Below, piece after piece: positions 1 through 64,000 of a stretch of 64,000 nt of DNA. Each line of letters begins with the position of its first letter. Within the stretch, counting starts at the first letter, position 1. The notes under the pieces are model-generated. The model worked only from the letters and a program-made list of their open reading frames with translations. It made no database searches and was not told the DNA's origin. The translations under genes were made by a program, and so were the position numbers. The DNA is from Lytechinus pictus (taxonomy: Eukaryota): assembly GCF_037042905.1 (NCBI RefSeq), contig NW_026974140.1, positions 19,468,001-19,532,000 of the forward strand, in the 5' to 3' direction.

Positions 1-156
1 CCACGACCACGTTATTTTCCATTATATAACAGCGTAAGGGACCTCGATAACGAGTATACTACTATAGCCGTCATCCGAGCCCCACACACGTGCGAATGCT
101 GGGACAAGCGCATTGGACGGGGCCAGTTTCGCGACTATCTTAGGATGCAAGCTTAA

Positions 157-400
157 TATATACTCGTGATATAGGCCCCGCTACTGTGTTGGAGTGTCTG
201 AAGTGCCGTAGTGCGGGGCCTATATAACGATTATAGTACTTTACTCGTGAAACAGGCCCCGCAAACGGACATTCTAAGCCATTCAACACAGCAGCGGGGC
301 CTATATCACGAGTATATATAGTGAGCTGAAGTTAGCAACCTAGATATTGAGGTAGTATAATCGATTACAAGTTTTTCTCGAGCGGGGCCTATATCACGAT
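157..400. repeat. Cluster of five TCGTGATATAGGCCCCGC-like motifs, mostly in alternating orientation
   Basis: Copies near 164 (+), 213 (-), 246 (+), 294 (-), 382 (-); 157-191 is the near-perfect reverse complement of 284-318. Confidence 0.8.
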
Positions 401-2464
401 TTTGCCACATTTATTTGCACACAGACCATTCCATAATTTGATATTTTAAAGTTTAAAATGATACCATATACTGATCAGTGCAGTGACCAAGACCAAGTCA
501 ATAAAAAATAGTTTAGTAACATCGCATGTTGTGTGAGTGGACCAAGTCGAGAAGTCCATGCCATGCCATGGGCATGGCCATGGACATGGTGACAAGTTCA
601 AGTTCTTGCCTGTTGTTGGTTGACTGAATTCAGTGCAAGATTAGCATTTATTTAAACTTCTTTTATAATTTTAATGAAGATTCTAAGTAATTTGGAATTG
701 CAATTCGTATTCTGTAATGTACGTATCAACAGACTTGCACGGGAACTAAAATATGTGCAAGAAATTAATTCAAAGACAAAGATTATTCAAACCACTCATT
801 CAGTGAACAAGGTTATATCATAACCTTGTTCATTGAATGAGTGGATATAACCTTGTTCTCGGTTAAATCTCCATGTGTGGCAAAATAAGGATGGCAATGT
901 TTGGCTTATTTTCTCTTTTTCTTTGGGACAAGTGCTTGATTTTTTTACACTGACAGTTTCCATTACACCTATTCGTCATACAACTTGGCCCTTTAAGTAA
1001 ATTTGATTCTTTAAATTATTTTTTTCTTAATTAAAAATATTATTTTCCACCAATAGAGGGCGTACACAAAAATATGCCCAAAATTCAAGTTTTTGAGCGC
1101 TCTAGTGAATACAAAAATTATTCCCAAGTTACTAATGAAAAATAAATTGCAACTGTACGGAAATAAGTAATTTTGGTCACAAAAGTGATATTTTTTAAAG
1201 TGTGTGCTCTGTACAGCATTGGCATGCCATAGTCCAACCTGTAGATTCCCCACAGGCAGGGTGGTTGCAGTAAACAAGTGATTCAAACAGTGCAAAAATG
1301 AGAATCTAGGTATAAAAAATGAACAATAATAATTAGATTAATACATACTCAGATTTCCACAGTCATTCAAACTCAAGTCTCTTAAAAAAACCCTGCATAT
1401 TTTTAATATAAATACAATTCAATCTATTGTGTTTTCATGTAGAGGTCGATTTTGTATACCATTAATTAATTCCTAAAATATTCATTTCAATCTTCATAAG
1501 AAATGAAAGTATTCATAACCATAATTGAAAATATAACATAATTTTTTTTGGTGGCCCGAAAAATATAAAGAAAAACATTAATTAAAAATGAATAAAACAA
1601 ACTTCTAAAATATTAATTCTGCAGCCACTACCACTAGGTTACTTTCACTTTGTACATCTTGTATGTAAATCTTGTTTGCTGTTATTTTACTTTGCTAATT
1701 GATTTGTGGTAATATATAAATTGTTCTATCATTGTAAATATGAAATGATTGAAAGAGAATAAAAGATTTGTATTGTTCTCAGGTTATGTGGACTTTAAAA
1801 AAAATCTCTGTATAGACACACACTCATAATAGTAAAGTAAATAAATAGTGCATAGCAAACTCAGATAGATGTACAAAACAGTACGTAAGATCATGGCAGT
1901 GACAAAAATGGAAATTGTCACACATTTTGTTTAATTCATCATTTATTATGCACTCCAAGTCTCCAATAAAAAGATAAATGCAGATTTGTTACCATATATG
2001 AGTTTATCCATGTGACATTATTGATTCACAGAGATCAGAGAAACTTCACTACATTTCTTTAGTTTAACTATTTTACTCTTGAGTGTTGTACTGTCAAACA
2101 TAGGCATGAATACATGTATATCTTTAATATGCAAGTCTTATCAAACACATGCATCATGATGCATGTAAATGGTATCTCTGTATTAACTTTTATTCTAAAG
2201 AATTATCCATTATCATTTTGCTCAAATAGCAATCTAGAATTTGTGTGTATTTGAAAAGTGACAGTTGGTAATCTAATATTTATTTTCCCTGTTTAAAATC
2301 TAGTAAAATGTTTTCCAAGAAGTTTTTTTTCCCCTCAACAAAACATTAAATGAAGACGACCAGTGACATTCTAGTTTTCCTCTATGTATGTATCATGTAG
2401 GCAAATATATTCATGAACAGTGCCTGGATTGGTAATTTTTTTCTTATCTTTTGTCCATACCAGA

Positions 2465-2737
2465 ATGAAAGAGAAAAGCAGCCCATTTAAATCTAGCTCA
2501 ATGAAATCGAGCATGAATCCTTCGACGACAAAATTGTCGTCTTCAACATCATCGCAGCGCAAGATGAATGGCTTTAGTACAACAGAGGATGACAGTCGTG
2601 ACTCCGGACATGGTCAGATATGTTGTTTGGTGGACGATGGTCAGCGCTGTTCAAGACCTGCAGGGAATGCATGCTATAGTAAACGTATTGCTAAGACAGT
2701 TCAACAGAGGAAATTAAAACTGACTATTGATCACAGT
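2465..2737 (+). CDS. SAP30L: SAP30/SAP30L (Sin3-HDAC complex subunit), coding exon 1 of 4; gene CDS span 2465-6938, 205 aa
   Basis: Acceptor cag at 2461-2463, ATG 2465, donor gtgagt at 2738. Encodes [13 protein letters not shown]...[42 protein letters not shown], recognisable as the SAP30L N-terminus and zinc finger. Confidence 0.95.
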
Positions 2738-3092
2738 GTGAGTATGCACATACATCAACTTCCAAATGACAATATTGAGAGGTGAACATGTTCTTGAAAG
2801 AATTATATTTGTGAGAAACCATTTATATTTATGTAATTTTGTGAAATAATTTATAATTAACCTTATTAGAGCTCTTTATCTTTTTACTTGCTTGTCAGTG
2901 AGTGCCAATCTCTCTCTTGTGAGCAGTGACTGTATCTTTTTTCAGCATCATCTTTTTTCAGATGTATTAACTTCATGAAGTTGTCATTGCCATAATTAGG
3001 TGATCATGAAAGTCATAGAAGTACACTGTTTCTTTGATATTGGTGATTTTTTTAAAATAATCATTATCTATCTTCATGGTATTTTTAAACAG

Positions 3093-3221
3093 GTGAGGCA
3101 TATCTATATCTGTGACTTTCACAAGTCTATGATACAAAGTGTTCGTAGTACCAAGAAGAGGAAGAAAGGAAGTGATGAAGATGGTGGAATATCTCCAGAT
3201 CATGATCTTGATGTACCAGAG
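3093..3221 (+). CDS. SAP30L: SAP30L coding exon 2 of 4
   Basis: ag|GTG...GAG|gt, 129 nt, phase 0. VRHIYICDFHKSMIQSVRSTKKRKKGSDEDGGISPDHDLDVPE (end of zinc finger, basic NLS, acidic linker). Confidence 0.95.
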
Positions 3222-3425
3222 GTATTTTCTTTGTGAATCATTTTTCAATCATTCACCAATTTATTTATCATGATGACTCAGAAATAAGAATTTTTTATTT
3301 ATTTTTTTTTATTTTATATATCCCAACAATAAAGACTGATAGGCCTTTCCTTTAAAAAAAAATCTTAGATCCTTAGTTGTATACAAGTGTGATATACTTG
3401 CAGTTTCCCCGGGAACACAAGTATT

Positions 3426-4184
3426 GGGCAATTCCAAGCAAAAGTGGAAATTTTCCAAAAATTTATTTTGGCTCTATTTTAATTCTGGATCAAATTTTTC
3501 TATCAAAACTCATATGGGATTTCATAAATACAAAAGGGGAACATAATTAGACACAAATTTTTTTCTTACGCATCTCCTTATAGGAGAATCCAAACCATAC
3601 AAAAAATTCTATACATGGGACTATGAATGTTTTTTTTCCTTAATTTCAATTTAGCGGAAAACTATTGCTTGTTTTGTAAAATTTTCTTTTGGATAATCTG
3701 AAGGTCATCATTTTACATCATATCAAAAGAAAGTTTTTTAAATATAAGTTCATTTTACGTTGCCTGTGGGTGAATATTTCAGATGTCACTCCGTAACCGA
3801 ATATGGGTTTATGTTTGAAGTTGTAATTACTGAAAAAATACACCAATTTTTAATGTAATGCAGCATATTAAAGCTAGAACAACATAGAATCCAATCAATA
3901 ACTCAAAATTGTGATAGCCATTTAAAGTTCACAGAGTTTGAGCAATATGTTTTCTCCTCAAATATGCATGTCCATTTTGCGTCACTCTGTAACCATGTTT
4001 ATGAATATTCATATCTCATAAATTCAGTGGATCAAAATAACAAATGTTATTATTTTTAAAGTGGGCTTCATCAACTACTGTCAGGTACCATTTCTTTGAA
4101 AATAACTATTTAAATATGGGTGATATCTTTGTTTGAATGCTAAAATTTGTTTCTGAATATCTCTCCATTACCTTGGAACTGCTC
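3426..4184. mobile_element. Non-autonomous DNA transposon with GRG termini and 4-bp TSD (Sola2-like), SAP30L intron 2
   Basis: TIRs GGGCAATTCCAAG / CTTGGAACTGCTC (11 of 13 match); TATT on both flanks. Confidence 0.6.
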
Positions 4185-4337
4185 TATTGATAGAGTTCAT
4201 TAAAACATGAAACCCAATTGCTCTTGAAATACCCGAAGCTTCAAGGGAGATAAACTATAAACCCATACCATACTGTACGTTTGTAACATTTACTGAAAAA
4301 TGTCATGAATGTCACTGACTATTTTCTTTCTCTACAG

Positions 4338-4436
4338 GTTGATTTGTTTCATTTACAAGTGAATACTTTAAGAAGATACAAGAGACATTATAAGATTCAG
4401 ACCAAACCAGGGCTCAACAAGGCACAACTTGCTGAT
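4338..4436 (+). CDS. SAP30L: SAP30L coding exon 3 of 4
   Basis: cag|GTT...GAT|gtaagt, 99 nt. VDLFHLQVNTLRRYKRHYKIQTKPGLNKAQLAD, Sin3-binding domain. Confidence 0.95.
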
Positions 4437-4556
4437 GTAAGTTCAAGGAACTATCACAAATTATGGGTGGGGGTATGTTTATTTCTTGCCGCAGCACTAT
4501 TTTGTTGTAGAATCCATTTTAAGAAGCAGTTTTCTAATGAAAATTGATATTCTTAA

Positions 4557-5312
4557 CCCTAAAAAGACTGGGGGGGGGGGGCTGATTCAGCCCCCCCCTC
4601 GACATTTTTCGCGATAAATCCGCCGCTTGAAAGTTTTTGACCGTGTCACTTGCTGACTTTTTACTTTCAAGTCTCGCGCGACTTTCGAGACCAAAATTGT
4701 GACCCCCGGGTACGCGGTTCCGAAATTACGCAACATTTTGTAAGTGCATGCAGACCCAAAATTACTCAAAAACGTAAATTTGTGTACAAATCCAATGCAA
4801 ATAGTGTTTTTAGCCAAAATTCATAAATGTATCATTATTTTTCCTTTTACTGCTTAAAATCAATTAATTTTATCTTTTTAATGGTAAAAATAAAGTCCCC
4901 GATAATTTCCATTGAAAAACAATAAAAAACAAAAAGTCAAAAAACAAAGAAATACATAAGAAATTTAGAAAACAATAGAATACATAAGAAAATAAATGTG
5001 ATGTTGAAATTTTTTAAAAATAAATTTGATCAGATGCCTATCTAGAGTATGTGAAACAAAAATTACCATTTTAGGGGCATTATTTTATTAATTAGAGCAA
5101 ACTTATGATTTTACGCATAAATTAGCATAATTAATGAGCAATGAGATTTTTTGCAGAATTTGATATTATAGTTTTGTTGATAATGCCATGGGTAACGCGT
5201 GTGCCAATTTTCGTCGCGATCGCGCGGTCGACGGCCGAGATCATAAGGGGGGGCTGAATCAGCCCCCCCCCCCAGTCTTCTTAGGCGTCGAAATAGCCCA
5301 GTCTATTTAGGG
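4557..5312. mobile_element. piggyBac-like non-autonomous element, SAP30L intron 3
   Basis: TTAA-CCCTAAAAAGACTGGG ... CCCAGTCTATTTAGGG-TTAA; TTAA TSD; internal inverted subterminal repeat ggggggctga(t/a)tcagccccc. Confidence 0.88.
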
Positions 5313-5479
5313 TTAACACATGGAAAAGGACTTCATTAGTTTTTATTTTTGTGTGTGGGGGGGGGGGGGTTACTTTGTAGAAATAGTAACGATCCTACAA
5401 ACCCCTTTGAGAGAGGTATTTATATGATTTTTTTGCCATGGTCAGCAGTGACATAGCTCAGGATGGGGGAAGTGGGCAT

Positions 5480-6440
5480 GTAGGGGAGATCGCGGTTAGT
5501 TGGAGCGTGGGGTAAAGTTGAAACATTGTGTAATTTTCTTTAACGCCTGTAAAATGAATTTATGCAATACTGCCCTCAATTTATTGCTATTAATGGTACA
5601 ACACTTTTATATTATTAATAGCAATAAATTGTGGGCAGTGTTGCATAAATTTATTTTACAGGCGTTAACCCTTATTAAACTGGGGGGGGGGGTCAGTTTG
5701 ATCCCCCCCCCCTCAACAAATTTTGTCACTACGCCGTCGCACAAATTTTTTTGACTACGCCGCTCACTGACTTTTTACTTTCAAGTCTTGCTTATCTTTT
5801 GAGACCAAAATTACGCAACGTTTTGTAAGTGCATGTCAGACCAGAAATTGCTCAAAAACGTGATTCCGTGTAAAAAATCAATGCAAATTGTGTTTTTCGA
5901 CCAAAAATCATAAGTGTATGATTATTTTTAGTTTTGTTGGTTTAAATGGATTTATTTTATGCTATTTATGATCACAAAAGGGTCCTCGACAAAGTTCATT
6001 GGGAAAAACAATAAAAAACAAAGAAATACATAAGAATTAAAAAAACATAAAATACATAAGAAATTAATTATATTTTTGCTATTTGTTTGTAGATATTTGT
6101 TAGAAATGTTATAATTGATACTCCCACCAAAAATTTGCATTCTACTAGCTATATAAATTGAGTTAAAGGCAAATACATACACAAAAAAACAAATTTATGG
6201 CAAATTTCATATGCTTATTTGCATAATTAATAAAAAATAAAAAATAAAAAAAATTGAAAATTTTACTATACACTCAAAGTAGTTTAAATCCGGCAAATTT
6301 TCGCGGCGATTGCGCAATCAGTGGCCGAGATCTGAGGCCCCAGTATATACTGGTCCGAAATAGCCCAGTTAAGATAGGGTTAAAGAAAATTACAATGTTT
6401 CAACTTACCCCGCGTTCCAACTAACCCCGATCTCCCCTAC
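5480..6440. mobile_element. Palindromic MITE (about 245 bp when restored) interrupted by the piggyBac-like element
   Basis: gtaggggagatcgcggttagttggagcg...gttgaaacattgt mirrored by acaatgtttcaacttaccccgcgttccaactaaccccgatctcccctac; right arm split at a TTAA. Confidence 0.85.
5669..6379. mobile_element. Second, diverged piggyBac-like element of the same family, nested in a palindromic MITE
   Basis: TTAA-CCCT...AGGG-TTAA; internal similarity to 4557-5312 (ctgactttttactttcaagtct, gtaagtgcatg, cgaaatagcccagt). Confidence 0.85.
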
Positions 6441-6821
6441 CCCGGGATCAACTTTCAGGATGGCAGCAAAAAAAAAAGAAAAAAAGAGAAGGTGAAAAAG
6501 GAAGAATTAAGGAAGAAAAACAAACCCTAGTCTAATCTTGTAAACCTTCTGGTGTTAATAGGGCATGATTTCATTGCAGACTCCCAGTTTCAGATTCTGG
6601 TTGGGCAACTACCGTATGTCATACTGGCACTGCGTTTCAACTGTTGGAGGGGACGCAATGCTAGCACTTGTCCTGTGTCCTGCTTTCATTCAAATGCAAT
6701 TGGTTTTTTTTAGTAGATAATTTTTCCTGTATTAATCAATGTTAAGCAAGATAGGATATCTTTACAAAAATATGCGGTCATAATTATAATTGTTTTTTGT
6801 ATCCCTTTAATCATTTTACAG

Positions 6822-6938
6822 ATGGTTGCCAGGCATTTCAGGACCATTCCAGTGAGAGAAAAAGAAGCTCTGACTTATTTTATCTACATGGTTAAGAATA
6901 ATAAGAGTCGCTTTGACCAAAAACATGACCACAGCTAG
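6822..6938 (+). CDS. SAP30L: SAP30L coding exon 4 of 4 (not in the ORF track)
   Basis: cag| then MVARHFRTIPVREKEALTYFIYMVKNNKSRFDQKHDHS and TAG; matches the SAP30-family C-terminal HF..IPV.EKE.L.YFIYMVK pattern. Confidence 0.95.
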   Translation: MVARHFRTIPVREKEALTYFIYMVKNNKSRFDQKHDHS

Positions 6939-8005
6939 AAATCATAAAACCAATACGTACGTGTATAGCCTGTCTAGACCAGTGCACATAGAGGTGAATT
7001 GTGGAATGGTCTAATCCCAATCTGTCTATCCTAATAATGATAAAAACATACCTCTTTTGGTCTCAGTCCACTTGGTCTAATCCACTTTTTTAACCAGCTT
7101 TTCTACTAGATATTCAATTTAATTGTCATTTTAATAGACCATTAAATTTTTGCGTAATTTTTAATGTGAACATACCATTTAACTTACTTGGTTTATAATT
7201 TAAATCCACTAGTCTACATGATCAGGCAACTGGTTATGGGCAAAAAGGATAAGCCCTAGTTGTACAGCCGGGCAAGCTGAGAATTAGACCAACTGGGAGG
7301 TTGACCAACTGGTAATAGACCAATGAGGTTTTGCAGGAAGCTTACATTCATTTGCAAATGAAGCATAAGACCCAAAATCAAGCATAATTTTGAGTTGCAA
7401 TGGAATGCAAATCAACTATGAATTTTCTATTGAACAAAGGATTTATGTTTGATTTTGGGACTTACGCCTGAATGGGAACTGAACACAGACCTTCTGCAAT
7501 GCCCCCCCCCTACGCGAATATCAACATCATCTAGATATAGATCCATCATGATTATATGACAGCTGTAAAGCGAAATCATCCATGTGAGAATCTCAATTTT
7601 CACTGCTTGATATTTCAAAGTCCTGCCAAAAGCATAACTTGGGGAATGTTTCACAAAGATTTAAGTGTGATTTAGAATCGCACTGAATTCGTTTTTTGCA
7701 CGCAGTATGAAAGGAATCATTGCACTGGTCAAATCATGCTATAATGATGTGAGCTTTTGTGTTAAGTTTGCTCTATTTATATCATGTCCATGTCGGCATT
7801 TATGCACGACTCTTAAGTCATACTTACCATGTAAAGATAATTTCAATCTATTCTTTGTTTATTGTAAATACTGTTTTTCAAATTGTAAAGTAATTGCTTC
7901 TATTTATGTAGCTGTTTGTAAATAGCTTCTCATTGTGTATTTGCAATAATTTTTGTTCCTCAATATTGATTGTTTTCTGGAGTGTCAAGCGCCCTCTAAG
8001 ATCAG

Positions 8006-8788
8006 GGGGTGTATTCTGAAAATTGTCTTAAGAGAAATAATCTTGTATCTTTAGAGTTACAATAAAATCCGTATTCTGAAAACTCTTGTATCTTTTCTTG
8101 TAACTTTCACTAAGCGCTTATGACGTCAGAGTTACAATGATGCGTAAAGTTAAGAACGGCGCATAGATCTCTGTGCGCAAGATAACATATCGAGATAAAA
8201 GGTATTCTGAAAATTCTTTGCGTTCTGTTAACTTCCTTGCAAAATACAAGAAAATTTACAAGAGGTAGGGGGCTATTGTAACTTAATGTTGAATGCGATA
8301 TTTCTCGGTCAGCAATAACAATTTCTTCCTGCATCCCGCAAGAACATCATGTTTTATAAAAGGAGACATTACAAAGACGTTATAACAACGGATTGGTAGA
8401 CTTCAGCAATTGAAAATTGGCATTCGAGATGATGAATCTTTTCAGAGAAAATATGACTCTGAGAAAAGCCACGTGTATTTTAGCCGATTTTAGCATAGTA
8501 GTGTACAGGCATAAGCGTCGGTGGCGCAAAGGAAATTACGCCGCATGTCAACAATGCGCTTAATTATTTTTTTAGAAGGGATGCTTCTATTGGTTGACCG
8601 AAGCATATAAAAAGTTTGATTGGTTGATGACAAAATATTAGGCATGTCGGAGATAAAATAGGGGAAGTCCTTACAGAGATGAGACAATTTTCAGAATACT
8701 GATTTAAGATAATTTTAGCGAGCTGTTATCTTGCTGACTTACAAGAAAAGTTACAAGAAAAGTTAGGACAATTTTCAGAATACCACCC
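8006..8788. mobile_element. PIF/Harbinger-like non-autonomous element
   Basis: TIRs ggggtgtattctgaaaattgtc / gacaattttcagaataccaccc; CAG on both flanks; subterminal gtattctgaaaa repeats. Confidence 0.75.
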
Positions 8789-9552
8789 CAGGTTTTTTTC
8801 ATATATTAAAAAAAAAAATCAATATTGACATGCAGCTTTTGAAGATTCCCATAACCATTCTTTACAATAGAATGATAAATTTCACAGAGACATGAAGAAC
8901 TTTTCACAAATTTTGGCATGCAATATATATTCATGTAGTAGCAAGTTGTGTAATCATAGGCATTAAGTTCAAATTGTTTAGTTAAAAATCTATTCTGAGA
9001 CACATTATTATTATTGTTGCCCCAGCCTTGTCTGGGTACCCATTCACTTCAGTCTGGAAGTTGAGATGAATCTCTTGCTGAAAGAAATTATTTCCATTTG
9101 AACCCATGAGCCTCTGAATAAAAACAACAAAAATAAATGTCATGAAAAGTTTTTTTTATGCATTTACTAATCTGAGATCAAATGATGAGAGAAAATAATG
9201 AATGGATAGGCCTAATGCATTCTACCTGAAATTGATGTTGCAACACAAAATTAAGTTAGTCTCTTTTGAATGCATGCTGATGATGAGTGTATTCCTTTAC
9301 AACATTTCCACATCAACTTCATAGTTAATATTGAACAAGCTGTCTTCACTTGGTATGGACAATAGTTTTCATGATCTTCAAAACATCAGACCAGAGAGTT
9401 GTTGCATTAGACTAACTTCACTTGGCAATTATGGTAACTATCATGGGAACACTAGTCAACAATCAATATCATTATGATTTGTGCATCTCTATTGGGATTA
9501 TGTATTATGTAGTGTCAATTAGCCATAAGCATCTTTTCATAATGGATAGCAG

Positions 9553-9815
9553 CGCCCCGTCTTACAAAGAGTTACGATTGATACAATCAATCTCAAGTAT
9601 ATGGAAATCCATCAATGTCATAATTTTTTTCTTTAGGAAATTTGCTCAATGTCCTTTGAAAATAAGGAGAAGTATACTGAATTTTCAAGAAAACAGTGAA
9701 TGTATGAATATACATCATTTCTAGAAAATATTTTGAACAAACATTTATTTTAGATGTTGATGTTTCCATAGTTTCGATTGATCGGATGAATCGCAATTCT
9801 TTGTTAGACGGGCCC
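9553..9815. mobile_element. Harbinger-like MITE
   Basis: Imperfect TIRs gccccgtcttacaaagagttacgatt / aatcgcaattctttgttagacgggccc; flanks cag/ctg. Confidence 0.65.
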
Positions 9816-11240
9816 CTGGTGTGTTACAAATGTCCATGTTATTATTATTACCCATTATGCAGAGTTAGGTATATAGATAGTATGTCATTGTCAGTGATTT
9901 TCAGTGATTATGGAGAATTTTTAATATTTAGATATTACTCTCATTTTGCTCAAATTGTGATTCCATGTTCATTCATTTGGGCTTTTTTGTTTGTTTTAAA
10001 AGTCATTTAGTCATTTGATACTTACAAACTTTTCTCATATGCAACATTTCTGGAGGTTTTTGTGATCCCCATTTTTTAACATGACAATTTGAATGTGCCA
10101 TTTTTCGATATGTGTTCTAGGTTAATCTATTACATTTATATATTTTATTTTAACTGATTTTGTAGTTATTTAGAAACCTTGAAGGGAATTGATTATTAGC
10201 ATGAACAGTGAAAACAGTATATAAAGACCACATATACTTTGAGAGAGAATAGAATCTTGCCTTTCAGGTTTTTGGTCTTCATTGACATGCTTCCTTTGGT
10301 ATCCAATGAAAAAAAAAGGAAGAATACATACTTTGTAGAGAATTGCTAGTGACTACAATAGGCAAGTGGTTAACAATGTATGTGGTCATGTGCTCTTAGA
10401 AATACATAATGGAATTTATTGTCTAGATCTTTGGTTATTTAATATTTTTATTTATTGTGAAAAATCTTTGAATGAAATTATTACATAGATGAACATGTAC
10501 AATTTGTTTTCATAGTTGTGTATTTCAGTTTTCAATATCTTTTGAAATTTAATTGTTGATTTTTTTTTTACTTGCTTTCATATTCAATATTTCAAATCAG
10601 AATTTATTTTCAATATTGGTATTTTCCTTTTCCCCCAAGAGGCCTGTTTTTTCTTTATTTCTTGTATTGTGAAATTTTTGAGAACGTTTTTGTTCTGTAC
10701 AGCTATTTATCAATTTGTACAATATAAATGTAGCATTTGATAATTATAATTTGCATTTGTGTCAGTGAAGAAAATAATGTGTTGGACCTTTTTATTCCTA
10801 TGTGATTGTGGTTGGTTAGGTAGATAGTAGGTAGCTGGGGTGAAATGCTTCATGTTCTATTTACACTTTGTCCTCATCCCACATGGTCTAATCCTAGTTT
10901 ATCTACAACCAGTTCATCTACTAACTAATTAATCTAATTGCCACTTATCCCCATACCATTTGGTCCTGCACCACTGTGTATATGACTACTGAACTGTTTA
11001 TAAACCTAATATTCACTTGCCAAATTATGAAAAGGTATAGCGATGGAGTTGAAATTAGACCATCTGGGTATGAGAGCAAATGTTAAACCAAATGATAATT
11101 ATACCTTATTAATAGTAGACAAAGTGGGTTTAGCCATGACCATGCTATATGAACTGAAAATTAGACTTGCTAGTAGACCATATTATAGGTGTAGCTATGA
11201 TGGTGTTAGTTTATCTGAGTATAACACCACCAGCTTGAAG

Positions 11241-11427
11241 CAGTGTTGGATCCGGGGGGGGGGGGCACATCCGGTCTGTGCCCCCCTCCTCTTGATAGCC
11301 ATGCAAAATGTTATAGTGGAAAATGTGGATATTCCTGGGAAGATATCTTTTTTTGTCCGTTTTTTTTTTTGGGGGGGGGGTAACAAAAAATGCTCCTCCC
11401 CTTTTGGAAAAACCTGGATCTACCCTG
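11241..11427. mobile_element. Short hAT-like MITE
   Basis: cagtgttggatcc ... ggatctaccctg termini; flanks gcttgaag / gcttgtag (8 bp, 1 mismatch). Confidence 0.6.
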
Positions 11428-13438
11428 GCTTGTAGACCAAGCTCATACAAATCATAGCCATTTCATACAGAGTGACAAATGCAAGTAAATAATTTTTAAA
11501 TTATAGTCAATTTTAATTTCAATTACAAATGTTCTTTGCAAAATGTTGCTATCCACCATTTTGTTATGTATTAAGATTATAAGGCATGAACTTGATATTA
11601 TAACTATGTGGAATGTTTTTTTTTTTTTTGGGGGGGGGGGAGGGAGGTGAAGAACATGCTCACTCAAAATCAAAGAGAGGGAGGGAGGAGTTCTAATCTA
11701 AATTTGACAAATTTAGATAAGAACATCCCCCTCTCTCAACAGTGTATTCTGATTAAACTTTTACCCTGGGTTTTCATCTGATGGTTTAACTACAGGTTTG
11801 ATAGAAATTCATTCATGAATTTGCATTTTGGAAGCTAAGAACCACTTTGATAAAAAATTTAAATACTAATTTGGCATTTTAAATAAAAGTAAATGTGAAA
11901 ACAAAATCAAATATACAATATGACATTCGTAACATCTCACAATTAAACAAGAAAGCTAAATGATACGTTACTTAAGTTAAATCATATGTGTCGAGTTTGG
12001 AATTATATTGTCTAATTATATTTTATATAAATGTAACTCCTACAAAAAATACCACAGTAAAAATAACAACGAATTATTATTTTGTATAGAAAGGTTACAT
12101 TTAATAGCAGATTCAACCATAACCATACATTGTATTTACATGAGTGACTTCATATGCCTGATACCATGTATAATATTATATTCAGCTATGATAGGCATGT
12201 ACATGTACAACACACTCCTTGGTAATTACTAAATTAGTAAGATAGATTTCAAAGAAACGATCTCAGAAAGTTTAAGTTTATTAATAGATATAATGGGCAT
12301 AATCATCCGATCTAAAAATTGATTATCTCGGGAGATTTTAAATCTTACTCCTTTCAAAAATTATTTTCATGTTTGATGCAGAAAGTAAAAAAAAGACATA
12401 TGAAAACAAATAGATATAATAATAGCCACTTTGAAAGACCTATTTAAATTATGTATGCGAGATTCAATTGCGTGATATATCAACTGAATATAATTCATTA
12501 TATACATTACATGAAAAAGTTTACCGGAAAACAATGTTTTTTTATGAGTTTTTCGATCTTTCGCCCAACAGCATTATTGCTTGTCTTTTCTTTTTTTCTT
12601 TTGGTCAGGATACCCGGAATTGTACAGATGCATAGTTTATTGATGATGAAAGTAATTCAGTACCGATTATTCTTACTCTAATTGTTCTCAATTCAATTTT
12701 CTCAGAAAACGAAACCAAAATAAAAGTTTTGGACAAAGGCCTGTCAGAATTTTGTTTGTAACTTTCCTGTCAATTAACAATATTTGCACAGCGCCATCAT
12801 TTGCTCTTGTTTTTTTATAATCATAGTACTACCATAGAGATGTATACTAATAACGTTATTAGTATACATCTCTATGAGTACTACAGACATTATCATTATT
12901 CATTTATCGGTTTTGATGAAATGTTTGTCTTAGCAAAAGAACTCAAACAACTAAATAAAATTGAAATAAATCGTGATTATTCATGAATTTCGATATGATA
13001 AGAAAAGAATAATTACACAAGGTGACGATTTCAATGAATTATAGATGACGGCTTCCGACTGCTTCTATTTGAAATTGAAAAAGAACTTATTCATCTCAAC
13101 ATAGCTAGATAGATGAAGATATTGCAAATTAAACTATAGGGCCTATACTTTTCAAATTTCACCATTCTAACACCCGAACAGAGAACATACCACTTAGTTT
13201 ATGCTAGACAAATAACTATTGATCGTTATTTGGGGATTTAAGGCTTGCATGATATCCCAAACATGTTTTGGTTTGACATTCTCTGCAACACATTTTGCCT
13301 TTCGAAGTTGAACTTTATTTATGGTGCAGAATACATTATGTATGTCTGGAAGAAGAGTGATGTGAGACCTAACAGAGAGCAATGGTATAATAATACGTGT
13401 CGGTATATCCGCTTACAGATAATAATAGTAGAATTATA

Positions 13439-14245
13439 CAGTGCGTCCCACAAAAAACGAAACCGAGATTTAGCGATGATTTATCATAACTTAATCATAA
13501 ATACAATAGACAAATGACCTATCAATGTAAAGCTTAGAATGTCCTCTTTCATCCGATATTACTTAGATTTTTCCTCATTCATGCATGAGTGAGCAAAGCA
13601 ATTTGAAGAAAGGATACCAAAAACTCATTTGGCGGGGGTATCTGAATTTCATAAAGAAAATCACATGCCTAAAAAGTTCAATATCTGCTCTTTTATTTGA
13701 TACCTTAATAAAAAAAAATGGTCCAGAAGTGAAAAAGTTATGTTCCCTCGAAACGATGCTTGTATTTCCATAATTTCACCATGTTTTCACCGGTTTCCCA
13801 CAGAAGCTATCGCACGGTTAACAAAAGACTTGATGCATGGCTGATCGTCAACAAAACGGAGTGTCGAGTGAGTTGGAACGCTAGCCTGTAAAACCTCTTC
13901 ATTTAATAAAATTATTGAAAATCAAGCCTTATTTCAAATAACCAGAACTTTGTTATTTCTTGACCATTTTCTGTAATTGAGGTATCAAATTAAAGAGCAG
14001 ATATTGAACTTTTTAAAAATGTGGTTTTTGTTTTGAAACCCATATACAGCCCGCCAAATGACTTTTTGGTATCCCCTCTTCAAATTGTTTTTGCTCACTC
14101 ATGCGTGAATGAGAAATAATCTTAATTTCAGATGAAAGAGGAGATTCTAAGCTTTACAATGGTAGGTCATTTGTCTATTGTATTTGTGATTTAGTTATAA
14201 TAAATCATCGATAAATCTCGGTTTCGTTTTTTGTGGGACGCACTG
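13439..14245. mobile_element. Tc1/mariner-type MITE with very long TIRs
   Basis: TA-CAGTGCGTCCCACAAAAAACGAAACCGAGATTTA ... TAAATCTCGGTTTCGTTTTTTGTGGGACGCACTG-TA; inverted arms extend over 250 bp. Confidence 0.92.
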
Positions 14246-14884
14246 TATAACTTTGAATCAACATGAGTAAGATGACTAAGATGGTCCACCACATTCATGA
14301 CATTCGTCTTTCTAAAGTTTCTCTTCGCTTGATTAAGGGTGTAAACAAAGGGACCTTAAATGAGGTACTATCTCAAAGACATGTATCTTGGGATATGACA
14401 CAGACTGTTGACAACGCTACTCACTAGGGGCGATTGAGCATCATAGGGGTGCCCCTCTTCATTGCTGACTGAAAAGGGGTAAAACTTTTACGTGGGGGGG
14501 GGGGGAGTTTTGCTTGCGCTGATGCTCATTTGTTTGCATTGATACGCCTGGTATTATGAACATGATGAAGAAAAGTCAAGATATCGTTCCTGTGATCAGA
14601 CTTTATTTCTATTCCATAATATTTTAAGCTTTGGGCAATATTTCCTATATTTGTAATACTGTGGATCAGATATCAGATTTAGTCTGATATAAAGGACATG
14701 CCTAGAAGACTTAGACATGCCTAGAAGACTTAGACATGCCTTAAAAATCCCCGACCAAAAGAGATTATTTAAAGTAGGTAAATTACCAGTTCAGACAATA
14801 ACAATTGTCGCATGACAAAAATGTGATAACGCTAATTCACCATTTACCAAATTGCACATATCCAAAGAGGAGATATATATTTTT

Positions 14885-15114
14885 TTACAATTGAATCTCT
14901 CCTTCTCCTCCTGATGTTATGGGAGGGGTGGGGTCTGTGATGCCTGAGATAAATGACCCAGTGGTAGTATGGATAGGGCTAGATTGAGTAGTAACCACTA
15001 CACCTGTCATCTGAGCCGCATCGTTAGGGTGGGGTGCAGCTACCATCTGAGAGGGGGTCATCTCAGGGGATTGGTAGGTACCTGCTTGTACCATCATCGT
15101 CTGACCAGAGGGGG
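14885..15114 (-). CDS. MS4A-like coding exon 7 (Pro/Thr/Gln-rich C-terminal tail)
   Basis: Polypyrimidine tract and ag at 15115-15116, phase 1. APSGQTMMVQ...GGEGEIQL then TAA; same frame as track ORF 14885..15199. Confidence 0.85.
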
Positions 15115-15387
15115 CTAAGGAAAAAACAAGAAAGTGACAATGATTGAATTTAAAAGTAAAAATTCTGACAAAAATAGGTACTAATATTTTATTGTGCATT
15201 CCATTCCTTTAATATAATTTAAAATTATATCCACTGGTCCGCGGATACGGAATCTAAACGTCGCGCAATGTTTTTACGTCAACGACTCATACTAAAATGA
15301 ATCATCTAATTGACATTGTTTAAATCCATGCCTACCAAAATATACACACCGAAATATACAAACATGTATACATGACAATTAACTTAC

Positions 15388-15436
15388 CCCCTGCGAAGTG
15401 TGGTATCACTCGACCAGACTGATTATTATAGTACAC
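15388..15436 (-). CDS. MS4A-like coding exon 6
   Basis: tag|GTG...G|gtaagt, 49 nt. VYYNNQSGRVIPHFAG; ends in phase 1, matching the last exon. Confidence 0.82.
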
Positions 15437-15817
15437 CTACATAAATACAACAAAATGAAATAGAAATTAATTAGTCACAAAGAATAATGAAATAGAACTT
15501 TTAAAGTTATAGCATATTTCCCAAGACATTCTAGTATGGCATTCTGATACAAATCTGCACAGATAAAATTTCTGGAAGGGAGGGGGAGGGGTAGTGGTGC
15601 AATGGGGTAGAACATGGTTCGTGACAGATTTTACACAATAATCCGAAAGTAATAGAATACGTGTATTTAACATTCTCCCCTTTTGTTATCCCTTTGATTT
15701 TATTTTATTTTTTTTCTCAACCGTGGACCATTTTTGTGGGGGGGGGGGGGGACTGTATGCCAGTGTTGAAACGTTGAACGTTTCAATTAACATATATACT
15801 TTTTTCTAAATACATAC

Positions 15818-15949
15818 CATATTAACAGCATTCTTTGGTTTACAGCAATCGCAGATTCTACAGCAAGTCAATGATGCACCGGTGATCGCTACAGCTAACT
15901 CACAAAATGATAGCAATACGATTACGATATCCACGATCGTTCGTACACG
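15818..15949 (-). CDS. MS4A-like coding exon 5 (TM4 and Cys cluster)
   Basis: cag|CGT...ATG|gtatgt, 132 nt. RVRTIVDIVIVLLSFCELAVAITGASLTCCRICDCCKPKNAVNM, with the TM4 glutamate typical of MS4A. Confidence 0.9.
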
Positions 15950-16458
15950 CTGCAAAATAATTACAATATTAACGATAAGTGTAATTGGGTAAAATGGGTT
16001 TAGCTATCGAAATCATGATGATTTATGAATTTTACCATATCGTCAAAGAGATTTTGTAATTCAACCACGCATGAATTATCTTTTTCTTTCCGGTAATAAT
16101 GAACTGCAGGGGAGGGTCAAGAATTTCATAACTGAGAGTGACAAAGTATCAGAAGATGGTTTATTTGTTGAATATATCATAAAGATATAAAAAGTATAAT
16201 ATTTCAACATACAGAGACGAGACGTAATGCAAATTATGGGTATTAGGGGGCGTGTTCCCACATCCCTTGGATTTGGATATGCTCCATCACAATCACACAA
16301 TAGTAATTATATCATGCAAACAAGCTATTAGCCGACAAGCTAGGCAAGCAAGCGTGATGGAAGGGGTGGGCACCCCTTAAAGCTCTCCTTTTTGCTTGTC
16401 ATTTCACCCCCGGCCGGGTCAATCCTGGATAATTCTGTCCCTGAATACAAATACTTAC

Positions 16459-16590
16459 CTGAGTTCGACAGAAATGATCTGAGAAGCAGGTATAAGCGTA
16501 GCTTTCTTCAAGAGCGACGTTGATATACATGACGAATACCACTCCAGAAAGGATGGATGAACATGTACACATCACCATGTAAGATGTCGT
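16459..16590 (-). CDS. MS4A-like coding exon 4 (TM3 and extracellular loop)
   Basis: cag|ACG...CAG|gtaagt, 132 nt. TTSYMVMCTCSSILSGVVFVMYINVALEESYAYTCFSDHFCRTQ. Confidence 0.9.
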
Positions 16591-16863
16591 CTGCAGGAAA
16601 TTGTTTTGAAATGTGAAAAATTAACAATTGAAGTCAATATTGAAATCATCGGAATTCATATAACAAGTATATAAAATCTTAATAAAAAACTGGAAAGTGG
16701 ATAATGCATTTGAGACTGGACGATATAAAATTCAGATAAGATTCGAGAGTTGAAACTTTGTATAAAATTAAGCGCGTTATATTGAGATTATGTTTTATTA
16801 TTATCATTACCATTATTATTTATAAGATTAATCATAAACTTTTAATTTGTATGTTGTTCTTAC

Positions 16864-16926
16864 CATTCCCTTTGTCATTTTCTTGTAGTATGCTCGGATT
16901 CCAATAATCCCAGTAGTTATGTAACA
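16864..16926 (-). CDS. MS4A-like coding exon 3
   Basis: tag|TGT...ATG|gtaaga, 63 nt. CYITTGIIGIRAYYKKMTKGM (end of TM2, cytosolic loop). Confidence 0.88.
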
Positions 16927-17466
16927 CTATCAAGAGAGAAATTGAACAAAAAATATTTTGTTTTAACAGAATTCTATTTTCTGTGTTAGTATATAAAGGG
17001 AAAAGAGGGAAAGTGAATCATATGCAAGGGATATAGTCATAAGTCATGATAGTTGGTTATACAACCATGCGCACGGATATCAAATCTTTATTTATTTTAC
17101 TGTCACAATACTAAAGATAAACCGACGTTAGGTTGTGAAACATGATACCATTAGCATGAATGTATACCACTTGCAAGAAAGGCGCCATCATTAATGTCAA
17201 ATTTTGATCGCACTTATATATCATGTATATAGGGTCATCACACAAAACAGACGCAAGTATCGCATAATCTGATGATAATCTTTCAATTTAACAAATAATC
17301 GAATTTCGCATGAAAAATATAGATAATAATCAACAGCAAAACTATATCCATAAATGCTCAGCTTGTATGATTTGCTTGTATTTTCATTTCTATTTTCTGT
17401 CTCTCGTTATCTTATTTTGTTTTCAAAATTTTTAAAGGAAAAGTCCAGCTAAATAAAGATTGGTTT

Positions 17467-18288
17467 GAATGCGTTTATGCGACCTCAAGCCAGAATCATG
17501 ATTTGAATCATGATTTGAATCATGATTCAAAACACAAACATGAATCACGATATCACAGAATCAGCGTTTAGACGACCTTCATTCCAATGCTGTTTCTCCT
17601 CAGATTCGGGCCAATCCAGTGCGCATCACTAGTGCGCAGTTTGACAGAGGAAGTTTTTCGCACGTGTTTCGGCTCTCGAAAAATCTTTTGCTTCCAGAAT
17701 TCAGTCTATACCTAATTTTGTTTACGTCTATCATATAGGGTCCATATGCTTATATTCATCTTGTTAGTTTATCCAAAATGGTGTTCGGAAGTGAATTTCA
17801 GCGTAGATCCAATTTAATATTGACACTCTATACTCAGCAACAACAACTGAGATCATTGTCTGTCCAGTTAATTCATTTACTAGAACTTGAAGTTGCATGA
17901 AGACATGACCAAAAAATGAAAAGTAGTGGACGATGCGATGACCAACACAGAACTTGAACATGACAAGAAATGCATGCAGAGTAATCATGTACATACAATG
18001 AGCATATAGAGAGCCTTGAGCTTGGCAAGAGTCAAACCGAAAGTAGCCCGACACAGTGAGGTCATATAATCATGATTCAAATCACGATATCGTTTATTCG
18101 AACATTTTCGTACGTGATTCTGCAGAAACGTCTTTCCAAACGCCCCTTTTTTCGTGTTTCATGTTTGTGATTCTAATCATGATTATATTAAATTTCGACT
18201 AAACGCAATCGTGATTCTGCAGAATCATGATTTGAATCATGATTCAGATCATGATTCTAGGATGAAAAAGTGGCGGATAAACGCACCC
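17467..18288. mobile_element. Harbinger-like element with subterminal GAATCATGATTT arrays, nested in a Kolobok-like repeat
   Basis: Imperfect TIRs tgcgtttatgcgacc / gtggcggataaacgcaccc; 12-bp aatcatgatt-containing tandem units at both ends. Confidence 0.65.
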
Positions 18289-19168
18289 CTAGACGAATCA
18301 AGCAAGCATAACCATAAAACTTTTCTGAAAAATCTGATGTACGAAATGAAAGTTATTTGCGCTAAACAGAGAGATTCTGTCATCTCACGGGGGGGGGGGG
18401 GGTATGCAAAATGAGGGACCCGATGATGTCACAATAACTATTTCTATTGTATTTCAATAAATAAAATAATATAATGTGTAGTTTTTGCTTTCATTATGTA
18501 AACATGATAGGAATAATTTTAATATCATTTTCTTCGACATCTCAACAAAGATCTAGTTATATAATATACATTAGAACAAACTTAAGAGTGAAGGAACAAA
18601 TATGTCAGTAGTAGAAGTCCACGAAGGTTGCCTGGGAAAATGAGGAAAAGTAAAACAAATTACTGTAGCCCGTAGACATTCTTCCAAAACATATGAAATC
18701 GTTCTTATCATGTATTATGTATACTGATGCGATATACATTATTGAATTTACAAAATACCTCTAGTGAGTGCGTGACTCAATCGACTCTCACAGTCTCATT
18801 TACATATTGCCCAGGAACTGTTTCTTGAATGCTATAAATTTCTTATTTTTACGTGTGATTTGAAGAAAATTATCAGTGCTATGCCGTCTGATTATTTCTC
18901 TATACTCTTGTTCAAATCAATTTATTGTTAGAATGTGTGTCACAATATTTCTGAAATGAGCTTTGTTATGCATGTCTGACCATGAACTGTCCCATGCAGG
19001 TGTATCCCAAAAGGTCATTTTGATAAACTCTGAAGACCACTAGGGAATCAATGGATTGAGTTTTTGGCAATCTAAAGAGTGATAAAGTCATCATGGCCAC
19101 TGGCATTTGAAACTGATCCAATTTTAGTTAACAACTTTTATAAACTGCACTGAAAGACCCATGCTATA

Positions 19169-20129
19169 CAGTGCGTATCAAAAAAAGTTTACACTTAGAA
19201 AAAATCCTGTAAAATTATACATTTGTAATATCCTGAAGATTTTTCCACATTTCAACATTGGTAGACATCCATTTAAACAATATTTCCGCTTGAGTGAGCA
19301 CCACTTACTTTTGAAAAGTTAGTGAAAAATGATTTGCGCAGAACTTTGAAATAGTTATGCGAATGAAGTAGACCTTAATCATGAATAACACGTGGAATTT
19401 AGCTAGTAAAATTGATTTGAAGATATCTTTTACCTTTTTTAACTTGTTTCCTTGCCCAAACCACTTCGAGGAGTGCATTGCGCTCCACCCCACTCCCACA
19501 AATACCGAGGCCATCATGACGATATTTGCTTTACACTGAGCTATGATTTACATAAAATGGCTTAGGCTTGATTTTTATTTTGTTAATCATTGTCAAGCTT
19601 GGGAAACGTGTGGAGAAACAAGTATTAAATGAAAAATGAAATGTAATCCCACTTTTAATGATAAAAACTTAGTGAAAAAATGCTAAAGATGTCTGATATA
19701 AACTTTTGTTCATATTCAGTTATGTCCTCAGATCCAGCTGGCACAAAAAGGGCAAAGGTTGTGTTTACTCAGTGTTGAAATTTCAATTTGGGTGGCAAAA
19801 TTGTTAGAAAATGCTTGAATGTATCCGCATTATTTCAATTGACTAAAAGTGCAAGGGAAATGTATGAGAAATGTTTCGCAAGGTAAGATTGATTTCGCCC
19901 TTTCCCCTTGACACAGCGTACAAACGAGCATTTCTGCGCAAACAGATTTCTGCGAGCTTTACAAAAATGGACAGTGCTCACTCAAGTGTAACATTCTGTC
20001 AAAACTTTTACTTTCATTGGATAGATGAGACCCAAATCCAAGATTATATGCGAAAAAATTACGCACATGTTATATATTTTTTAATTCCCAGGGCTTTTTC
20101 AAAGTGTAAACTTTTTTTGATACGCACTG
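19169..20129. mobile_element. Tc1/mariner-type non-autonomous element
   Basis: TA-CAGTGCGTATCAAAAAAAAGTTTACACTT ... AAGTGTAAACTTTTTTTGATACGCACTG-TA. Confidence 0.9.
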
Positions 20130-21340
20130 TATAGTGCCAAAATCCACAGTCTGTAAAAACAGTTATTGGTTTCGATGGTTTGCAGTATACCGAGGTACTT
20201 TTTTGGGTTCTCAGTTTATCTTTTATCTGCCATTTAATGGTAAATGGTTGTGATTGTTATCATTCACAGTCTGAAGGATACACAATCGGGAAATGATGGA
20301 CTACATTTTCATTGTGTTTTAAAAAGTTATTGAAGTACGAAGTTTATACACATGTATGATATTTTCAATTCCTAACGATTGGACATTGTGTGAAAATCAA
20401 AAGTAATGAGTTAAAAAAAAATGAATGCCTTTGGGCAGAAAATGGCATACCATAATTACTACAGGCCCTACCACTAAAAATCCTTTCAATTACATATGTG
20501 TAAAAACCTCTGTGGATTTACTGTGTCATGCATGTTTTATCGTCATGTCTTTTATTGGCACGGAATTCCACATAACAGCATAACATTCATATATAATACG
20601 AAATGTATACAGAAAAAGAGAAAACATACCCTACACACAAGATATGAGTTAGCTGAGTTATCAACTGTAATTCTAAGCATGTTCTGACCCCATCCACCCA
20701 CACACACTTGCAAATTTGTTCATCGGCCCCTGGCAAAATTTCAATTTCGATTCTTTAATTTCATTTCGATTCAAACATAATATAAGATAGATAGCTACAT
20801 GTATGTATAATAGGTGAACATAGCTATATGACTATGGTCAATATTTTGTAATAATTTGGTGGACTTTCTATCAACAGAGTAATGAAGTGTAAACACCTTG
20901 ACTGTAACTTCGAGAATGATGTCGGTTTATAAAGCATACATTCTCTTGAAATGAATGGTTCATCCCTTCTCATTGGCGGGGGTTGGGGGCACCAGTTCCT
21001 ATCAAAGATACGCTTCATATCCCCTTGTGAATACACTATAGTTATCCTGACATGCCTGATACAACATGACGGTTGTCCCTTGAAAAGGAAGTTCATTTAG
21101 GTCACATTGCGTTCACACTGTGAGTCACGTGGTCTTGTTCATCGATTCATTTCCGATATAATGGAACGTTCCAACTTGACAGGTTTGACTTGATAAATAA
21201 TGAAGAACATTCGCTAAGGAGTTCATCACTCGTGTCATCCTGGTATATTTGAACTAATTCTCATTCATCATTCTACCTATTCCTCCATAAAAAGGGATTT
21301 CCCAGTGAAATACTAACGTTGCAGTACAGCAAACGCAGTG

Positions 21341-21924
21341 CCCGGGGGGGGGGGGGGGTACTCGACCAAAAAAGTCGTAGGTATGTCCCGCGGGCGAGAC
21401 AAAAAACGGGGGCCTTGGAGCGGGCTTATTGTAAAAAGGAGGGTCCTCGGAACGGGCTTCGGAACTACAAAAGTTTGTGAAAACGGGGGTCCTTGGAACG
21501 GGTCGCCTGCGCGTCAGTGAGTGCGTCTTTATGGTGCGTATGCATCCTATGGTGCGTATGCATCCTTATGGAACGTGCATGCAGCTACTACCCCGGCGGC
21601 ACGGGCCCCGGGTGCGCTAGCGCAGAGGCGATGGTCGGACAGCGCTCTGCGGCCGCTTTTCACCAAATTGCGGCTCATTGTAGCAGATCAATGCGGCTGG
21701 AACGGCGTAACGGAAAATATGCGAAGCTTTGGAGCGGATTTCTTTCTTCTTTTTTTCTCGATAAGAAGAAAATGCTATGCTTTGGAGCGGCTTTCTTTGT
21801 TTTTTTTTCTCAATTAGAAAAAAATGCTATGCCTTGGAACGGAAATTTGAGTGTAAAAATGGGAGTCCCCTCCGCGGCACATACCCACTATGCATTATAT
21901 ACTGAGTGCCCCCCCCCCCCCGGG
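21341..21924. mobile_element. CACTA/EnSpm-like (CCC termini) non-autonomous element
   Basis: CCCGGG(G)nTACTC ... GAGTG(C)nGGG termini, 2-bp TG duplication, repeated ttggaRcgg motif. Confidence 0.78.
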
Positions 21925-22566
21925 TGATTATGTTTCCCTCCCGTCATGCATCTTTCAGGAATTAAAGTACCACCTGCATGGGTTTAAGATGATTTTAAAA
22001 TAAAACGCGAGAATCATGATCCAATAGAGGTTGAAACACACCTCCGTCAAACCCAATTGTAGGGAGAGAATATAACAGATATGTTTTAAGTAGAAAGATT
22101 GAGAGATAATAATGACTATCATTCATCTGTCGGTGAGGATGAATCATAAAATGTTCTTTAAGTTTACTAGTATCACATTTTGAGGACCACATCTGTGAGT
22201 TGGGATCAACAAGACACCACGGATAGCCATCATGTCATACGTCTGCAAGCAGATACTGTCTTTATGGTATGATGGTTGTGCGAGGTTTGTGAATGAGATT
22301 TCATTTAGTATAACCAGGGGCAGGGGTAGATCTCGAGGTATTCAAGGAGTGAAAAAACAACAGGAGATAACGGGTGAAAGAAGAATATACTGTCCAAAAT
22401 AAAAAGGGAGAAAATTGAGAAAATGCATAAAATCGGAGATTTTGGCCATCATGAATTTACTGAAAATAAATATATTTTGGTCATGTTGCCCTAATCTCAA
22501 AATACCGCTGTTCTGGGTATAAGATGTGATGGATCAGGTGGGGAGGGGGGGGGGGTAATATCTTAC

Positions 22567-22683
22567 CAATACACCGGCCCATACTGGTACAGCATAGTAA
22601 GACAGACGACATTCAATACTGATAGCGATGATACCAGCTAAGACAATTGCTATACCAAAGATGATATGGAACATACCAGTCAT
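22567..22683 (-). CDS. MS4A-like coding exon 2 (TM1 and start of TM2)
   Basis: tag|ATG...TTG|gtaaga, 117 nt. MTGMFHIIFGIAIVLAGIIAISIECRLSYYAVPVWAGVL; the G..HI..G and P.W.G patterns fit the CD20/MS4A family. Confidence 0.9.
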
Positions 22684-24640
22684 CTAGGAAGAGAGAAACA
22701 TAGGTTGAAAAAATGAATTCCACTCTGTAAATATGATTATCATTATCATTAATATACTCTAAAAGGAGTCAAAATAGGTTTCCATGGTAGGTAGTAAGAA
22801 AAACAGGTCATGATTGGTGTAAATCATTAACAACTGACGCAGGCCTAACGAGGCAAAACGTTTGAGACGGCTAAAGATGAGATATTATGCATTAATCTGA
22901 AATAAAAGTGAAACGAACGAGCCAAGAAAATTGTAATTTTCTATCTTTCTGATTTATTTTGTCCTTTTTGGTGAAACGAATCTGGCATGTAAAAATCGAA
23001 TCGGCTAGATAGCAAAGTTTATTCGACGAGTGAAATGATATTGAAAAATACCACGGAATTATTTAACCTAAAACAAATTCAACTTTTGTGAATGGTTTTG
23101 GGACAGCTACCTCAAATCACCACCAGTATACCAGTGCCTTTAAAGATCTGTCATCGAAACGCAACAATGTTCTCGAGTGTGTAGCTTCATGTTTTGAGAA
23201 TATCGTTCTTCCGTACCAGAAATGAGACACTATTATAGTCAGATAATATACAGGAAATACCTTTCAATTCGGAATGGGGTTTAAATCTTAAAAATTAAGC
23301 CAGATATTTTACTAAATAAAATTATTTTCAAATTAGGATCTTAGACTTTGGATGAGACTGCCTGTCATGTGAAACCATGTCGAGTCTAGTTTGAACGTGA
23401 TAGGATGGACATGAAATGGACTAATAAAGAGACTGATGAACAATGGAACATTGACAATAAAACATATTTATACAAGAAAGAATATCAGATAAGGAGGATT
23501 TCGTCTCGAATGATTTCGATGTATTTCACCATAATGTTGCTTGCTTACTTTTCATTGATTCGAAAAATCATGTCGATGCCTCCATTATTCTTTATATCCA
23601 GGGGGGGGGGTGATGGTACATCGTTATCATCGATGGTGAATAATTATTATTTCTTCTGCCAGCTACTCACATTTCAGAAGGAAATAATGTTCACTTTATC
23701 TACCTTTAGCCATACAGTTTCTTGATGTTCTCTTTCCAATATTCTGGGGAACTCTCGTCGTCTAGTCCCCTCTTCTCTTCCCTCCAACGTTATCTCTTAC
23801 GCTTTTTTAAGCATGTTTAAGTGGCCAAAGTATTTTGCTTTTGGAATGTACTTTTTCTCCTTCTCATACAGGCTCCTTAATTTTATAATTCGCTTATGAA
23901 TTATATTTTCCAACATTATCAATTTCTTCGTTGAACATATCATGCTTCAATTTCTTCTTCAGAATGATGATTAATGCCGAGGAAATAAAATGGAGTAAAG
24001 GATATTCTGCTGTATCCGACATTCCATATGAAGGCACTATAAAGAATCAGTTTCAGAATGATCGCTGTTATTCCCCATAGTGATAGTAAACATATAAGTC
24101 TGCAATCAAATTATGATTCTGGACATTTATCATGATGTTCTAAAGTAGGACAGACGGGTTCCTGCGAATATGCTACATCCAGTTTTGATTTCAAGAGAGG
24201 GACATGATCGGATGATGTAGCATATATTACATTATCAAATGACATCAGCAATAATGTTATCATCAATAATAAAAAAAAATCATTCGAGTTATGGGGATAA
24301 TGATGCCTAGTCTGTCTCATATTACAGCATCATCAATTTTGATTACGGTGCAGTATGCAATAAAATCACATCAGAATAATCGAAATTATTCGCGGTGAAT
24401 AACACCTTAATATAATTAAATGTATATTATTCAAATTGCCATTTCGTCATTTATCTAGTTTTATATTAGTGCAATCAATTGCAAATGTAAACTAAGCAAT
24501 GCCCTTAAAAGTGTATAATTTTAGCATTTCTAATGATGTATTATGTGTTTTTATCATGTGTGACCATAACGTATTTCCATGCGCTATCATGGACAATAAA
24601 ATAATGAATTGAATGAATTGAACCAAAATGGTATTCTCAC

Positions 24641-24802
24641 CCGAATAGAGATACCAGTAGATGATGTATCCTCACATTCTGGATCTCTTAAAGCAGCTAG
24701 AGATGGATTGAATTCATATGATGGAGGGCGTTGTCTGGTGCTTCCTGATGTTGGGAGTGATGGGATGGGTTCCTCTTTGGATGGCATCTTTATTGAAGTC
24801 AT
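24641..24802 (-). CDS. MS4A/CD20-like tetraspan membrane protein, coding exon 1 of 7; CDS span 24802-14885, 294 aa
   Basis: Acceptor at 24857-24858, in-frame TAA upstream, ATG 24802, donor gtgaga at 24640. MTSIKMPSKEE...RQRPPSYEF...TGISIR joins the TM1 exon in phase 0. Confidence 0.8.
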
Positions 24803-26738
24803 TTTGATCTTAATCACTCTACCTCTCAGATTCAATTATCGGACCTTCAAATATATCTGTTAAGTTGTGGAAAATTGTAAGAAAGTTCTAAGCAATTTAC
24901 ATTTGGAGGGGTAAATTTCATCATAAAATTCCCGTAATCTTTAAAAACCATAGGTCTATTTCGATGACCCATTTTATAGGCATTCCGTGACGTAACTTAT
25001 ATACTCTCACCAATATATGAAAAATCTTTGAAACAATGAAATATATTTACAACAAATACTAGTATGATACATGCACCAAATACTGAAAGATTCAATATAA
25101 CCTCCATTGAACTAAACAATGATTTTTTTTAAATATAATATTCACTCAGTTTTAATTGTGTCATACGAACGTGCAATCTGAACCAAACAAACAATACATT
25201 ATTACGATTAATCCTGAGACAAATTATATTTAAGTCAAGTCTGGCTTTTTGTGAGCATGATGATAATTACCCATTCAATGCATACCGCAGAATTATGAAC
25301 TAGGCATTCTTCCAAAACCTCGTGGTTATATTTTTTTCGGAAATAATGAAAAGGAGATCTACTTAAACTAACCAAACATCATTTCAATTAAATTAATTTC
25401 ATTGTTTTTTTTTCCTAAAATATTCTACTTTTTTTTTCTTCTTCAATTGTAATAGTGAAATAATTCTAAGGAATGATTATACGAAACATAATTCATATTG
25501 TTCCGATAAGTCAAAAGTAAAAAACAATTATATTGTCTGTATAGGCGTTTGTGAACTGAAGTACATGAATGTATTAAGCCTTTTAGCGTGTCGGTTCCCC
25601 CCCCCCCCGATTTTCCTGATAATATTTTTGTTTTCAATTTATTGTTTTTTTTATTGTTCTACACGATTTGGTTTTGGAGCTCTCGTTATAAGTTTTTGAA
25701 ATCCTTCCGTCTGATTGGCTCATGGAAAATTTGTCAATAAAAATCAATGCTAAGATTGTTTATGAAATACTCCCCTGAATAACGTGAGCTATGAATAAAA
25801 CTGACAGAGAGTAGAAATGTTGCTCCCATCACGCAACTATTATTATTTGTTATACCCGTTACCATGGTATCATATCAATGTATATATTGTGTAATATAAT
25901 TGTTTCTGTTATCTCCGAATATTAGTCGCTTGTGCAATTAGTATAATTATGACTACAATGTTTTTGTACACCAGCAATTAATTAAGTTCTCTATTTCTTG
26001 AGTCGTCTCCTGTAGATTCTGTTGACAACATTCTCATCACACGCACGACTCAATATACTCCTGCTTTCTTCTTAACGAAAATCCAGCTCGAACAAAACAC
26101 CATTTTCTTTGTTGGACCTGTTATTAGTAATTTCTGCCTTTGATTTATGAAAACGGAAGATTTTTTATGATTATAATCCATCGATTAATTTGAAAAATAT
26201 GAAAAATTGTCGATATATAGATTCTGCTCAAAGTAAACATTGTTTTCTGGTTATAATGCTTTCCTTGAGTGACACTCAGTTGCATTTTTACATTGAATAA
26301 ATAAAATGAGTTTACATTATTGCATAAAGATGGACGTTGAATTATTCATTATAACACAATCAAAAGAGTGATTCGATTATCGAAGAAATAAATTATCAAT
26401 GGTAAACCAACCTCCATCAGGGCTATGTCTTAATTGATGACATTAATACGGTATGTTTACAATCAGATAAAGACGTATTCAAAATTAAATTCAAATAAAC
26501 TATAAAAAAAACCAGGGCGATTAGTTTATCTCAAATATAAGATACAACAGTAAATCCTACTTAAGAAAGCGACTGTTTTAATAATGCTACATATCGATAA
26601 TGAAACGAACACTTTAAATCATATCAACATTTTAAATATCAGTTCACTGATGGAAAGTAGTATTTCATACATTTCAGTTTCTTTATCAAACCCTAATTCT
26701 AAAAATTCAATGTTGGCACCGGATAAACAGATACTCAC

Positions 26739-26930
26739 CTCTGTGCGGTAGTGAAAATAGGAAGAATTTTGCAATGAATCGAAGAAGTTAGGTTATCAGT
26801 CAATGAAAAATTATTAGCCCTAAGTACATGTCTGAAAGACGACACACATAGAAAGGAACCAAACACACACCTTCCAGGGTCAAGATACAACTTTGATCTT
26901 CTCTCTTCCATCACAAACCAGATAATCACT
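26739..26930 (-). other. Probable 5' non-coding exon of the MS4A-like gene (upstream boundary uncertain)
   Basis: Strong donor AG|gtgagt at 26738 on the - strand; the first coding exon has an acceptor and so needs an upstream exon. Confidence 0.4.
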
Positions 26931-27901
26931 AAACTGTGTTGACTTCTTTACCACAACTCATACCACCCATCATTATGGTGCAAGGTACAAAATAAGAGCC
27001 TACCACCCCTGTATGTTCCACTCCTCACTCTTCGAATCCTTCCATCAGTTTCAAACCAACTCTCTTTACTGTACCTTCAGAAAGTGAACTTGATCTTAAC
27101 CGGAAATGTTGTGAAATTTGTGGATAAAACTAAATGCTAAGAAAACATCTTTTTCTTCTCATGACCCTGGTTATAAACTTTGTGCATAATAAACTTCTAA
27201 ACGATAGGCTATGAGCCATGCAATCAAATATCTTAACAAAATAGAGAACTTTTAGTTTAGGGCCACAATATTCCAGGTTAATAAGGTCCGGAATAGAGCC
27301 AATTGTGTCACAGAAAATGTCAGAGTGTACTGTACCCACTCCGTACGTATCTCACCCTACTCATCTCTATTTTTTAAATATTTCTTTCCTTTGAAATCTT
27401 TAAAAAATCTTTAGTCAAATAAAAAACAATGAAATGGGGGAAAATAGATAAAAGATGACAAGATAAGATTGAGAATGGGTGAAGGAGAGAGAGAGAGGGG
27501 GGGGGGTGGATGGTTGGGGTTAAAATAAAACAACATCGAGGAGAGAAGTTTTTACTTTTCAATTCAATTTATTTTCTACATATTGAGTAAAAATAAATCA
27601 TACAATATCAGTACAATCCCTTTCAGTCACCAGTCTCGATGATTGAATAATACTGCTTCCAGTGATCCCCTAGACATGCTAGACGTGGTAGTTTGAATAC
27701 CCTCAAGGAGTTTTCACCCTCCCAGTCGAAAGACCCTGTGGTTGAAAAAGGGTTCATTTGTCTGAACCTTCAAGGGTTCAAAATGTTGAAGACTAGACGG
27801 TAGATCTTCCCCTTGCATTGATTCCACTAATTACAAATACTTGTCGATTATCGGACACGTTTAACCATCCACTATTACAAGATTTCTAGTCATCATTGAT
27901 A

Positions 27902-28050
27902 TTTTTCGGCATCACCAATTTTTCCAAAGGGCAGATAGCTCTGGGGAACCTTGATTTAAGCTACGCCTTCCATTGTTCTCTTCATCCATTTCTTTCACAA
28001 AATATTTAAATAAAAGAGTTGCCAAAGCTGTTGTACATATATGATTTCCC
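27902..28050 (+). mobile_element. 3' fragment of the 411-bp repeat (post-tRNA part) followed by (TA)n
   Basis: tttttcggcatcacc...ggcagatagctctggggaaccttgatttaagctacgcc...gagttgccaaagctgttgtacat matches about 46417-46560. Confidence 0.85.
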
Positions 28051-28058
28051 ATATATAT

Positions 28059-28092
<34 letters not shown>

Positions 28093-30090
28093 CACATGTA
28101 TATATATACAGTATATATATTTAAAGAAAGTAGTAATTGTAATTTCATTTGACCGCACCACGCTCATGATTTATGTCAGTTTATAAACTGATTCTTTTTA
28201 AATATATTTCAATCAAAACTTTAAATTACAGTCAATTACAATCGACCAATTAAAAAAATTACCTAAAAGAATTTCGCCCCGATGAGCTACCGAAATAAAA
28301 ATTGATTTGCACAGTTTTTCTTCACTAAATCAACTTCCTGAAACCACAGTGGAAGAACAGAAGTGACTTCATAATTGATTATTTCCTTGTATTGTTTTGT
28401 GATATATATCTTCCTGTAATTCCAAAACACAGCTCCTATGGTGCTAGATGTCAATCATGATGTGTCCCAGTATATACTAGTGAGGGGTTTTCACATATCA
28501 CTAAAAGCATGTTATAACTACCCTATCATCTTAGAAATTAATGTAAAAACAATATATGAAAGTTTGCATGTATTTTCAAAAAGAGTGCTTAATTGACTTC
28601 TTCTTTTTTAAGTTTCAGATCCATTTATCGGGTGAAAGAAATTGTCTTACCTTAATGTAATTGATTTGATGATCCTCTCTCAGACCCAATCAAATATTAA
28701 TTGATGATAGTGAACATCAAATCCAAGCATCTATTCCTGGACAGCTCAGGCCACGAATAAAGCTGTCTCTTATGGTTCAGCTCCATCAATGAAATGGAAA
28801 CAAGCCGCCAAACATGCCAAAAAGACGATCGAAATGTAATTCTACGAACGATATGTCTGTGTATCGAAATAACTACATACCCTTTTTGGCAACACTCTTC
28901 AAACTTTTGATGGACGACTTTTCGTACTTGAGTCAAATCCAACGTGTACTTGATATGCCAAATGACAGATAGAAAAAGAGATTTGCGGGTCGCACTCTCG
29001 TTTGCCAGCCAAATCTCCTAAATATTCGAGAAGTTGAGGATAAAAACATGAACTTTTTTGTTGGAAATCAATATTCAAAGCACATGGGATTCACAGTCAT
29101 AAGTATGCTAATGGTACTTTTATTCATCTATTAAAATATGATGACATGTTTGGTAATAAATGTCGAAACAGCTTTGGCACAACTTTATTGTATATTCGAG
29201 TTGAAACAATACGATTGGATTGAAATAAGAACACGAAGTCTACAACTTTACTACAAAAAATCACACCACACAATGAAGAATAAAATATCAAGGAAAAGAA
29301 AAGGATAAGTTTGAAAGTAAGAGGGAACTGATCAATCTTTGTATGTTGATGAGTATAACCTGGTTTTAGGTACAGTCATCCATCATGAAATATAATCTCA
29401 CTATCATGGCTTGAGAGAGGAAGTGAATGAATGCAAAGACAGAGTCAGCAAACGGTCCTTGTTAGACAAGTTAGGATCGCTTTATAGATTTTTTGAAACG
29501 CAATTGCCTCCCGTTTTGGGGTCACATTTTTTTCTTATTGTCAGGAAATTATGAAAAAAAAATCTACAATCAGTTTGAGCCATTTTATTCATGAAGTCCT
29601 GAATCCACCCATGGTAGATTTATAAAAGTATATGAAATCTAGTTACAAGTAAATCAAAGCGTTGCTAACAAAACTTTAAAACTGAGTTTCATTTTCATAA
29701 ACTTGTGACATCGAAGTCACAGAAGCTTATAAAAACTGTAATTGGTCTGGACGTTTCGAGCATGTAAACTCGGATCTTCATATATCCGACAGTCCTTTTT
29801 CAGGGCGACTTTACATGGAGACACTGAAAACCTGATGTTCTAGCCTTACCACCATGCAAACCTTCAAAACTCAAGATAAATTTTGTAGCCAAGGCATTAT
29901 AAATAACCAGTGGCGTAGACAGGTTCGTACACCTGGGGGGGATGACTGGGCTGCCAACGCTAGCGAGGGAGCGAAGCGACCGAGAGGGGGGAGGGTGTGG
30001 GAGGGGGGTGTCCCCCCTCCCACGGTAGGGAGCTTTTGCAATTTTGAACTTGAAATCGTGCAATCTGATGCATACTTAATGAGGTAAAAT

Positions 30091-30106
30091 AACACACACA
30101 AGCGCG

Positions 30107-30146
<40 letters not shown>

Positions 30147-30190
30147 CTCACATACACACACACACACGGGTGCGCGCACCACACACATAC
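30091..30190. repeat. (CA)n microsatellite
   Basis: Direct reading. Confidence 0.9.
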
Positions 30191-30705
30191 TACGCCTTGA
30201 ATGGACAGACATACATCGACAAGATCTACACACCGTGGCATACGAATACAGAATGGACTGACACATAGTATTGCATATTGAACCACACTACGTATTTATT
30301 TATCTCTGTGAATTTTGCTGTTACACCTCTTCAGAAAAAAAAAAACAATGTCAACTGTGTACACGCAGGTATAGTCTTTGTTGTCTTGATATGGGTATGT
30401 GGTTATGAATGAAAACAGCCTCTGTGGCCATTTGTGAATAGAACACATAAACAACAAACAAATAACAATATGTCTGTTCATTATAAAGCATAATGAATAC
30501 GTACATACTATGCTTTTTTTTACCTCAAAGAAACAGGCATAGTATCCATAGATGGATATTGGCTGACGGCTCATTAACATACAGATACAAAAAACATAAA
30601 CAGTATCACTATGATCCATGGAGTAACAATACTGCTTTGTAAGTTTGTGAAGAAATCGGAACCATAACGGCATTGCATCGTTTCAAATTAGGGCATTATT
30701 TACTT

Positions 30706-30844
30706 NNNNNNNNNNNNNNNNNNNNNNNNNNNNNNNNNNNNNNNNNNNNNNNNNNNNNNNNNNNNNNNNNNNNNNNNNNNNNNNNNNNNNNNNNNNNNNN
30801 NNNNNNNNNNNNNNNNNNNNNNNNNNNNNNNNNNNNNNNNNNNN
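30706..30844. other. Assembly gap (N run)
   Basis: Direct reading. Confidence 1.
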
Positions 30845-31398
30845 AACTTATCCATTGGCAACTACTGAAGGATCGCGGTAAAATGACTTGTGATCACGCT
30901 TGGGAACATCAGCCACAAACGATCACCACGATCAATAACAGCACCATATATTGGAACTGTGGCGTACTAACGGATAGAACCATCAACTGCAACAAGCCGG
31001 ACATCATCGTCAGAGACAACAACGTAGTAAATATCATTGAGGTCTCTGTTCCCCACGATATCAACATTGCTGTAAAGGAAAGAGACAAACGGCTCAAGTA
31101 TCAAGACCTAAGGATTGAGATCGAGAGGATGTGGAACGTGAAAGCAGAGGTCACACCAGTCATCATTGGTCACTCAGGAATGGTGAAGAAGGGAATGGAA
31201 GCCTGCATAACCAAGATCTCTCCTCACCTTCGGATGTACGACATTCAGAAGGCAGCTATCTTGGGTACAACCAGATTGATAAGAAAGACTCTCGGACATT
31301 AGTAGTGTAAAGTTCCTAGTTGCACTTGAAATTACTTGGTGCTTTTTGTTAGAGCAAAGTTATTCAAGAAAAAAATACGGACTTGATCCTGTTTAGAG

Positions 31399-31400
<2 letters not shown>
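30845..31400 (+). mobile_element. 3' end of a non-LTR retrotransposon with restriction-like endonuclease (R4/Dong-like); ORF remnant ends at 31302
   Basis: LIHWQL...WEHQP...IYWN...TDRTINCNKPDIIV...IIEVSVP...KRLKYQDL...PVIIG..G...IQKAAILGT: PD-(D/E)xK RLE domain; short 3' UTR then (TAA)n; 5' side lost in the gap. Confidence 0.88.
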
Positions 31401-31470
<70 letters not shown>

Positions 31471-31473
31471 TAA
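31400..31473. repeat. (TAA)n microsatellite, retrotransposon tail or target
   Basis: Direct reading. Confidence 0.95.
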
Positions 31474-32301
31474 TGAGCTTGCTTGGAACAGCTCATATCT
31501 TACGGAAGGTCTTGAATTAGAAAGAGAAGTGAACAATGAGAAGAGGACCCATTTGATAGAATATAGAACAATAACCCTAGATTTCTGGAAGAAGTCCGGT
31601 TGCTGTTTAATATACCAACATAACATCAAGTTGTGGACAATGGAAATAATAATAATAATAATAATACAAATAAAAAATAATACTAATACAAATAATAATG
31701 CTAATACTAATAGGTTCCTTTTATCTCGCATTTCAAGACAGGGTAAATTCACACTGCGCTTTATTATTATTATTATCATTATTATCATCATCATAATTAT
31801 TATTATTATTAATATTATAATTGTTATCATTATTATTATTACTATTATTATCATCATTATGACTTATTAAGTAACCGAATATCATTCCCCAAAACCTGGG
31901 GGGGGGGATGATTGTACATGCCATCCCCCCCACCTTGTGAGGTGGGGGGGATGCATCCCCCTCATCCCCCCCGTTGTCTACGCCCCTGTAAATAACGATA
32001 AGCGACAGCCAGCTTAGCACATTGTTTTGACAGCTTTGATTTATTCATGAAATAAGTATTGTCTCTATCATGTCAAATATAATAATTCATTATTATCAAG
32101 ATTATTGTACAATAGTTAGTCTTTCATACAGAAACTATATTCTAATAAGATGTGCAGTGGTTTTCACAGTACACCATGCATCTTTCTTGGGCAATTGTTT
32201 GCCCTGGAAATGACCAACAATTGCCCAAGAAAGATACATGGTGTACCGTGAAATCCATTATATACATCTTCTTCTTCGCCATGGAAACCTTTAGAAGTTA
32301 C

Positions 32302-33312
32302 CATAGGTGTCGATTTCGTGTGATGATTGGGGGGGGGGGGGGGTGATTGGTGTCTGAGTCCCGGCGAGAGTGTTGGAGGCGGGTATCCCCCCTTCCACGG
32401 TAGGGACGTTTTAAAAAATTGACATGCGAAAACCTCATTTTAGAGCATACTAAACTCACTTTTTAGGCCATAATATTGTAGTTAACTTTCACTATTGAAT
32501 TACCATATATTGTAACACACAAGTTTCAAGTATTTCATATCAATAAAAAGAACAAATCAAAACATTGACAGTAAGGGGAGTAGGCCTACTTGAATATGGA
32601 ATAGCATATCTAAGTAACGCTTAAAACAACCAATAAGAACACATTTATTGATCATAAGGTAAAAAAACATATACAAATACAGTTCCGTGTAAAGTCAAAA
32701 TGTCATTTCTATGAGATAACTACATGATTTTTTTAATGTCGTGTCAGATTCCGACTGTTAACATGGCAAAAACAAAATAAAGAAGTATCTTAAAAGACTT
32801 TTCAAATAGTTTATATAGAAGTCAAATCTATTTGTGAGATTTAGGGCCTATACATCATCTTCTTGGAAGATGTTATAGCGTAAGCTTACATTTTAATGGA
32901 TCGCCTGAATTGTTGTTTAAACAATTTTGCTTGTATGCACCATCGAAAAATGAGAGAGGGCCTAAACATGTGCATTTATTCATGGCTCATGAAATTACCC
33001 TATATCGGCAAGTTCACTTATCACATATGTATAGATGATTGCGTTAACTATTTTCAAAACAGACTTGTCAACTTCAGAAAAAACAACAACTAAGGATTAA
33101 CTGATTTGGGGAACGATTCTTTTTCTTATTTGTACTTCTTTCTTGTCAAATTTTATTGATTTTTATTTTAATAAATTATCGATTTTTTTCTGGAGATATA
33201 CTGTTTTTTATGCCCTCGAAATATTGGGAGATGATTGTACAGGCCACTCCCCCCTGAACTTTTTTTTGGGGGATATATCCCCTATCCCCCCTCTCCGGGA
33301 TCGACACCCATG
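32302..33312. mobile_element. Non-autonomous DNA transposon with CAT...ATG termini and 8-bp TSD (P- or hAT-like)
   Basis: CATAGGTGTCGAT / ATCGACACCCATG TIRs; GAAGTTAC duplicated at 32294-32301 and 33313-33320. Confidence 0.85.
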
Positions 33313-34305
33313 GAAGTTACAGTCGAACAATTTTCTTCATCGTTTGTGTGCGTGCGCGCATGCTGGGGGAATATTTATATTTAGTTTATTCTTTACAATA
33401 CAGCCCGTGTGATTGATTGATGAGGGAGGATGATAGTGTCAGATGAGAACAGGAACATGATTCCCAAGATGATTTGAATAAAGGATAGAATTTACATAGT
33501 ATCACTCATGATCACAAGTTTGATGATCCCCATGTCAGTTCAATCAAGAATTACAAAGAGGCGACGTGTTTCAAAATATTTAATCAGGAATTGATTAAAA
33601 TAGTATTTTCTGATCGTTTATATACGTACGTTGGCCTTGCTAAATATTTGAAGCAATACTGGATTTGATAAAACATCGACCGAAACCAAATTGAAAGTTG
33701 CTTGAAAAGAAACGCAGATTGATGGAAGACTGAACAATTTCGAACAAACAATAATAATTGTGGACTTTGTTACATTATTTAAAAAGAATTATTGTAATCA
33801 CTATATTGTGATTTCCATCTACCCACATGTGATGTACATGTAATGGGACAACTCATCCATTTACCTGTTTACTCCTCTAAACAAAATCATATCTAATTAT
33901 ATTCTTGATCTATTGATTATCCCCATGAAGGGGGGGGGGGACCCGAAAATGTCTGATAATTAAGTCTATATATAAATGGAAGAATTGTTTCATACCGATT
34001 GTCATTATCTAATTTTTCAAACAGCCGCAAACTATTCCTTGCCCGATTTCACCTTCTGTTTTTTATTATTATTATTATCGGACAAATTAGCAAGGATTTT
34101 TCTCAGTTAAGAATGAGGTGATCTCAAAATCACGAATGATATTCATCAAGAGTAAACCATTGGGTGTAAACGTAAAAACTTGTTCTCGGCATACCGAACT
34201 AAGGTTGAAAAGAGAAAATAAAACAGTAAAAAAATTAGATGTTCATGCAGCTTCGCTCCATGGAGATATGAAGACTTCCGTGCCCCCCTTTCCCTCTCAT
34301 CCGAC

Positions 34306-34843
34306 CCCGGGGGGGGGGGGCACTCGACCAAAAAAGTGGTAGGGGTGTGCCGCGGGCGAGACAAAAAACGGGGGCCTTGGAGCGGGCTTATTGTAAAAAG
34401 GAGGGTCCTCGGAACGGGCTTCGGAACTACAATTTTGTGAAAACGGGGGTCCTTGGAACGGATCGCCATGCAGCGTGCGAGTACGTGCGTATGTACCCCT
34501 ATGGAACGGGCATGCGTGCATGATGCAGCTATACCATAGACGAGCTATACGCGGCCTCCGCTGGGTGCGCTAGCGCAGAGACGATGGTCGGACAGCGCTC
34601 GGCGGCCGCTTTTCACCAAAATTGCAGCAGATCAATGCGACCGGAACGGCGTAACGAAAAATATGCGAAGCTTTGGAGCGGATTTCTTTCTTTTTTTTTT
34701 CTCGATAAGAACAAAGTGCTATGCCTTGGAGCGGCTTTCTTTGTTTTTTGTCTCGATAAGACAAAAATGCTATGCCTCGGAACGAAAATTTGAGTGTGAA
34801 AATGGGGGTCCCCTCCGCGGCACATACCCACTATGCATTATAT
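34306..34843. mobile_element. Second copy of the 21341-21924 element, right terminus lost
   Basis: Colinear, high similarity to 21341-21900. Confidence 0.8.
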
Positions 34844-37800
34844 ACATGCCCGACCCACAAACCGATAATTGGGTTCACGAACTGACTTTCTTTTCTTTAA
34901 TGATTCAGCAGGGTTGAATGAGCCATAATAAGTGGCTGATCCAGGATCTGTTAAGGCAAGTGAATATCTAGGGGCTCACTTTGTCTTTTAAAAACTTTGT
35001 TGATAAACACAACAAAGGTCACAGGTCACCACATTTTCTGATTTGAGTGGTAACGGAGTGGGGGGGGGGGGGGGGGGGCTACATCGACAACTTATTGAAG
35101 GTGAAACATAATTACTGATGAATAGAACACGTACATTCTCCTGCTATAGCATTTCGTTGAAAAAGAAAATAGGAATATAAGCCTATAAGCCTATATATCA
35201 AAACTCCTTGGTTTTATGAACATGAAAGCGAATCGTCCGTGTTTCAATTTCCTTGAACGTCTAGTCACATCAATTGAGTCTGTTATATCATGTATATTGT
35301 TTAACATATCCAATTCTTTAGAACAACATGTATTGGCTTCAATTATAACAAAATAATTCCAAAAGTTAATGCTTTGTATGCAAGTATCTTCTTGAACATG
35401 ACTGTGTAGTGTAGTTTAAGAAAGAAACTCATATGAATACTAAAACGATGTGAATTTTAATCCCATGCTTTGTTCCTACTCAACATCCCACCATGATAAT
35501 GCAACAAACGAGGGGCGGCGCTATATGGGGGGGGGGGGGGGGGTGGGAGGTGTCAAGTAGTGGGGAAAACAAGCAAAATAATAGGCAGGGGGAGGGTACA
35601 CCATCATACCCATAGTAAAGTGTCTGATGTGTACCGTGTTAAATGGATGGTCCGGGCTGAAAGTATTTATAGCTTAATATATAGAGTAGAATTCATTGAG
35701 CAAAATGCCAAAAATTTCATCAAAATCGGATAACAAATAACAAAGTTATTGAATTTTAAAGTTTAGCAATATTTTGTGAAAACAGTCGTCATGAATATTC
35801 ATTAGGTGGGCTGATGATGTCACATCCCCACTTGTTCTTTTGTATTTTATTGTATGAAATTAGGTTTATTCAAATTTTCTCCTTCAAGAACTAGAAAAAT
35901 TGGATTGACAACTGATTTAATGCATTAGATATTTATTGCTGCAACTTATTTCATTATAAGGGAGACATATTATTCACACAAGTATGAAATAATGAAAAAA
36001 TTATGATTTTATGTAATAACATAAGAAAACGGAGTTTCTTTCTTAAACTACACTTCAACAGTCATGTTCAAGAAGATAAGGGGGTAAGGGTGGGTTTCAC
36101 GGTGAAATATCGCAATCACACCCATTTTGATCAGTCGATGCGATCTAGTTCACTCTCAAGTAAAATCTAGGATTTCCTCCCTAGCAACCACATATGGTAA
36201 TTCCCCTAGCAACCACGGATAATAACAAGGGATTTTTAGGTCAAGGCTGTCTGGTAGAGTTTCGGGGAAAGAGGTGATTTAAAGGGTATTACGATTAGTA
36301 AAGTAAGGTAAATACGATGATAATGGATAATCTATTAACAATGAAATATATAAATGTATTAAATTGAACCTATGCCAAAAAGTGTTACAAAAACTAATTT
36401 GTTAAGACCTAAAACCTACATAAAAATGAAAGCATAATTTTTTACAGGAAGCTCTAAACTACAAATTTAAACAAATTTCTAGGACAAAATAAAACAAAAA
36501 AAACGCATGTTGATTGTGATGTGAATAGAAAAACAAGAATACATTTGACGGTGTCAGCGCTCTTGAAATTATTGTTTAATATTGTATTTTTTATTATGAA
36601 ACAAATAAAACATAAGTTTTGAATGAAAATGATTGTGTATCTACGGAAAGTATTATCAACACTTTCTGGGAAATCAGCAATCTGTGGCCTTTTGTTTTCT
36701 TTGTAGCTGTTTTGATATTTCAAGGTGCTGATTTTGAAAGGCAAAGTCCACCCCAACAAAGATGATTTGAATGAATAGATGACAATCATAAAATATAGCA
36801 ATGGAATTTTTTTAATTAAAACGGATATAAAAATATTAAAACATTTTACAGTTTTTCCTACCTTTACGAAACAGTTATGCAGAAAGGGCGGCATGCAATG
36901 AGAGAACTAATTACGTCACAAACATACTTTAAATTGTGATTATCTTAATGTTTTCCTACAATCATGAAAAATACATTTCGATTCCACCTTTATTAGAACT
37001 GATAATGAATCAAGTTTTTTTCTCATAAAATTTACAAAAATCGTTTATTACAAGGATTGAATAAAAAAATTGTGTATGACATCATCTTTCTCAGCTGCAT
37101 CACACTGTTTTGAGCATAGACTGATTTATGAAATGAAACAAAGATGCATAACGTTATTATTTCACATTTTGATGTGATCTTAAGTGTTAAGCTTGCTCAA
37201 TTTGTCTCTATCTATTCAAATCAAATTATTGTTGGGTTTAACGTTACCTTTAAGTTGAGCTCATGTGTTGAATAATGATCCACGTCAATCATGTTGAATT
37301 ACCATCACTTTTGTTTTCTCAGCGAAGACAAACAATCCTTTGGCAGTGTCATACTTATCGTTCAATATAAGAATTGAAATTGTCCTTAGTAAGTCTAATG
37401 TAGTTTGACTACACTATGGGATAGTTAAGATATAGTTGGAGGATATTTGGCAAGATATAGAGGTCAAGAGACAAATCTTCTCTTGGCAGAAACCCAGGGA
37501 ATCATGCGTATAACCCTATAGAGTTAAAACACAACATCTGATTTGAGAACACACCTTACTCGACAAGAGATAAGGGAAACAGAACACTTCCTTGGTTGCC
37601 ATACCCATCCTGGGATAGTGACAAGGCTAAGGGTTTACAAGGTACTCAAACTTATTCTTCGTCCTTTCAGGAATTGTACTGTAACATTTCCTTTGACTTT
37701 GCTTCATTAATTTAAATAAGCTCAATTTCAGGAGTAATTAATACAGAGCTGCTGCTTTCTGAGCAACATTTATTAATTTGCTAAATCAATTTGAAATTAT

Positions 37801-39802
37801 TCATGACAAAGGCTTCATTTATTACTTGTTACATTCTAAAGCAGTATTATACATTTACTTGATTTGAACACTGATCTAAAATGAAGCAGATATTAAAAAA
37901 AAACAATTGAAAAGAAATATCGTTGGCTTACAGTTTAGGATGAAAGTATAATCGATACCGCGATTTGACCATAAACTGTTATACAGAATACTGTCAGAGG
38001 GCGTTAATCGTATTTTCATTATGTCGCGGACTTAATATATTCTTATTTCGCCGTCTGTAACCTGAATAAATATAAAGGAAACTTAGGATAAAAATCATTC
38101 AAATAATGAGGCAACACTCCGTTCCCATTGTGGCCTCAACGGACTGATCATATTCATAGTGAAGACCGAAATAAAGAAATCAATCATGTCATTTAAACGT
38201 GATGAATGCATTTAGCATTTTATTGATTTATAAGAATACGAACAAATATATACAAAACAAAACTTAATTCATACATCTTTGTAATCCATAATAATTGAAC
38301 ATTCAAATATTGTGCAATAAACATTATGATTCTTCGATTTAAAACATTTTGACATGTTACAATTAAACATAAATATCAGAGTGCAAATAGAAAAACATGT
38401 ACCTAATAAATCCAAAAGTTATTTATTTTTCATAATGAACGGAAAATTTATCCTTCTTGGCCAAATTTTGATCACTAACTATACTAATGCAACCATGCGT
38501 TCATGATGACAGTCTCCTGCGTTCACAAATTATTCTAATTATTGTATTAAAAAAATCCCATATACCAGTATTCTTTTTCAAATTGCAATTGAAATGTTTA
38601 TATTATGTATTTGTACTTTAATACTTTATCACTTTGTAACATGTTACTGAACGCAGAAATAAATCGAATCAACCAAACGATCGTGATCACATGTCAATTT
38701 CTACGTTGCATTCAATTGATTATCGATGTATCTAATGTGGGAATGATTATCCCCTCTCTCTAATTTGATTGCAAAAGAAGTATAAAAAATCATATTAAAA
38801 TGTAACAATAAGTCTGACTCATAAAACTAGACAAGTCATAGTAATAAAATCTCAAATATACACACTGTAAAATGTCAAGGAACCAGTACTAATATCGTAA
38901 TTGGTCCAATATTCAATCAGCTTTCATGGAGAGTTCAATATAATGCTTATCTTCCGAGTTGAAAACAAACGAACGTTGTCTTATACACATATGGAACAAA
39001 GTTATTGTTGAAATTTGATTGAAGAAAATATCCAGAAAAAGTTGAAGGAATTCTTTAAAAGTTATTTGTTATAATTCTCCTTACTTTCATTTTAAAGTTG
39101 TTACTCCAAGCCATTTGAAGTAAGTACACTGCGATTGAAAGTTTTCTTTTGTAATTTTTTAAAAAATCTGTAGTTGTATCGGCCTAGTGCGACAAGGCCA
39201 AACTAGCACGTAAGTTATTTTTCGAATACAATTTACATTTATGCCATATTTATCATAATATAACTTCTCTATGACTTGTTTCATTATAACCTGTAAATAT
39301 GTGAAATTCTTGGTAAAAGAAATAAATAAATGAAAATCAAATTCATCAACTCACTCTTTGTATCCTAGGTTGCGGTGATGAATGTGTTTTGCTATAGGAC
39401 CGTATTGGTGCCCCCATAAATGTAACTTTATCAGTTATTTCATGGTGGAAAACAATGCTTCCAATATTATATTATTTTCTTAATTCCACAACAAACTGAG
39501 AACAAAATATCAGCATATAAACAACTTTGATAAATACATTTGCCCCTTTACCTTTAATGATTGGGAAAATTCCAATCAAGTAATTATACTTTTGGAGACA
39601 TTTACAGGCTCATAGTCTGGGAATGCATGCATCTAAAACACATATATTTTGTTTGCAATATTTCTGCACCTTTCTTCATTGTACCGATGCGGAAAGAAAA
39701 CTATCTCTCAATTGCTCCCTCTATTGGTTAAAAAGGACAGGTGTGCAAACTGATGTGACTGCAAAACACAACCAATAAACCTTATTATCCCTAGCACAAA
39801 TA

Positions 39803-39976
39803 CAGGGGCTGCCGAAGCGGGGGGGGGGGGGGGGGTGGGCTTCATCCCCCACTTTTTTCCAAAACCGTGTACAAAAAACGTAAAAATTACCATGATTGTG
39901 ATTTTTTGTATGATTAGCCCCCCCCCCCCCACTTTCGGCTCAGCCCCCCACTTTGAAAACCGTTCCGCGGCCCCTG
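39803..39976. mobile_element. 174-bp MITE with CAGGGGC termini
   Basis: caggggctgccgaa / ttccgcggcccctg; AAATA on both flanks. Confidence 0.7.
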
Positions 39977-40722
39977 AAATAGACTGGAATTCGTTCCTGG
40001 TATCACGGAGAGAAACTTGACAAAATATCACATAGTATTTTGTAAACAAGGGATATATTAGAGCACCATTTATGACAAATACAACGTTCCATTAATATTG
40101 ATTAAAAATGCATGATGCTTTTAGCATCGATCGATCGATGACATGTCATTGGAAATAATATCATCAATTTTGTCGGTCTGAAATCGATTTCGTTGGTGGG
40201 ATTGTGGTATCATTTACCCTTATCTGATTTCCAAAATTCCGAAATTTAATTTCCAGAAGCTCAATTCAAGCATTAAAAAAATAATGCAATCAATATCAAT
40301 AATAAAAGCAATTTAAATATATCAAGGCCTACTTATGGCTTGAAAGTAATATTTCATCAAAAAAATCCTGTGTGGTGACAATGACAGGCTAATTTTCCAA
40401 AGTGTCATGTTGGATTAATATTTACATTCTATTTCTTTTTTTTCATGTTGTACATATAATCCATGACCGTTGATCATCTATTTACATTCAATAAGACCAA
40501 GAGCAAATAGCATTTAAGAAAAATCTTTGTCTGAATGTGTTTATGTATGATCGTATTTTACACACTTGTATTTTTCAGATACAAGGAGTTGATATTCTCC
40601 ATCCGACAAGACCACATTTTCATGGGTATATTATATACCCCCGCTCATCGAATCTTGGTTTATTTGCAAAAAATGCCTTTACTTTCTCCACTCCCTGGGG
40701 AGCATTCCAAGAACTTTCATAA

Positions 40723-41225
40723 TCATACAGCATCCATAGCTTGATCTAAATCTACATCATCGAGGTATGACACCATATTAACACCAAGATTCTGTAACAT
40801 CATCCTTTCCATCTCAATTCCATACTGTCTACCTTGTTCGCTATGGATCAAAGCAGCTAAGCTAGTTGATCCTGGGGATACATCACCATCATCATCTTCT
40901 AATGAATCCATTCTTCTCTTATGATAATAACCACAAGGCATATGTATCATCATCTCCCTTGAGGAGCGTAAAGGGGGTGGTGGCTGCTGGTGGTGGTGGT
41001 GGTATGCGGTGGGATGAGGGTGCATCTCCATAATGTGTTGGTATCCCCTACACTCCCGGCTTGTACCGGGTGTGTTAGGATCCATGGGCGAAGCAGGGCG
41101 GTTGATATCTCGAAGGGCAAGACGCATTGAGCTAGCATCTAGTTTAGGTGGTCGATCGTCTAGCTGTTCAAGTTCAGCTGTCTCCATCTCAATAGCTTGG
41201 TTTACCCTTCCTTCTGAGCTGCTTT
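40723..41225 (-). CDS. MFSD6-like coding exon 4 (cytosolic tail)
   Basis: tag|AA AGC in phase 1; ESSSEGRVNQ...DLDQAMDAV then TGA; same frame as track ORF 40723..41256. Confidence 0.85.
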
Positions 41226-41771
41226 CTATAATAACAAAGATGGCAATGCATATCATAATTTAAGTACTTCGATTGTGAATATTTGTGCCAAAGATTGGAA
41301 AACTTCTCATCCCAGTTCCCAGTTCTGAAAAAACCATCAAGCTATTGTTCTTTTAATATACTTGTGGGTGTCATCAAGTTTTTTTTTAAATTAATATTTG
41401 TATTTTGCTTTTGGTACACTATTCAAGCTAGCATAGAGAGAGAGAGAGAGAGCTTAAACAATTAAAGATAAATCAAACTGTCTTTTGATGTAATCATACA
41501 ATTTAGGAGGACTCAAGACTATGATGAACCGTGTTTTAATTGTTTTTTTAATTTGATTTCGGTGGGACCGTTTGGTAAGTACAATAAAGGTTGATGTCAT
41601 TATGCTTTGGTTTGAGTGATTTAAAGTTGGATTGATGCCCGTGTTTTAATTGAAGAAACTTTCTGATATATATATATATATATATTTTTTTTTTTTTACA
41701 GAGAAATTTATGAAAATCTCTTTCACAAGAGCATTTGGAGAAAAAATTTAGAAGCTAGAATGCAAACCAAC

Positions 41772-41975
41772 CTCTCTGGCTGTCGGTCCTGCTACTCCTT
41801 TCATCTGTTCTGAATCTACTGTAGAGTATAGGTGGGTACCTCTTAGTGAAGACATGGTATAAACCTAGATACAGTAATCCAGACAGACCAACTACGAAAG
41901 CTGAGGCACGGAATAAATTACGACTTCCAAACCGATCATAAACCAGTCCTCCTAATAATGTTCCTAGACCCTTTC
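41772..41975 (-). CDS. MFSD6-like coding exon 3 (not in the ORF track)
   Basis: cag|GA AAG...G|gttggt, 204 nt. GKGLGTLLGGLVYDRFGSRNLFRASAFVVGLSGLLYLGLYHVF (last TM helices). Confidence 0.92.
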
Positions 41976-44082
41976 CTGCAGGAAATAAGATTTAATAAGG
42001 AAAGAAAAGAGAGGAGATTTAAAATAGAAAAAGAAAGTTCACCCTCAAGAATATTGGGGCCTACATCATTTTACGGGCTTGTATATCAAACAAGAAAACA
42101 AATCTTAAAAAATAAGATTAGCAATTATGAAACGTAAAAAAAAATAAAAAAATATGTAAATATAATTTTGATTGGATTCCTAATGAGATAAAGATAAAGA
42201 ATCACGTTCCCTTCTATTATAAAACAACAACAACAACAACTAAAATACATCAACAATAAGCCCTTTAAGAACCACATTTTCCCATCTGTCGTGTTTAATC
42301 ATAAAAGAATATATATTCTGTTTTAGAAAGAGCCTCTCAAAATTATTTTCATACCCTAAAATTATATCTGAATACTATAGCCTTTTATAGGCCTAAGGCA
42401 TCTTTCACAATCTAAGTTAACAGACACACACAGAGGGTGACCTATGCTTTAATTCATTGGAGCATTCAACATGATGTATCGCGTTATCTTTTCAGTTCCC
42501 TTGTGATTTATATATAATACATTGATATCAAGTGATAGGTGTAAACGAGAATATATATTTATCAAGTCAGTGTATAAGAGTCCAGTGCAATCCCATCAAG
42601 TAAGGATTTTCATCCTATAGTCATAACTATAGCCTGATTGTTATACACTATCTTTATCCCGTATTAAAAAAATCTATAGTCCATATTCGTGAAATATATT
42701 TCTTAAAAAAATATTATTGTCTACATTTGTCATATTTTTTTTACAGTCAGCTAATTGATTACATGTTTTGAGTGGAAAACCAATAGGTCTACCATTTAAC
42801 ACTAGTAATTCCTATTTTCGCTGTTCATACAAATCCTTAATTTCTGAATGGTTCGATAATTCAATAACCTCGCCCCCCTCATATAATACAATTCGATTTG
42901 ACATGTAGAATGATCGTTATCTGAAGTAGATTGTAAAGTACTATTTTACATCGCTATTAACTTAGTACATATTCAAAATCTGTGTAATATAATACATTGG
43001 TTTATCAATGTAATTTGCTTCTGCTATATTTGTAATTATTTATCAATAAAGTTAATGAATATACTGAATTTCATAAATGTGTTATCATCAGCAGTATATA
43101 GTAATATATACTTCACCTTTACATGGCTATGTAGCTTTTATTTACTTTCCGTCTGAAAATAATAGAGATCACTGCGCAAGTCATTGTGCCATATAATGCT
43201 GACCTGAAGTGAGATTCTATCAAAAGTTTAATGATAATATCTTGTTTTACAGTACACTGAAAGCAATTCCTATTTGTATATTTTCACTATATATTCATAT
43301 TTCTTATAATTTAGCCCCCATTATACTGTTACAATCATGGCAGTGTCCCCCCTTTTTTATTTATGTCTTTTATTAATTCAAATGCAATCACATGCACTAT
43401 CACAAATAATCAAGGCAAATTGTGCTTGATTCCCTTTTTATTTTTTCAATTTCATTACGTACATTTTAGCATAGATTGAATGTGTAACTCGTTAGTGGGA
43501 ATTAATGGTCAAATCTAATTTATATTACATTGCTTACAAACTGCATTCATTTTGAGATTTCACTGCATGATGATAGGGAATTTGGTAAGGAAAAATTTGG
43601 CAAGCAAAAAAAAAGTTATTGCTCCCAAATCTCCGTCATTTGGGAGCAATAAAATCTTTCTTGTCAACCTGATTTCAAGGAGGTACTGCCTATGGTAAAT
43701 AACACACGCAGCATCCCCTGAAAAATCATGGGGGGGGGGGGTACCCCCACCACCCTTGCCTCCCAGGGCAATGCACTAGAATAAATATATTATTCCCATA
43801 ACTATGTTGAGAACTAAATATTATTCTATTGCCAGTTTGTCACTTTTCCTCATTTTTGTCTTTATTTTGAACCACCAGCAGTCTGACAATAATATTTTCA
43901 TATATTATCACATAACACCATTTTTTATTTAGAAACAGATAGAATATTTTGGCCTAATATTGACGCATTATGTACCGATTACAATATAACTACTTGAAGT
44001 ATATATTCCAAGATATGCAGTATAAAGGATTTAAAAATACATTTTTAAATCTAAAAATAATTAGCACTATTGTGAAACATAC

Positions 44083-45696
44083 CAAATCCCATATGAACGC
44101 TGGTGAAGACTGCTTGCAGTGTTAAGGCCAGACCTGGTGGTGCGTTCTGATTGGCATAGGATGTACAAGCGGCCCAAGATAACCCATAGGTGATTCCATG
44201 TAAAAGCTCAAAAGGTATGACTGCCCAGGGATTGCTGATTAGGGAGTATCCTAAGAAACGTACAGTATAGCAGAATAATGAGAAGCAGAGAGCTCCTATA
44301 TGACCAGTGAAGCGTATAACACGGTTAGATAAAAACAAGAAGGGTATCTCTGCAATACAGGTGATAGTAAGTGTCAATCCCATCAGGGTATGAGATGCTT
44401 CAAGTTCTTGAAGATACAGGAAGAGGAATGTTCCAATGACTCCAAAACCCATCCCTAGGATACAGACTGTCACCAGGAATCCTAGGATCTCGGGTTTGCG
44501 GATGAGTCTTGGTATCCTTTGGCACTGTGCTTTGATTGAAGTCTGTAAAGGGAAGACGATAAAAGTTGCAAATACCACCGCGGCCAGCATGAAGGCGAGG
44601 AATAGATAGAATGCAGGATCAAAATGTGCTAGGCTCTTGGATGAATTCCTTGCGTAGTGGTCAATGAGAATACCAGAGATAAGAGAAAAGGCGCCCCATC
44701 CGAAAGCACCCCAGATACGCTGCTTACCAAAGTCATCATGTTTTTGTTGCAGTAATTCCATTGTCGTTGAGTGAAGTATTGGGGAGGTGGTGCATTGGAA
44801 CGTCCTGCTAAACAATATCAAAATGAGCAAGAGAAAAAACGTGGAGAGGAAAGTTGAATCACCATGATCTCTTTCACTTCCTTCAGGTTCGTACTCATGG
44901 CAGTGACATGAGAATGAATGCTGTGTTGCATCACTAATATTCAGGTAAGAGACAAGCGAAATATTAAAAGACGTTGAATTCGTCAAAGGATTTCCGTTAC
45001 TTCTTGAACACCATACATCAGCTTCGTTGTACCTTATATCATCTGACTGTTTTTGGTATATAACTGGTTCACATTGGTAACAAGATGAACCACTTTCCTG
45101 AGAAAAAGAATCATACGCTTCTCCACTATCATTACATCCACTAGTTCTGTTGACACTGACCATCTCTTGTTGAAGGAAACACAGAGTTTGTAAACAAGAT
45201 TCCTCTCTCATCGCTGACGTAGAGTTGTCTTCTACCGTGCCCCTATTTTTCTCACATGATAAACTGTCATTGAGTGCTCTACAAACACTGTAACAGATAC
45301 CGATCCTTGCACCACTGTCATCCTCTAATTGCACTGTCGGTGAAATCTCATTCAAGTACGGTGGAAATTCTGTTACATCCATTGGATGCAAAAGGTCTGA
45401 AGTCCTAAGACTGGGCACATCTTGATCGACAGGTAACTGTGTGGTGATGTTATGATATGCCCCTATTCTCATAGAAGATGGAACAAAAAAGGTCCCAAAC
45501 AGGAATACTGTGGCACCCCCTATGGCTGTAATGAGCACGGCTCTATGGGTGTTAAAGCTATCAGCAATGCTTCCCCATAAGTGTGTAAAGATGAGGGCTA
45601 GGAGTGGTTCCAGACCTCTGATTAAACCGATCTGTGTCGCTGAAAGACCAAGTTGACTCATGTATAAAGGCAAGTATGGTACCAAGCTAGCCAAAC
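44083..45696 (-). CDS. MFSD6-like coding exon 2 (1614 nt)
   Basis: ttgtcttctag|GT TTG...TTT G|gtatgt. PYLPLYMSQLGLS, WGSIADSF, FGKQRIWGAFGWG, FLFLYLQELEAS, AEIPFLF, ELLHGITYGLSW are MFSD6/MFS_1-like motifs; large Cys- and N-glycan-site-rich loop after TM3. Confidence 0.95.
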
Positions 45697-45758
45697 CTAG
45701 AAGACAACGGGGAAACAATAAATAGTAATACCATTTATCCATTACATTAACATGGTGA

Positions 45759-45816
<58 letters not shown>

Positions 45817-45969
45817 GTGTGACATTATACATGTACAACAGCTTTGGCAACTCTTTTATTTTAATATTTTGTTAAATAAATGGATGAAGAGAACAATGGT
45901 AGGCGTAGCTTAAATCAAGGTTCCCCAGAGCTATCTGCCTTTTTGGAAATATTGGTAATGCCGAAAAAA

Positions 45970-46041
45970 TGTCTCTGCCGGGAATCGAACCCGGGCCCCC
46001 AGCTTTGAACGCCGGTGCCTTAACCACTAGACCACAGAGAC
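45970..46041 (-). tRNA. Inverted identical tRNA-like (TCA) copy
   Basis: Reverse complement of 46345-46416. Confidence 0.6.
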
Positions 46042-46344
46042 GGGTTAGTGGCTAGGGCGACCCCGATCCGATTGACCATCAGATAGACAGATCTTCGACA
46101 CTATACCAATTATAATTTCCTTTGTCGGGTGTAGGTGGGTTTTGAACAATGACAAGCCGCCATGCCTCAGCTGGATCAAAGCTACATTGCTTTGATACAG
46201 TACACGTATAGGGGAAAGTATACAAATGTGTGACATTATACATGTACAACAGCTTTGGCAACTCTTTTATTTTAATATTTTAAAATATCGAAGATCTGTC
46301 TATCTGATGGTCAATCGGATCGGGGTCGCCCTAGCCACTAACCC

Positions 46345-46416
46345 GTCTCTGTGGTCTAGTGGTTAAGGCACCGGCGTTCAAAGCTGGGGGCCCGGGTTCG
46401 ATTCCCGGCAGAGACA
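46345..46416 (+). tRNA. tRNA-like gene with TCA anticodon (opal-suppressor-like or pseudo-tRNA) inside a repeat unit
   Basis: Acceptor GTCTCTG/CAGAGAC, D arm GTCT-AGTGGTTA-AGGC, anticodon arm CCGGC-GTTCAAA-GCTGG, variable GGGC, T arm CCGGG-TTCGATT-CCCGG, discriminator A, then T6. A and B boxes intact. Function unproven. Confidence 0.6.
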
Positions 46417-46755
46417 TTTTTTCGGCATTACCAATATTTCCAAAAAGGCAGATAGCTCTGGGGAACCTTGATTTAAGCTACGCCTACCATTGTTCTCTTC
46501 ATCCATTTATTTAACAAAATATTAAAATAAAAGAGTTGCCAAAGCTGTTGTACATGTATAATGTCACACATTTGTATACTTTCCCCTATACGTGTACTGT
46601 ATCAAAGCAATGTAGCTTTGATCCAGCTGAGGCATGGCGGCTTGTCATTGTTCAAAACCCACCTACACCCGACAAAGGAAATTATAATTGGTATAGTGTC
46701 GAAGATCTGTCTATCTGATGGTCAATCGGATCGGGGTCGCCCTAGCCACTAACCC

Positions 46756-46827
46756 GTCTCTGTGGTCTAGTGGTTAAGGCACCGGCGTTCAAAGCTGGGG
46801 GCCCGGGTTCGATTCCCGGCAGAGACA
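46756..46827 (+). tRNA. Second identical tRNA-like (TCA) copy, 411 bp downstream
   Basis: Same sequence as 46345-46416, followed by T6. Confidence 0.6.
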
Positions 46828-46949
46828 TTTTTTCGGCATTACCAATATTTCCAAAAAGGCAGATAGCTCTGGGGAACCTTGATTTAAGCTACGCCTACCA
46901 TTGTTCTCTTCATCCATTTATTTCACAATATATATATTTATATATATAT

Positions 46950-47649
46950 AAACTCCTAACAAAAGTTTGGAAATCTGAGTTTGGCCATTAATTTTTCCAA
47001 ACTCCCAACTTTACACAATACATGTATGATATCATTAAAAAGATCATTTAATTGTCTTTAAAATGATATCCTACATAATATGATTATGGTTCACATGGAG
47101 GTGCAGTGCCTTGAAATGTGGGGCAAGTTCAAAATTCAAAAGTTGCAAAATGTCACAATATTGAAAGTCACTGTTCGTTTTTTTATGTGGTGATGAGTGA
47201 GTTTCTCAGCGGTTTCTTTTGTTGTCATGCACCTTAACATCAACATTAACATGGAATCAAACACACCTCTGCACAAGCAAACACATAACAAACAAACAAA
47301 CATGCATGGGTATTTCAAACCACGACTCAAACCATCTCTCAGATCTCCATGTTAATGTTGATGTTAAGGTGTATGAAAAAAAAAAGAAACCACTAAACTC
47401 ACTCATCACCACGGAAAAAAAGAACCGTGACTTTCAATAATATGTTATTTTGCAACTTTTGAAGTTTGACATTGCCCCACATTTCAAGGCACTGCACCTC
47501 CATGTGAACCATAATTATATCATGTAGGGTATCATTTTAAAGAGAATTAAATGATATTTTCATTGGTATCAATCACACATTAATTTTCACTAAAACTGAG
47601 GAGGGATCATCGATCAGAGTCAGATTTCCAAACTTTTTTTGAAGGGTTT
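46950..47649. mobile_element. Near-palindromic MITE (Tc1/mariner-like) in a TA tract
   Basis: aaaagtttggaaatctga / tcagatttccaaactttt ends; long inner inverted arms (ggttcacatggaggtgcagtgccttgaaatgtggggcaa and its reverse complement). Confidence 0.8.
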
Positions 47650-48597
47650 ATATATATATAAAACATAACTAGAAAAAAAATGTCTTAATGGAACTTCAAA
47701 TGCTTAATATGAAATCAAAGTAAGTACTTAATTGTCTTAATTGTCTTCATTGTCCTCGCATAGTCATATAGGCATACACGATATAACCTTGTTTCCTAAA
47801 TATGCCAACTTTTACTGTATGAAGGCATCATTTTAAAACTTGGTAAAAATATAATAGGATGACGGGGAAATGAGAAAAATGGTTTATAAATTTATGGTGC
47901 CCTATGATATTCTGAGAAGAATGAATCCAAATTAGGAGCATTCTGTAAGCTATTTTGATGTACAAGCATGTAGGATGTACGGATTGAGACCCCACAAGTC
48001 GGAAAATGACAAGGGTGCCCAGGACTGGCAGAGAATCATATATACACCCAACGGATTCTAATCAGAAAAATGAAGTCAATGCGATCAATAATGTCATCTG
48101 CTTTGGTTGGCTTATGAATAATCAAGTTGTCTAGATGATACATTGCCTCTCATTCAAAATTTATGTACAGATCATAAATGTGAGGTTTACCGTAGTCTTC
48201 AACATGTAAAGAATTGTTAAATGCTGAAGCAATCAAGGATCGCTTTTCCAGATATTCTTGCAGTAAAGACAAGGTGTGAATCACATTGTTGTATATTATA
48301 GCAACATGGTGAGAACACTTTGTTGGCAGAAAGATTACTCAAAGCAGATTTCGCCAAAAGTGTAATTGCATTCAGAGATGCAGCAACTTAAAAAAAAATT
48401 CATTTTGTTCCTATAATCCTGTTAAAGGAAATATAACTTTAATTCCTTAGCGTTTTTAGATTATGCTTTGCAATCCCGCGTGGTAGAATAAGATATGATA
48501 ATCCAATTTAGAAATATATTGCTATCTTATTATTCATAAATTATATATATATAATTCATGAATAATAAGAAACCAATATATGTACACACACACACAT

Positions 48598-48649
<52 letters not shown>

Positions 48650-48885
48650 CATTTCTTTCACAAAATATTTAAATAACAGAGTTGCCAAAGCTGTTGATCA
48701 TGTATCATTTCACACACACACACACACACACCCACTCACACACACACACACATATATATATCTATTTATACATATATAACGATATTACTTTCCGCGTGTT
48801 GGACACAGATGAGATAAAAGAGACAAAGAGGTCATGCATTGTAGTTCCAACAAAGTTTAAATAAACTTTGTTGGAACAACTTCTT

Positions 48886-49030
48886 NNNNNNNNNNNNNNN
48901 NNNNNNNNNNNNNNNNNNNNNNNNNNNNNNNNNNNNNNNNNNNNNNNNNNNNNNNNNNNNNNNNNNNNNNNNNNNNNNNNNNNNNNNNNNNNNNNNNNNN
49001 NNNNNNNNNNNNNNNNNNNNNNNNNNNNNN
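48886..49030. other. Assembly gap (N run)
   Basis: Direct reading. Confidence 1.
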
Positions 49031-49368
49031 AGAGAACAATGGTAGGCGTAGCTTAAATCAAGGTTCCCCAGAGCTATCTACCCTTTTTTGGAAAAATTGG
49101 TGATGCCGAAAAAATGCCTCTGCCGGGAATCGAACCCGGGCCCCCAGCTTTGAACGCCGGTGCCTTAAACACTAGACCACAGAGACGGGTTAGTGGCTAG
49201 GGCGACCCCGATCCGATTGACCGTCAGATAGACAGATTTTCGACACCATACCAATTGTAATTTCCTTTGTCGGGTGAAGGTGGGTTTTGAACAATGACAA
49301 GCCGCCATGCCTCAGCTGGATCAAAGCTATTGCTTTGATACAGTACACGTATGGGAGAAAGTATACAC
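49031..49368 (-). mobile_element. Further copy of the 411-bp tRNA-containing repeat, cut by an N gap
   Basis: Colinear with about 45888-46224, scattered substitutions; followed by (TA)n. Confidence 0.85.
49115..49186 (-). tRNA. Diverged tRNA-like (TCA) copy
   Basis: Same fold and anticodon; one acceptor-stem change giving a T-G wobble and one D-loop G>T change. Confidence 0.45.
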
Positions 49369-49370
49369 AC

Positions 49371-49408
<38 letters not shown>

Positions 49409-50642
49409 TTTTGATAATATGAGTTTTACTGGAATATCCATATTCTTTTGTAACCTTTACCGAAGGCTTAGTATATATATATATATATTTATATACACAC
49501 TAAGCGTTCGGTGAAGGTTACAGAAGAATATGGAAATTGCAGTAAAACTCATATGTCAAAAGTTAATTTGAAAGAGAATGCAGAATTCTTAAAGCCTATT
49601 TGTACCTTGGGTTTGATTCATCTGAACTTTAGATACAATTTGGAACGAATTTCTCACTTACTGATCGATTCAATGGTATAAGAAACACCTAAAATTATCA
49701 GCAATCATTTCAAGACTTCAAAAATATTATAAAGTACAAAAAAGAGAAGAAAATTGAATAATTGTGCGAAGCATCTCCTTGCTATTCAAATTCAAAGTTT
49801 GCACAAATGTGTCAATTATTGTGGCTGCAAAGTTAGCCTTGATATTGACACACACCCCGAAGTAGAGAAAAAGAAAGCAAGAAAAATATTGAAACACCTA
49901 TTTGTTTTAGAACTGCATGCTTTTTTGCGTTTACTTTGGTAAGCATATTATTATCTAATTCCGACTACCGCGTTAACAAATAACTAATCCCCCTCTCTCC
50001 ACTCCTCTCTCTCTCTCTACCTTTCAAGATGACATTTAAAATCAATACCTAAATCCGTGATGCGAAATCAGTCCAGCTGTCTTTCAATAATGACCAGACT
50101 GATGAAACATTGATTGACATTTCAAGCTTAAAAGAAACCGACCATTCACCGTATACGTAAACATGTGGACCTATATAATCAGGTAACTTGGTTGCCATTA
50201 CGATCTGCTATATGCCTACCAAATTTTTTAGTCCACCAAAATCAGAATTATCCACACTCTCATACATTCCCACAATCATGGCTATCTGGATTTGAATTAA
50301 TCCAAGGATTTCGAATTCATAAACTTGCAAGGATAGTCTAATTATCGTACTTGTGCATAAACAGTTTTTATTTCATATTTTATAATGCCCGATGTATATT
50401 CATTAAAGCTATTAATGTCAGTACAAATTTGACCAAAATAGCGCAATATCAGTACCACATTTTTTAAAATTCTATCTAATCTATATAGCCTTTAGAGTTA
50501 AATAACCCTAATTTAGACATTTTTGATATGTAATACCACAACCTTCTGCTAGAATTTCACTCTAAAGTTTACGAATCTCTGATAAATCTAGAATAATGAC
50601 CAGCTTAAAATTTGATTTATTTTGAATCTCATTTTCAAAGCA

Positions 50643-50895
50643 CACTGTAAAAACTGTGGTGTTAAAACTTAAACCAGTTTGTGTTAATAGAAGACCACAT
50701 CCTGAGGTGTATAAAATTACACCCTAGAGATTGAACATTACACCAAAGAGTGTTAATGTAACAACCAAAGGTGTAGTAACACCTTTGGGTGTTACTACCT
50801 ATAGGTGTTAAACTAACACTGTCAATTTAACACCGGTGTAAAATAACTGATGTGGTCCTGTATGTACACCGGTTAACACCACAATTTTTGCTGTG
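50643..50895. mobile_element. CACTA-type MITE
   Basis: CACTGTAAAAACTGTGGTGTTAA ... TTAACACCACAATTTTTGCTGTG; CA duplication; many acacc/ggtgt subterminal motifs. Confidence 0.75.
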
Positions 50896-50975
50896 CAGGA
50901 CTAATAGATTTAAATCTTCGAGGTTTAAATTTAAATCCCCAACATTTGAATCTAAATGTAATGTTCGACTATTTT

Positions 50976-51011
<36 letters not shown>

Positions 51012-51062
51012 GTGTGAGATTATACATGTACAACAGCTTTGGCAACTATATGTATATATATA

Positions 51063-51818
51063 CAGTGCGTCCCAGAAAAAACGAAACCGAGATTTAGCGA
51101 TAATTTATCATAACTTAATCACAAATACAATAGACAAATGACCTACCATTGTAAAGCTTAGAATCTCCTCTTTCATCTGAAATTACTTAGATTATTTCTC
51201 ATTCACGCATGAGTGAGCAAAAACAATTTGAAGAGGGGATACCAAAAAGTCATTTGGCGGGCAGTGTCTGGGTTTCAAAAAGAAAACCACATTTTTAAAA
51301 AGTTCAATATCTGCTCTTTAATTTGATACCTCAATTACAGAAAATGGTCAAGAAATAAGAAAGTTCTGGTTATTTGAAATGAGGCTTGAATTTCGATAAT
51401 TTCATAAAATGAAGAGGTTTTACAGGCCAGCGTTCAAACTCACTCGACACTCCGTTTTGTTGACGATCAGCCATGCATGAAGTCTTTTGTTAACCATGCG
51501 ATAGCTTCTGTGGGAAACCGGTGAAAACACGTTTATTTAATGAAATTGTGGAAATACAAGCATTGTTTCGAGGGAACGTAACTTTTTTACTTCTTGACCA
51601 TTTTTTGTGATTAAGGTATCAAATTAAAGAGAAGATATTGAACTTTTTAGGCATGTGATTTTCTTTTTAAAATTCAGATACCCCCCGCCAAATGAGTTTT
51701 TGGTATCCTTTCTTCAAATTGTTTTTGCTCACTCATGCGTGAATGAGGAATAATCTAAGTAATATCAGATGAAAGAGGAGATTCTAAGCTTTACATTGGT
51801 AGGTCATTTGTCTATTGT
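51063..51818. mobile_element. Second copy of the 13439-14245 MITE, opposite orientation, right end missing
   Basis: TA-CAGTGCGTCCCAGAAAAAACGAAACCGAG start; the core is the reverse complement of 13750-13960; similarity stops at about 51818. Confidence 0.88.
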
Positions 51819-51899
51819 TTTTGTTTGTTTCTTTGAAGGGGCAGTCCTCCTTAGTCACTTCTTAGCTTTATTCTTATAAATTAATATATAGTATCATAA

Positions 51900-53563
51900 T
51901 CCTTATTTATATGATGCGAGCGCGAAGCGCGAGCTAATTTTTTGGAAATTTTATGTATTTTTTCCTTAAATTTGAACATTCTGGGCAATGTTTGTTATCC
52001 TGAAAAAGATGTGTATGCAACTTAATAATTACTACAAGCGCAAAGCGCGAGCAGAAATAAACTGATGGAAAAGATACCTGTTAAAGTAACATTTAACAAT
52101 CAAATAATGCGAGCGAAGCGCGAGCTAATTTTTTTTTGACATTTTCACCTAAAGAATTGAAACTCAAGCAGAATAGGTATATAAGTAAACAATTGATGCG
52201 AGCGCGAAGCGCGAGCGTAAAATTTCGAGATTTAGTCCTATAATATTTACTGAACGAGACACTCTACTCATGTTTTGTAAATCATGAAAAGGATGAGTAT
52301 TAATAATGCGAGCGCAAAGCGCGAGCAGAAAATTTTTATATACGTTTTGAACTGGTACCTGTTGAAAAGGTAACTGTTAAGGACTGCTTGCACTTAGCCA
52401 TGAAGGCGTTACATATTTCAACAATCAAAAAATGCGAGCACGAAGCGCAAGCTGAAATTTTTTGAACTTTCTAAAGAAAGAATGGAAAATTTTAATCAGT
52501 TTTTGTAATCGTGAACATGATAGCTATATAATTTAATAATTGAAGCGAGCTCGAAGCGCGAGCAAAAAAAAAAACGAGATTTAGACCTAAAAATGGGCCA
52601 CTCTGTTCATGATGTACAAAAGGATGAGTAATATTGGGTCTTCCCACATTAATAATGCGAGCACAAAGCGCGAGCAGAAATATTTTGATATTGTGATCTG
52701 AAACTGGATAATGATTTAAATAGAGAACAAGTTGAGTATCTGAATAGACATGCGCGCGCGTGTTTCATAAATTATTCAGACCTAGAATCTAAGCATTCTA
52801 TATACATGTACATCTTTAATCATGTAAATCATGAAACTTTGATACTCCGATCTGAAAAAAGAGTCAATTTCAGCTTTATATTTCAAGCACTTTGTAGAAA
52901 AATTGTAAGGCAAGCAGCAAATGTTAATATTCAGACCATAAAACTGACATTTTTACAGAGCACTTTTTAAAAATCAATTTGTAAATCACACAAAATAATG
53001 AAAGTTCGATTTCCAAGGTGAAATATGTTTTGTATATTGACTTCCAAACTTGACATTCGAGCTCCATATTGAACAAGATATGTAAATCACCTAACAGGCA
53101 ATGCGAGCGCGAAGTGAGAGCTAAAATGTTATATATAGTGGCACGAAAGATTCTTTTTATTTTCCAAGTCTTCCCCTCATCTTGTTTTATGCACTCGTCG
53201 TCCTCTTCATTTTCTCCTCTCTTTTCCCTCTTTTATTCCTTCTTTCTTTCCGTTTTTTTTCTTTTTTTTTTGCTCCGCCAAGAGGGGGAGGGGGGGGGGG
53301 GCGGGCCCCTCGGCCCCCTGGTCCGCCTACGGGGACAAGGGGCGGGAACATTTGACAAGCAAAAAAAAAGGTTATCCCAAAAGTAAGGTCATCTTGTCCC
53401 CACTCGTCCCCAAATACATGTTTTATTTCGATTTAGAATGATGTATTTCTTACCATCGTAAAAGACCAAAAATAGTAGGGGGGACATTTGATATTGTGTC
53501 CCCCCTACTATTTTGAGTAGGGGGGACACGTCCCCCCTGTCCCCCCTGGGATTTCCGCCCATG
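51900..53563. repeat. Composite repeat with about nine dispersed ATGCGAGCGCGAAGCGCGAGC motifs and G/C-rich transposon-like right ends
   Basis: Motif near 51914, 52035, 52107, 52196, 52306, 52432, 52543, 52655, 53101; ends in ttccgcccatg at 53563. Confidence 0.75.
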
Positions 53564-56229
53564 ACCCAATATTGGGTCAAATGGAAATATTCACGTAGGT
53601 TGGGTAAAAAGGATACCAAATATTTTGTCAATTTTACGATATATTGCGTTGAAATGGTCCAATACGGGGTAAAAAAAAACGACCCAGCAAACATGTATGT
53701 TCCCTTTCTACCCAATATTGGGTAAAATTTTACTCAGTGTTTTTAGAGTGTAGTTAATAGTGGACAATCTATCACAAATCAATTGGCTTCAAGAGAGTTT
53801 TTAAAGCTCACTTGAAACCGATTGATCTGTAAAATATGTCCCAAACATTGTAAACTAATCAAATATGACTACATGGGTATATATCATTAATTATAGCTTA
53901 AAGCAAGTTCATGTTGTGCTCTTAACTAATGTGAATAAATTAGAAGACAATTATTTCAGAATGAATTATATAAATATATTAGGAAGGATCACCACAGTAT
54001 GGAAATGTCTTCTTTTCAAAATAGGCATATTCATGTTTTCAGTGGCTGATGGTTTTACTGCAATATACCAAAATACATTGTATTTATAAGACTTTACTGA
54101 GCTTCTACATTTCCTGATGAATATAAAACTCCATATGTATGCCTTCTTACCAATTGCACATGAGTTTACACGTAATATTCTGAAAGCGAGCAGATGATAT
54201 GTAACATTCGACAGTTAAATTGGGTTAATATAATCAGAATGGCATATTCTGCAGCCAAGCAGGAATTCCTAAATGTCAAATTAATCCAGTCTTTGTTATT
54301 ACAGCAAATTACATGGTATAAAGTACACATATAAGAGGTACCAGTTGTATTTTCAATCCTGCACAATAGATAATATTGAAAGTATGCGCATAAGTGTTCA
54401 AATACTCTTCTACAGTCATGTCTCCAACAAAGATTTCAAATGTCAGATTCAATTTGAATTCGATTATCTACCCACATACCTAAAGAAATTTAATTAAGAT
54501 ATGTATATTGTTTTAACATTTCTTACTTGCACTATTTCATAATCTTTTCGATTATTTTCTTTTCAATTTCATTCTGTATAATATCATCATTTCTAGTGGC
54601 TTTCGTGCTCTTTTTAAACACCAAACTGATTAAACAAGGGGGGGGGGGGGAGGGACCCTCTTTCGAACCGAACATGATCCACAAACGATTTACAAAAAAA
54701 CAACCTAAATAGTGGATACTTAAATCCAACGAAGTCATTTATCAATATGATTAAAAAAACCCGCTTAATATCATTAAAAAAGAAATCGTCAAAACGACAT
54801 TATGGTTTCTCTTTCTACTCATCTACGCCTAAATACAGCATTAAGCAGTGATGCAGTCTACGTATTATTAATACCACATGATATCAAATCAATTCAAGCA
54901 TTAAATGAGAATGATAATGGCATTTCTTTTGTTCCTCAATGAGATGGGTTATTGGATAATGCCAGTAATAATTGAATCTACAATCATGATGATGACATTT
55001 TATATCCTGTAATCTAAATGATTTCGATTATAGGCCCCAGATAATGTGCAGTGATAATGACACATTGAAGCTTGTTACTTTGAAGGGGAAGCCCTTCATG
55101 TTTCGAGATAATATTTTGAAAATGCGAATAATTTACTTTGGTTTCATTATTACAAGTTTTTTCTTCATGTTTTGATATCTATAATCCTACCATATATCAC
55201 TCTGATTCTTATAGATCTCTAAACATATTCAACAGCTTTGATGATTTGATGCAAAATTATATTCCAGGAAAGTCATTAGGAGAATTAATGATGTAGCGTG
55301 TGTACCCTATATTCAGAAGGCCGATATATCCTTGAATTTGGAATGAGTAAAATAAATTAAGACAAACCCATTCATTTCCCTGCTTCCCGATTTGAATTTA
55401 TGATATACAATTTCAGTTCATGAAAAGCAGAAAGCACTGTTCACAGTGTTCTCTAAATTAGTTAAACAAATAAAGGTTTTGAATATCAAGTGTCTCTGAA
55501 AGAAGAATACGGCCAATAAAACTGAAGAAAATAACCCTACCCAAGTGAATCAACAAGAGTGTTTTTTTTTAATAAATCTGTTGAGGTGCTTAACATAAAA
55601 TTATAAACCTAAATGTTAAAAATTAATATTTATAATGCTTAAATGAACTGATATTGAAATAAATATATTCATGAAACAAGCGATAATATGCTAACCCAAA
55701 TAGATGTATAATTTTCTACAAATGGGGTTATTAACAATTAATTGGAAATTCAAACATGTTAAGTAAGCCACAAGTGTTGTTTATCATTTTCATATTAAAC
55801 AGATTTAATGTACATCTAAACCATCTCGTATTGATGCAGAATAAAATAATGATAAAGATTGATTTATTAAGCGCATAATGGGAAAAGCTCTGCGCTTAAA
55901 ATATAAAATGTAACTGCACTAAACCGGCCATCCTTGGGAGTATATTAAATGGGCTTTTAACGTGTAGCGTTATAGGTCCACTAAACTGTACGTGTTGGGG
56001 TGCTACATTAGTGTATCATTGTAACTTATCATGATTAAAGAAAGTGCCACCCGGCCCTAGGGGCATAGCTCCCATTAGAATCATCTCAGGACTCATAACA
56101 TACCCTAACACTTTGACTTCACGACGGAAACATACCGCAAAGACATGATATAATTTTAAGCTTGTATCTCCTTTCAAGATGACTTCTTGACACACTTTTC
56201 ATCATAATGTAATGTATACATTGATGTAT

Positions 56230-56857
56230 GTGGAGTAGACCATAGTGGGGTTGATCGAGATGATGTCCTCAGATTATGATTTGTGGAGTATACCATAGTG
56301 GGGTTGACAGAGGTGATGTCCTCAGATTATGATTTGTGCAGTATACCATAGTGGGGTTGATCGAGGTTGATCGAGGTGATGTCCTCAGATTATGATTTGT
56401 GGAGTATACCACAGTGGGGTTGACCGAGATGATGTCCTCAGATTATGATTTGTGGGGTATACCACAGTGGGGTTGATCGAGATGATGTCCTCAGATTATG
56501 ATTTGTGGAGTATACCATAGTGGGGTTGATAGAGATGATGTCCTCAGATTATGATTTGTGGAGTATACCATAGTGGGGTTGACAAAGAGGATGTCCTCAG
56601 ATTATAATTTGTGGAGTATACCATAGTGGGGTTGATCGAGGTGATGTCCTCAGATTATGATTTGTGGAGTATACCATAGTGGGGTTGACAACGATGATGT
56701 CCTCAGATTATAATTTGTGGAGTATACCATAGTGGGGTTGATCGAGGTGATGTCCTCAGATTATGATTTGTGGAGTATACCATAGTGGGGTTGATAGAGA
56801 TGATGTCCTCAGATTATGATTTATGGATTTTACCACAGTGGGAATGACTGAGATGAT
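56230..56857. repeat. 53-bp minisatellite, about 11.5 copies, MFSD6-like intron 1
   Basis: Unit gtggagtataccatagtggggttgatcgagatgatgtcctcagattatgattt; one unit has a 10-bp internal duplication. Confidence 0.95.
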
Positions 56858-58367
56858 TTCGTCAGTTTACGCCGTCTAGATTTTGCTCTCTGCCACTTTG
56901 CCTTTTATATTGTACCAATATCATATCTGATAGGAGAACCATCCAACACATTCCCTTTAAAGCCATTTCGATGCCGCGAGGATGAAACATGTCGGGCATG
57001 TGCTTCAATTGACTTTTACTCTCCGATTTTAGACAAATAAATCCATTCCTATACGTACTTACTGACCATTTACACAAGGGAATATGCTATTGTAATGACA
57101 TTTACTTCTCACTGCCTGCACATCTGGTCGGATATTATGGGCAGACACATTGCTAACTGTTAGTAGGGAAAGCAAAAATAAATGTGGCAATATTTCTTAA
57201 AATATAATTTGTATTGAATTACTCGACTGGCCGCATGTGACCACAAATGTGAAAGACAACACCACAAATAGATATATTCCCTCAAACTAATCTTTGTAAT
57301 GTGGAAGTGTGTGAAAATCTATAAAATAATGATTTAAAAGTAGTCAAATTCTGATGATTTTGCACATCTTGTATCTTTTATCATATTACAATATTTCGCA
57401 AAATTTCTGGAAAAAAGATGTTGAAATTTATTTCGTCATGTATGTAATATCCATTTTTGCAATCAAATAAAAATTGAAACATTCCCAGTTATCTATCTTC
57501 AACACAATTCATTAATCAGTTTCCTGAATAAACTGGCGGCATCGCAGGTCTCCATCAAATGCTACATTGCACCTATGTATGTCTTTGTACTTCTGAAAGT
57601 GGAAGCTATATGAATCAATTTGCAATTCGTTGTCACTCCATTTCTTAAAACTCTTTGATCTAACCTAGACTGAATACTGGCATTGAAGCTAACAGAGACA
57701 CTTTAGCTAAAATTTGGTTAGGATAATAATTATAAAAATGTGTGTTCAAATCGGCGTGTTTTCAGCAAGAAAGAAATGCATCCACGTTGTGCTGCACTCA
57801 ACCCAGGTATCCAGAATGATTTAATCCTTGAATACACCATCGAATGTTGCAAACAACTACTTTATAGGGCCGAAGTATAGTTCGGATTTCGATATGCAAC
57901 TAGATAAACGGCGCTTTTAAATTCTATATTAGGCAAGAATATGGATTTGTTGTATCAGTTTAACAAATTAACATTAAAAAATGTGTATGATGTCTAGTGA
58001 TTCTGAACACTGGATTGACAAAGACCTCCTTGAATGCAGCACAACCTGAACTCGACTGCTGTTCAATACTGATTACCGACATGAATACCCGCATGAATAA
58101 TCATGAAATCCTATAAAAATGATCCTGACTGCAATGGCATTTACCGCTCATATTGCCTTTTAAAAAGCTATAGTAATAATAATAACGAATTTCTTGTATA
58201 GCGCATATCACAGGACTTGGATATTATTACCACTGTTATTAATGTCAACTATCCTGGAAAATTACATGCACCACGCCCTATCAAATCCCTTCTGATCAAG
58301 CTTTGATCCCCTTGTGAAATTCCATCTATAGAGTCAACATAAATAGAGTCAAAGTAATTACACTCAC

Positions 58368-58431
58368 CGGCCAAATGTGTGAAATACACCGCCTTGATGG
58401 GCAAGAGAGCCCGGTTAATATGAAGCTTCAT
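58368..58431 (-). CDS. MFSD6-like major facilitator superfamily transporter, coding exon 1 of 4; CDS span 58431-40723, 794 aa
   Basis: MKLHINRALLPIKAVYFTHLA G|gtgagt. The LLP.K..YF pattern starts TM1 in MFSD6-type proteins; in-frame TAG upstream; phase 1 matches the acceptor at 45697. Confidence 0.85.
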
Positions 58432-61400
58432 CTTAGATGTTACTAGCTAGTCCGTATTCTCTTTCCGCTTGTCTCTGTCAACGTAGTTATTACTTTCTTC
58501 AGGTTTGTCTCCCTTCTGTTCATGGCCTCAAGATGCAGCTTACTGAATGCATGCCTTCAAATTATGACATCCTTCATTTCTCTCATCTCCAATCAGCTTC
58601 TTTTTCAATTCCTTAGCAAGCTATGTTCGTTCTCCTTAGGCAGTAAAATGAAAAATTAAGACATGTTTAGGAAAAAAATGATTGTAAATTGTCGTGCTGA
58701 CAGCAGACGAGATTCTGATTTCTCCTCTGCCATTTTACTTATAGAGTTATATCATTTATATAGTTGAGACTATCCTTAATCTTCAGTTGACTTGATGTTA
58801 TTTTGCATTCTTTAAGAGAACAAAAAATTGAATATACTTTATCTTCAAAAGTGAATGCATCTTCACAACAAAGACTTTTTTATTTCCGCTTTATAACAAT
58901 TATCTGAATGTATCATTATTTCCCATTATTGTGATGATAACTAGAATTCGAAATTTACTTTTATACATTCTTATTCAAGTTTTTTTTTTTACCTAAGGTA
59001 AACTTCATTATATAACATTAGCCAAGAGAAAGACAATTTCCATCCTTTAAAAAAATACTATTTATTCTAGTGATACCAATTGATCCAGACGAAATTTATT
59101 GTAAATTGCTTTAAACACACAAGATTATAAAATAAACCTGTCGCAGTAGCATTGTAATTTGAAATTTCTATAATACTTCTTTTAAGTACGTTTTTTTTTA
59201 TAGCAAAATGTATCTTTCATTCGATTACATCATACTGTCTGGTGGAAACCACAACAATCATAAATACAATAATTGTTTTCTCATCACAAGTTGGATTAAG
59301 AGAACCTTCTTGATTATTAAATTTCAATCAAATATATATCTTGCTCCTAGCACAAACCACAAAGTAGTATGGCTAACTTAATTGAAAAATGAAGATTTCT
59401 CTCCCGTAGGCAAGCTGTGCAGTGAGTAATAAACCTACATCCATACTCTTGAAATTCACCCTTTAAAAGTTTATTAGTCGAGTGATCCAGAATATTTAAT
59501 CATTTTAAGCACTGCAATTTTGTGTCTTTGTTTTTAAATTAGTATCAAGAAAATATAACCTGTATTTCGATATAGTACCCCGCTAAGTGTTAACAAGACT
59601 TCTTATTTGAGACAGTGTGAAGTCTTAATTAGACATTTTACATCACGAAATATAGCACACATTCTGATATACATATTCTTTTTCTAAACAATGCAATAAT
59701 AATCAGATGTGTGTTTACAGGTAGTAATTGCTTTGGTAAATTAAGAACAGGTGAAATTTAATGTCAGTAATATCATCCGCCAAACCCACCATACGTCTCA
59801 ATTTACGACACAGCGTTCCTCTCAGAATAGGATTCCTCATAAGAGACTGGTCCTTATACCCCATCAATCAATTTCAGAGTCATTAGCAACTAAGTAGAAG
59901 ATAAGATGGAGGTGTATAGTGAGAATAAGGGTTCTCATAAGGCAATCCAACAGGTTTCACATCATACGTGTATACATTTATTTGAATTACATATTGAATC
60001 TCATTTATCATGAATTGATTTGGGCAAGATATATACTTATTTCAAAATAGTTTTATTGAAGCATCAAAGGCTCTATAAGAGATGTAAAATCACAGAACCT
60101 CTGCTAAGGGACACTTGTAAGATGTATCAATATAAGTTTTTCGTCTTTGCAGTTTATATGTGGTGATTTCTCTCTATTCACCATTCAAAGTGTAAAAGAA
60201 ACGCTTCTTTCTCTCACCATGCTCATTCCCCGAATGAAATCCCAAATATCTAACATGTCTCAGGAGGCCTCCTTTAAAAACGAAATCAATATGGTGGAAT
60301 TAACTACAAAGAATATCCAATACAATATAAGAAGAAAATAAAATTCTCAGTTTGTATGAAGGGAGAATAATTCAACAATGCATTACCACTACTAAGTCAC
60401 TGATAATGTTGTAAAATACTGAAAATCACACTAAATGAAGATGAAGAAATAGACCTATGATCATTTTTTCGAAGAAATTACCTAATATCTATTTAGATTT
60501 TCTCTTAGCAGAATGATAATGATTGTTTTGAAGAAACTCTGAAGCCCCTAGATATTGCTCTGAGAGTGACGTTGACCTGTATTTTCTCTCAGGTATTATT
60601 AAATTATTCCTTTCTTGTCAGTCTCTTCTCCCTCCTCATGTGGTTCTCATCAACGATGCCTCCATCTTCATTCTGACCTTTAAGAAATACAAAGCGATGA
60701 CAATAAAGACAGACAGGTTTGCTTTTAAGATGAAAGGCTTTATTATTGTTTCCGCTTGGGAGGCACAATCTTTCAGTAAATAACTGTTATTCTATAGGTA
60801 TTCATTGAATACTTTAGTTGTACAGAATATCATTCTAAACCTAACCCAAAAAAAAAAAAAATTCATACATCATCTTTTCTCAAAATAGTTGAAACATGTG
60901 AGATACTATCTAATCTTTTGAGGGCATTGGAAGCAAAATGGAATATTGCAGCATGTATAACAATTGTTGAGAAATAAAACATACTTGTATCGATGTTTTC
61001 CTCCTCCTCCAATATATAGGTCGTGTTCTCTTGATGTTATACGTACGAATATAAAGTAACATTTTTTTGGTCTTCTTATATATATATATATATTTTTTTT
61101 ACTATATAGCATAGATATCTTATTCTTCACATCTATGTCTTTTGGATATTGGAGGTGGGGCCGTACTGAACCCAATGATGTAGGTAATAAGGTAAAACCG
61201 ACGACCGACTTCTGTGACATAACAATTAAAATATCGCTGTATACTTGTTTAGGGGTTCAATTCAGCGAATCCATGCCAAGGGAATCGTTTTGTTTCCAAT
61301 ACTTGTTAAGGGTAGGGTTTCACACACCAATATCTGTTAAGGGGTGCATTTTCAGAATATGGAAAACACTTGTTTAGGGTGCTTTTCGAGACCCAGTGGT

Positions 61401-62327
61401 CGCGCATGGTATCCACTCGTCAATGGAAGTGTTCCCCCGGGATTATATAGCATTTAATATTTAACAAGAAGTCAATCTACAATTTACCACGATCTTCTCC
61501 AACAATGACCAAGACGCTAAATGTGTAACCGGTAAAATTCGAATGCCATTGATGTTGGTTTAGCGATTTGAGCGACTCTATTTTTCATTACTGTAATACT
61601 CCCCAGCGAGTACAGTTTGCACATACTTTGTTTGCGGGCCCAATGCAAAGTCATATGGAAAGAACTTAATATAAGAAACATCACAGGAAAAACTGTGGCA
61701 TTATTTAATTGGTGTACAAAGAGGAACGACGAAGTTTTTTTCTCTAATGTTAGTTCACTTTATTTATTTCTTTGGCCATGGTCGATCTCTAGAGTGTAGT
61801 TTAAACACCTCAGATTGTGGTTATAATATAGGGACACCAAAATTGTGTCAGTGTTAACACTCCGTTTTACACTGATTATTTCAATGTGTCAAGTGCTATA
61901 AATGCGAAATATCACTATTATTCAGACCGTTTGGGTAGAGTATCTTGTTGCCCTGAACTGTATCTTCTAATATAAGGGCATTACCCTATTATGTTATTCC
62001 CAAGGAGTAATGTAACATTTTGAAGTCAGACAAATGTATCAGTTCTAAGATCTGGAAACGTAATACCCGAAAGCTTAGGCTAAACTCATGAATTACCATA
62101 ACCGTGTTGTCAACCATTCATGCTCCACACAATATTCGTTGTTTATAACATGGAACCTAGTAGGGTCCATGTTTATACACTTCATAAAAAAGTGGAGATT
62201 ATTATCCTCCCTTTTTTCAAAAGCTGGTCATAGAGATTTAATATGAACTTCATGTTTGCTGGTGTATACACTCTGGTGAAGATTGAAAACCATTTAAGTA
62301 GCATTACATGCATATTAGCATTGTTAA

Positions 62328-62930
62328 AGGTCAAGTCCACCCCAGACAAATGTTGATTTGGATCAACAGAGAAAAATCATACAAGCATAATGCTGAAAAT
62401 TTCATCAAAATCGGATGTAAAATAAAAAAGTTATGATATTGAAAAGTTTCGCTTATTTTTCACAAAATGGTTATATGCACAATAATTTTAGTCACATGCA
62501 AATGAGAGAATCGATGATGTCCCTCACTCATTATTCCTTTTGTTTTTTATTGTTTAAATTATACAATATTTCAATTTTTAAAGAATTGACAATAAGGACC
62601 AAGTTCACTGAACCATAAAATGATAAACAATGGTAATTCCACATGTTCAGGGAGAAATAAAACTTTGTTTCACAGGAAATTGAGGATAAAATTATAATTT
62701 TTCATATTTCATATAATAAAATACAAAAGAAAAAGCGAGTGAGTGAGTGATGTCATCAGTTCCCTCATCCGACCAGGATGTGCATATAACTATTTTGTGA
62801 AATAAAGCGAAACTTAAAAATGCCATGTCTTTCTTATTTTACATCCAATTTTGATGAAATGTTCAGTGTTACGCTCATTGGATTTTTCTCTTTTTATTCA
62901 AATCAACTTGTTGGGGGGTGGACTTGTCAT
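62328..62930. mobile_element. Kolobok-like palindromic non-autonomous element; older relatives at about 17435-18930, 35640-36030 and 36737-37253
   Basis: TTAA-AGGTCAAGTCCACCCC ... GGGGTGGACTTGTC; inverted arms tttcatcaaaatcggatgtaaaataa / ttattttacatccaattttgatgaaa. Confidence 0.7.
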
Positions 62931-64000
62931 GTAATAAACCCTCCCATAAATTGGTTGTCAAAGTTTAAGTCTTGCTTACTGCTAATCAGATAACTGAGAG
63001 CCACATACTCTATTCTTCATCCATGTATCATGTGTATACCAATAAACTCTTTCCAACATTGGGTATGAGTATTTAAAACTATTCCTGGTAATAAACTCTC
63101 TTTTTATCAATAATAAAAGGTTTTATTGGTGCTAGAAAAGGAACAGAGTACATGGATTAGATCGGATTTCTTTATACATGAATAGAGCAAGTGAAATTGC
63201 TTGGGATAAAATCATTGATCATGTTGTCATATCTTGTATCATGATTATGTATTCCTCCATTGCTTCAGTAAGGAAACCAATCACATCTTGTACTTAATAA
63301 GTGAAGGTTTGGTAAAAAATACGTTGTATAACCGTTTTGAAAGTTGCACTAAAAATAGAGAGCACTTTTATATTTTGTTGAAAATTATTTTAAAATCATT
63401 ACTGCAAATTCAATCCTCTGGTATTTTATACTTTAAAGAAGGATTAACTCCCTAAAGGACAAAATTAAAAAAGATTGATGAAGCTGTAGGCAAGCATTTC
63501 AACTTGTATAGTATAGCTATTAATGATGAAAAGACACTCTGTTTACCTTCTTTGAAAAAAACCCCACTGAAATGATTAGTGAATAATGGTAGCGTAATTT
63601 CGGAAATCAGCATGGTAAACAGACAGTATAAACATAATATTCCTGCTTTATGGGCCTTCTTTGAAGGGAGAGTGGACCTTGCAGTCTCATGTGAGAATTT
63701 CTCTTTGTTTTACTGCATCAATTCATACATCATACACTTCATGTCCTTTTATGCTCAGTCGGTTGAATGGACTGGTGATGCATTCATAATAGAAAGCCTA
63801 GAGCTCATAAATTTGGCAGTATTGGATTGAGACACCATGCGTGTTGCTCAAGTAGATCAAACTAGAAAAATGGATCACTTAAAATAAATGATAATATCTT
63901 AATATAAAGAACAGATATCTCTCAGTAGTTTAGATGATCATTGAATTAGATTTTTTTTCATTTGTGTTTAAAAATATTTTTGTTTTGATCTACAACCCTG

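Follow-up and report, generated by a model that had tools for sequence, protein, structure and literature searches.

A 411-bp tRNA-bearing unit at TA tracts of Lytechinus pictus, probably a non-autonomous retroelement mobilised by a Penelope-like element

Penelope-like elements (PLEs) form partial tandems with an adjacent inverted, 5'-truncated copy and an optional tail, and have (TA)n targets, an insertion bias known from Naiad and Hydra; in the available text of Craig et al. (2021; PMC8557442) the partial tandems and the absence of the tail at one end are treated as PLE-specific. The same text reports non-autonomous Chlamys derivatives as head-to-tail copies and states that PLE structures trouble short-read assemblies, and the accessible part of another paper describes palindromes at inverted PLE junctions (PMC3846280). 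An active PLE cuts and extends both strands, in vitro without need for its ribozyme, and starts internally at two sites on multicopy RNA. Naiad combines an N-terminal GIY-YIG with an RT, its UGA recoding has been attributed to SECIS and tRNA-Sec, and the echinoderm entries with (TA)n preference in the supplement of Craig et al. belong to the Hydra clade, none to Naiad. Outside the PLEs, Helenus inflates tRNA gene counts, including those of predicted suppressor tRNAs (PMC10886601). Non-autonomous PLE derivatives are already known, and those for which a description was found are either hammerhead carriers or plain deletion-type derivatives.

The sequence studied here is a 64,000-nt stretch of Lytechinus pictus DNA (the window), in which pieces of a 411-bp non-coding unit occur at five loci, four of them in the first intron of an MFSD6-like gene. 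The unit is numbered 1-411 in the sense of its tRNA, with position 1 at 46223. All five pieces listed in an earlier note on this sequence are present, with coordinates that were off by a few bases at most:

27902..28054, plus strand: 5'-truncated copy, unit 256-409, about 92% identical, with (TA)n at its end
45704..58365, minus strand: first intron of the host MFSD6-like gene (tblastn of P0001/P0002)
45763..45812, no strand: (TA)25 tract bordering the large insertion on the left
45813..46223, minus strand: complete monomer, unit 1-411
46224..46281, minus strand: 58-bp 5'-truncated unit 354-411, a pseudo-LTR/tail-like direct repeat
46275..46288, no strand: head-to-head inversion junction, a 14-bp palindrome including a 6-bp filler (46282-46287)
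46288..46573, plus strand: 5'-truncated unit 126-411, identical to the left-arm monomer
46550..46597, plus strand: 11-bp subterminal inverted repeat, arms 46550-46560 (unit 388-398) and 46587-46597 (unit 14-24)
46574..46928, plus strand: unit 1-355, running into TA at its end, without the last ~55 nt (tail)
48648..48716, plus strand: 5'-truncated copy, unit 340-408, 88% identical, with (TA)17 on one side and (CA)n on the other
49031..49366, minus strand: monomer 1-336, 95% identical, with 12 substitutions and 2 indels
49367..49407, plus strand: 8-bp inverted copy of the unit 3' end (49367-49374), then (TA)17
51010..51047, minus strand: 5'-truncated copy, unit 372-409, within a TA tract

Only two near-full-length variants of the unit occur in the window. 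The copy at 49031..49366 runs into a 145-N gap, that at 27902..28054 begins at the T run immediately 3' of the tRNA, and the copy at 51010..51047 runs past the unit junction, the bases after it agreeing with 411 and 1-5 at all but one position.

The unit shares several characters with described systems. MRC1 and other Chlamys derivatives, as presented in the available text of Craig et al. (2021; PMC8557442), are likewise non-coding, with pseudo-LTRs, head-to-tail copies, 5' truncation, an inverted 5' copy and a microsatellite target, and they have no canonical hammerhead, like Naiad/Chlamys. The Lytechinus unit differs from that description in its intact-looking tRNA gene with a T6 run and in its putative tail of ~55 nt; its host is an animal, and the supplement lists no echinoderm Naiad. 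Hydra-clade PLEs of an echinoderm and a hemichordate (Hydra-1/2_Ajap, Penelope-1/2_SK) have the same (TA)n preference, but differ in being autonomous and in having a hammerhead close to the 3' end, which the unit lacks. Animal non-LTR retrozymes (PMC7229834; bioRxiv 10.64898/2026.07.22.740005) are also non-coding tandem units of a few hundred nt, found as monomers and multimers, with low GC, a proposed PLE dependence and strong RNA folding; however, each of their units has a type I hammerhead, whereas the Lytechinus unit has a tRNA gene and no such motif. Helenus TRIMs (Kojima 2024; PMC10886601) are non-autonomous retroelements with a tRNA-like sequence in the repeat, but have true LTRs, PBS, PPT and, in animals, 4-bp TSDs, none of which is demonstrable in the unit. 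Assignment to Helenus or another TRIM was rejected, as no purine tract lies next to TG at the repeat edge on either strand, CA..TGG sites are off the repeat edges, and the lengths of the direct repeats vary.

All six 3'-type ends lie within 6 bp of a (TA)n or (CA)n tract, and these tracts plus the margin make up 0.97% of the window; an element end touches eight of the 14 tract loci. The statement of the earlier note that every piece abuts a TA or TA/CA tract holds for the 3'-type ends and fails for the 5' end of the 27902 piece, which is off-tract. Element ends and tracts are not fully independent, as insertion may lengthen tracts, and MITE-like elements in the same window are also located at TA runs. 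Inside TA tracts, TSDs are not judgeable. The sense 3' ends fall at unit 408-411 in four of five cases and once at 355-360, where ~55 nt are missing (a single observation; the published PLE tail is 30-40), and the copies have six different 5' ends (unit 1, 126, 256, 340, 354 and 372).

The earlier claim that there are no TIRs needs a caveat, since the monomer has the 11-bp subterminal inverted repeat listed above, whose arms include one G-T pair and are both 13 nt away from the unit junction. In addition, an inverted copy of the 3' end, 8-9 bp long, precedes the 49031-49366 copy. Such a near-palindromic repeat, the three terminal Ts and the 9-bp terminal inverted match of one copy could suggest a DNA element with a captured tRNA gene, either a Helentron-type, HINE/DINE-1-like rolling-circle element or a decayed foldback MITE; sea urchins have such families, and palindromic MITE-like elements located at TA runs abound in the window. 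This origin is nevertheless very improbable. The repeat spacing is 13/13 nt, against 2-4 (5') and 38-60 nt (3') in HINE/DINE-1, the 3' hairpin is weak (-2.6 kcal/mol for the last 45 nt), and the target is (TA)n and not TT. Moreover, the extra 8 bp (the inverted 3' end at 49367) is missing from both tandem junctions, three of the five loci are 3'-only stubs, and the 411-bp monomer contains no long self-inverted match.

Two partial tandems joined head-to-head make up the large insertion, 354-411 plus 1-411 in the left arm and 126-411 plus 1-355 in the right arm. The reported direct repeat of the left arm was confirmed (45813-45870 and 46224-46281, 58 bp, 100% identical, with a period of 411 bp), as was the strand switch at 46281/46288, where the 6-bp filler lies in the 14-bp palindrome 46275-46288. 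A single difference, 351 A>C, separates the right-arm unit at 46574..46928 from the left monomer. The outer end of the inverted arm (355-360) and the inner end of the other arm (354) are in register, a coincidence with a chance of ~13/411, or 3%, that was noticed post hoc; the 49366 copy is in the same register (411 then 1). Any plain DNA inversion would likewise give the 354/355-360 register.

Unit counts in the large insertion may be assembly-dependent: single short reads can resolve only the 58-bp extra piece of the left arm, and the extra unit of the right arm depends on the assembly. The family could even be real while the tandem and inverted interior of the insertion was misassembled from near-identical copies close by, for the arms differ at 1 position in ~1100 bp, there are two sized N gaps in the window, and PLE structures are among those with which short-read assemblies struggle in the account of Craig et al. 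cited above. We regard this as highly improbable. The inversion junction and its filler are unique sequence, and both outer junctions face outward, so that an inversion between them is required; the second copy, 95% identical, has an inversion of its own, and the risk is limited to the number of units.

The constant 3' end, the 5' truncation of varying extent, the partial tandems with an inverted 5'-truncated copy, the junction palindrome and the (TA)n targets agree with the PLE-type architecture recognised in the earlier note, as far as that architecture is set out in the available literature text, and the putative tail absent from one end of the large insertion may do so as well. The best explanation, to which a probability of roughly 0.6 is given, is that the unit is a non-autonomous retroelement and that a (TA)n-targeting PLE mobilises it in trans. 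Tandem copies would produce a multimeric RNA transcript that folds as a rod, and the PLE RT-endonuclease would cut both strands of a TA tract. Reverse transcription could then start at internal sites (408-416 or 355-360), aided by short TATA/CACA matches; it speaks against this that PLE priming in vitro uses a site not homologous to the target, whereas the ends of the Lytechinus unit merge with the target. If both DNA ends primed on the same RNA, the first cDNA would stop at the position of the second primer, and the two cDNAs would be joined head-to-head to give the large insertion. The arms appear to meet in a twin-priming register, which favours a linear multimeric template over a 411-nt circle.

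The tRNA gene of the unit and its copies are as follows:

46345..46416, plus strand: 72-nt tRNA gene, anticodon UCA, unit 183-254 (ARAGORN; Rfam RF00005, 60.9 bits)
46417..46422, plus strand: T6 run directly 3' of the tRNA, unit 255-260
46756..46827, plus strand: second tRNA copy, right arm (ARAGORN; Rfam)
45970..46041, minus strand: tRNA copy, left arm (ARAGORN; Rfam)
49115..49186, minus strand: tRNA copy that differs at two sites, G>T in the D-loop and A>G in the acceptor (Rfam, 54.4 bits)

The tRNA folds as a 7/5 cloverleaf with intact stems, a 4-bp D stem, a 4-nt variable loop and A73; A36-A37-A38 are present and G32 is non-canonical. Its anticodon UCA matches the stop codon UGA and is shared with tRNA-Sec (the ARAGORN label). 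However, tRNA-Sec has 90-101 nt, a 9/4 fold, a 6-bp D stem, a long variable arm and G73, from all of which the unit's tRNA differs; tRNA-Sec identity is ruled out by the 72 nt, the 7/5 fold and A73, and no RF01852 row was listed. No tRNA isotype data were found in two sea urchin genome papers, and blastn of the unit against phages gave marginal matches to tRNA-Asp and tRNA-Cys (E 0.01-0.4 among the best 30 of 44) that are uninformative for isotype. Exact-pattern scans for stray host DNA in bacterial and archaeal genome contigs gave 0 matches. The T6 run is the sole run of at least 4 T in the monomer and may be pol III terminator-like. Under mobilisation by a PLE, the tRNA gene and T6 would be cargo or an internal promoter.

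In tRNA-derived SINEs the tRNA head is at the 5' end and the body follows without a preceding terminator. This identity was rejected, as the tRNA here is internal (183-254) and has T6 directly behind it. A microsatellite-targeting LINE could still have retrocopied a SINE-like or tandem tRNA-gene unit through twin priming of the L1 type, given that L1 insertions are marked by 5' truncation and by 5' inversion accompanied by small indels, and that a non-LTR fragment of the restriction-like-endonuclease type, followed by (AAT)n, is present in the window. That fragment is linked to AAT and not to TA, however, and the tRNA is off the 5' end, so that the 182 bp upstream would be co-mobilised, and T6 follows the tRNA. 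The unit itself ends in neither poly(A) nor a simple repeat, and the text cited above describes partial tandems and a tail missing at one end as PLE-specific. Retrocopying by a LINE is therefore considered improbable.

A Pfam scan of 276 of the 279 ORFs of at least 55 aa in the window (three were dropped for low complexity) gave 0 RT or GIY-YIG matches; only SAP30, MFS and weak chance matches appeared. The search for a GIY-YIG plus RT ORF proposed in the earlier note, run on the window, thus yielded no partner, and PLE membership of the unit and its link to Naiad and UGA recoding are unproven for this reason. The Naiad link is also left without support by the tRNA, which is not tRNA-Sec, and by the Hydra-clade affiliation of the echinoderm (TA)n entries. 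A simple SECIS-like pattern had 0 matches on both strands of the right arm. Every frame of the unit is closed, also when TGA is taken as a sense codon; one 73-aa frame has no homolog among longer proteins, and the sole match of one 67-aa frame is to a 2778-aa protein, over 22 residues at 50%. Four of five short motifs are absent from the consensus file of Craig et al., and the fifth (9 nt) has four uninformative matches. No ribozyme is among the 20 Rfam matches (E up to 10), the hammerhead core CUGANGA is absent from either strand (one 1-mismatch pattern has the wrong spacing), and a descriptor search found no HDV-like fold. The earlier description of the unit as retrozyme-like is not supported, because without a ribozyme found in the unit it is by definition not a retrozyme.

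The monomer folds as a single rod (-143.2 kcal/mol, z -7.45, 0/100 shuffles), in which the tRNA would be masked by its upstream flank, with the anticodon hairpin exposed:

46297..46344, plus strand: segment upstream of the tRNA, unit 135-182, with predicted pairing across the acceptor, D and T arms (helix list, folds)

This segment is found in every tRNA-bearing copy, and the cloverleaf is 22 kcal/mol costlier than the rod. In long RNA the flank would shield the tRNA from RNase P/Z, and a short pol III transcript would fold as the cloverleaf. The rod helices are short (at most 11 bp) compared with those of six DNA palindromes tested (maxima of 19-38 bp on the better strand), but the antisense strand folds too (z -2.95 to -4.6). 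Folding energy is kept in the diverged copy (14 of 400 random mutants equal it; 2 of 400 in the reverse test); four of its seven substitutions at paired sites break the reference pair, 33 of 500 random mutants also gain one compensatory pair, and only two rows are informative for covariation. These values are no more than suggestive of selection acting on the RNA fold. The 7:1 asymmetry of G-U versus A-C was dropped as evidence of selection, as DNA palindromes of the window are comparable in it; their strand asymmetry is also similar to that of the unit. AC-rich stem-loops at the two 3' end sites were discarded as too weak (-0.4 and 0 kcal/mol).

The fold also bears on the proposal of the earlier note that the insertion was copied from a circular or template-jumped RNA. 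The circular fold has z -6.94 (0/100 shuffles), with an 11-bp helix joining both ends, so a circle is possible; the register of the inverted arm favours a linear multimer. A ribozyme-less, retrozyme-like circle of 411 nt, copied round by a PLE RT and perhaps cut by RNase P or Z at the tRNA, would account for the near-identity of the more-than-unit copies and for the start of the 27902 copy at the tRNA 3' end, and its size is at the upper edge of metazoan retrozyme circles (170-400 nt). It is unlikely in view of the missing hammerhead or HDV-like motif, the difference at 351 in one unit and the 22 kcal/mol that separate the cloverleaf from the rod; on a single circle, moreover, the first cDNA would already run over the second priming site in its first turn, so that the 354/355-360 register is unexpected. 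A bolder and rather doubtful reading is that the tRNA replaces the hammerhead in a retroelement with a viroid-like rod RNA and no ribozyme, that a Penelope-type enzyme spreads this element, and that the genome accumulates many UGA-reading tRNA genes. The tRNA would then be both a pol III promoter and a processing site for host RNase P/Z, switched off in the mobile RNA by pairing with its own upstream flank.

The twin-priming register, the predicted tRNA-masking rod, the 7/5 UCA tRNA with T6 and the lack of a ribozyme are newly described here. If true, a short, recently active, tRNA-bearing PLE derivative would correspond, among PLEs, to SINEs and Helenus. The unit offers a compact natural substrate for studying how PLEs build tandem and inverted insertions, and the twin-priming register is a sharp prediction for all genomic copies. 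The unit further accounts for false tRNA-Sec calls in the Lytechinus genome and is a warning against them. It raises the possibility of a transposon-amplified, opal-reading tRNA; if the viroid-like reading were true, such tRNAs could be expressed and could read through stop codons, either the host's or the partner element's.

Self-comparison of the window delimited a non-coding unit of 411 bp (position 1 = 46223, running down to 45813), numbered in the sense of the tRNA gene that it bears at unit positions 183-254. The copies are listed below; no others were found in the window at word size 7 and E up to 1.

Copies of the 411-bp unit found by self-comparison
45813-46281, minus strand: unit 354-411 followed by 1-411 (left arm of the large insertion)
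46288-46928, plus strand: unit 126-411 followed by 1-355 (right arm)
49031-49366, minus strand: unit 1-336, reaching an N gap, 95% identical (diverged copy)
27902-28054: unit 256-409 (stub)
48648-48716: unit 340-408 (stub)
51010-51047, minus strand: unit 372-409 (stub)

The tRNA-bearing repeat is a real feature. The two arms differ only at unit position 351. Sense 3' ends fall at 408-411 in four cases and at 355-360 in a fifth, the opposite end being variable. As the 145-N gap at 48886-49030 has room for the 75 bp missing from the diverged monomer and for some 70 bp of TA besides, this copy is probably full length. The unit length is a multiple of three, the diverged copy has a compensating 2-nt deletion and 2-nt insertion, and the stub at 27902 has a 1-nt deletion; no open frame was found in the unit, TGA read-through included.

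All six 3'-type ends (those matching the unit's 3' end) have a (TA)n/(CA)n tract no more than 6 bp away, such tracts with their margins covering 0.97% of the window, and element ends touch 8 of its 14 tract loci. The 5' ends of two of the three stubs are also at tracts, the exception being the stub at 27902, which begins (27901-27902) at the tRNA 3' end and T run (unit 254-256), the expected point of RNase Z cleavage; this is a single post hoc observation. These counts and the self-comparison bear out the earlier note's description of tandem and inverted pieces at tracts; its statement that TIRs are absent holds with the caveats of an 11-bp subterminal inverted repeat and, in one copy, an 8-9-bp terminal inversion. 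MITE-like inverted-repeat or palindromic elements are also present (46937-47662, 49407-49563, 51059-51824, 13434-14250, 62321-62937, 156-319, 5540-5668 and 32158-32257), three of which directly adjoin family pieces with TA tracts in common. Another dispersed repeat (21347-21902 and 34309-34845, 85% identical) contains 51-52-bp tandem repeats.

The large insertion (45813-46928, arms head-to-head), taken on the minus strand, runs from the flank through an inverted segment, from 355-360 back across the unit junction to 126, and then through a sense segment, 354-411 and 1-411, into (AT)n, with a 6-bp filler inside a 14-bp palindrome at the inversion junction. In unit coordinates the inverted segment's outer end (355-360) adjoins the start of the non-inverted one (354). 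Twin priming would bring two such points together in template coordinates, and the register is that expected of two DNA ends priming on one linear template. It was spotted post hoc, with a probability of about 3% for a chance coincidence within 6 nt, and a plain DNA inversion gives the same register. Taken modulo 411, it stands even with a wrong unit count in the assembly. The diverged copy repeats it (411 to 403 inverted, followed by sense sequence from 1), where the start at position 1 could instead be a natural 5' end. The match of the 51010 stub to the unit junction runs a few bases beyond 411, suggesting that the template extends past that position. A review (PMC4859970) uses the term twin priming, and describes small junction indels, for L1.

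Craig et al. (2021; PMC8557442) describe insertions of Penelope-like elements (PLEs) as partial tandems, truncated at the 5' end, that have an inverted copy beside them and may carry a tail of 30-40 bp; Naiads target (TA)n, Naiad/Chlamys elements have no canonical hammerhead, and non-autonomous head-to-tail PLE derivatives exist. The supplement rows consulted list echinoderm elements as Hydra, which have a hammerhead and prefer (TA)n, and Naiads under hemichordates. Arkhipova et al. (2013; PMC3846280) report palindromes at inverted junctions and unrelated DNA captured in trans, and Frangieh et al. (2024; PMC11167929) a PLE that cuts and extends both strands, with two internal start sites and a dispensable ribozyme, but where it starts there is no homology with the target. 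Because of these accounts taken together, the best reading (probability roughly 0.6) is that a multimeric RNA of the unit would be mobilised in trans by a TA-targeting PLE. The unit works like a PLE passenger and is a putative member of that group.

A search for RT and GIY-YIG domains, proposed earlier, matched neither in 276 ORFs of the window, and contigs of prokaryotic genomes, scanned twice, had zero matches. At 30847-31302 (plus strand) lies a fragment from the C-terminal end of a non-LTR retrotransposon ORF, followed by (AAT)n at 31400-31474; two of five homologs have an RT domain, and its motif and AAT tract suggest an R4/Dong-like element. Searches of the unit for a hammerhead core, an HDV-like fold and Rfam ribozymes found none, whereas a hammerhead defines retrozymes in PMC7229834 and bioRxiv 10.64898/2026.07.22.740005, which speaks against the retrozyme-like reading offered before. 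The LTR, PBS, PPT and TSD required of Helenus (PMC10886601) are not demonstrable in the unit, and it departs from HINE/DINE-1 (PMC4067079) in subTIR spacing, 3' stem-loop and TT target. In the literature searched, including PMC11310861 and PMC11655880, neither a tRNA-bearing PLE-dependent element nor the 411-bp family was described; they may be catalogued in Repbase, Dfam, subscription papers or bioRxiv supplements.

The tRNA, present in four copies, has 72 nt, scores 60.9 bits with Rfam RF00005 and has every stem paired, with a UCA anticodon, A37-A38, a 4-nt variable loop, A73 and a non-canonical G32; T6 follows directly. It falls outside the tRNA-Sec identity criteria of PMC5330540, where false Sec calls by ARAGORN are called frequent, and the UGA link to Naiad selenoproteins drawn in the earlier note found no support here. 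Since 182 bp of upstream sequence is carried along with the tRNA and a terminator-like run comes after it, the mobile RNA is more than the transcript of a simple SINE.

The monomer is predicted to form a single extended rod, with 133 pairs in 27 short helices of which the longest has 11 bp (-143.2 kcal/mol; z -7.45, as good in 0 of 100 shuffles; z -6.94 as a circle), and as a prediction this rod is real. Unit 135-182 is predicted to cover the tRNA acceptor, D and T arms, while the anticodon hairpin branches off to the side. Imposing the cloverleaf on the monomer costs 22 kcal/mol, and the tRNA folded alone forms its acceptor, anticodon and T stems. Over unit 1-336 the diverged copy has -124.2 vs -125.4 for the reference, an energy kept as well by 14 of 400 random mutants with the same spectrum (reverse test: 2 of 400). 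It has one double change, A122-U267 to G122-C267. Against selection on the RNA, a compensatory pair of this kind is seen in 33 of 500 random mutants, and four of the copy's seven substitutions at paired sites break reference pairs. The antisense strand folds too (z -2.95 and -4.6), and without the tRNA the rest of the unit scores no better than z -3.0, which 1 of 28 control windows taken outside the element exceeds. Comparable strand asymmetry occurs in six palindromic DNA elements of the window, yet these have far longer helices. The modelled folds are only suggestive of selection at the RNA level on the rod. The bold reading, in which the tRNA would be a promoter, a switch for processing and an amplified reader of UGA, is improbable.

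The window has the composition of AT-rich animal DNA. The 549-aa translation of one exon has 95% identity with a Lytechinus variegatus MFSD6-like protein, and a second ORF has 99% identity with a protein from Lytechinus pictus, which makes the host a Lytechinus sea urchin. Exons of a SAP30-like gene lie at 2417-6935 (plus strand; Pfam zf-SAP30 and Sin3-binding matches). The first intron of the MFSD6-like gene (45704-58365, minus strand), which also contains a 53-bp minisatellite of about 12 copies (56229-56869), holds four of the five family loci, clustered within 5.3 kb (45704-51062). They fall into at least two sequence variants (common changes at unit 267, 274, 347, 351 and 362), and the clustering may reflect either a local hotspot or repeated targeting. 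The exon 2 acceptor is about 60 bp from the start of the large insertion's TA tract and about 110 bp from the arms (45813-46928), which match each other almost perfectly as inverted repeats over several hundred bp. In the MFSD6-like pre-mRNA, the arms could pair into a long dsRNA hairpin and so influence splicing, editing or small RNAs.

What the first reader, a model, noticed from the sequence alone, without database searches (positions are those of the whole stretch)
45813..46927. Mobile 411-bp element carrying a complete tRNA-like gene with a UCA (UGA-reading) anticodon
Seen: a 72-nt cloverleaf with all four stems paired, intact A/B boxes, anticodon loop GT-TCA-AA, a 4-nt variable loop and T6 directly after the discriminator. 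It sits mid-unit (about 182 nt of element upstream, 157 nt downstream), in three identical copies here and a diverged fourth at 49115 that keeps the anticodon. Known: tRNA-derived SINEs have the tRNA at the 5' head and read through into a body, and tRNA-Sec has a long variable arm and a different stem geometry; this fits neither. The D and T arms resemble eukaryotic tRNA-Glu, but the acceptor and anticodon stems differ and still pair, which suggests the fold is maintained. Inference: a selfish element carrying its own Pol III tRNA cassette, acting as an opal suppressor (for example for a partner retroelement with in-frame UGA), a processing signal or an RT-recruiting structure. Caveat: G32 is non-canonical, and TTC one base 5' may be a slipped Glu anticodon.
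Basis: partly seen in the sequence, partly recalled or inferred. Interest (0 to 1): 0.88.

Follow-up and report, generated by a model that had tools for sequence, protein, structure and literature searches.

The report
tRNA-carrying retroelement repeat, not a suppressor
The UGA-reading tRNA look-alike is real, but it belongs to a roughly 410-base mobile repeat present thousands of times in this animal genome, its copies decay like junk DNA, and so it is most likely a transposon passenger, not a working stop-codon suppressor.

Summary
A 72-nt cloverleaf with anticodon TCA, a 4-nt variable loop, G32 and a T6 run occurs four times in the window (Rfam tRNA 60.9 bits for three copies, 54.4 for the fourth).

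It is the consensus module of a ~410-bp repeat family with at least 2,300-2,900 copies in this 812-Mb genome. The scan noted the same family on another piece of this genome (s1-311753).

In 60 loci chosen by a flank sequence:
- 3' ends sit at two fixed points and are always followed by (TA)n.
- 5' ends are scattered, some inside the tRNA.
- 14 head-to-tail unit junctions are near-exact (10 with no gap).
- Head-to-head inverted pairs outnumber tail-to-tail pairs 32 to 4.

This is the insertion signature published for Penelope-like retroelements, Naiads in particular. No ribozyme was found.

The unit is itself a decayed head-to-head dimer. Its left arm is an inverted relic of the tRNA 3' half plus trailer, and the whole RNA folds as a rod (z = -8.1). 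That explains why the tRNA sits mid-unit.

Copies mutate freely: 4 of 48 tRNAs are intact, no stem pair shows a compensatory change, and older copies carry TCC.

Verdict: a non-autonomous retroelement with a passenger tRNA-like Pol III cassette. Suppressor function is unsupported but not excluded. Expression was not testable.

The parts
45763..45812 (.). (AT)25 microsatellite next to the 3' end of the left (- strand) arm. It is the target or tail repeat.
   Evidence: TRF; sequence
45813..46223 (-). Full unit (family positions 1-410) on the - strand. Its 3' end faces outward to the (AT)n.
   Evidence: BLAST to the unit, (L001 coordinates + 45073); 97.3% identical to the family consensus
45970..46041 (-). 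tRNA-like gene, anticodon TCA. Its T6 run is at 45964-45969.
46224..46281 (-). 58-nt partial unit (positions ~355-410) joined head-to-tail to the full - strand unit. This is a partial tandem.
46282..46287 (.). Head-to-head inversion junction with a 6-nt filler, where the 5' ends of the two arms meet.
46288..46573 (+). 5'-truncated unit (positions ~126-410) on the + strand.
46345..46416 (+). tRNA-like gene, anticodon TCA. Its T6 run is at 46417-46422.
46574..46933 (+). Unit positions 1-361, ending at the proximal of the two family 3' end points and running into (TA)n.
46756..46827 (+). tRNA-like gene, anticodon TCA. Its T6 run is at 46828-46833.
48648..48716 (+). Solo 69-nt fragment of the 3' end of the unit (88% identical) between (TA)n and (CA)n. 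This is an extreme 5' truncation.
   Evidence: the repeat finder D5/I6
49031..49367 (-). Fourth copy (95-96% identical), cut on its 3' side by the N run 48887-49030 and followed by (TA)n on its other side.
49115..49186 (-). tRNA-like gene of the fourth copy, with two substitutions and anticodon TCA kept.
   Evidence: (54.4 bits)

Best explanation
The tRNA-like gene is the consensus module of a young, ~410-bp, non-autonomous retroelement family with thousands of copies. The family spreads by target-primed reverse transcription into (TA)n tracts, in the manner described for Penelope-like elements of the Naiad type. An RNA with a fixed 3' end is copied from a nick in (TA)n. Copying often stops early, which gives random 5' truncation. 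It often continues onto a second template, which gives exact head-to-tail partial tandems. The opposite DNA end often primes a second, inverted copy, which gives head-to-head pairs. The present unit is a fossil of such a head-to-head event: its left arm is a decayed inverted copy of the tRNA 3' half plus trailer. That places the tRNA mid-unit and makes the full-length RNA a rod. The tRNA cassette has a Glu-type D arm, the Gly/Glu-type T arm, A and B boxes and a T6 run. It came along as part of the ancestral monomer. Its anticodon drifted from UCC to UCA in a source copy that then amplified. Individual copies are not under selection. Shown: family size, insertion anatomy, the inverted relic, neutral decay, and the anticodon history. 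Inferred: the RNA intermediate, dependence on a Penelope-like element, and lack of suppressor function.
For: Copy number, from own-genome pattern counts with at most 2 mismatches in 31 nt: 2,342 for the tRNA anticodon arm, 2,860 for the 3' flank and 1,998 for the 5' flank.
Insertion anatomy in 60 loci chosen by the flank:
- 86 of 108 arrays end at consensus positions 353-366 or 393-410.
- 5' starts are spread over the whole unit.
- There are 32 head-to-head junctions against 4 tail-to-tail.
- All 22 simple insertions have (TA)n or (CA)n(TA)n after the 3' end, and some begin inside the tRNA.
- 14 head-to-tail junctions occur in 12 loci, 10 of them with 0 nt between the units.
These are the features Craig et al. 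2021 list for Naiads, including the (TA)n preference (PMC8557442). A GIY-YIG endonuclease ORF family of the Penelope-like kind exists here, with at least 339 candidates and open frames up to 810 aa. One 5'-truncated copy shares a (TA)n tract with the element.
Inverted relic: unit positions 102-167 align to the reverse complement of about 223-278 with score 43, against 19.5 +/- 3.0 for shuffles (0 of 1000 as high). The unit RNA folds at -148.5 kcal/mol against -102.9 +/- 5.6 (z -8.1). One pair co-varies between subfamilies (GC 16, AU 6).
Neutral decay of the tRNA: 4 of 48 copies intact, 0 compensatory pairs, and 95.9% of stem cells paired against 95.7% when shuffled.
Anticodon history: TCC in 5 of the 13 most diverged copies and in 1 of the 46 younger ones (Mann-Whitney p 0.005).
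Against: - No autonomous partner that shares sequence with the unit was found. The one Penelope-like 3' region examined shows no similarity.
- The two 3' end points are about 45-50 nt apart, a little more than the published 30-40-bp tail.
- The consensus tRNA is unusually perfect for a transposon module: 60.9 bits, acceptor stem fully paired, T6 kept.
- Variants shared between subfamilies are somewhat rare in the tRNA (2 of 30 sites against 5.3 expected, p about 0.08). Non-CpG substitutions are lower there than in the flanks (2.8% against 4.2%). Some constraint on source copies is therefore possible.
- RNA-seq was unstranded and cannot capture tRNAs.
Confidence: 0.65

Rival explanations
1. The cassette is a working opal suppressor. 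Intact copies are transcribed by Pol III, charged, and read UGA, for example to let a partner retroelement with in-frame UGA be translated.
For: The cloverleaf, A and B boxes and T6 are complete. A36-A37-A38 suits a tRNA that reads codons beginning with U (general knowledge). 2,015 copies keep the exact TCA anticodon arm. Naiad elements of clams and spiders do carry 3-4 in-frame UGA codons (PMC8557442). There is a weak hint of constraint on the tRNA in source copies.
Against: G32 is almost never seen in decoding tRNAs (general knowledge). The acceptor stem matches none of the canonical tRNAs I recalled from memory; this genome's acceptor stems were not retrieved. The anticodon was TCC in older copies. 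Copies decay without compensation. The published UGA-bearing Naiads have SECIS elements and so use the selenocysteine machinery. Intact copies of the Penelope-like endonuclease family here have no in-frame stops. Thousands of active suppressor genes would probably be harmful.
Confidence: 0.05
2. The tRNA stands in for the hammerhead of a retrozyme. RNase P and RNase Z cut multimeric transcripts at each tRNA to release unit-length RNAs, possibly circularised, which serve as transposition intermediates.
For: The size, tandem habit, low-GC flanks and rod-like fold resemble metazoan non-LTR retrozymes (150-450 bp; 350-390 bp in mussel; PMC7229834). No ribozyme is present to do the job. Naiads also lack hammerheads.
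Against: Cutting at the tRNA would remove it from the template, yet genomic copies contain it. The 3' ends lie near positions 360 and 410, not at 181 or 254. 5' starts do not pile up at 182 or 255. No read ends pile up at the tRNA borders in RNA-seq (weak evidence). In the predicted full-length fold the tRNA is sequestered in the rod.
Confidence: 0.12
3. It is an ordinary LINE-dependent SINE-like retroposon with a microsatellite tail (for example of the RTE or CR1/L2 kind), not dependent on a Penelope-like element.
For: Fixed 3' ends, 5' truncation and simple-repeat tails also occur with several LINE clades. Twin priming gives 5' inversions (general knowledge). No Penelope-like partner was identified.
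Against: About 59% of arrays sit in head-to-head pairs, and exact head-to-tail partial tandems occur in 12 of 60 loci. This fits the Penelope-like description far better than LINE insertions do. The (TA)n preference matches Naiads.
Confidence: 0.13
4. It spreads at the DNA level, as satellite DNA via extrachromosomal circles, or as a Helitron, or as a Helenus-type miniature LTR element.
For: One array of at least 44 units with a 406-bp period lies at C2:8.866-8.884 Mb. Helenus elements with tRNA-like LTRs, predicted suppressor tRNAs and tandem arrays are known in animals, including bivalves (PMC10886601).
Against: Random circle insertion would not give fixed 3' ends. There are no fixed 5' boundaries, no TG...CA LTR ends and no 4-bp duplications. 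No Helitron-type 3' hairpin with a CTRR end is present.
Confidence: 0.05

Closest known systems
Penelope-like elements of the Naiad clade: insertion architecture (Craig et al. 2021, PMC8557442)
   Same: Strong 5' truncation, partial head-to-tail tandems (pseudo-LTRs), an inverted 5'-truncated copy at the 5' end, an optional short tail extension, a preference for (TA)n, and no hammerhead.
   Different: The unit is 410 bp and non-coding (Naiads are 3.4-4.4 kb with reverse transcriptase and GIY-YIG). No sequence shared with an autonomous element has been shown. It carries a complete tRNA-like gene.
Metazoan non-LTR retrozymes (Cervera & de la Pena 2020, PMC7229834; Li et al. 2026, bioRxiv 10.64898/2026.07.22.740005)
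   Same: Non-autonomous tandem units of a few hundred bp with low-GC flanks and thousands of copies. They are thought to derive from or depend on Penelope-like elements. The RNA is highly self-complementary.
   Different: The defining type I hammerhead is absent. A tRNA-like cassette is present instead. Circular RNA was not tested.
Helenus / TRIMp3 elements (Kojima 2024, PMC10886601) and Cassandra
   Same: Non-autonomous retroelements that carry a small-RNA gene (tRNA or 5S) away from the 5' end. They inflate tRNA predictions, including suppressor types, and form tandem arrays. The author judges them unlikely to encode functional RNA.
   Different: Those are LTR elements with a primer-binding site, a polypurine tract and 4-5-bp target duplications. 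This family has no LTR boundaries and shows target-primed signatures instead.
tRNA-derived SINEs
   Same: A tRNA-related Pol III module, a fixed 3' end, 5' truncation and high copy number. The ancestral monomer (tRNA plus about 157 nt) may have had the tRNA at its head.
   Different: In the present unit the tRNA is 181 nt from the 5' end. A T6 terminator follows it directly, so Pol III cannot transcribe the body from this promoter.
tRNA-Sec and natural opal suppressor tRNAs
   Same: The anticodon is UCA and the loop reads U33-UCA-A37-A38.
   Different: It is 72 nt with a 4-nt variable loop and a 7/5 acceptor/T geometry, not about 87-90 nt with a long arm. It has G32. It is part of a repeat, not a conserved single gene.

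Membership tests
Functional cytoplasmic tRNA gene | Cloverleaf with four stems and the conserved D-loop and T-loop nucleotides | tested here: met
   RF00005 at 60.9 bits with all stems paired; ARAGORN
Functional cytoplasmic tRNA gene | Internal A and B boxes and an oligo-T terminator | tested here: met
   TGGTCTAGTGG, GGTTCGATTCC and T6 after A73
Functional cytoplasmic tRNA gene | Pyrimidine at position 32 | tested here: not met
   G32 in the consensus and in the old TCC copies
Functional cytoplasmic tRNA gene | Purifying selection or compensatory change across copies | tested here: not met
   4 of 48 intact; 0 compensatory pairs and pairing equal to shuffles; divergence 5.1% against 6.0% for flanks
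Functional cytoplasmic tRNA gene | A processed, CCA-tailed, aminoacylated RNA | not testable with these tools
   Only unstranded standard RNA-seq was available; no RNA holder on record
tRNA-Sec | Long variable arm, extended acceptor/T geometry, about 87-90 nt | tested here: not met
   72 nt with a 4-nt variable loop; the best model in the clan is RF00005
tRNA-derived SINE | tRNA-related head at the 5' end whose promoter transcribes the whole element | tested here: not met
   The tRNA is at positions 182-253 of 410 and T6 follows directly. The left arm is an inverted relic, so the ancestor may have been head-first
tRNA-derived SINE | 3' tail shared with a partner LINE | not tested
Non-LTR retrozyme | Short tandem units of 150-450 bp | tested here: met
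   410-bp units, from partial copies up to at least 44 in a row
Non-LTR retrozyme | A type I hammerhead ribozyme in each unit | tested here: not met
   No ribozyme family at E up to 1 or up to 10 in the Rfam scans
Non-LTR retrozyme | Expression as circular RNA | not testable with these tools
   Needs RNase R treatment, divergent RT-PCR or long reads
Non-autonomous element dependent on a Penelope-like element (Naiad-type insertion) | Strong 5' truncation with fixed 3' ends | tested here: met
   86 of 108 arrays end at two points and 5' starts are spread evenly
Non-autonomous element dependent on a Penelope-like element (Naiad-type insertion) | Partial head-to-tail tandems | tested here: met
   14 junctions in 12 of 60 loci, 10 of them exact and the rest within 4 nt
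Non-autonomous element dependent on a Penelope-like element (Naiad-type insertion) | Inverted 5'-truncated copy adjoining the 5' end | tested here: met
   32 head-to-head against 4 tail-to-tail junctions; the window itself
Non-autonomous element dependent on a Penelope-like element (Naiad-type insertion) | Insertion bias for (TA)n | tested here: met
   22 of 22 simple insertions
Non-autonomous element dependent on a Penelope-like element (Naiad-type insertion) | Optional 30-40-bp tail at one end | tested here: inconclusive
   The two 3' end points are about 45-50 nt apart
Non-autonomous element dependent on a Penelope-like element (Naiad-type insertion) | Sequence shared with an autonomous element that encodes reverse transcriptase and GIY-YIG | tested here: inconclusive
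   A GIY-YIG ORF family exists, but the one 3' region seen has no similarity to the unit. Other families could not be fetched.
Helenus (miniature LTR element with a tRNA-like LTR) | Two LTRs with fixed ends, a primer-binding site, a polypurine tract and a 4-bp target duplication | tested here: not met
   No fixed 5' boundary; (TA)n after every 3' end

The most novel reading that the evidence does not exclude
Source copies keep an intact Pol III tRNA(UCA) cassette because it serves the element. It might supply UGA read-through for a Penelope-like partner whose ORF carries in-frame UGA, as selenoprotein-coding Naiads do. Or it might recruit tRNA-processing enzymes in place of the hammerhead that other elements derived from Penelope-like elements use.
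Probability: 0.07. Interest if true: 0.85.

Novelty: new variant of a known kind. Interest (0 to 1): 0.42.

Why it matters
1. More than 2,000 "suppressor tRNA" or "tRNA-SeC" calls in this genome are transposon modules. They should not be counted as tRNA genes or read as evidence for recoding.
2. Within the papers searched, I found no description of a short non-coding element that has the Penelope-like/Naiad insertion signature and carries a complete tRNA gene in place of a hammerhead. This element would extend the small-RNA modules found in retroelements (5S in Cassandra and Ajax, tRNA in Helenus) to this class.
3. The unit shows how a head-to-head insertion product can itself become the amplifying unit. 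The result is a rod-like RNA with the former 5' head buried in the middle.
4. Hundreds of intact Pol III cassettes dispersed near genes could matter as TFIIIC/Pol III binding sites. One sits about 75 bp upstream of an MFS transporter ORF in this window. This is untested.

Tried and rejected
- Searching papers for the exact tRNA sequence found nothing.
- RNA-seq raw reads were unstranded. Depth over the element was 20-170 (both read orientations summed) over about 2,900 copies, against 2-5 on the neighbouring gene. Depth follows genomic copy number and no ends mark the tRNA borders, so the result is uninformative for a 72-nt RNA.
- Both searches for sequencing runs found no holder on record as RNA.
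- A diverged TCC variant seen in RNA reads is absent from the assembly at up to 3 mismatches.
- Parent tRNA. The D arm equals this genome's tRNA-Glu and the T arm equals its tRNA-Gly-UCC, but the anticodon stem matches neither. The acceptor stems of this genome's canonical tRNAs were not retrieved. No single parent could be named.
- Partner element. A GIY-YIG ORF next to one copy led to a family of the Penelope-like kind, but its 3' region is unrelated to the unit.
- The Helenus, Helitron and circle-derived satellite readings were rejected on end structure.
- Hammerhead and other ribozymes: none found.

Full report
**Observation.** The window holds four 72-nt tRNA-like sequences with anticodon TCA, at 45970-46041(-), 46345-46416(+), 46756-46827(+) and 49115-49186(-) (ARAGORN). 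Infernal scores the first three at 60.9 bits (E 7.6e-12) and the fourth at 54.4 bits on RF00005, whose gathering score is 29. All four stems pair, the variable loop has 4 nt, and the anticodon loop reads G32-U33-UCA-A37-A38. TTTTTT follows the discriminator directly. The first three tRNAs are identical; the fourth has two substitutions. ARAGORN's "SeC" label reflects the anticodon only, because the molecule lacks the long arm and the geometry of tRNA-Sec.

**What it belongs to.** The tRNA occupies positions 182-253 of a ~410-bp repeat. A DNA search of the window's own 812-Mb genome gave 1,302 first-look candidates. Pattern counts with at most 2 mismatches in 31 positions gave:
- 2,342 for the anticodon arm through the T stem
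- 2,860 for a 3' flank segment
- 1,998 for a 5' flank segment

The exact 19-mer around the anticodon occurs 2,015 times with TCA and 19 times with TCC. One array on contig 2 has at least 44 units with a 406-bp period. Most loci hold between a fraction of a unit and three units. The scan noted the same family on another piece of this genome (s1-311753).

**Insertion anatomy.** I fetched 60 loci chosen only by an exact 31-mer of the 3' flank. They hold 108 arrays.
- 86 arrays end at consensus positions 353-366 or 393-410. These are two end points about 45-50 nt apart, each just after a TTTCACA motif.
- 5' starts are spread over the whole unit.
- Sequence coverage falls from about 94 copies near position 320 to about 20 at positions 1-20.
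- All 22 simple insertions have (TA)n or (CA)n(TA)n after the 3' end. About half also have (TA)n upstream. Several begin inside the tRNA.
- Fourteen head-to-tail unit junctions occur in 12 loci, 10 of them with no nucleotide between position 410 and position 1.
- Thirty-two junctions join two arrays by their 5' ends (head-to-head), against four joined tail-to-tail.

The window's own stretch is such a structure: two arms of more than one unit each, 5' ends joined at 46282-46287, 3' ends facing outward into (TA)n.

**Comparison with known elements.** Craig et al. 2021 describe exactly this combination for Penelope-like elements and for Naiads in particular. They list a high degree of 5' truncation, partial tandems that form pseudo-LTRs, an inverted 5'-truncated copy adjoining the 5' end, a 30-40-bp tail at one end, no canonical hammerhead, and (TA)n as the preferred target (PMC8557442). 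Metazoan non-LTR retrozymes are tandem units of 150-450 bp thought to depend on Penelope-like elements, but they are defined by a hammerhead (PMC7229834; 2026 preprint). Rfam scans of the window stretch and of a near-consensus dimer found only the tRNA and no ribozyme. Helenus elements carry tRNA-like sequences in their LTRs, inflate tRNA predictions including suppressor types, and occur in many animals (PMC10886601). This family lacks fixed 5' boundaries and LTR features, so it is not a Helenus.

This genome does hold a repeated GIY-YIG endonuclease ORF family with at least 339 candidates and open frames up to 810 aa. One 5'-truncated copy shares a (TA)n tract with the element. Its 3' region is unrelated to the unit, so the autonomous partner remains unidentified.

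**Why the tRNA is mid-unit.** The near-consensus unit RNA folds at -148.5 kcal/mol, against -102.9 +/- 5.6 for shuffles (z -8.1), as a rod in which the left arm pairs with the right arm. Positions 102-167 align to the reverse complement of about 223-278, which cover the tRNA T arm, the 3' acceptor strand, the T run and the trailer. The score is 43, against 19.5 +/- 3.0 for shuffles (0 of 1000 as high); the direct orientation scores 20. The unit is therefore a decayed head-to-head dimer: an inverted 5'-truncated copy fused to a direct copy whose tRNA was at or near its head. One pair of the rod co-varies between subfamilies (GC in 16 copies, AU in 6, AC in 6). That is too little to claim selection for the fold.

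**Is the tRNA maintained?** At the level of copies it is not.
- Only 4 of 48 flank-selected tRNAs equal the consensus. Substitutions and deletions hit stems and loops alike.
- On 43 aligned copies no stem pair shows a double-sided change. 95.9% of cells are paired, against 95.7% in shuffles.
- Divergence is 5.1% in the tRNA and 6.0% in the adjacent flanks (p 0.04). Non-CpG substitutions are lower in the tRNA (2.8% against 4.2%) and CpG substitutions are higher (7.0% against 4.4%).
- Variants shared by several copies number 2 in the tRNA out of 30 overall, where 5.3 were expected. This is a weak hint of constraint on source copies.
- One of those two shared variants is the third anticodon base. 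TCC occurs in 5 of the 13 most diverged copies and in 1 of the 46 younger ones (p 0.005).

The family therefore seems to have begun with UCC and switched to UCA in a source copy that then amplified.

**Origin of the tRNA body.** The D arm is identical to this genome's tRNA-Glu genes, and the T arm is identical to its tRNA-Gly-UCC genes. The anticodon stem matches neither. G32 is present throughout the family.

**Expression.** Three raw RNA-seq runs gave unstranded depth of 20-170 (both read orientations summed) over the element, summed over thousands of copies. The neighbouring MFS gene had depth 2-5. The profile follows genomic copy number, and no read ends mark the tRNA borders. Such libraries do not capture tRNAs, so Pol III expression remains untested. 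No run on record as RNA holds the sequence.

**Verdict.** This is a non-autonomous retroelement with Penelope-like (Naiad-type) insertion behaviour. It carries a passenger tRNA-like Pol III cassette whose UCA anticodon is a lineage accident. The suppressor idea is attractive, given the UGA-bearing Naiads in clams and spiders, but it is unsupported here. Those Naiads use SECIS elements, the endonuclease family seen here has no in-frame stops in its intact copies, and the cassette has G32 and a drifting anticodon. The processing-signal idea conflicts with the positions of the 3' and 5' ends. What remains open is the partner element, the promoter of the full-length RNA, and whether intact cassettes are transcribed.

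Noticed in passing
L019:951-1385 (-) = G000:C21:6403722-6404153: A 144-aa ORF with a GIY...YIG motif (Pfam GIY-YIG only at E 0.044). It belongs to a repeated family with at least 339 candidates, several subfamilies and open frames up to 810 aa, which suggests endonuclease domains of Penelope-like elements. This copy is 5'-truncated, begins right after a (TA)n tract shared with the tRNA element, and is followed by an inverted fragment of its own start.
   Followed up: partly
window 47027-47571: A foldback or MITE-like element with 157-nt inverted arms (89% complementary) 231 nt apart. RNA-seq depth of 50-100 and many variant reads show that it is multi-copy.
   Followed up: no
window 49417-49554: A near-perfect hairpin palindrome (69-nt arms, 88%) embedded in (TA)n. 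It gives miRNA-family hits below threshold (mir-5014 at 62.5 bits against a gathering score of 101), which are probably artefacts of the hairpin.
   Followed up: no
window 44051-45850 (-): An intronless 599-aa ORF of the MFS_1_like family (E 4.5e-79). Its start lies about 75 bp from the (AT)25 tract and the tRNA element, so the array sits in its promoter-proximal region. RNA-seq depth is 2-5.
   Followed up: partly
G000:C2:8866144-8883635: At least 44 tandem units of the tRNA element with a 406-bp period, all with an intact anticodon arm. This satellite-like array could be a source locus. It could not be fetched.
   Followed up: no
G000:C13:22.08-22.16 Mb; C17:25.857-25.881 Mb; C16:2.593-2.599 Mb; C4:9.70-9.74 Mb: Clusters of canonical tRNA genes: 26 tRNA-Gly-UCC, about 30 tRNA-Glu-CUC, tRNA-Glu-UUC at ~386-bp spacing, and a dense cluster of 45 or more tRNA genes of unread type.
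   Followed up: no
dispersed, e.g. G000:C3:12350193, C6:14576026, C8:39893495: A second dispersed tRNA-Glu-like family whose 5' half reads TGGTCTAGTGGTTAAGATTCTCGTCTTTCAA. These are probably heads of a tRNA-Glu-derived SINE. The first-look count of 73,101 tRNA-like candidates suggests that the genome is rich in such elements.
   Followed up: no
RNA reads laid at window 46344-46449 (table 5c): Reads carry a diverged relative of the tRNA 5' half with anticodon TCC. It has no match in the assembly at up to 3 mismatches, so related copies differ between individuals or strains.
   Followed up: partly
window 48887-49030: A run of N cuts the 3' part of the fourth copy, so its end structure cannot be read.
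   Followed up: no
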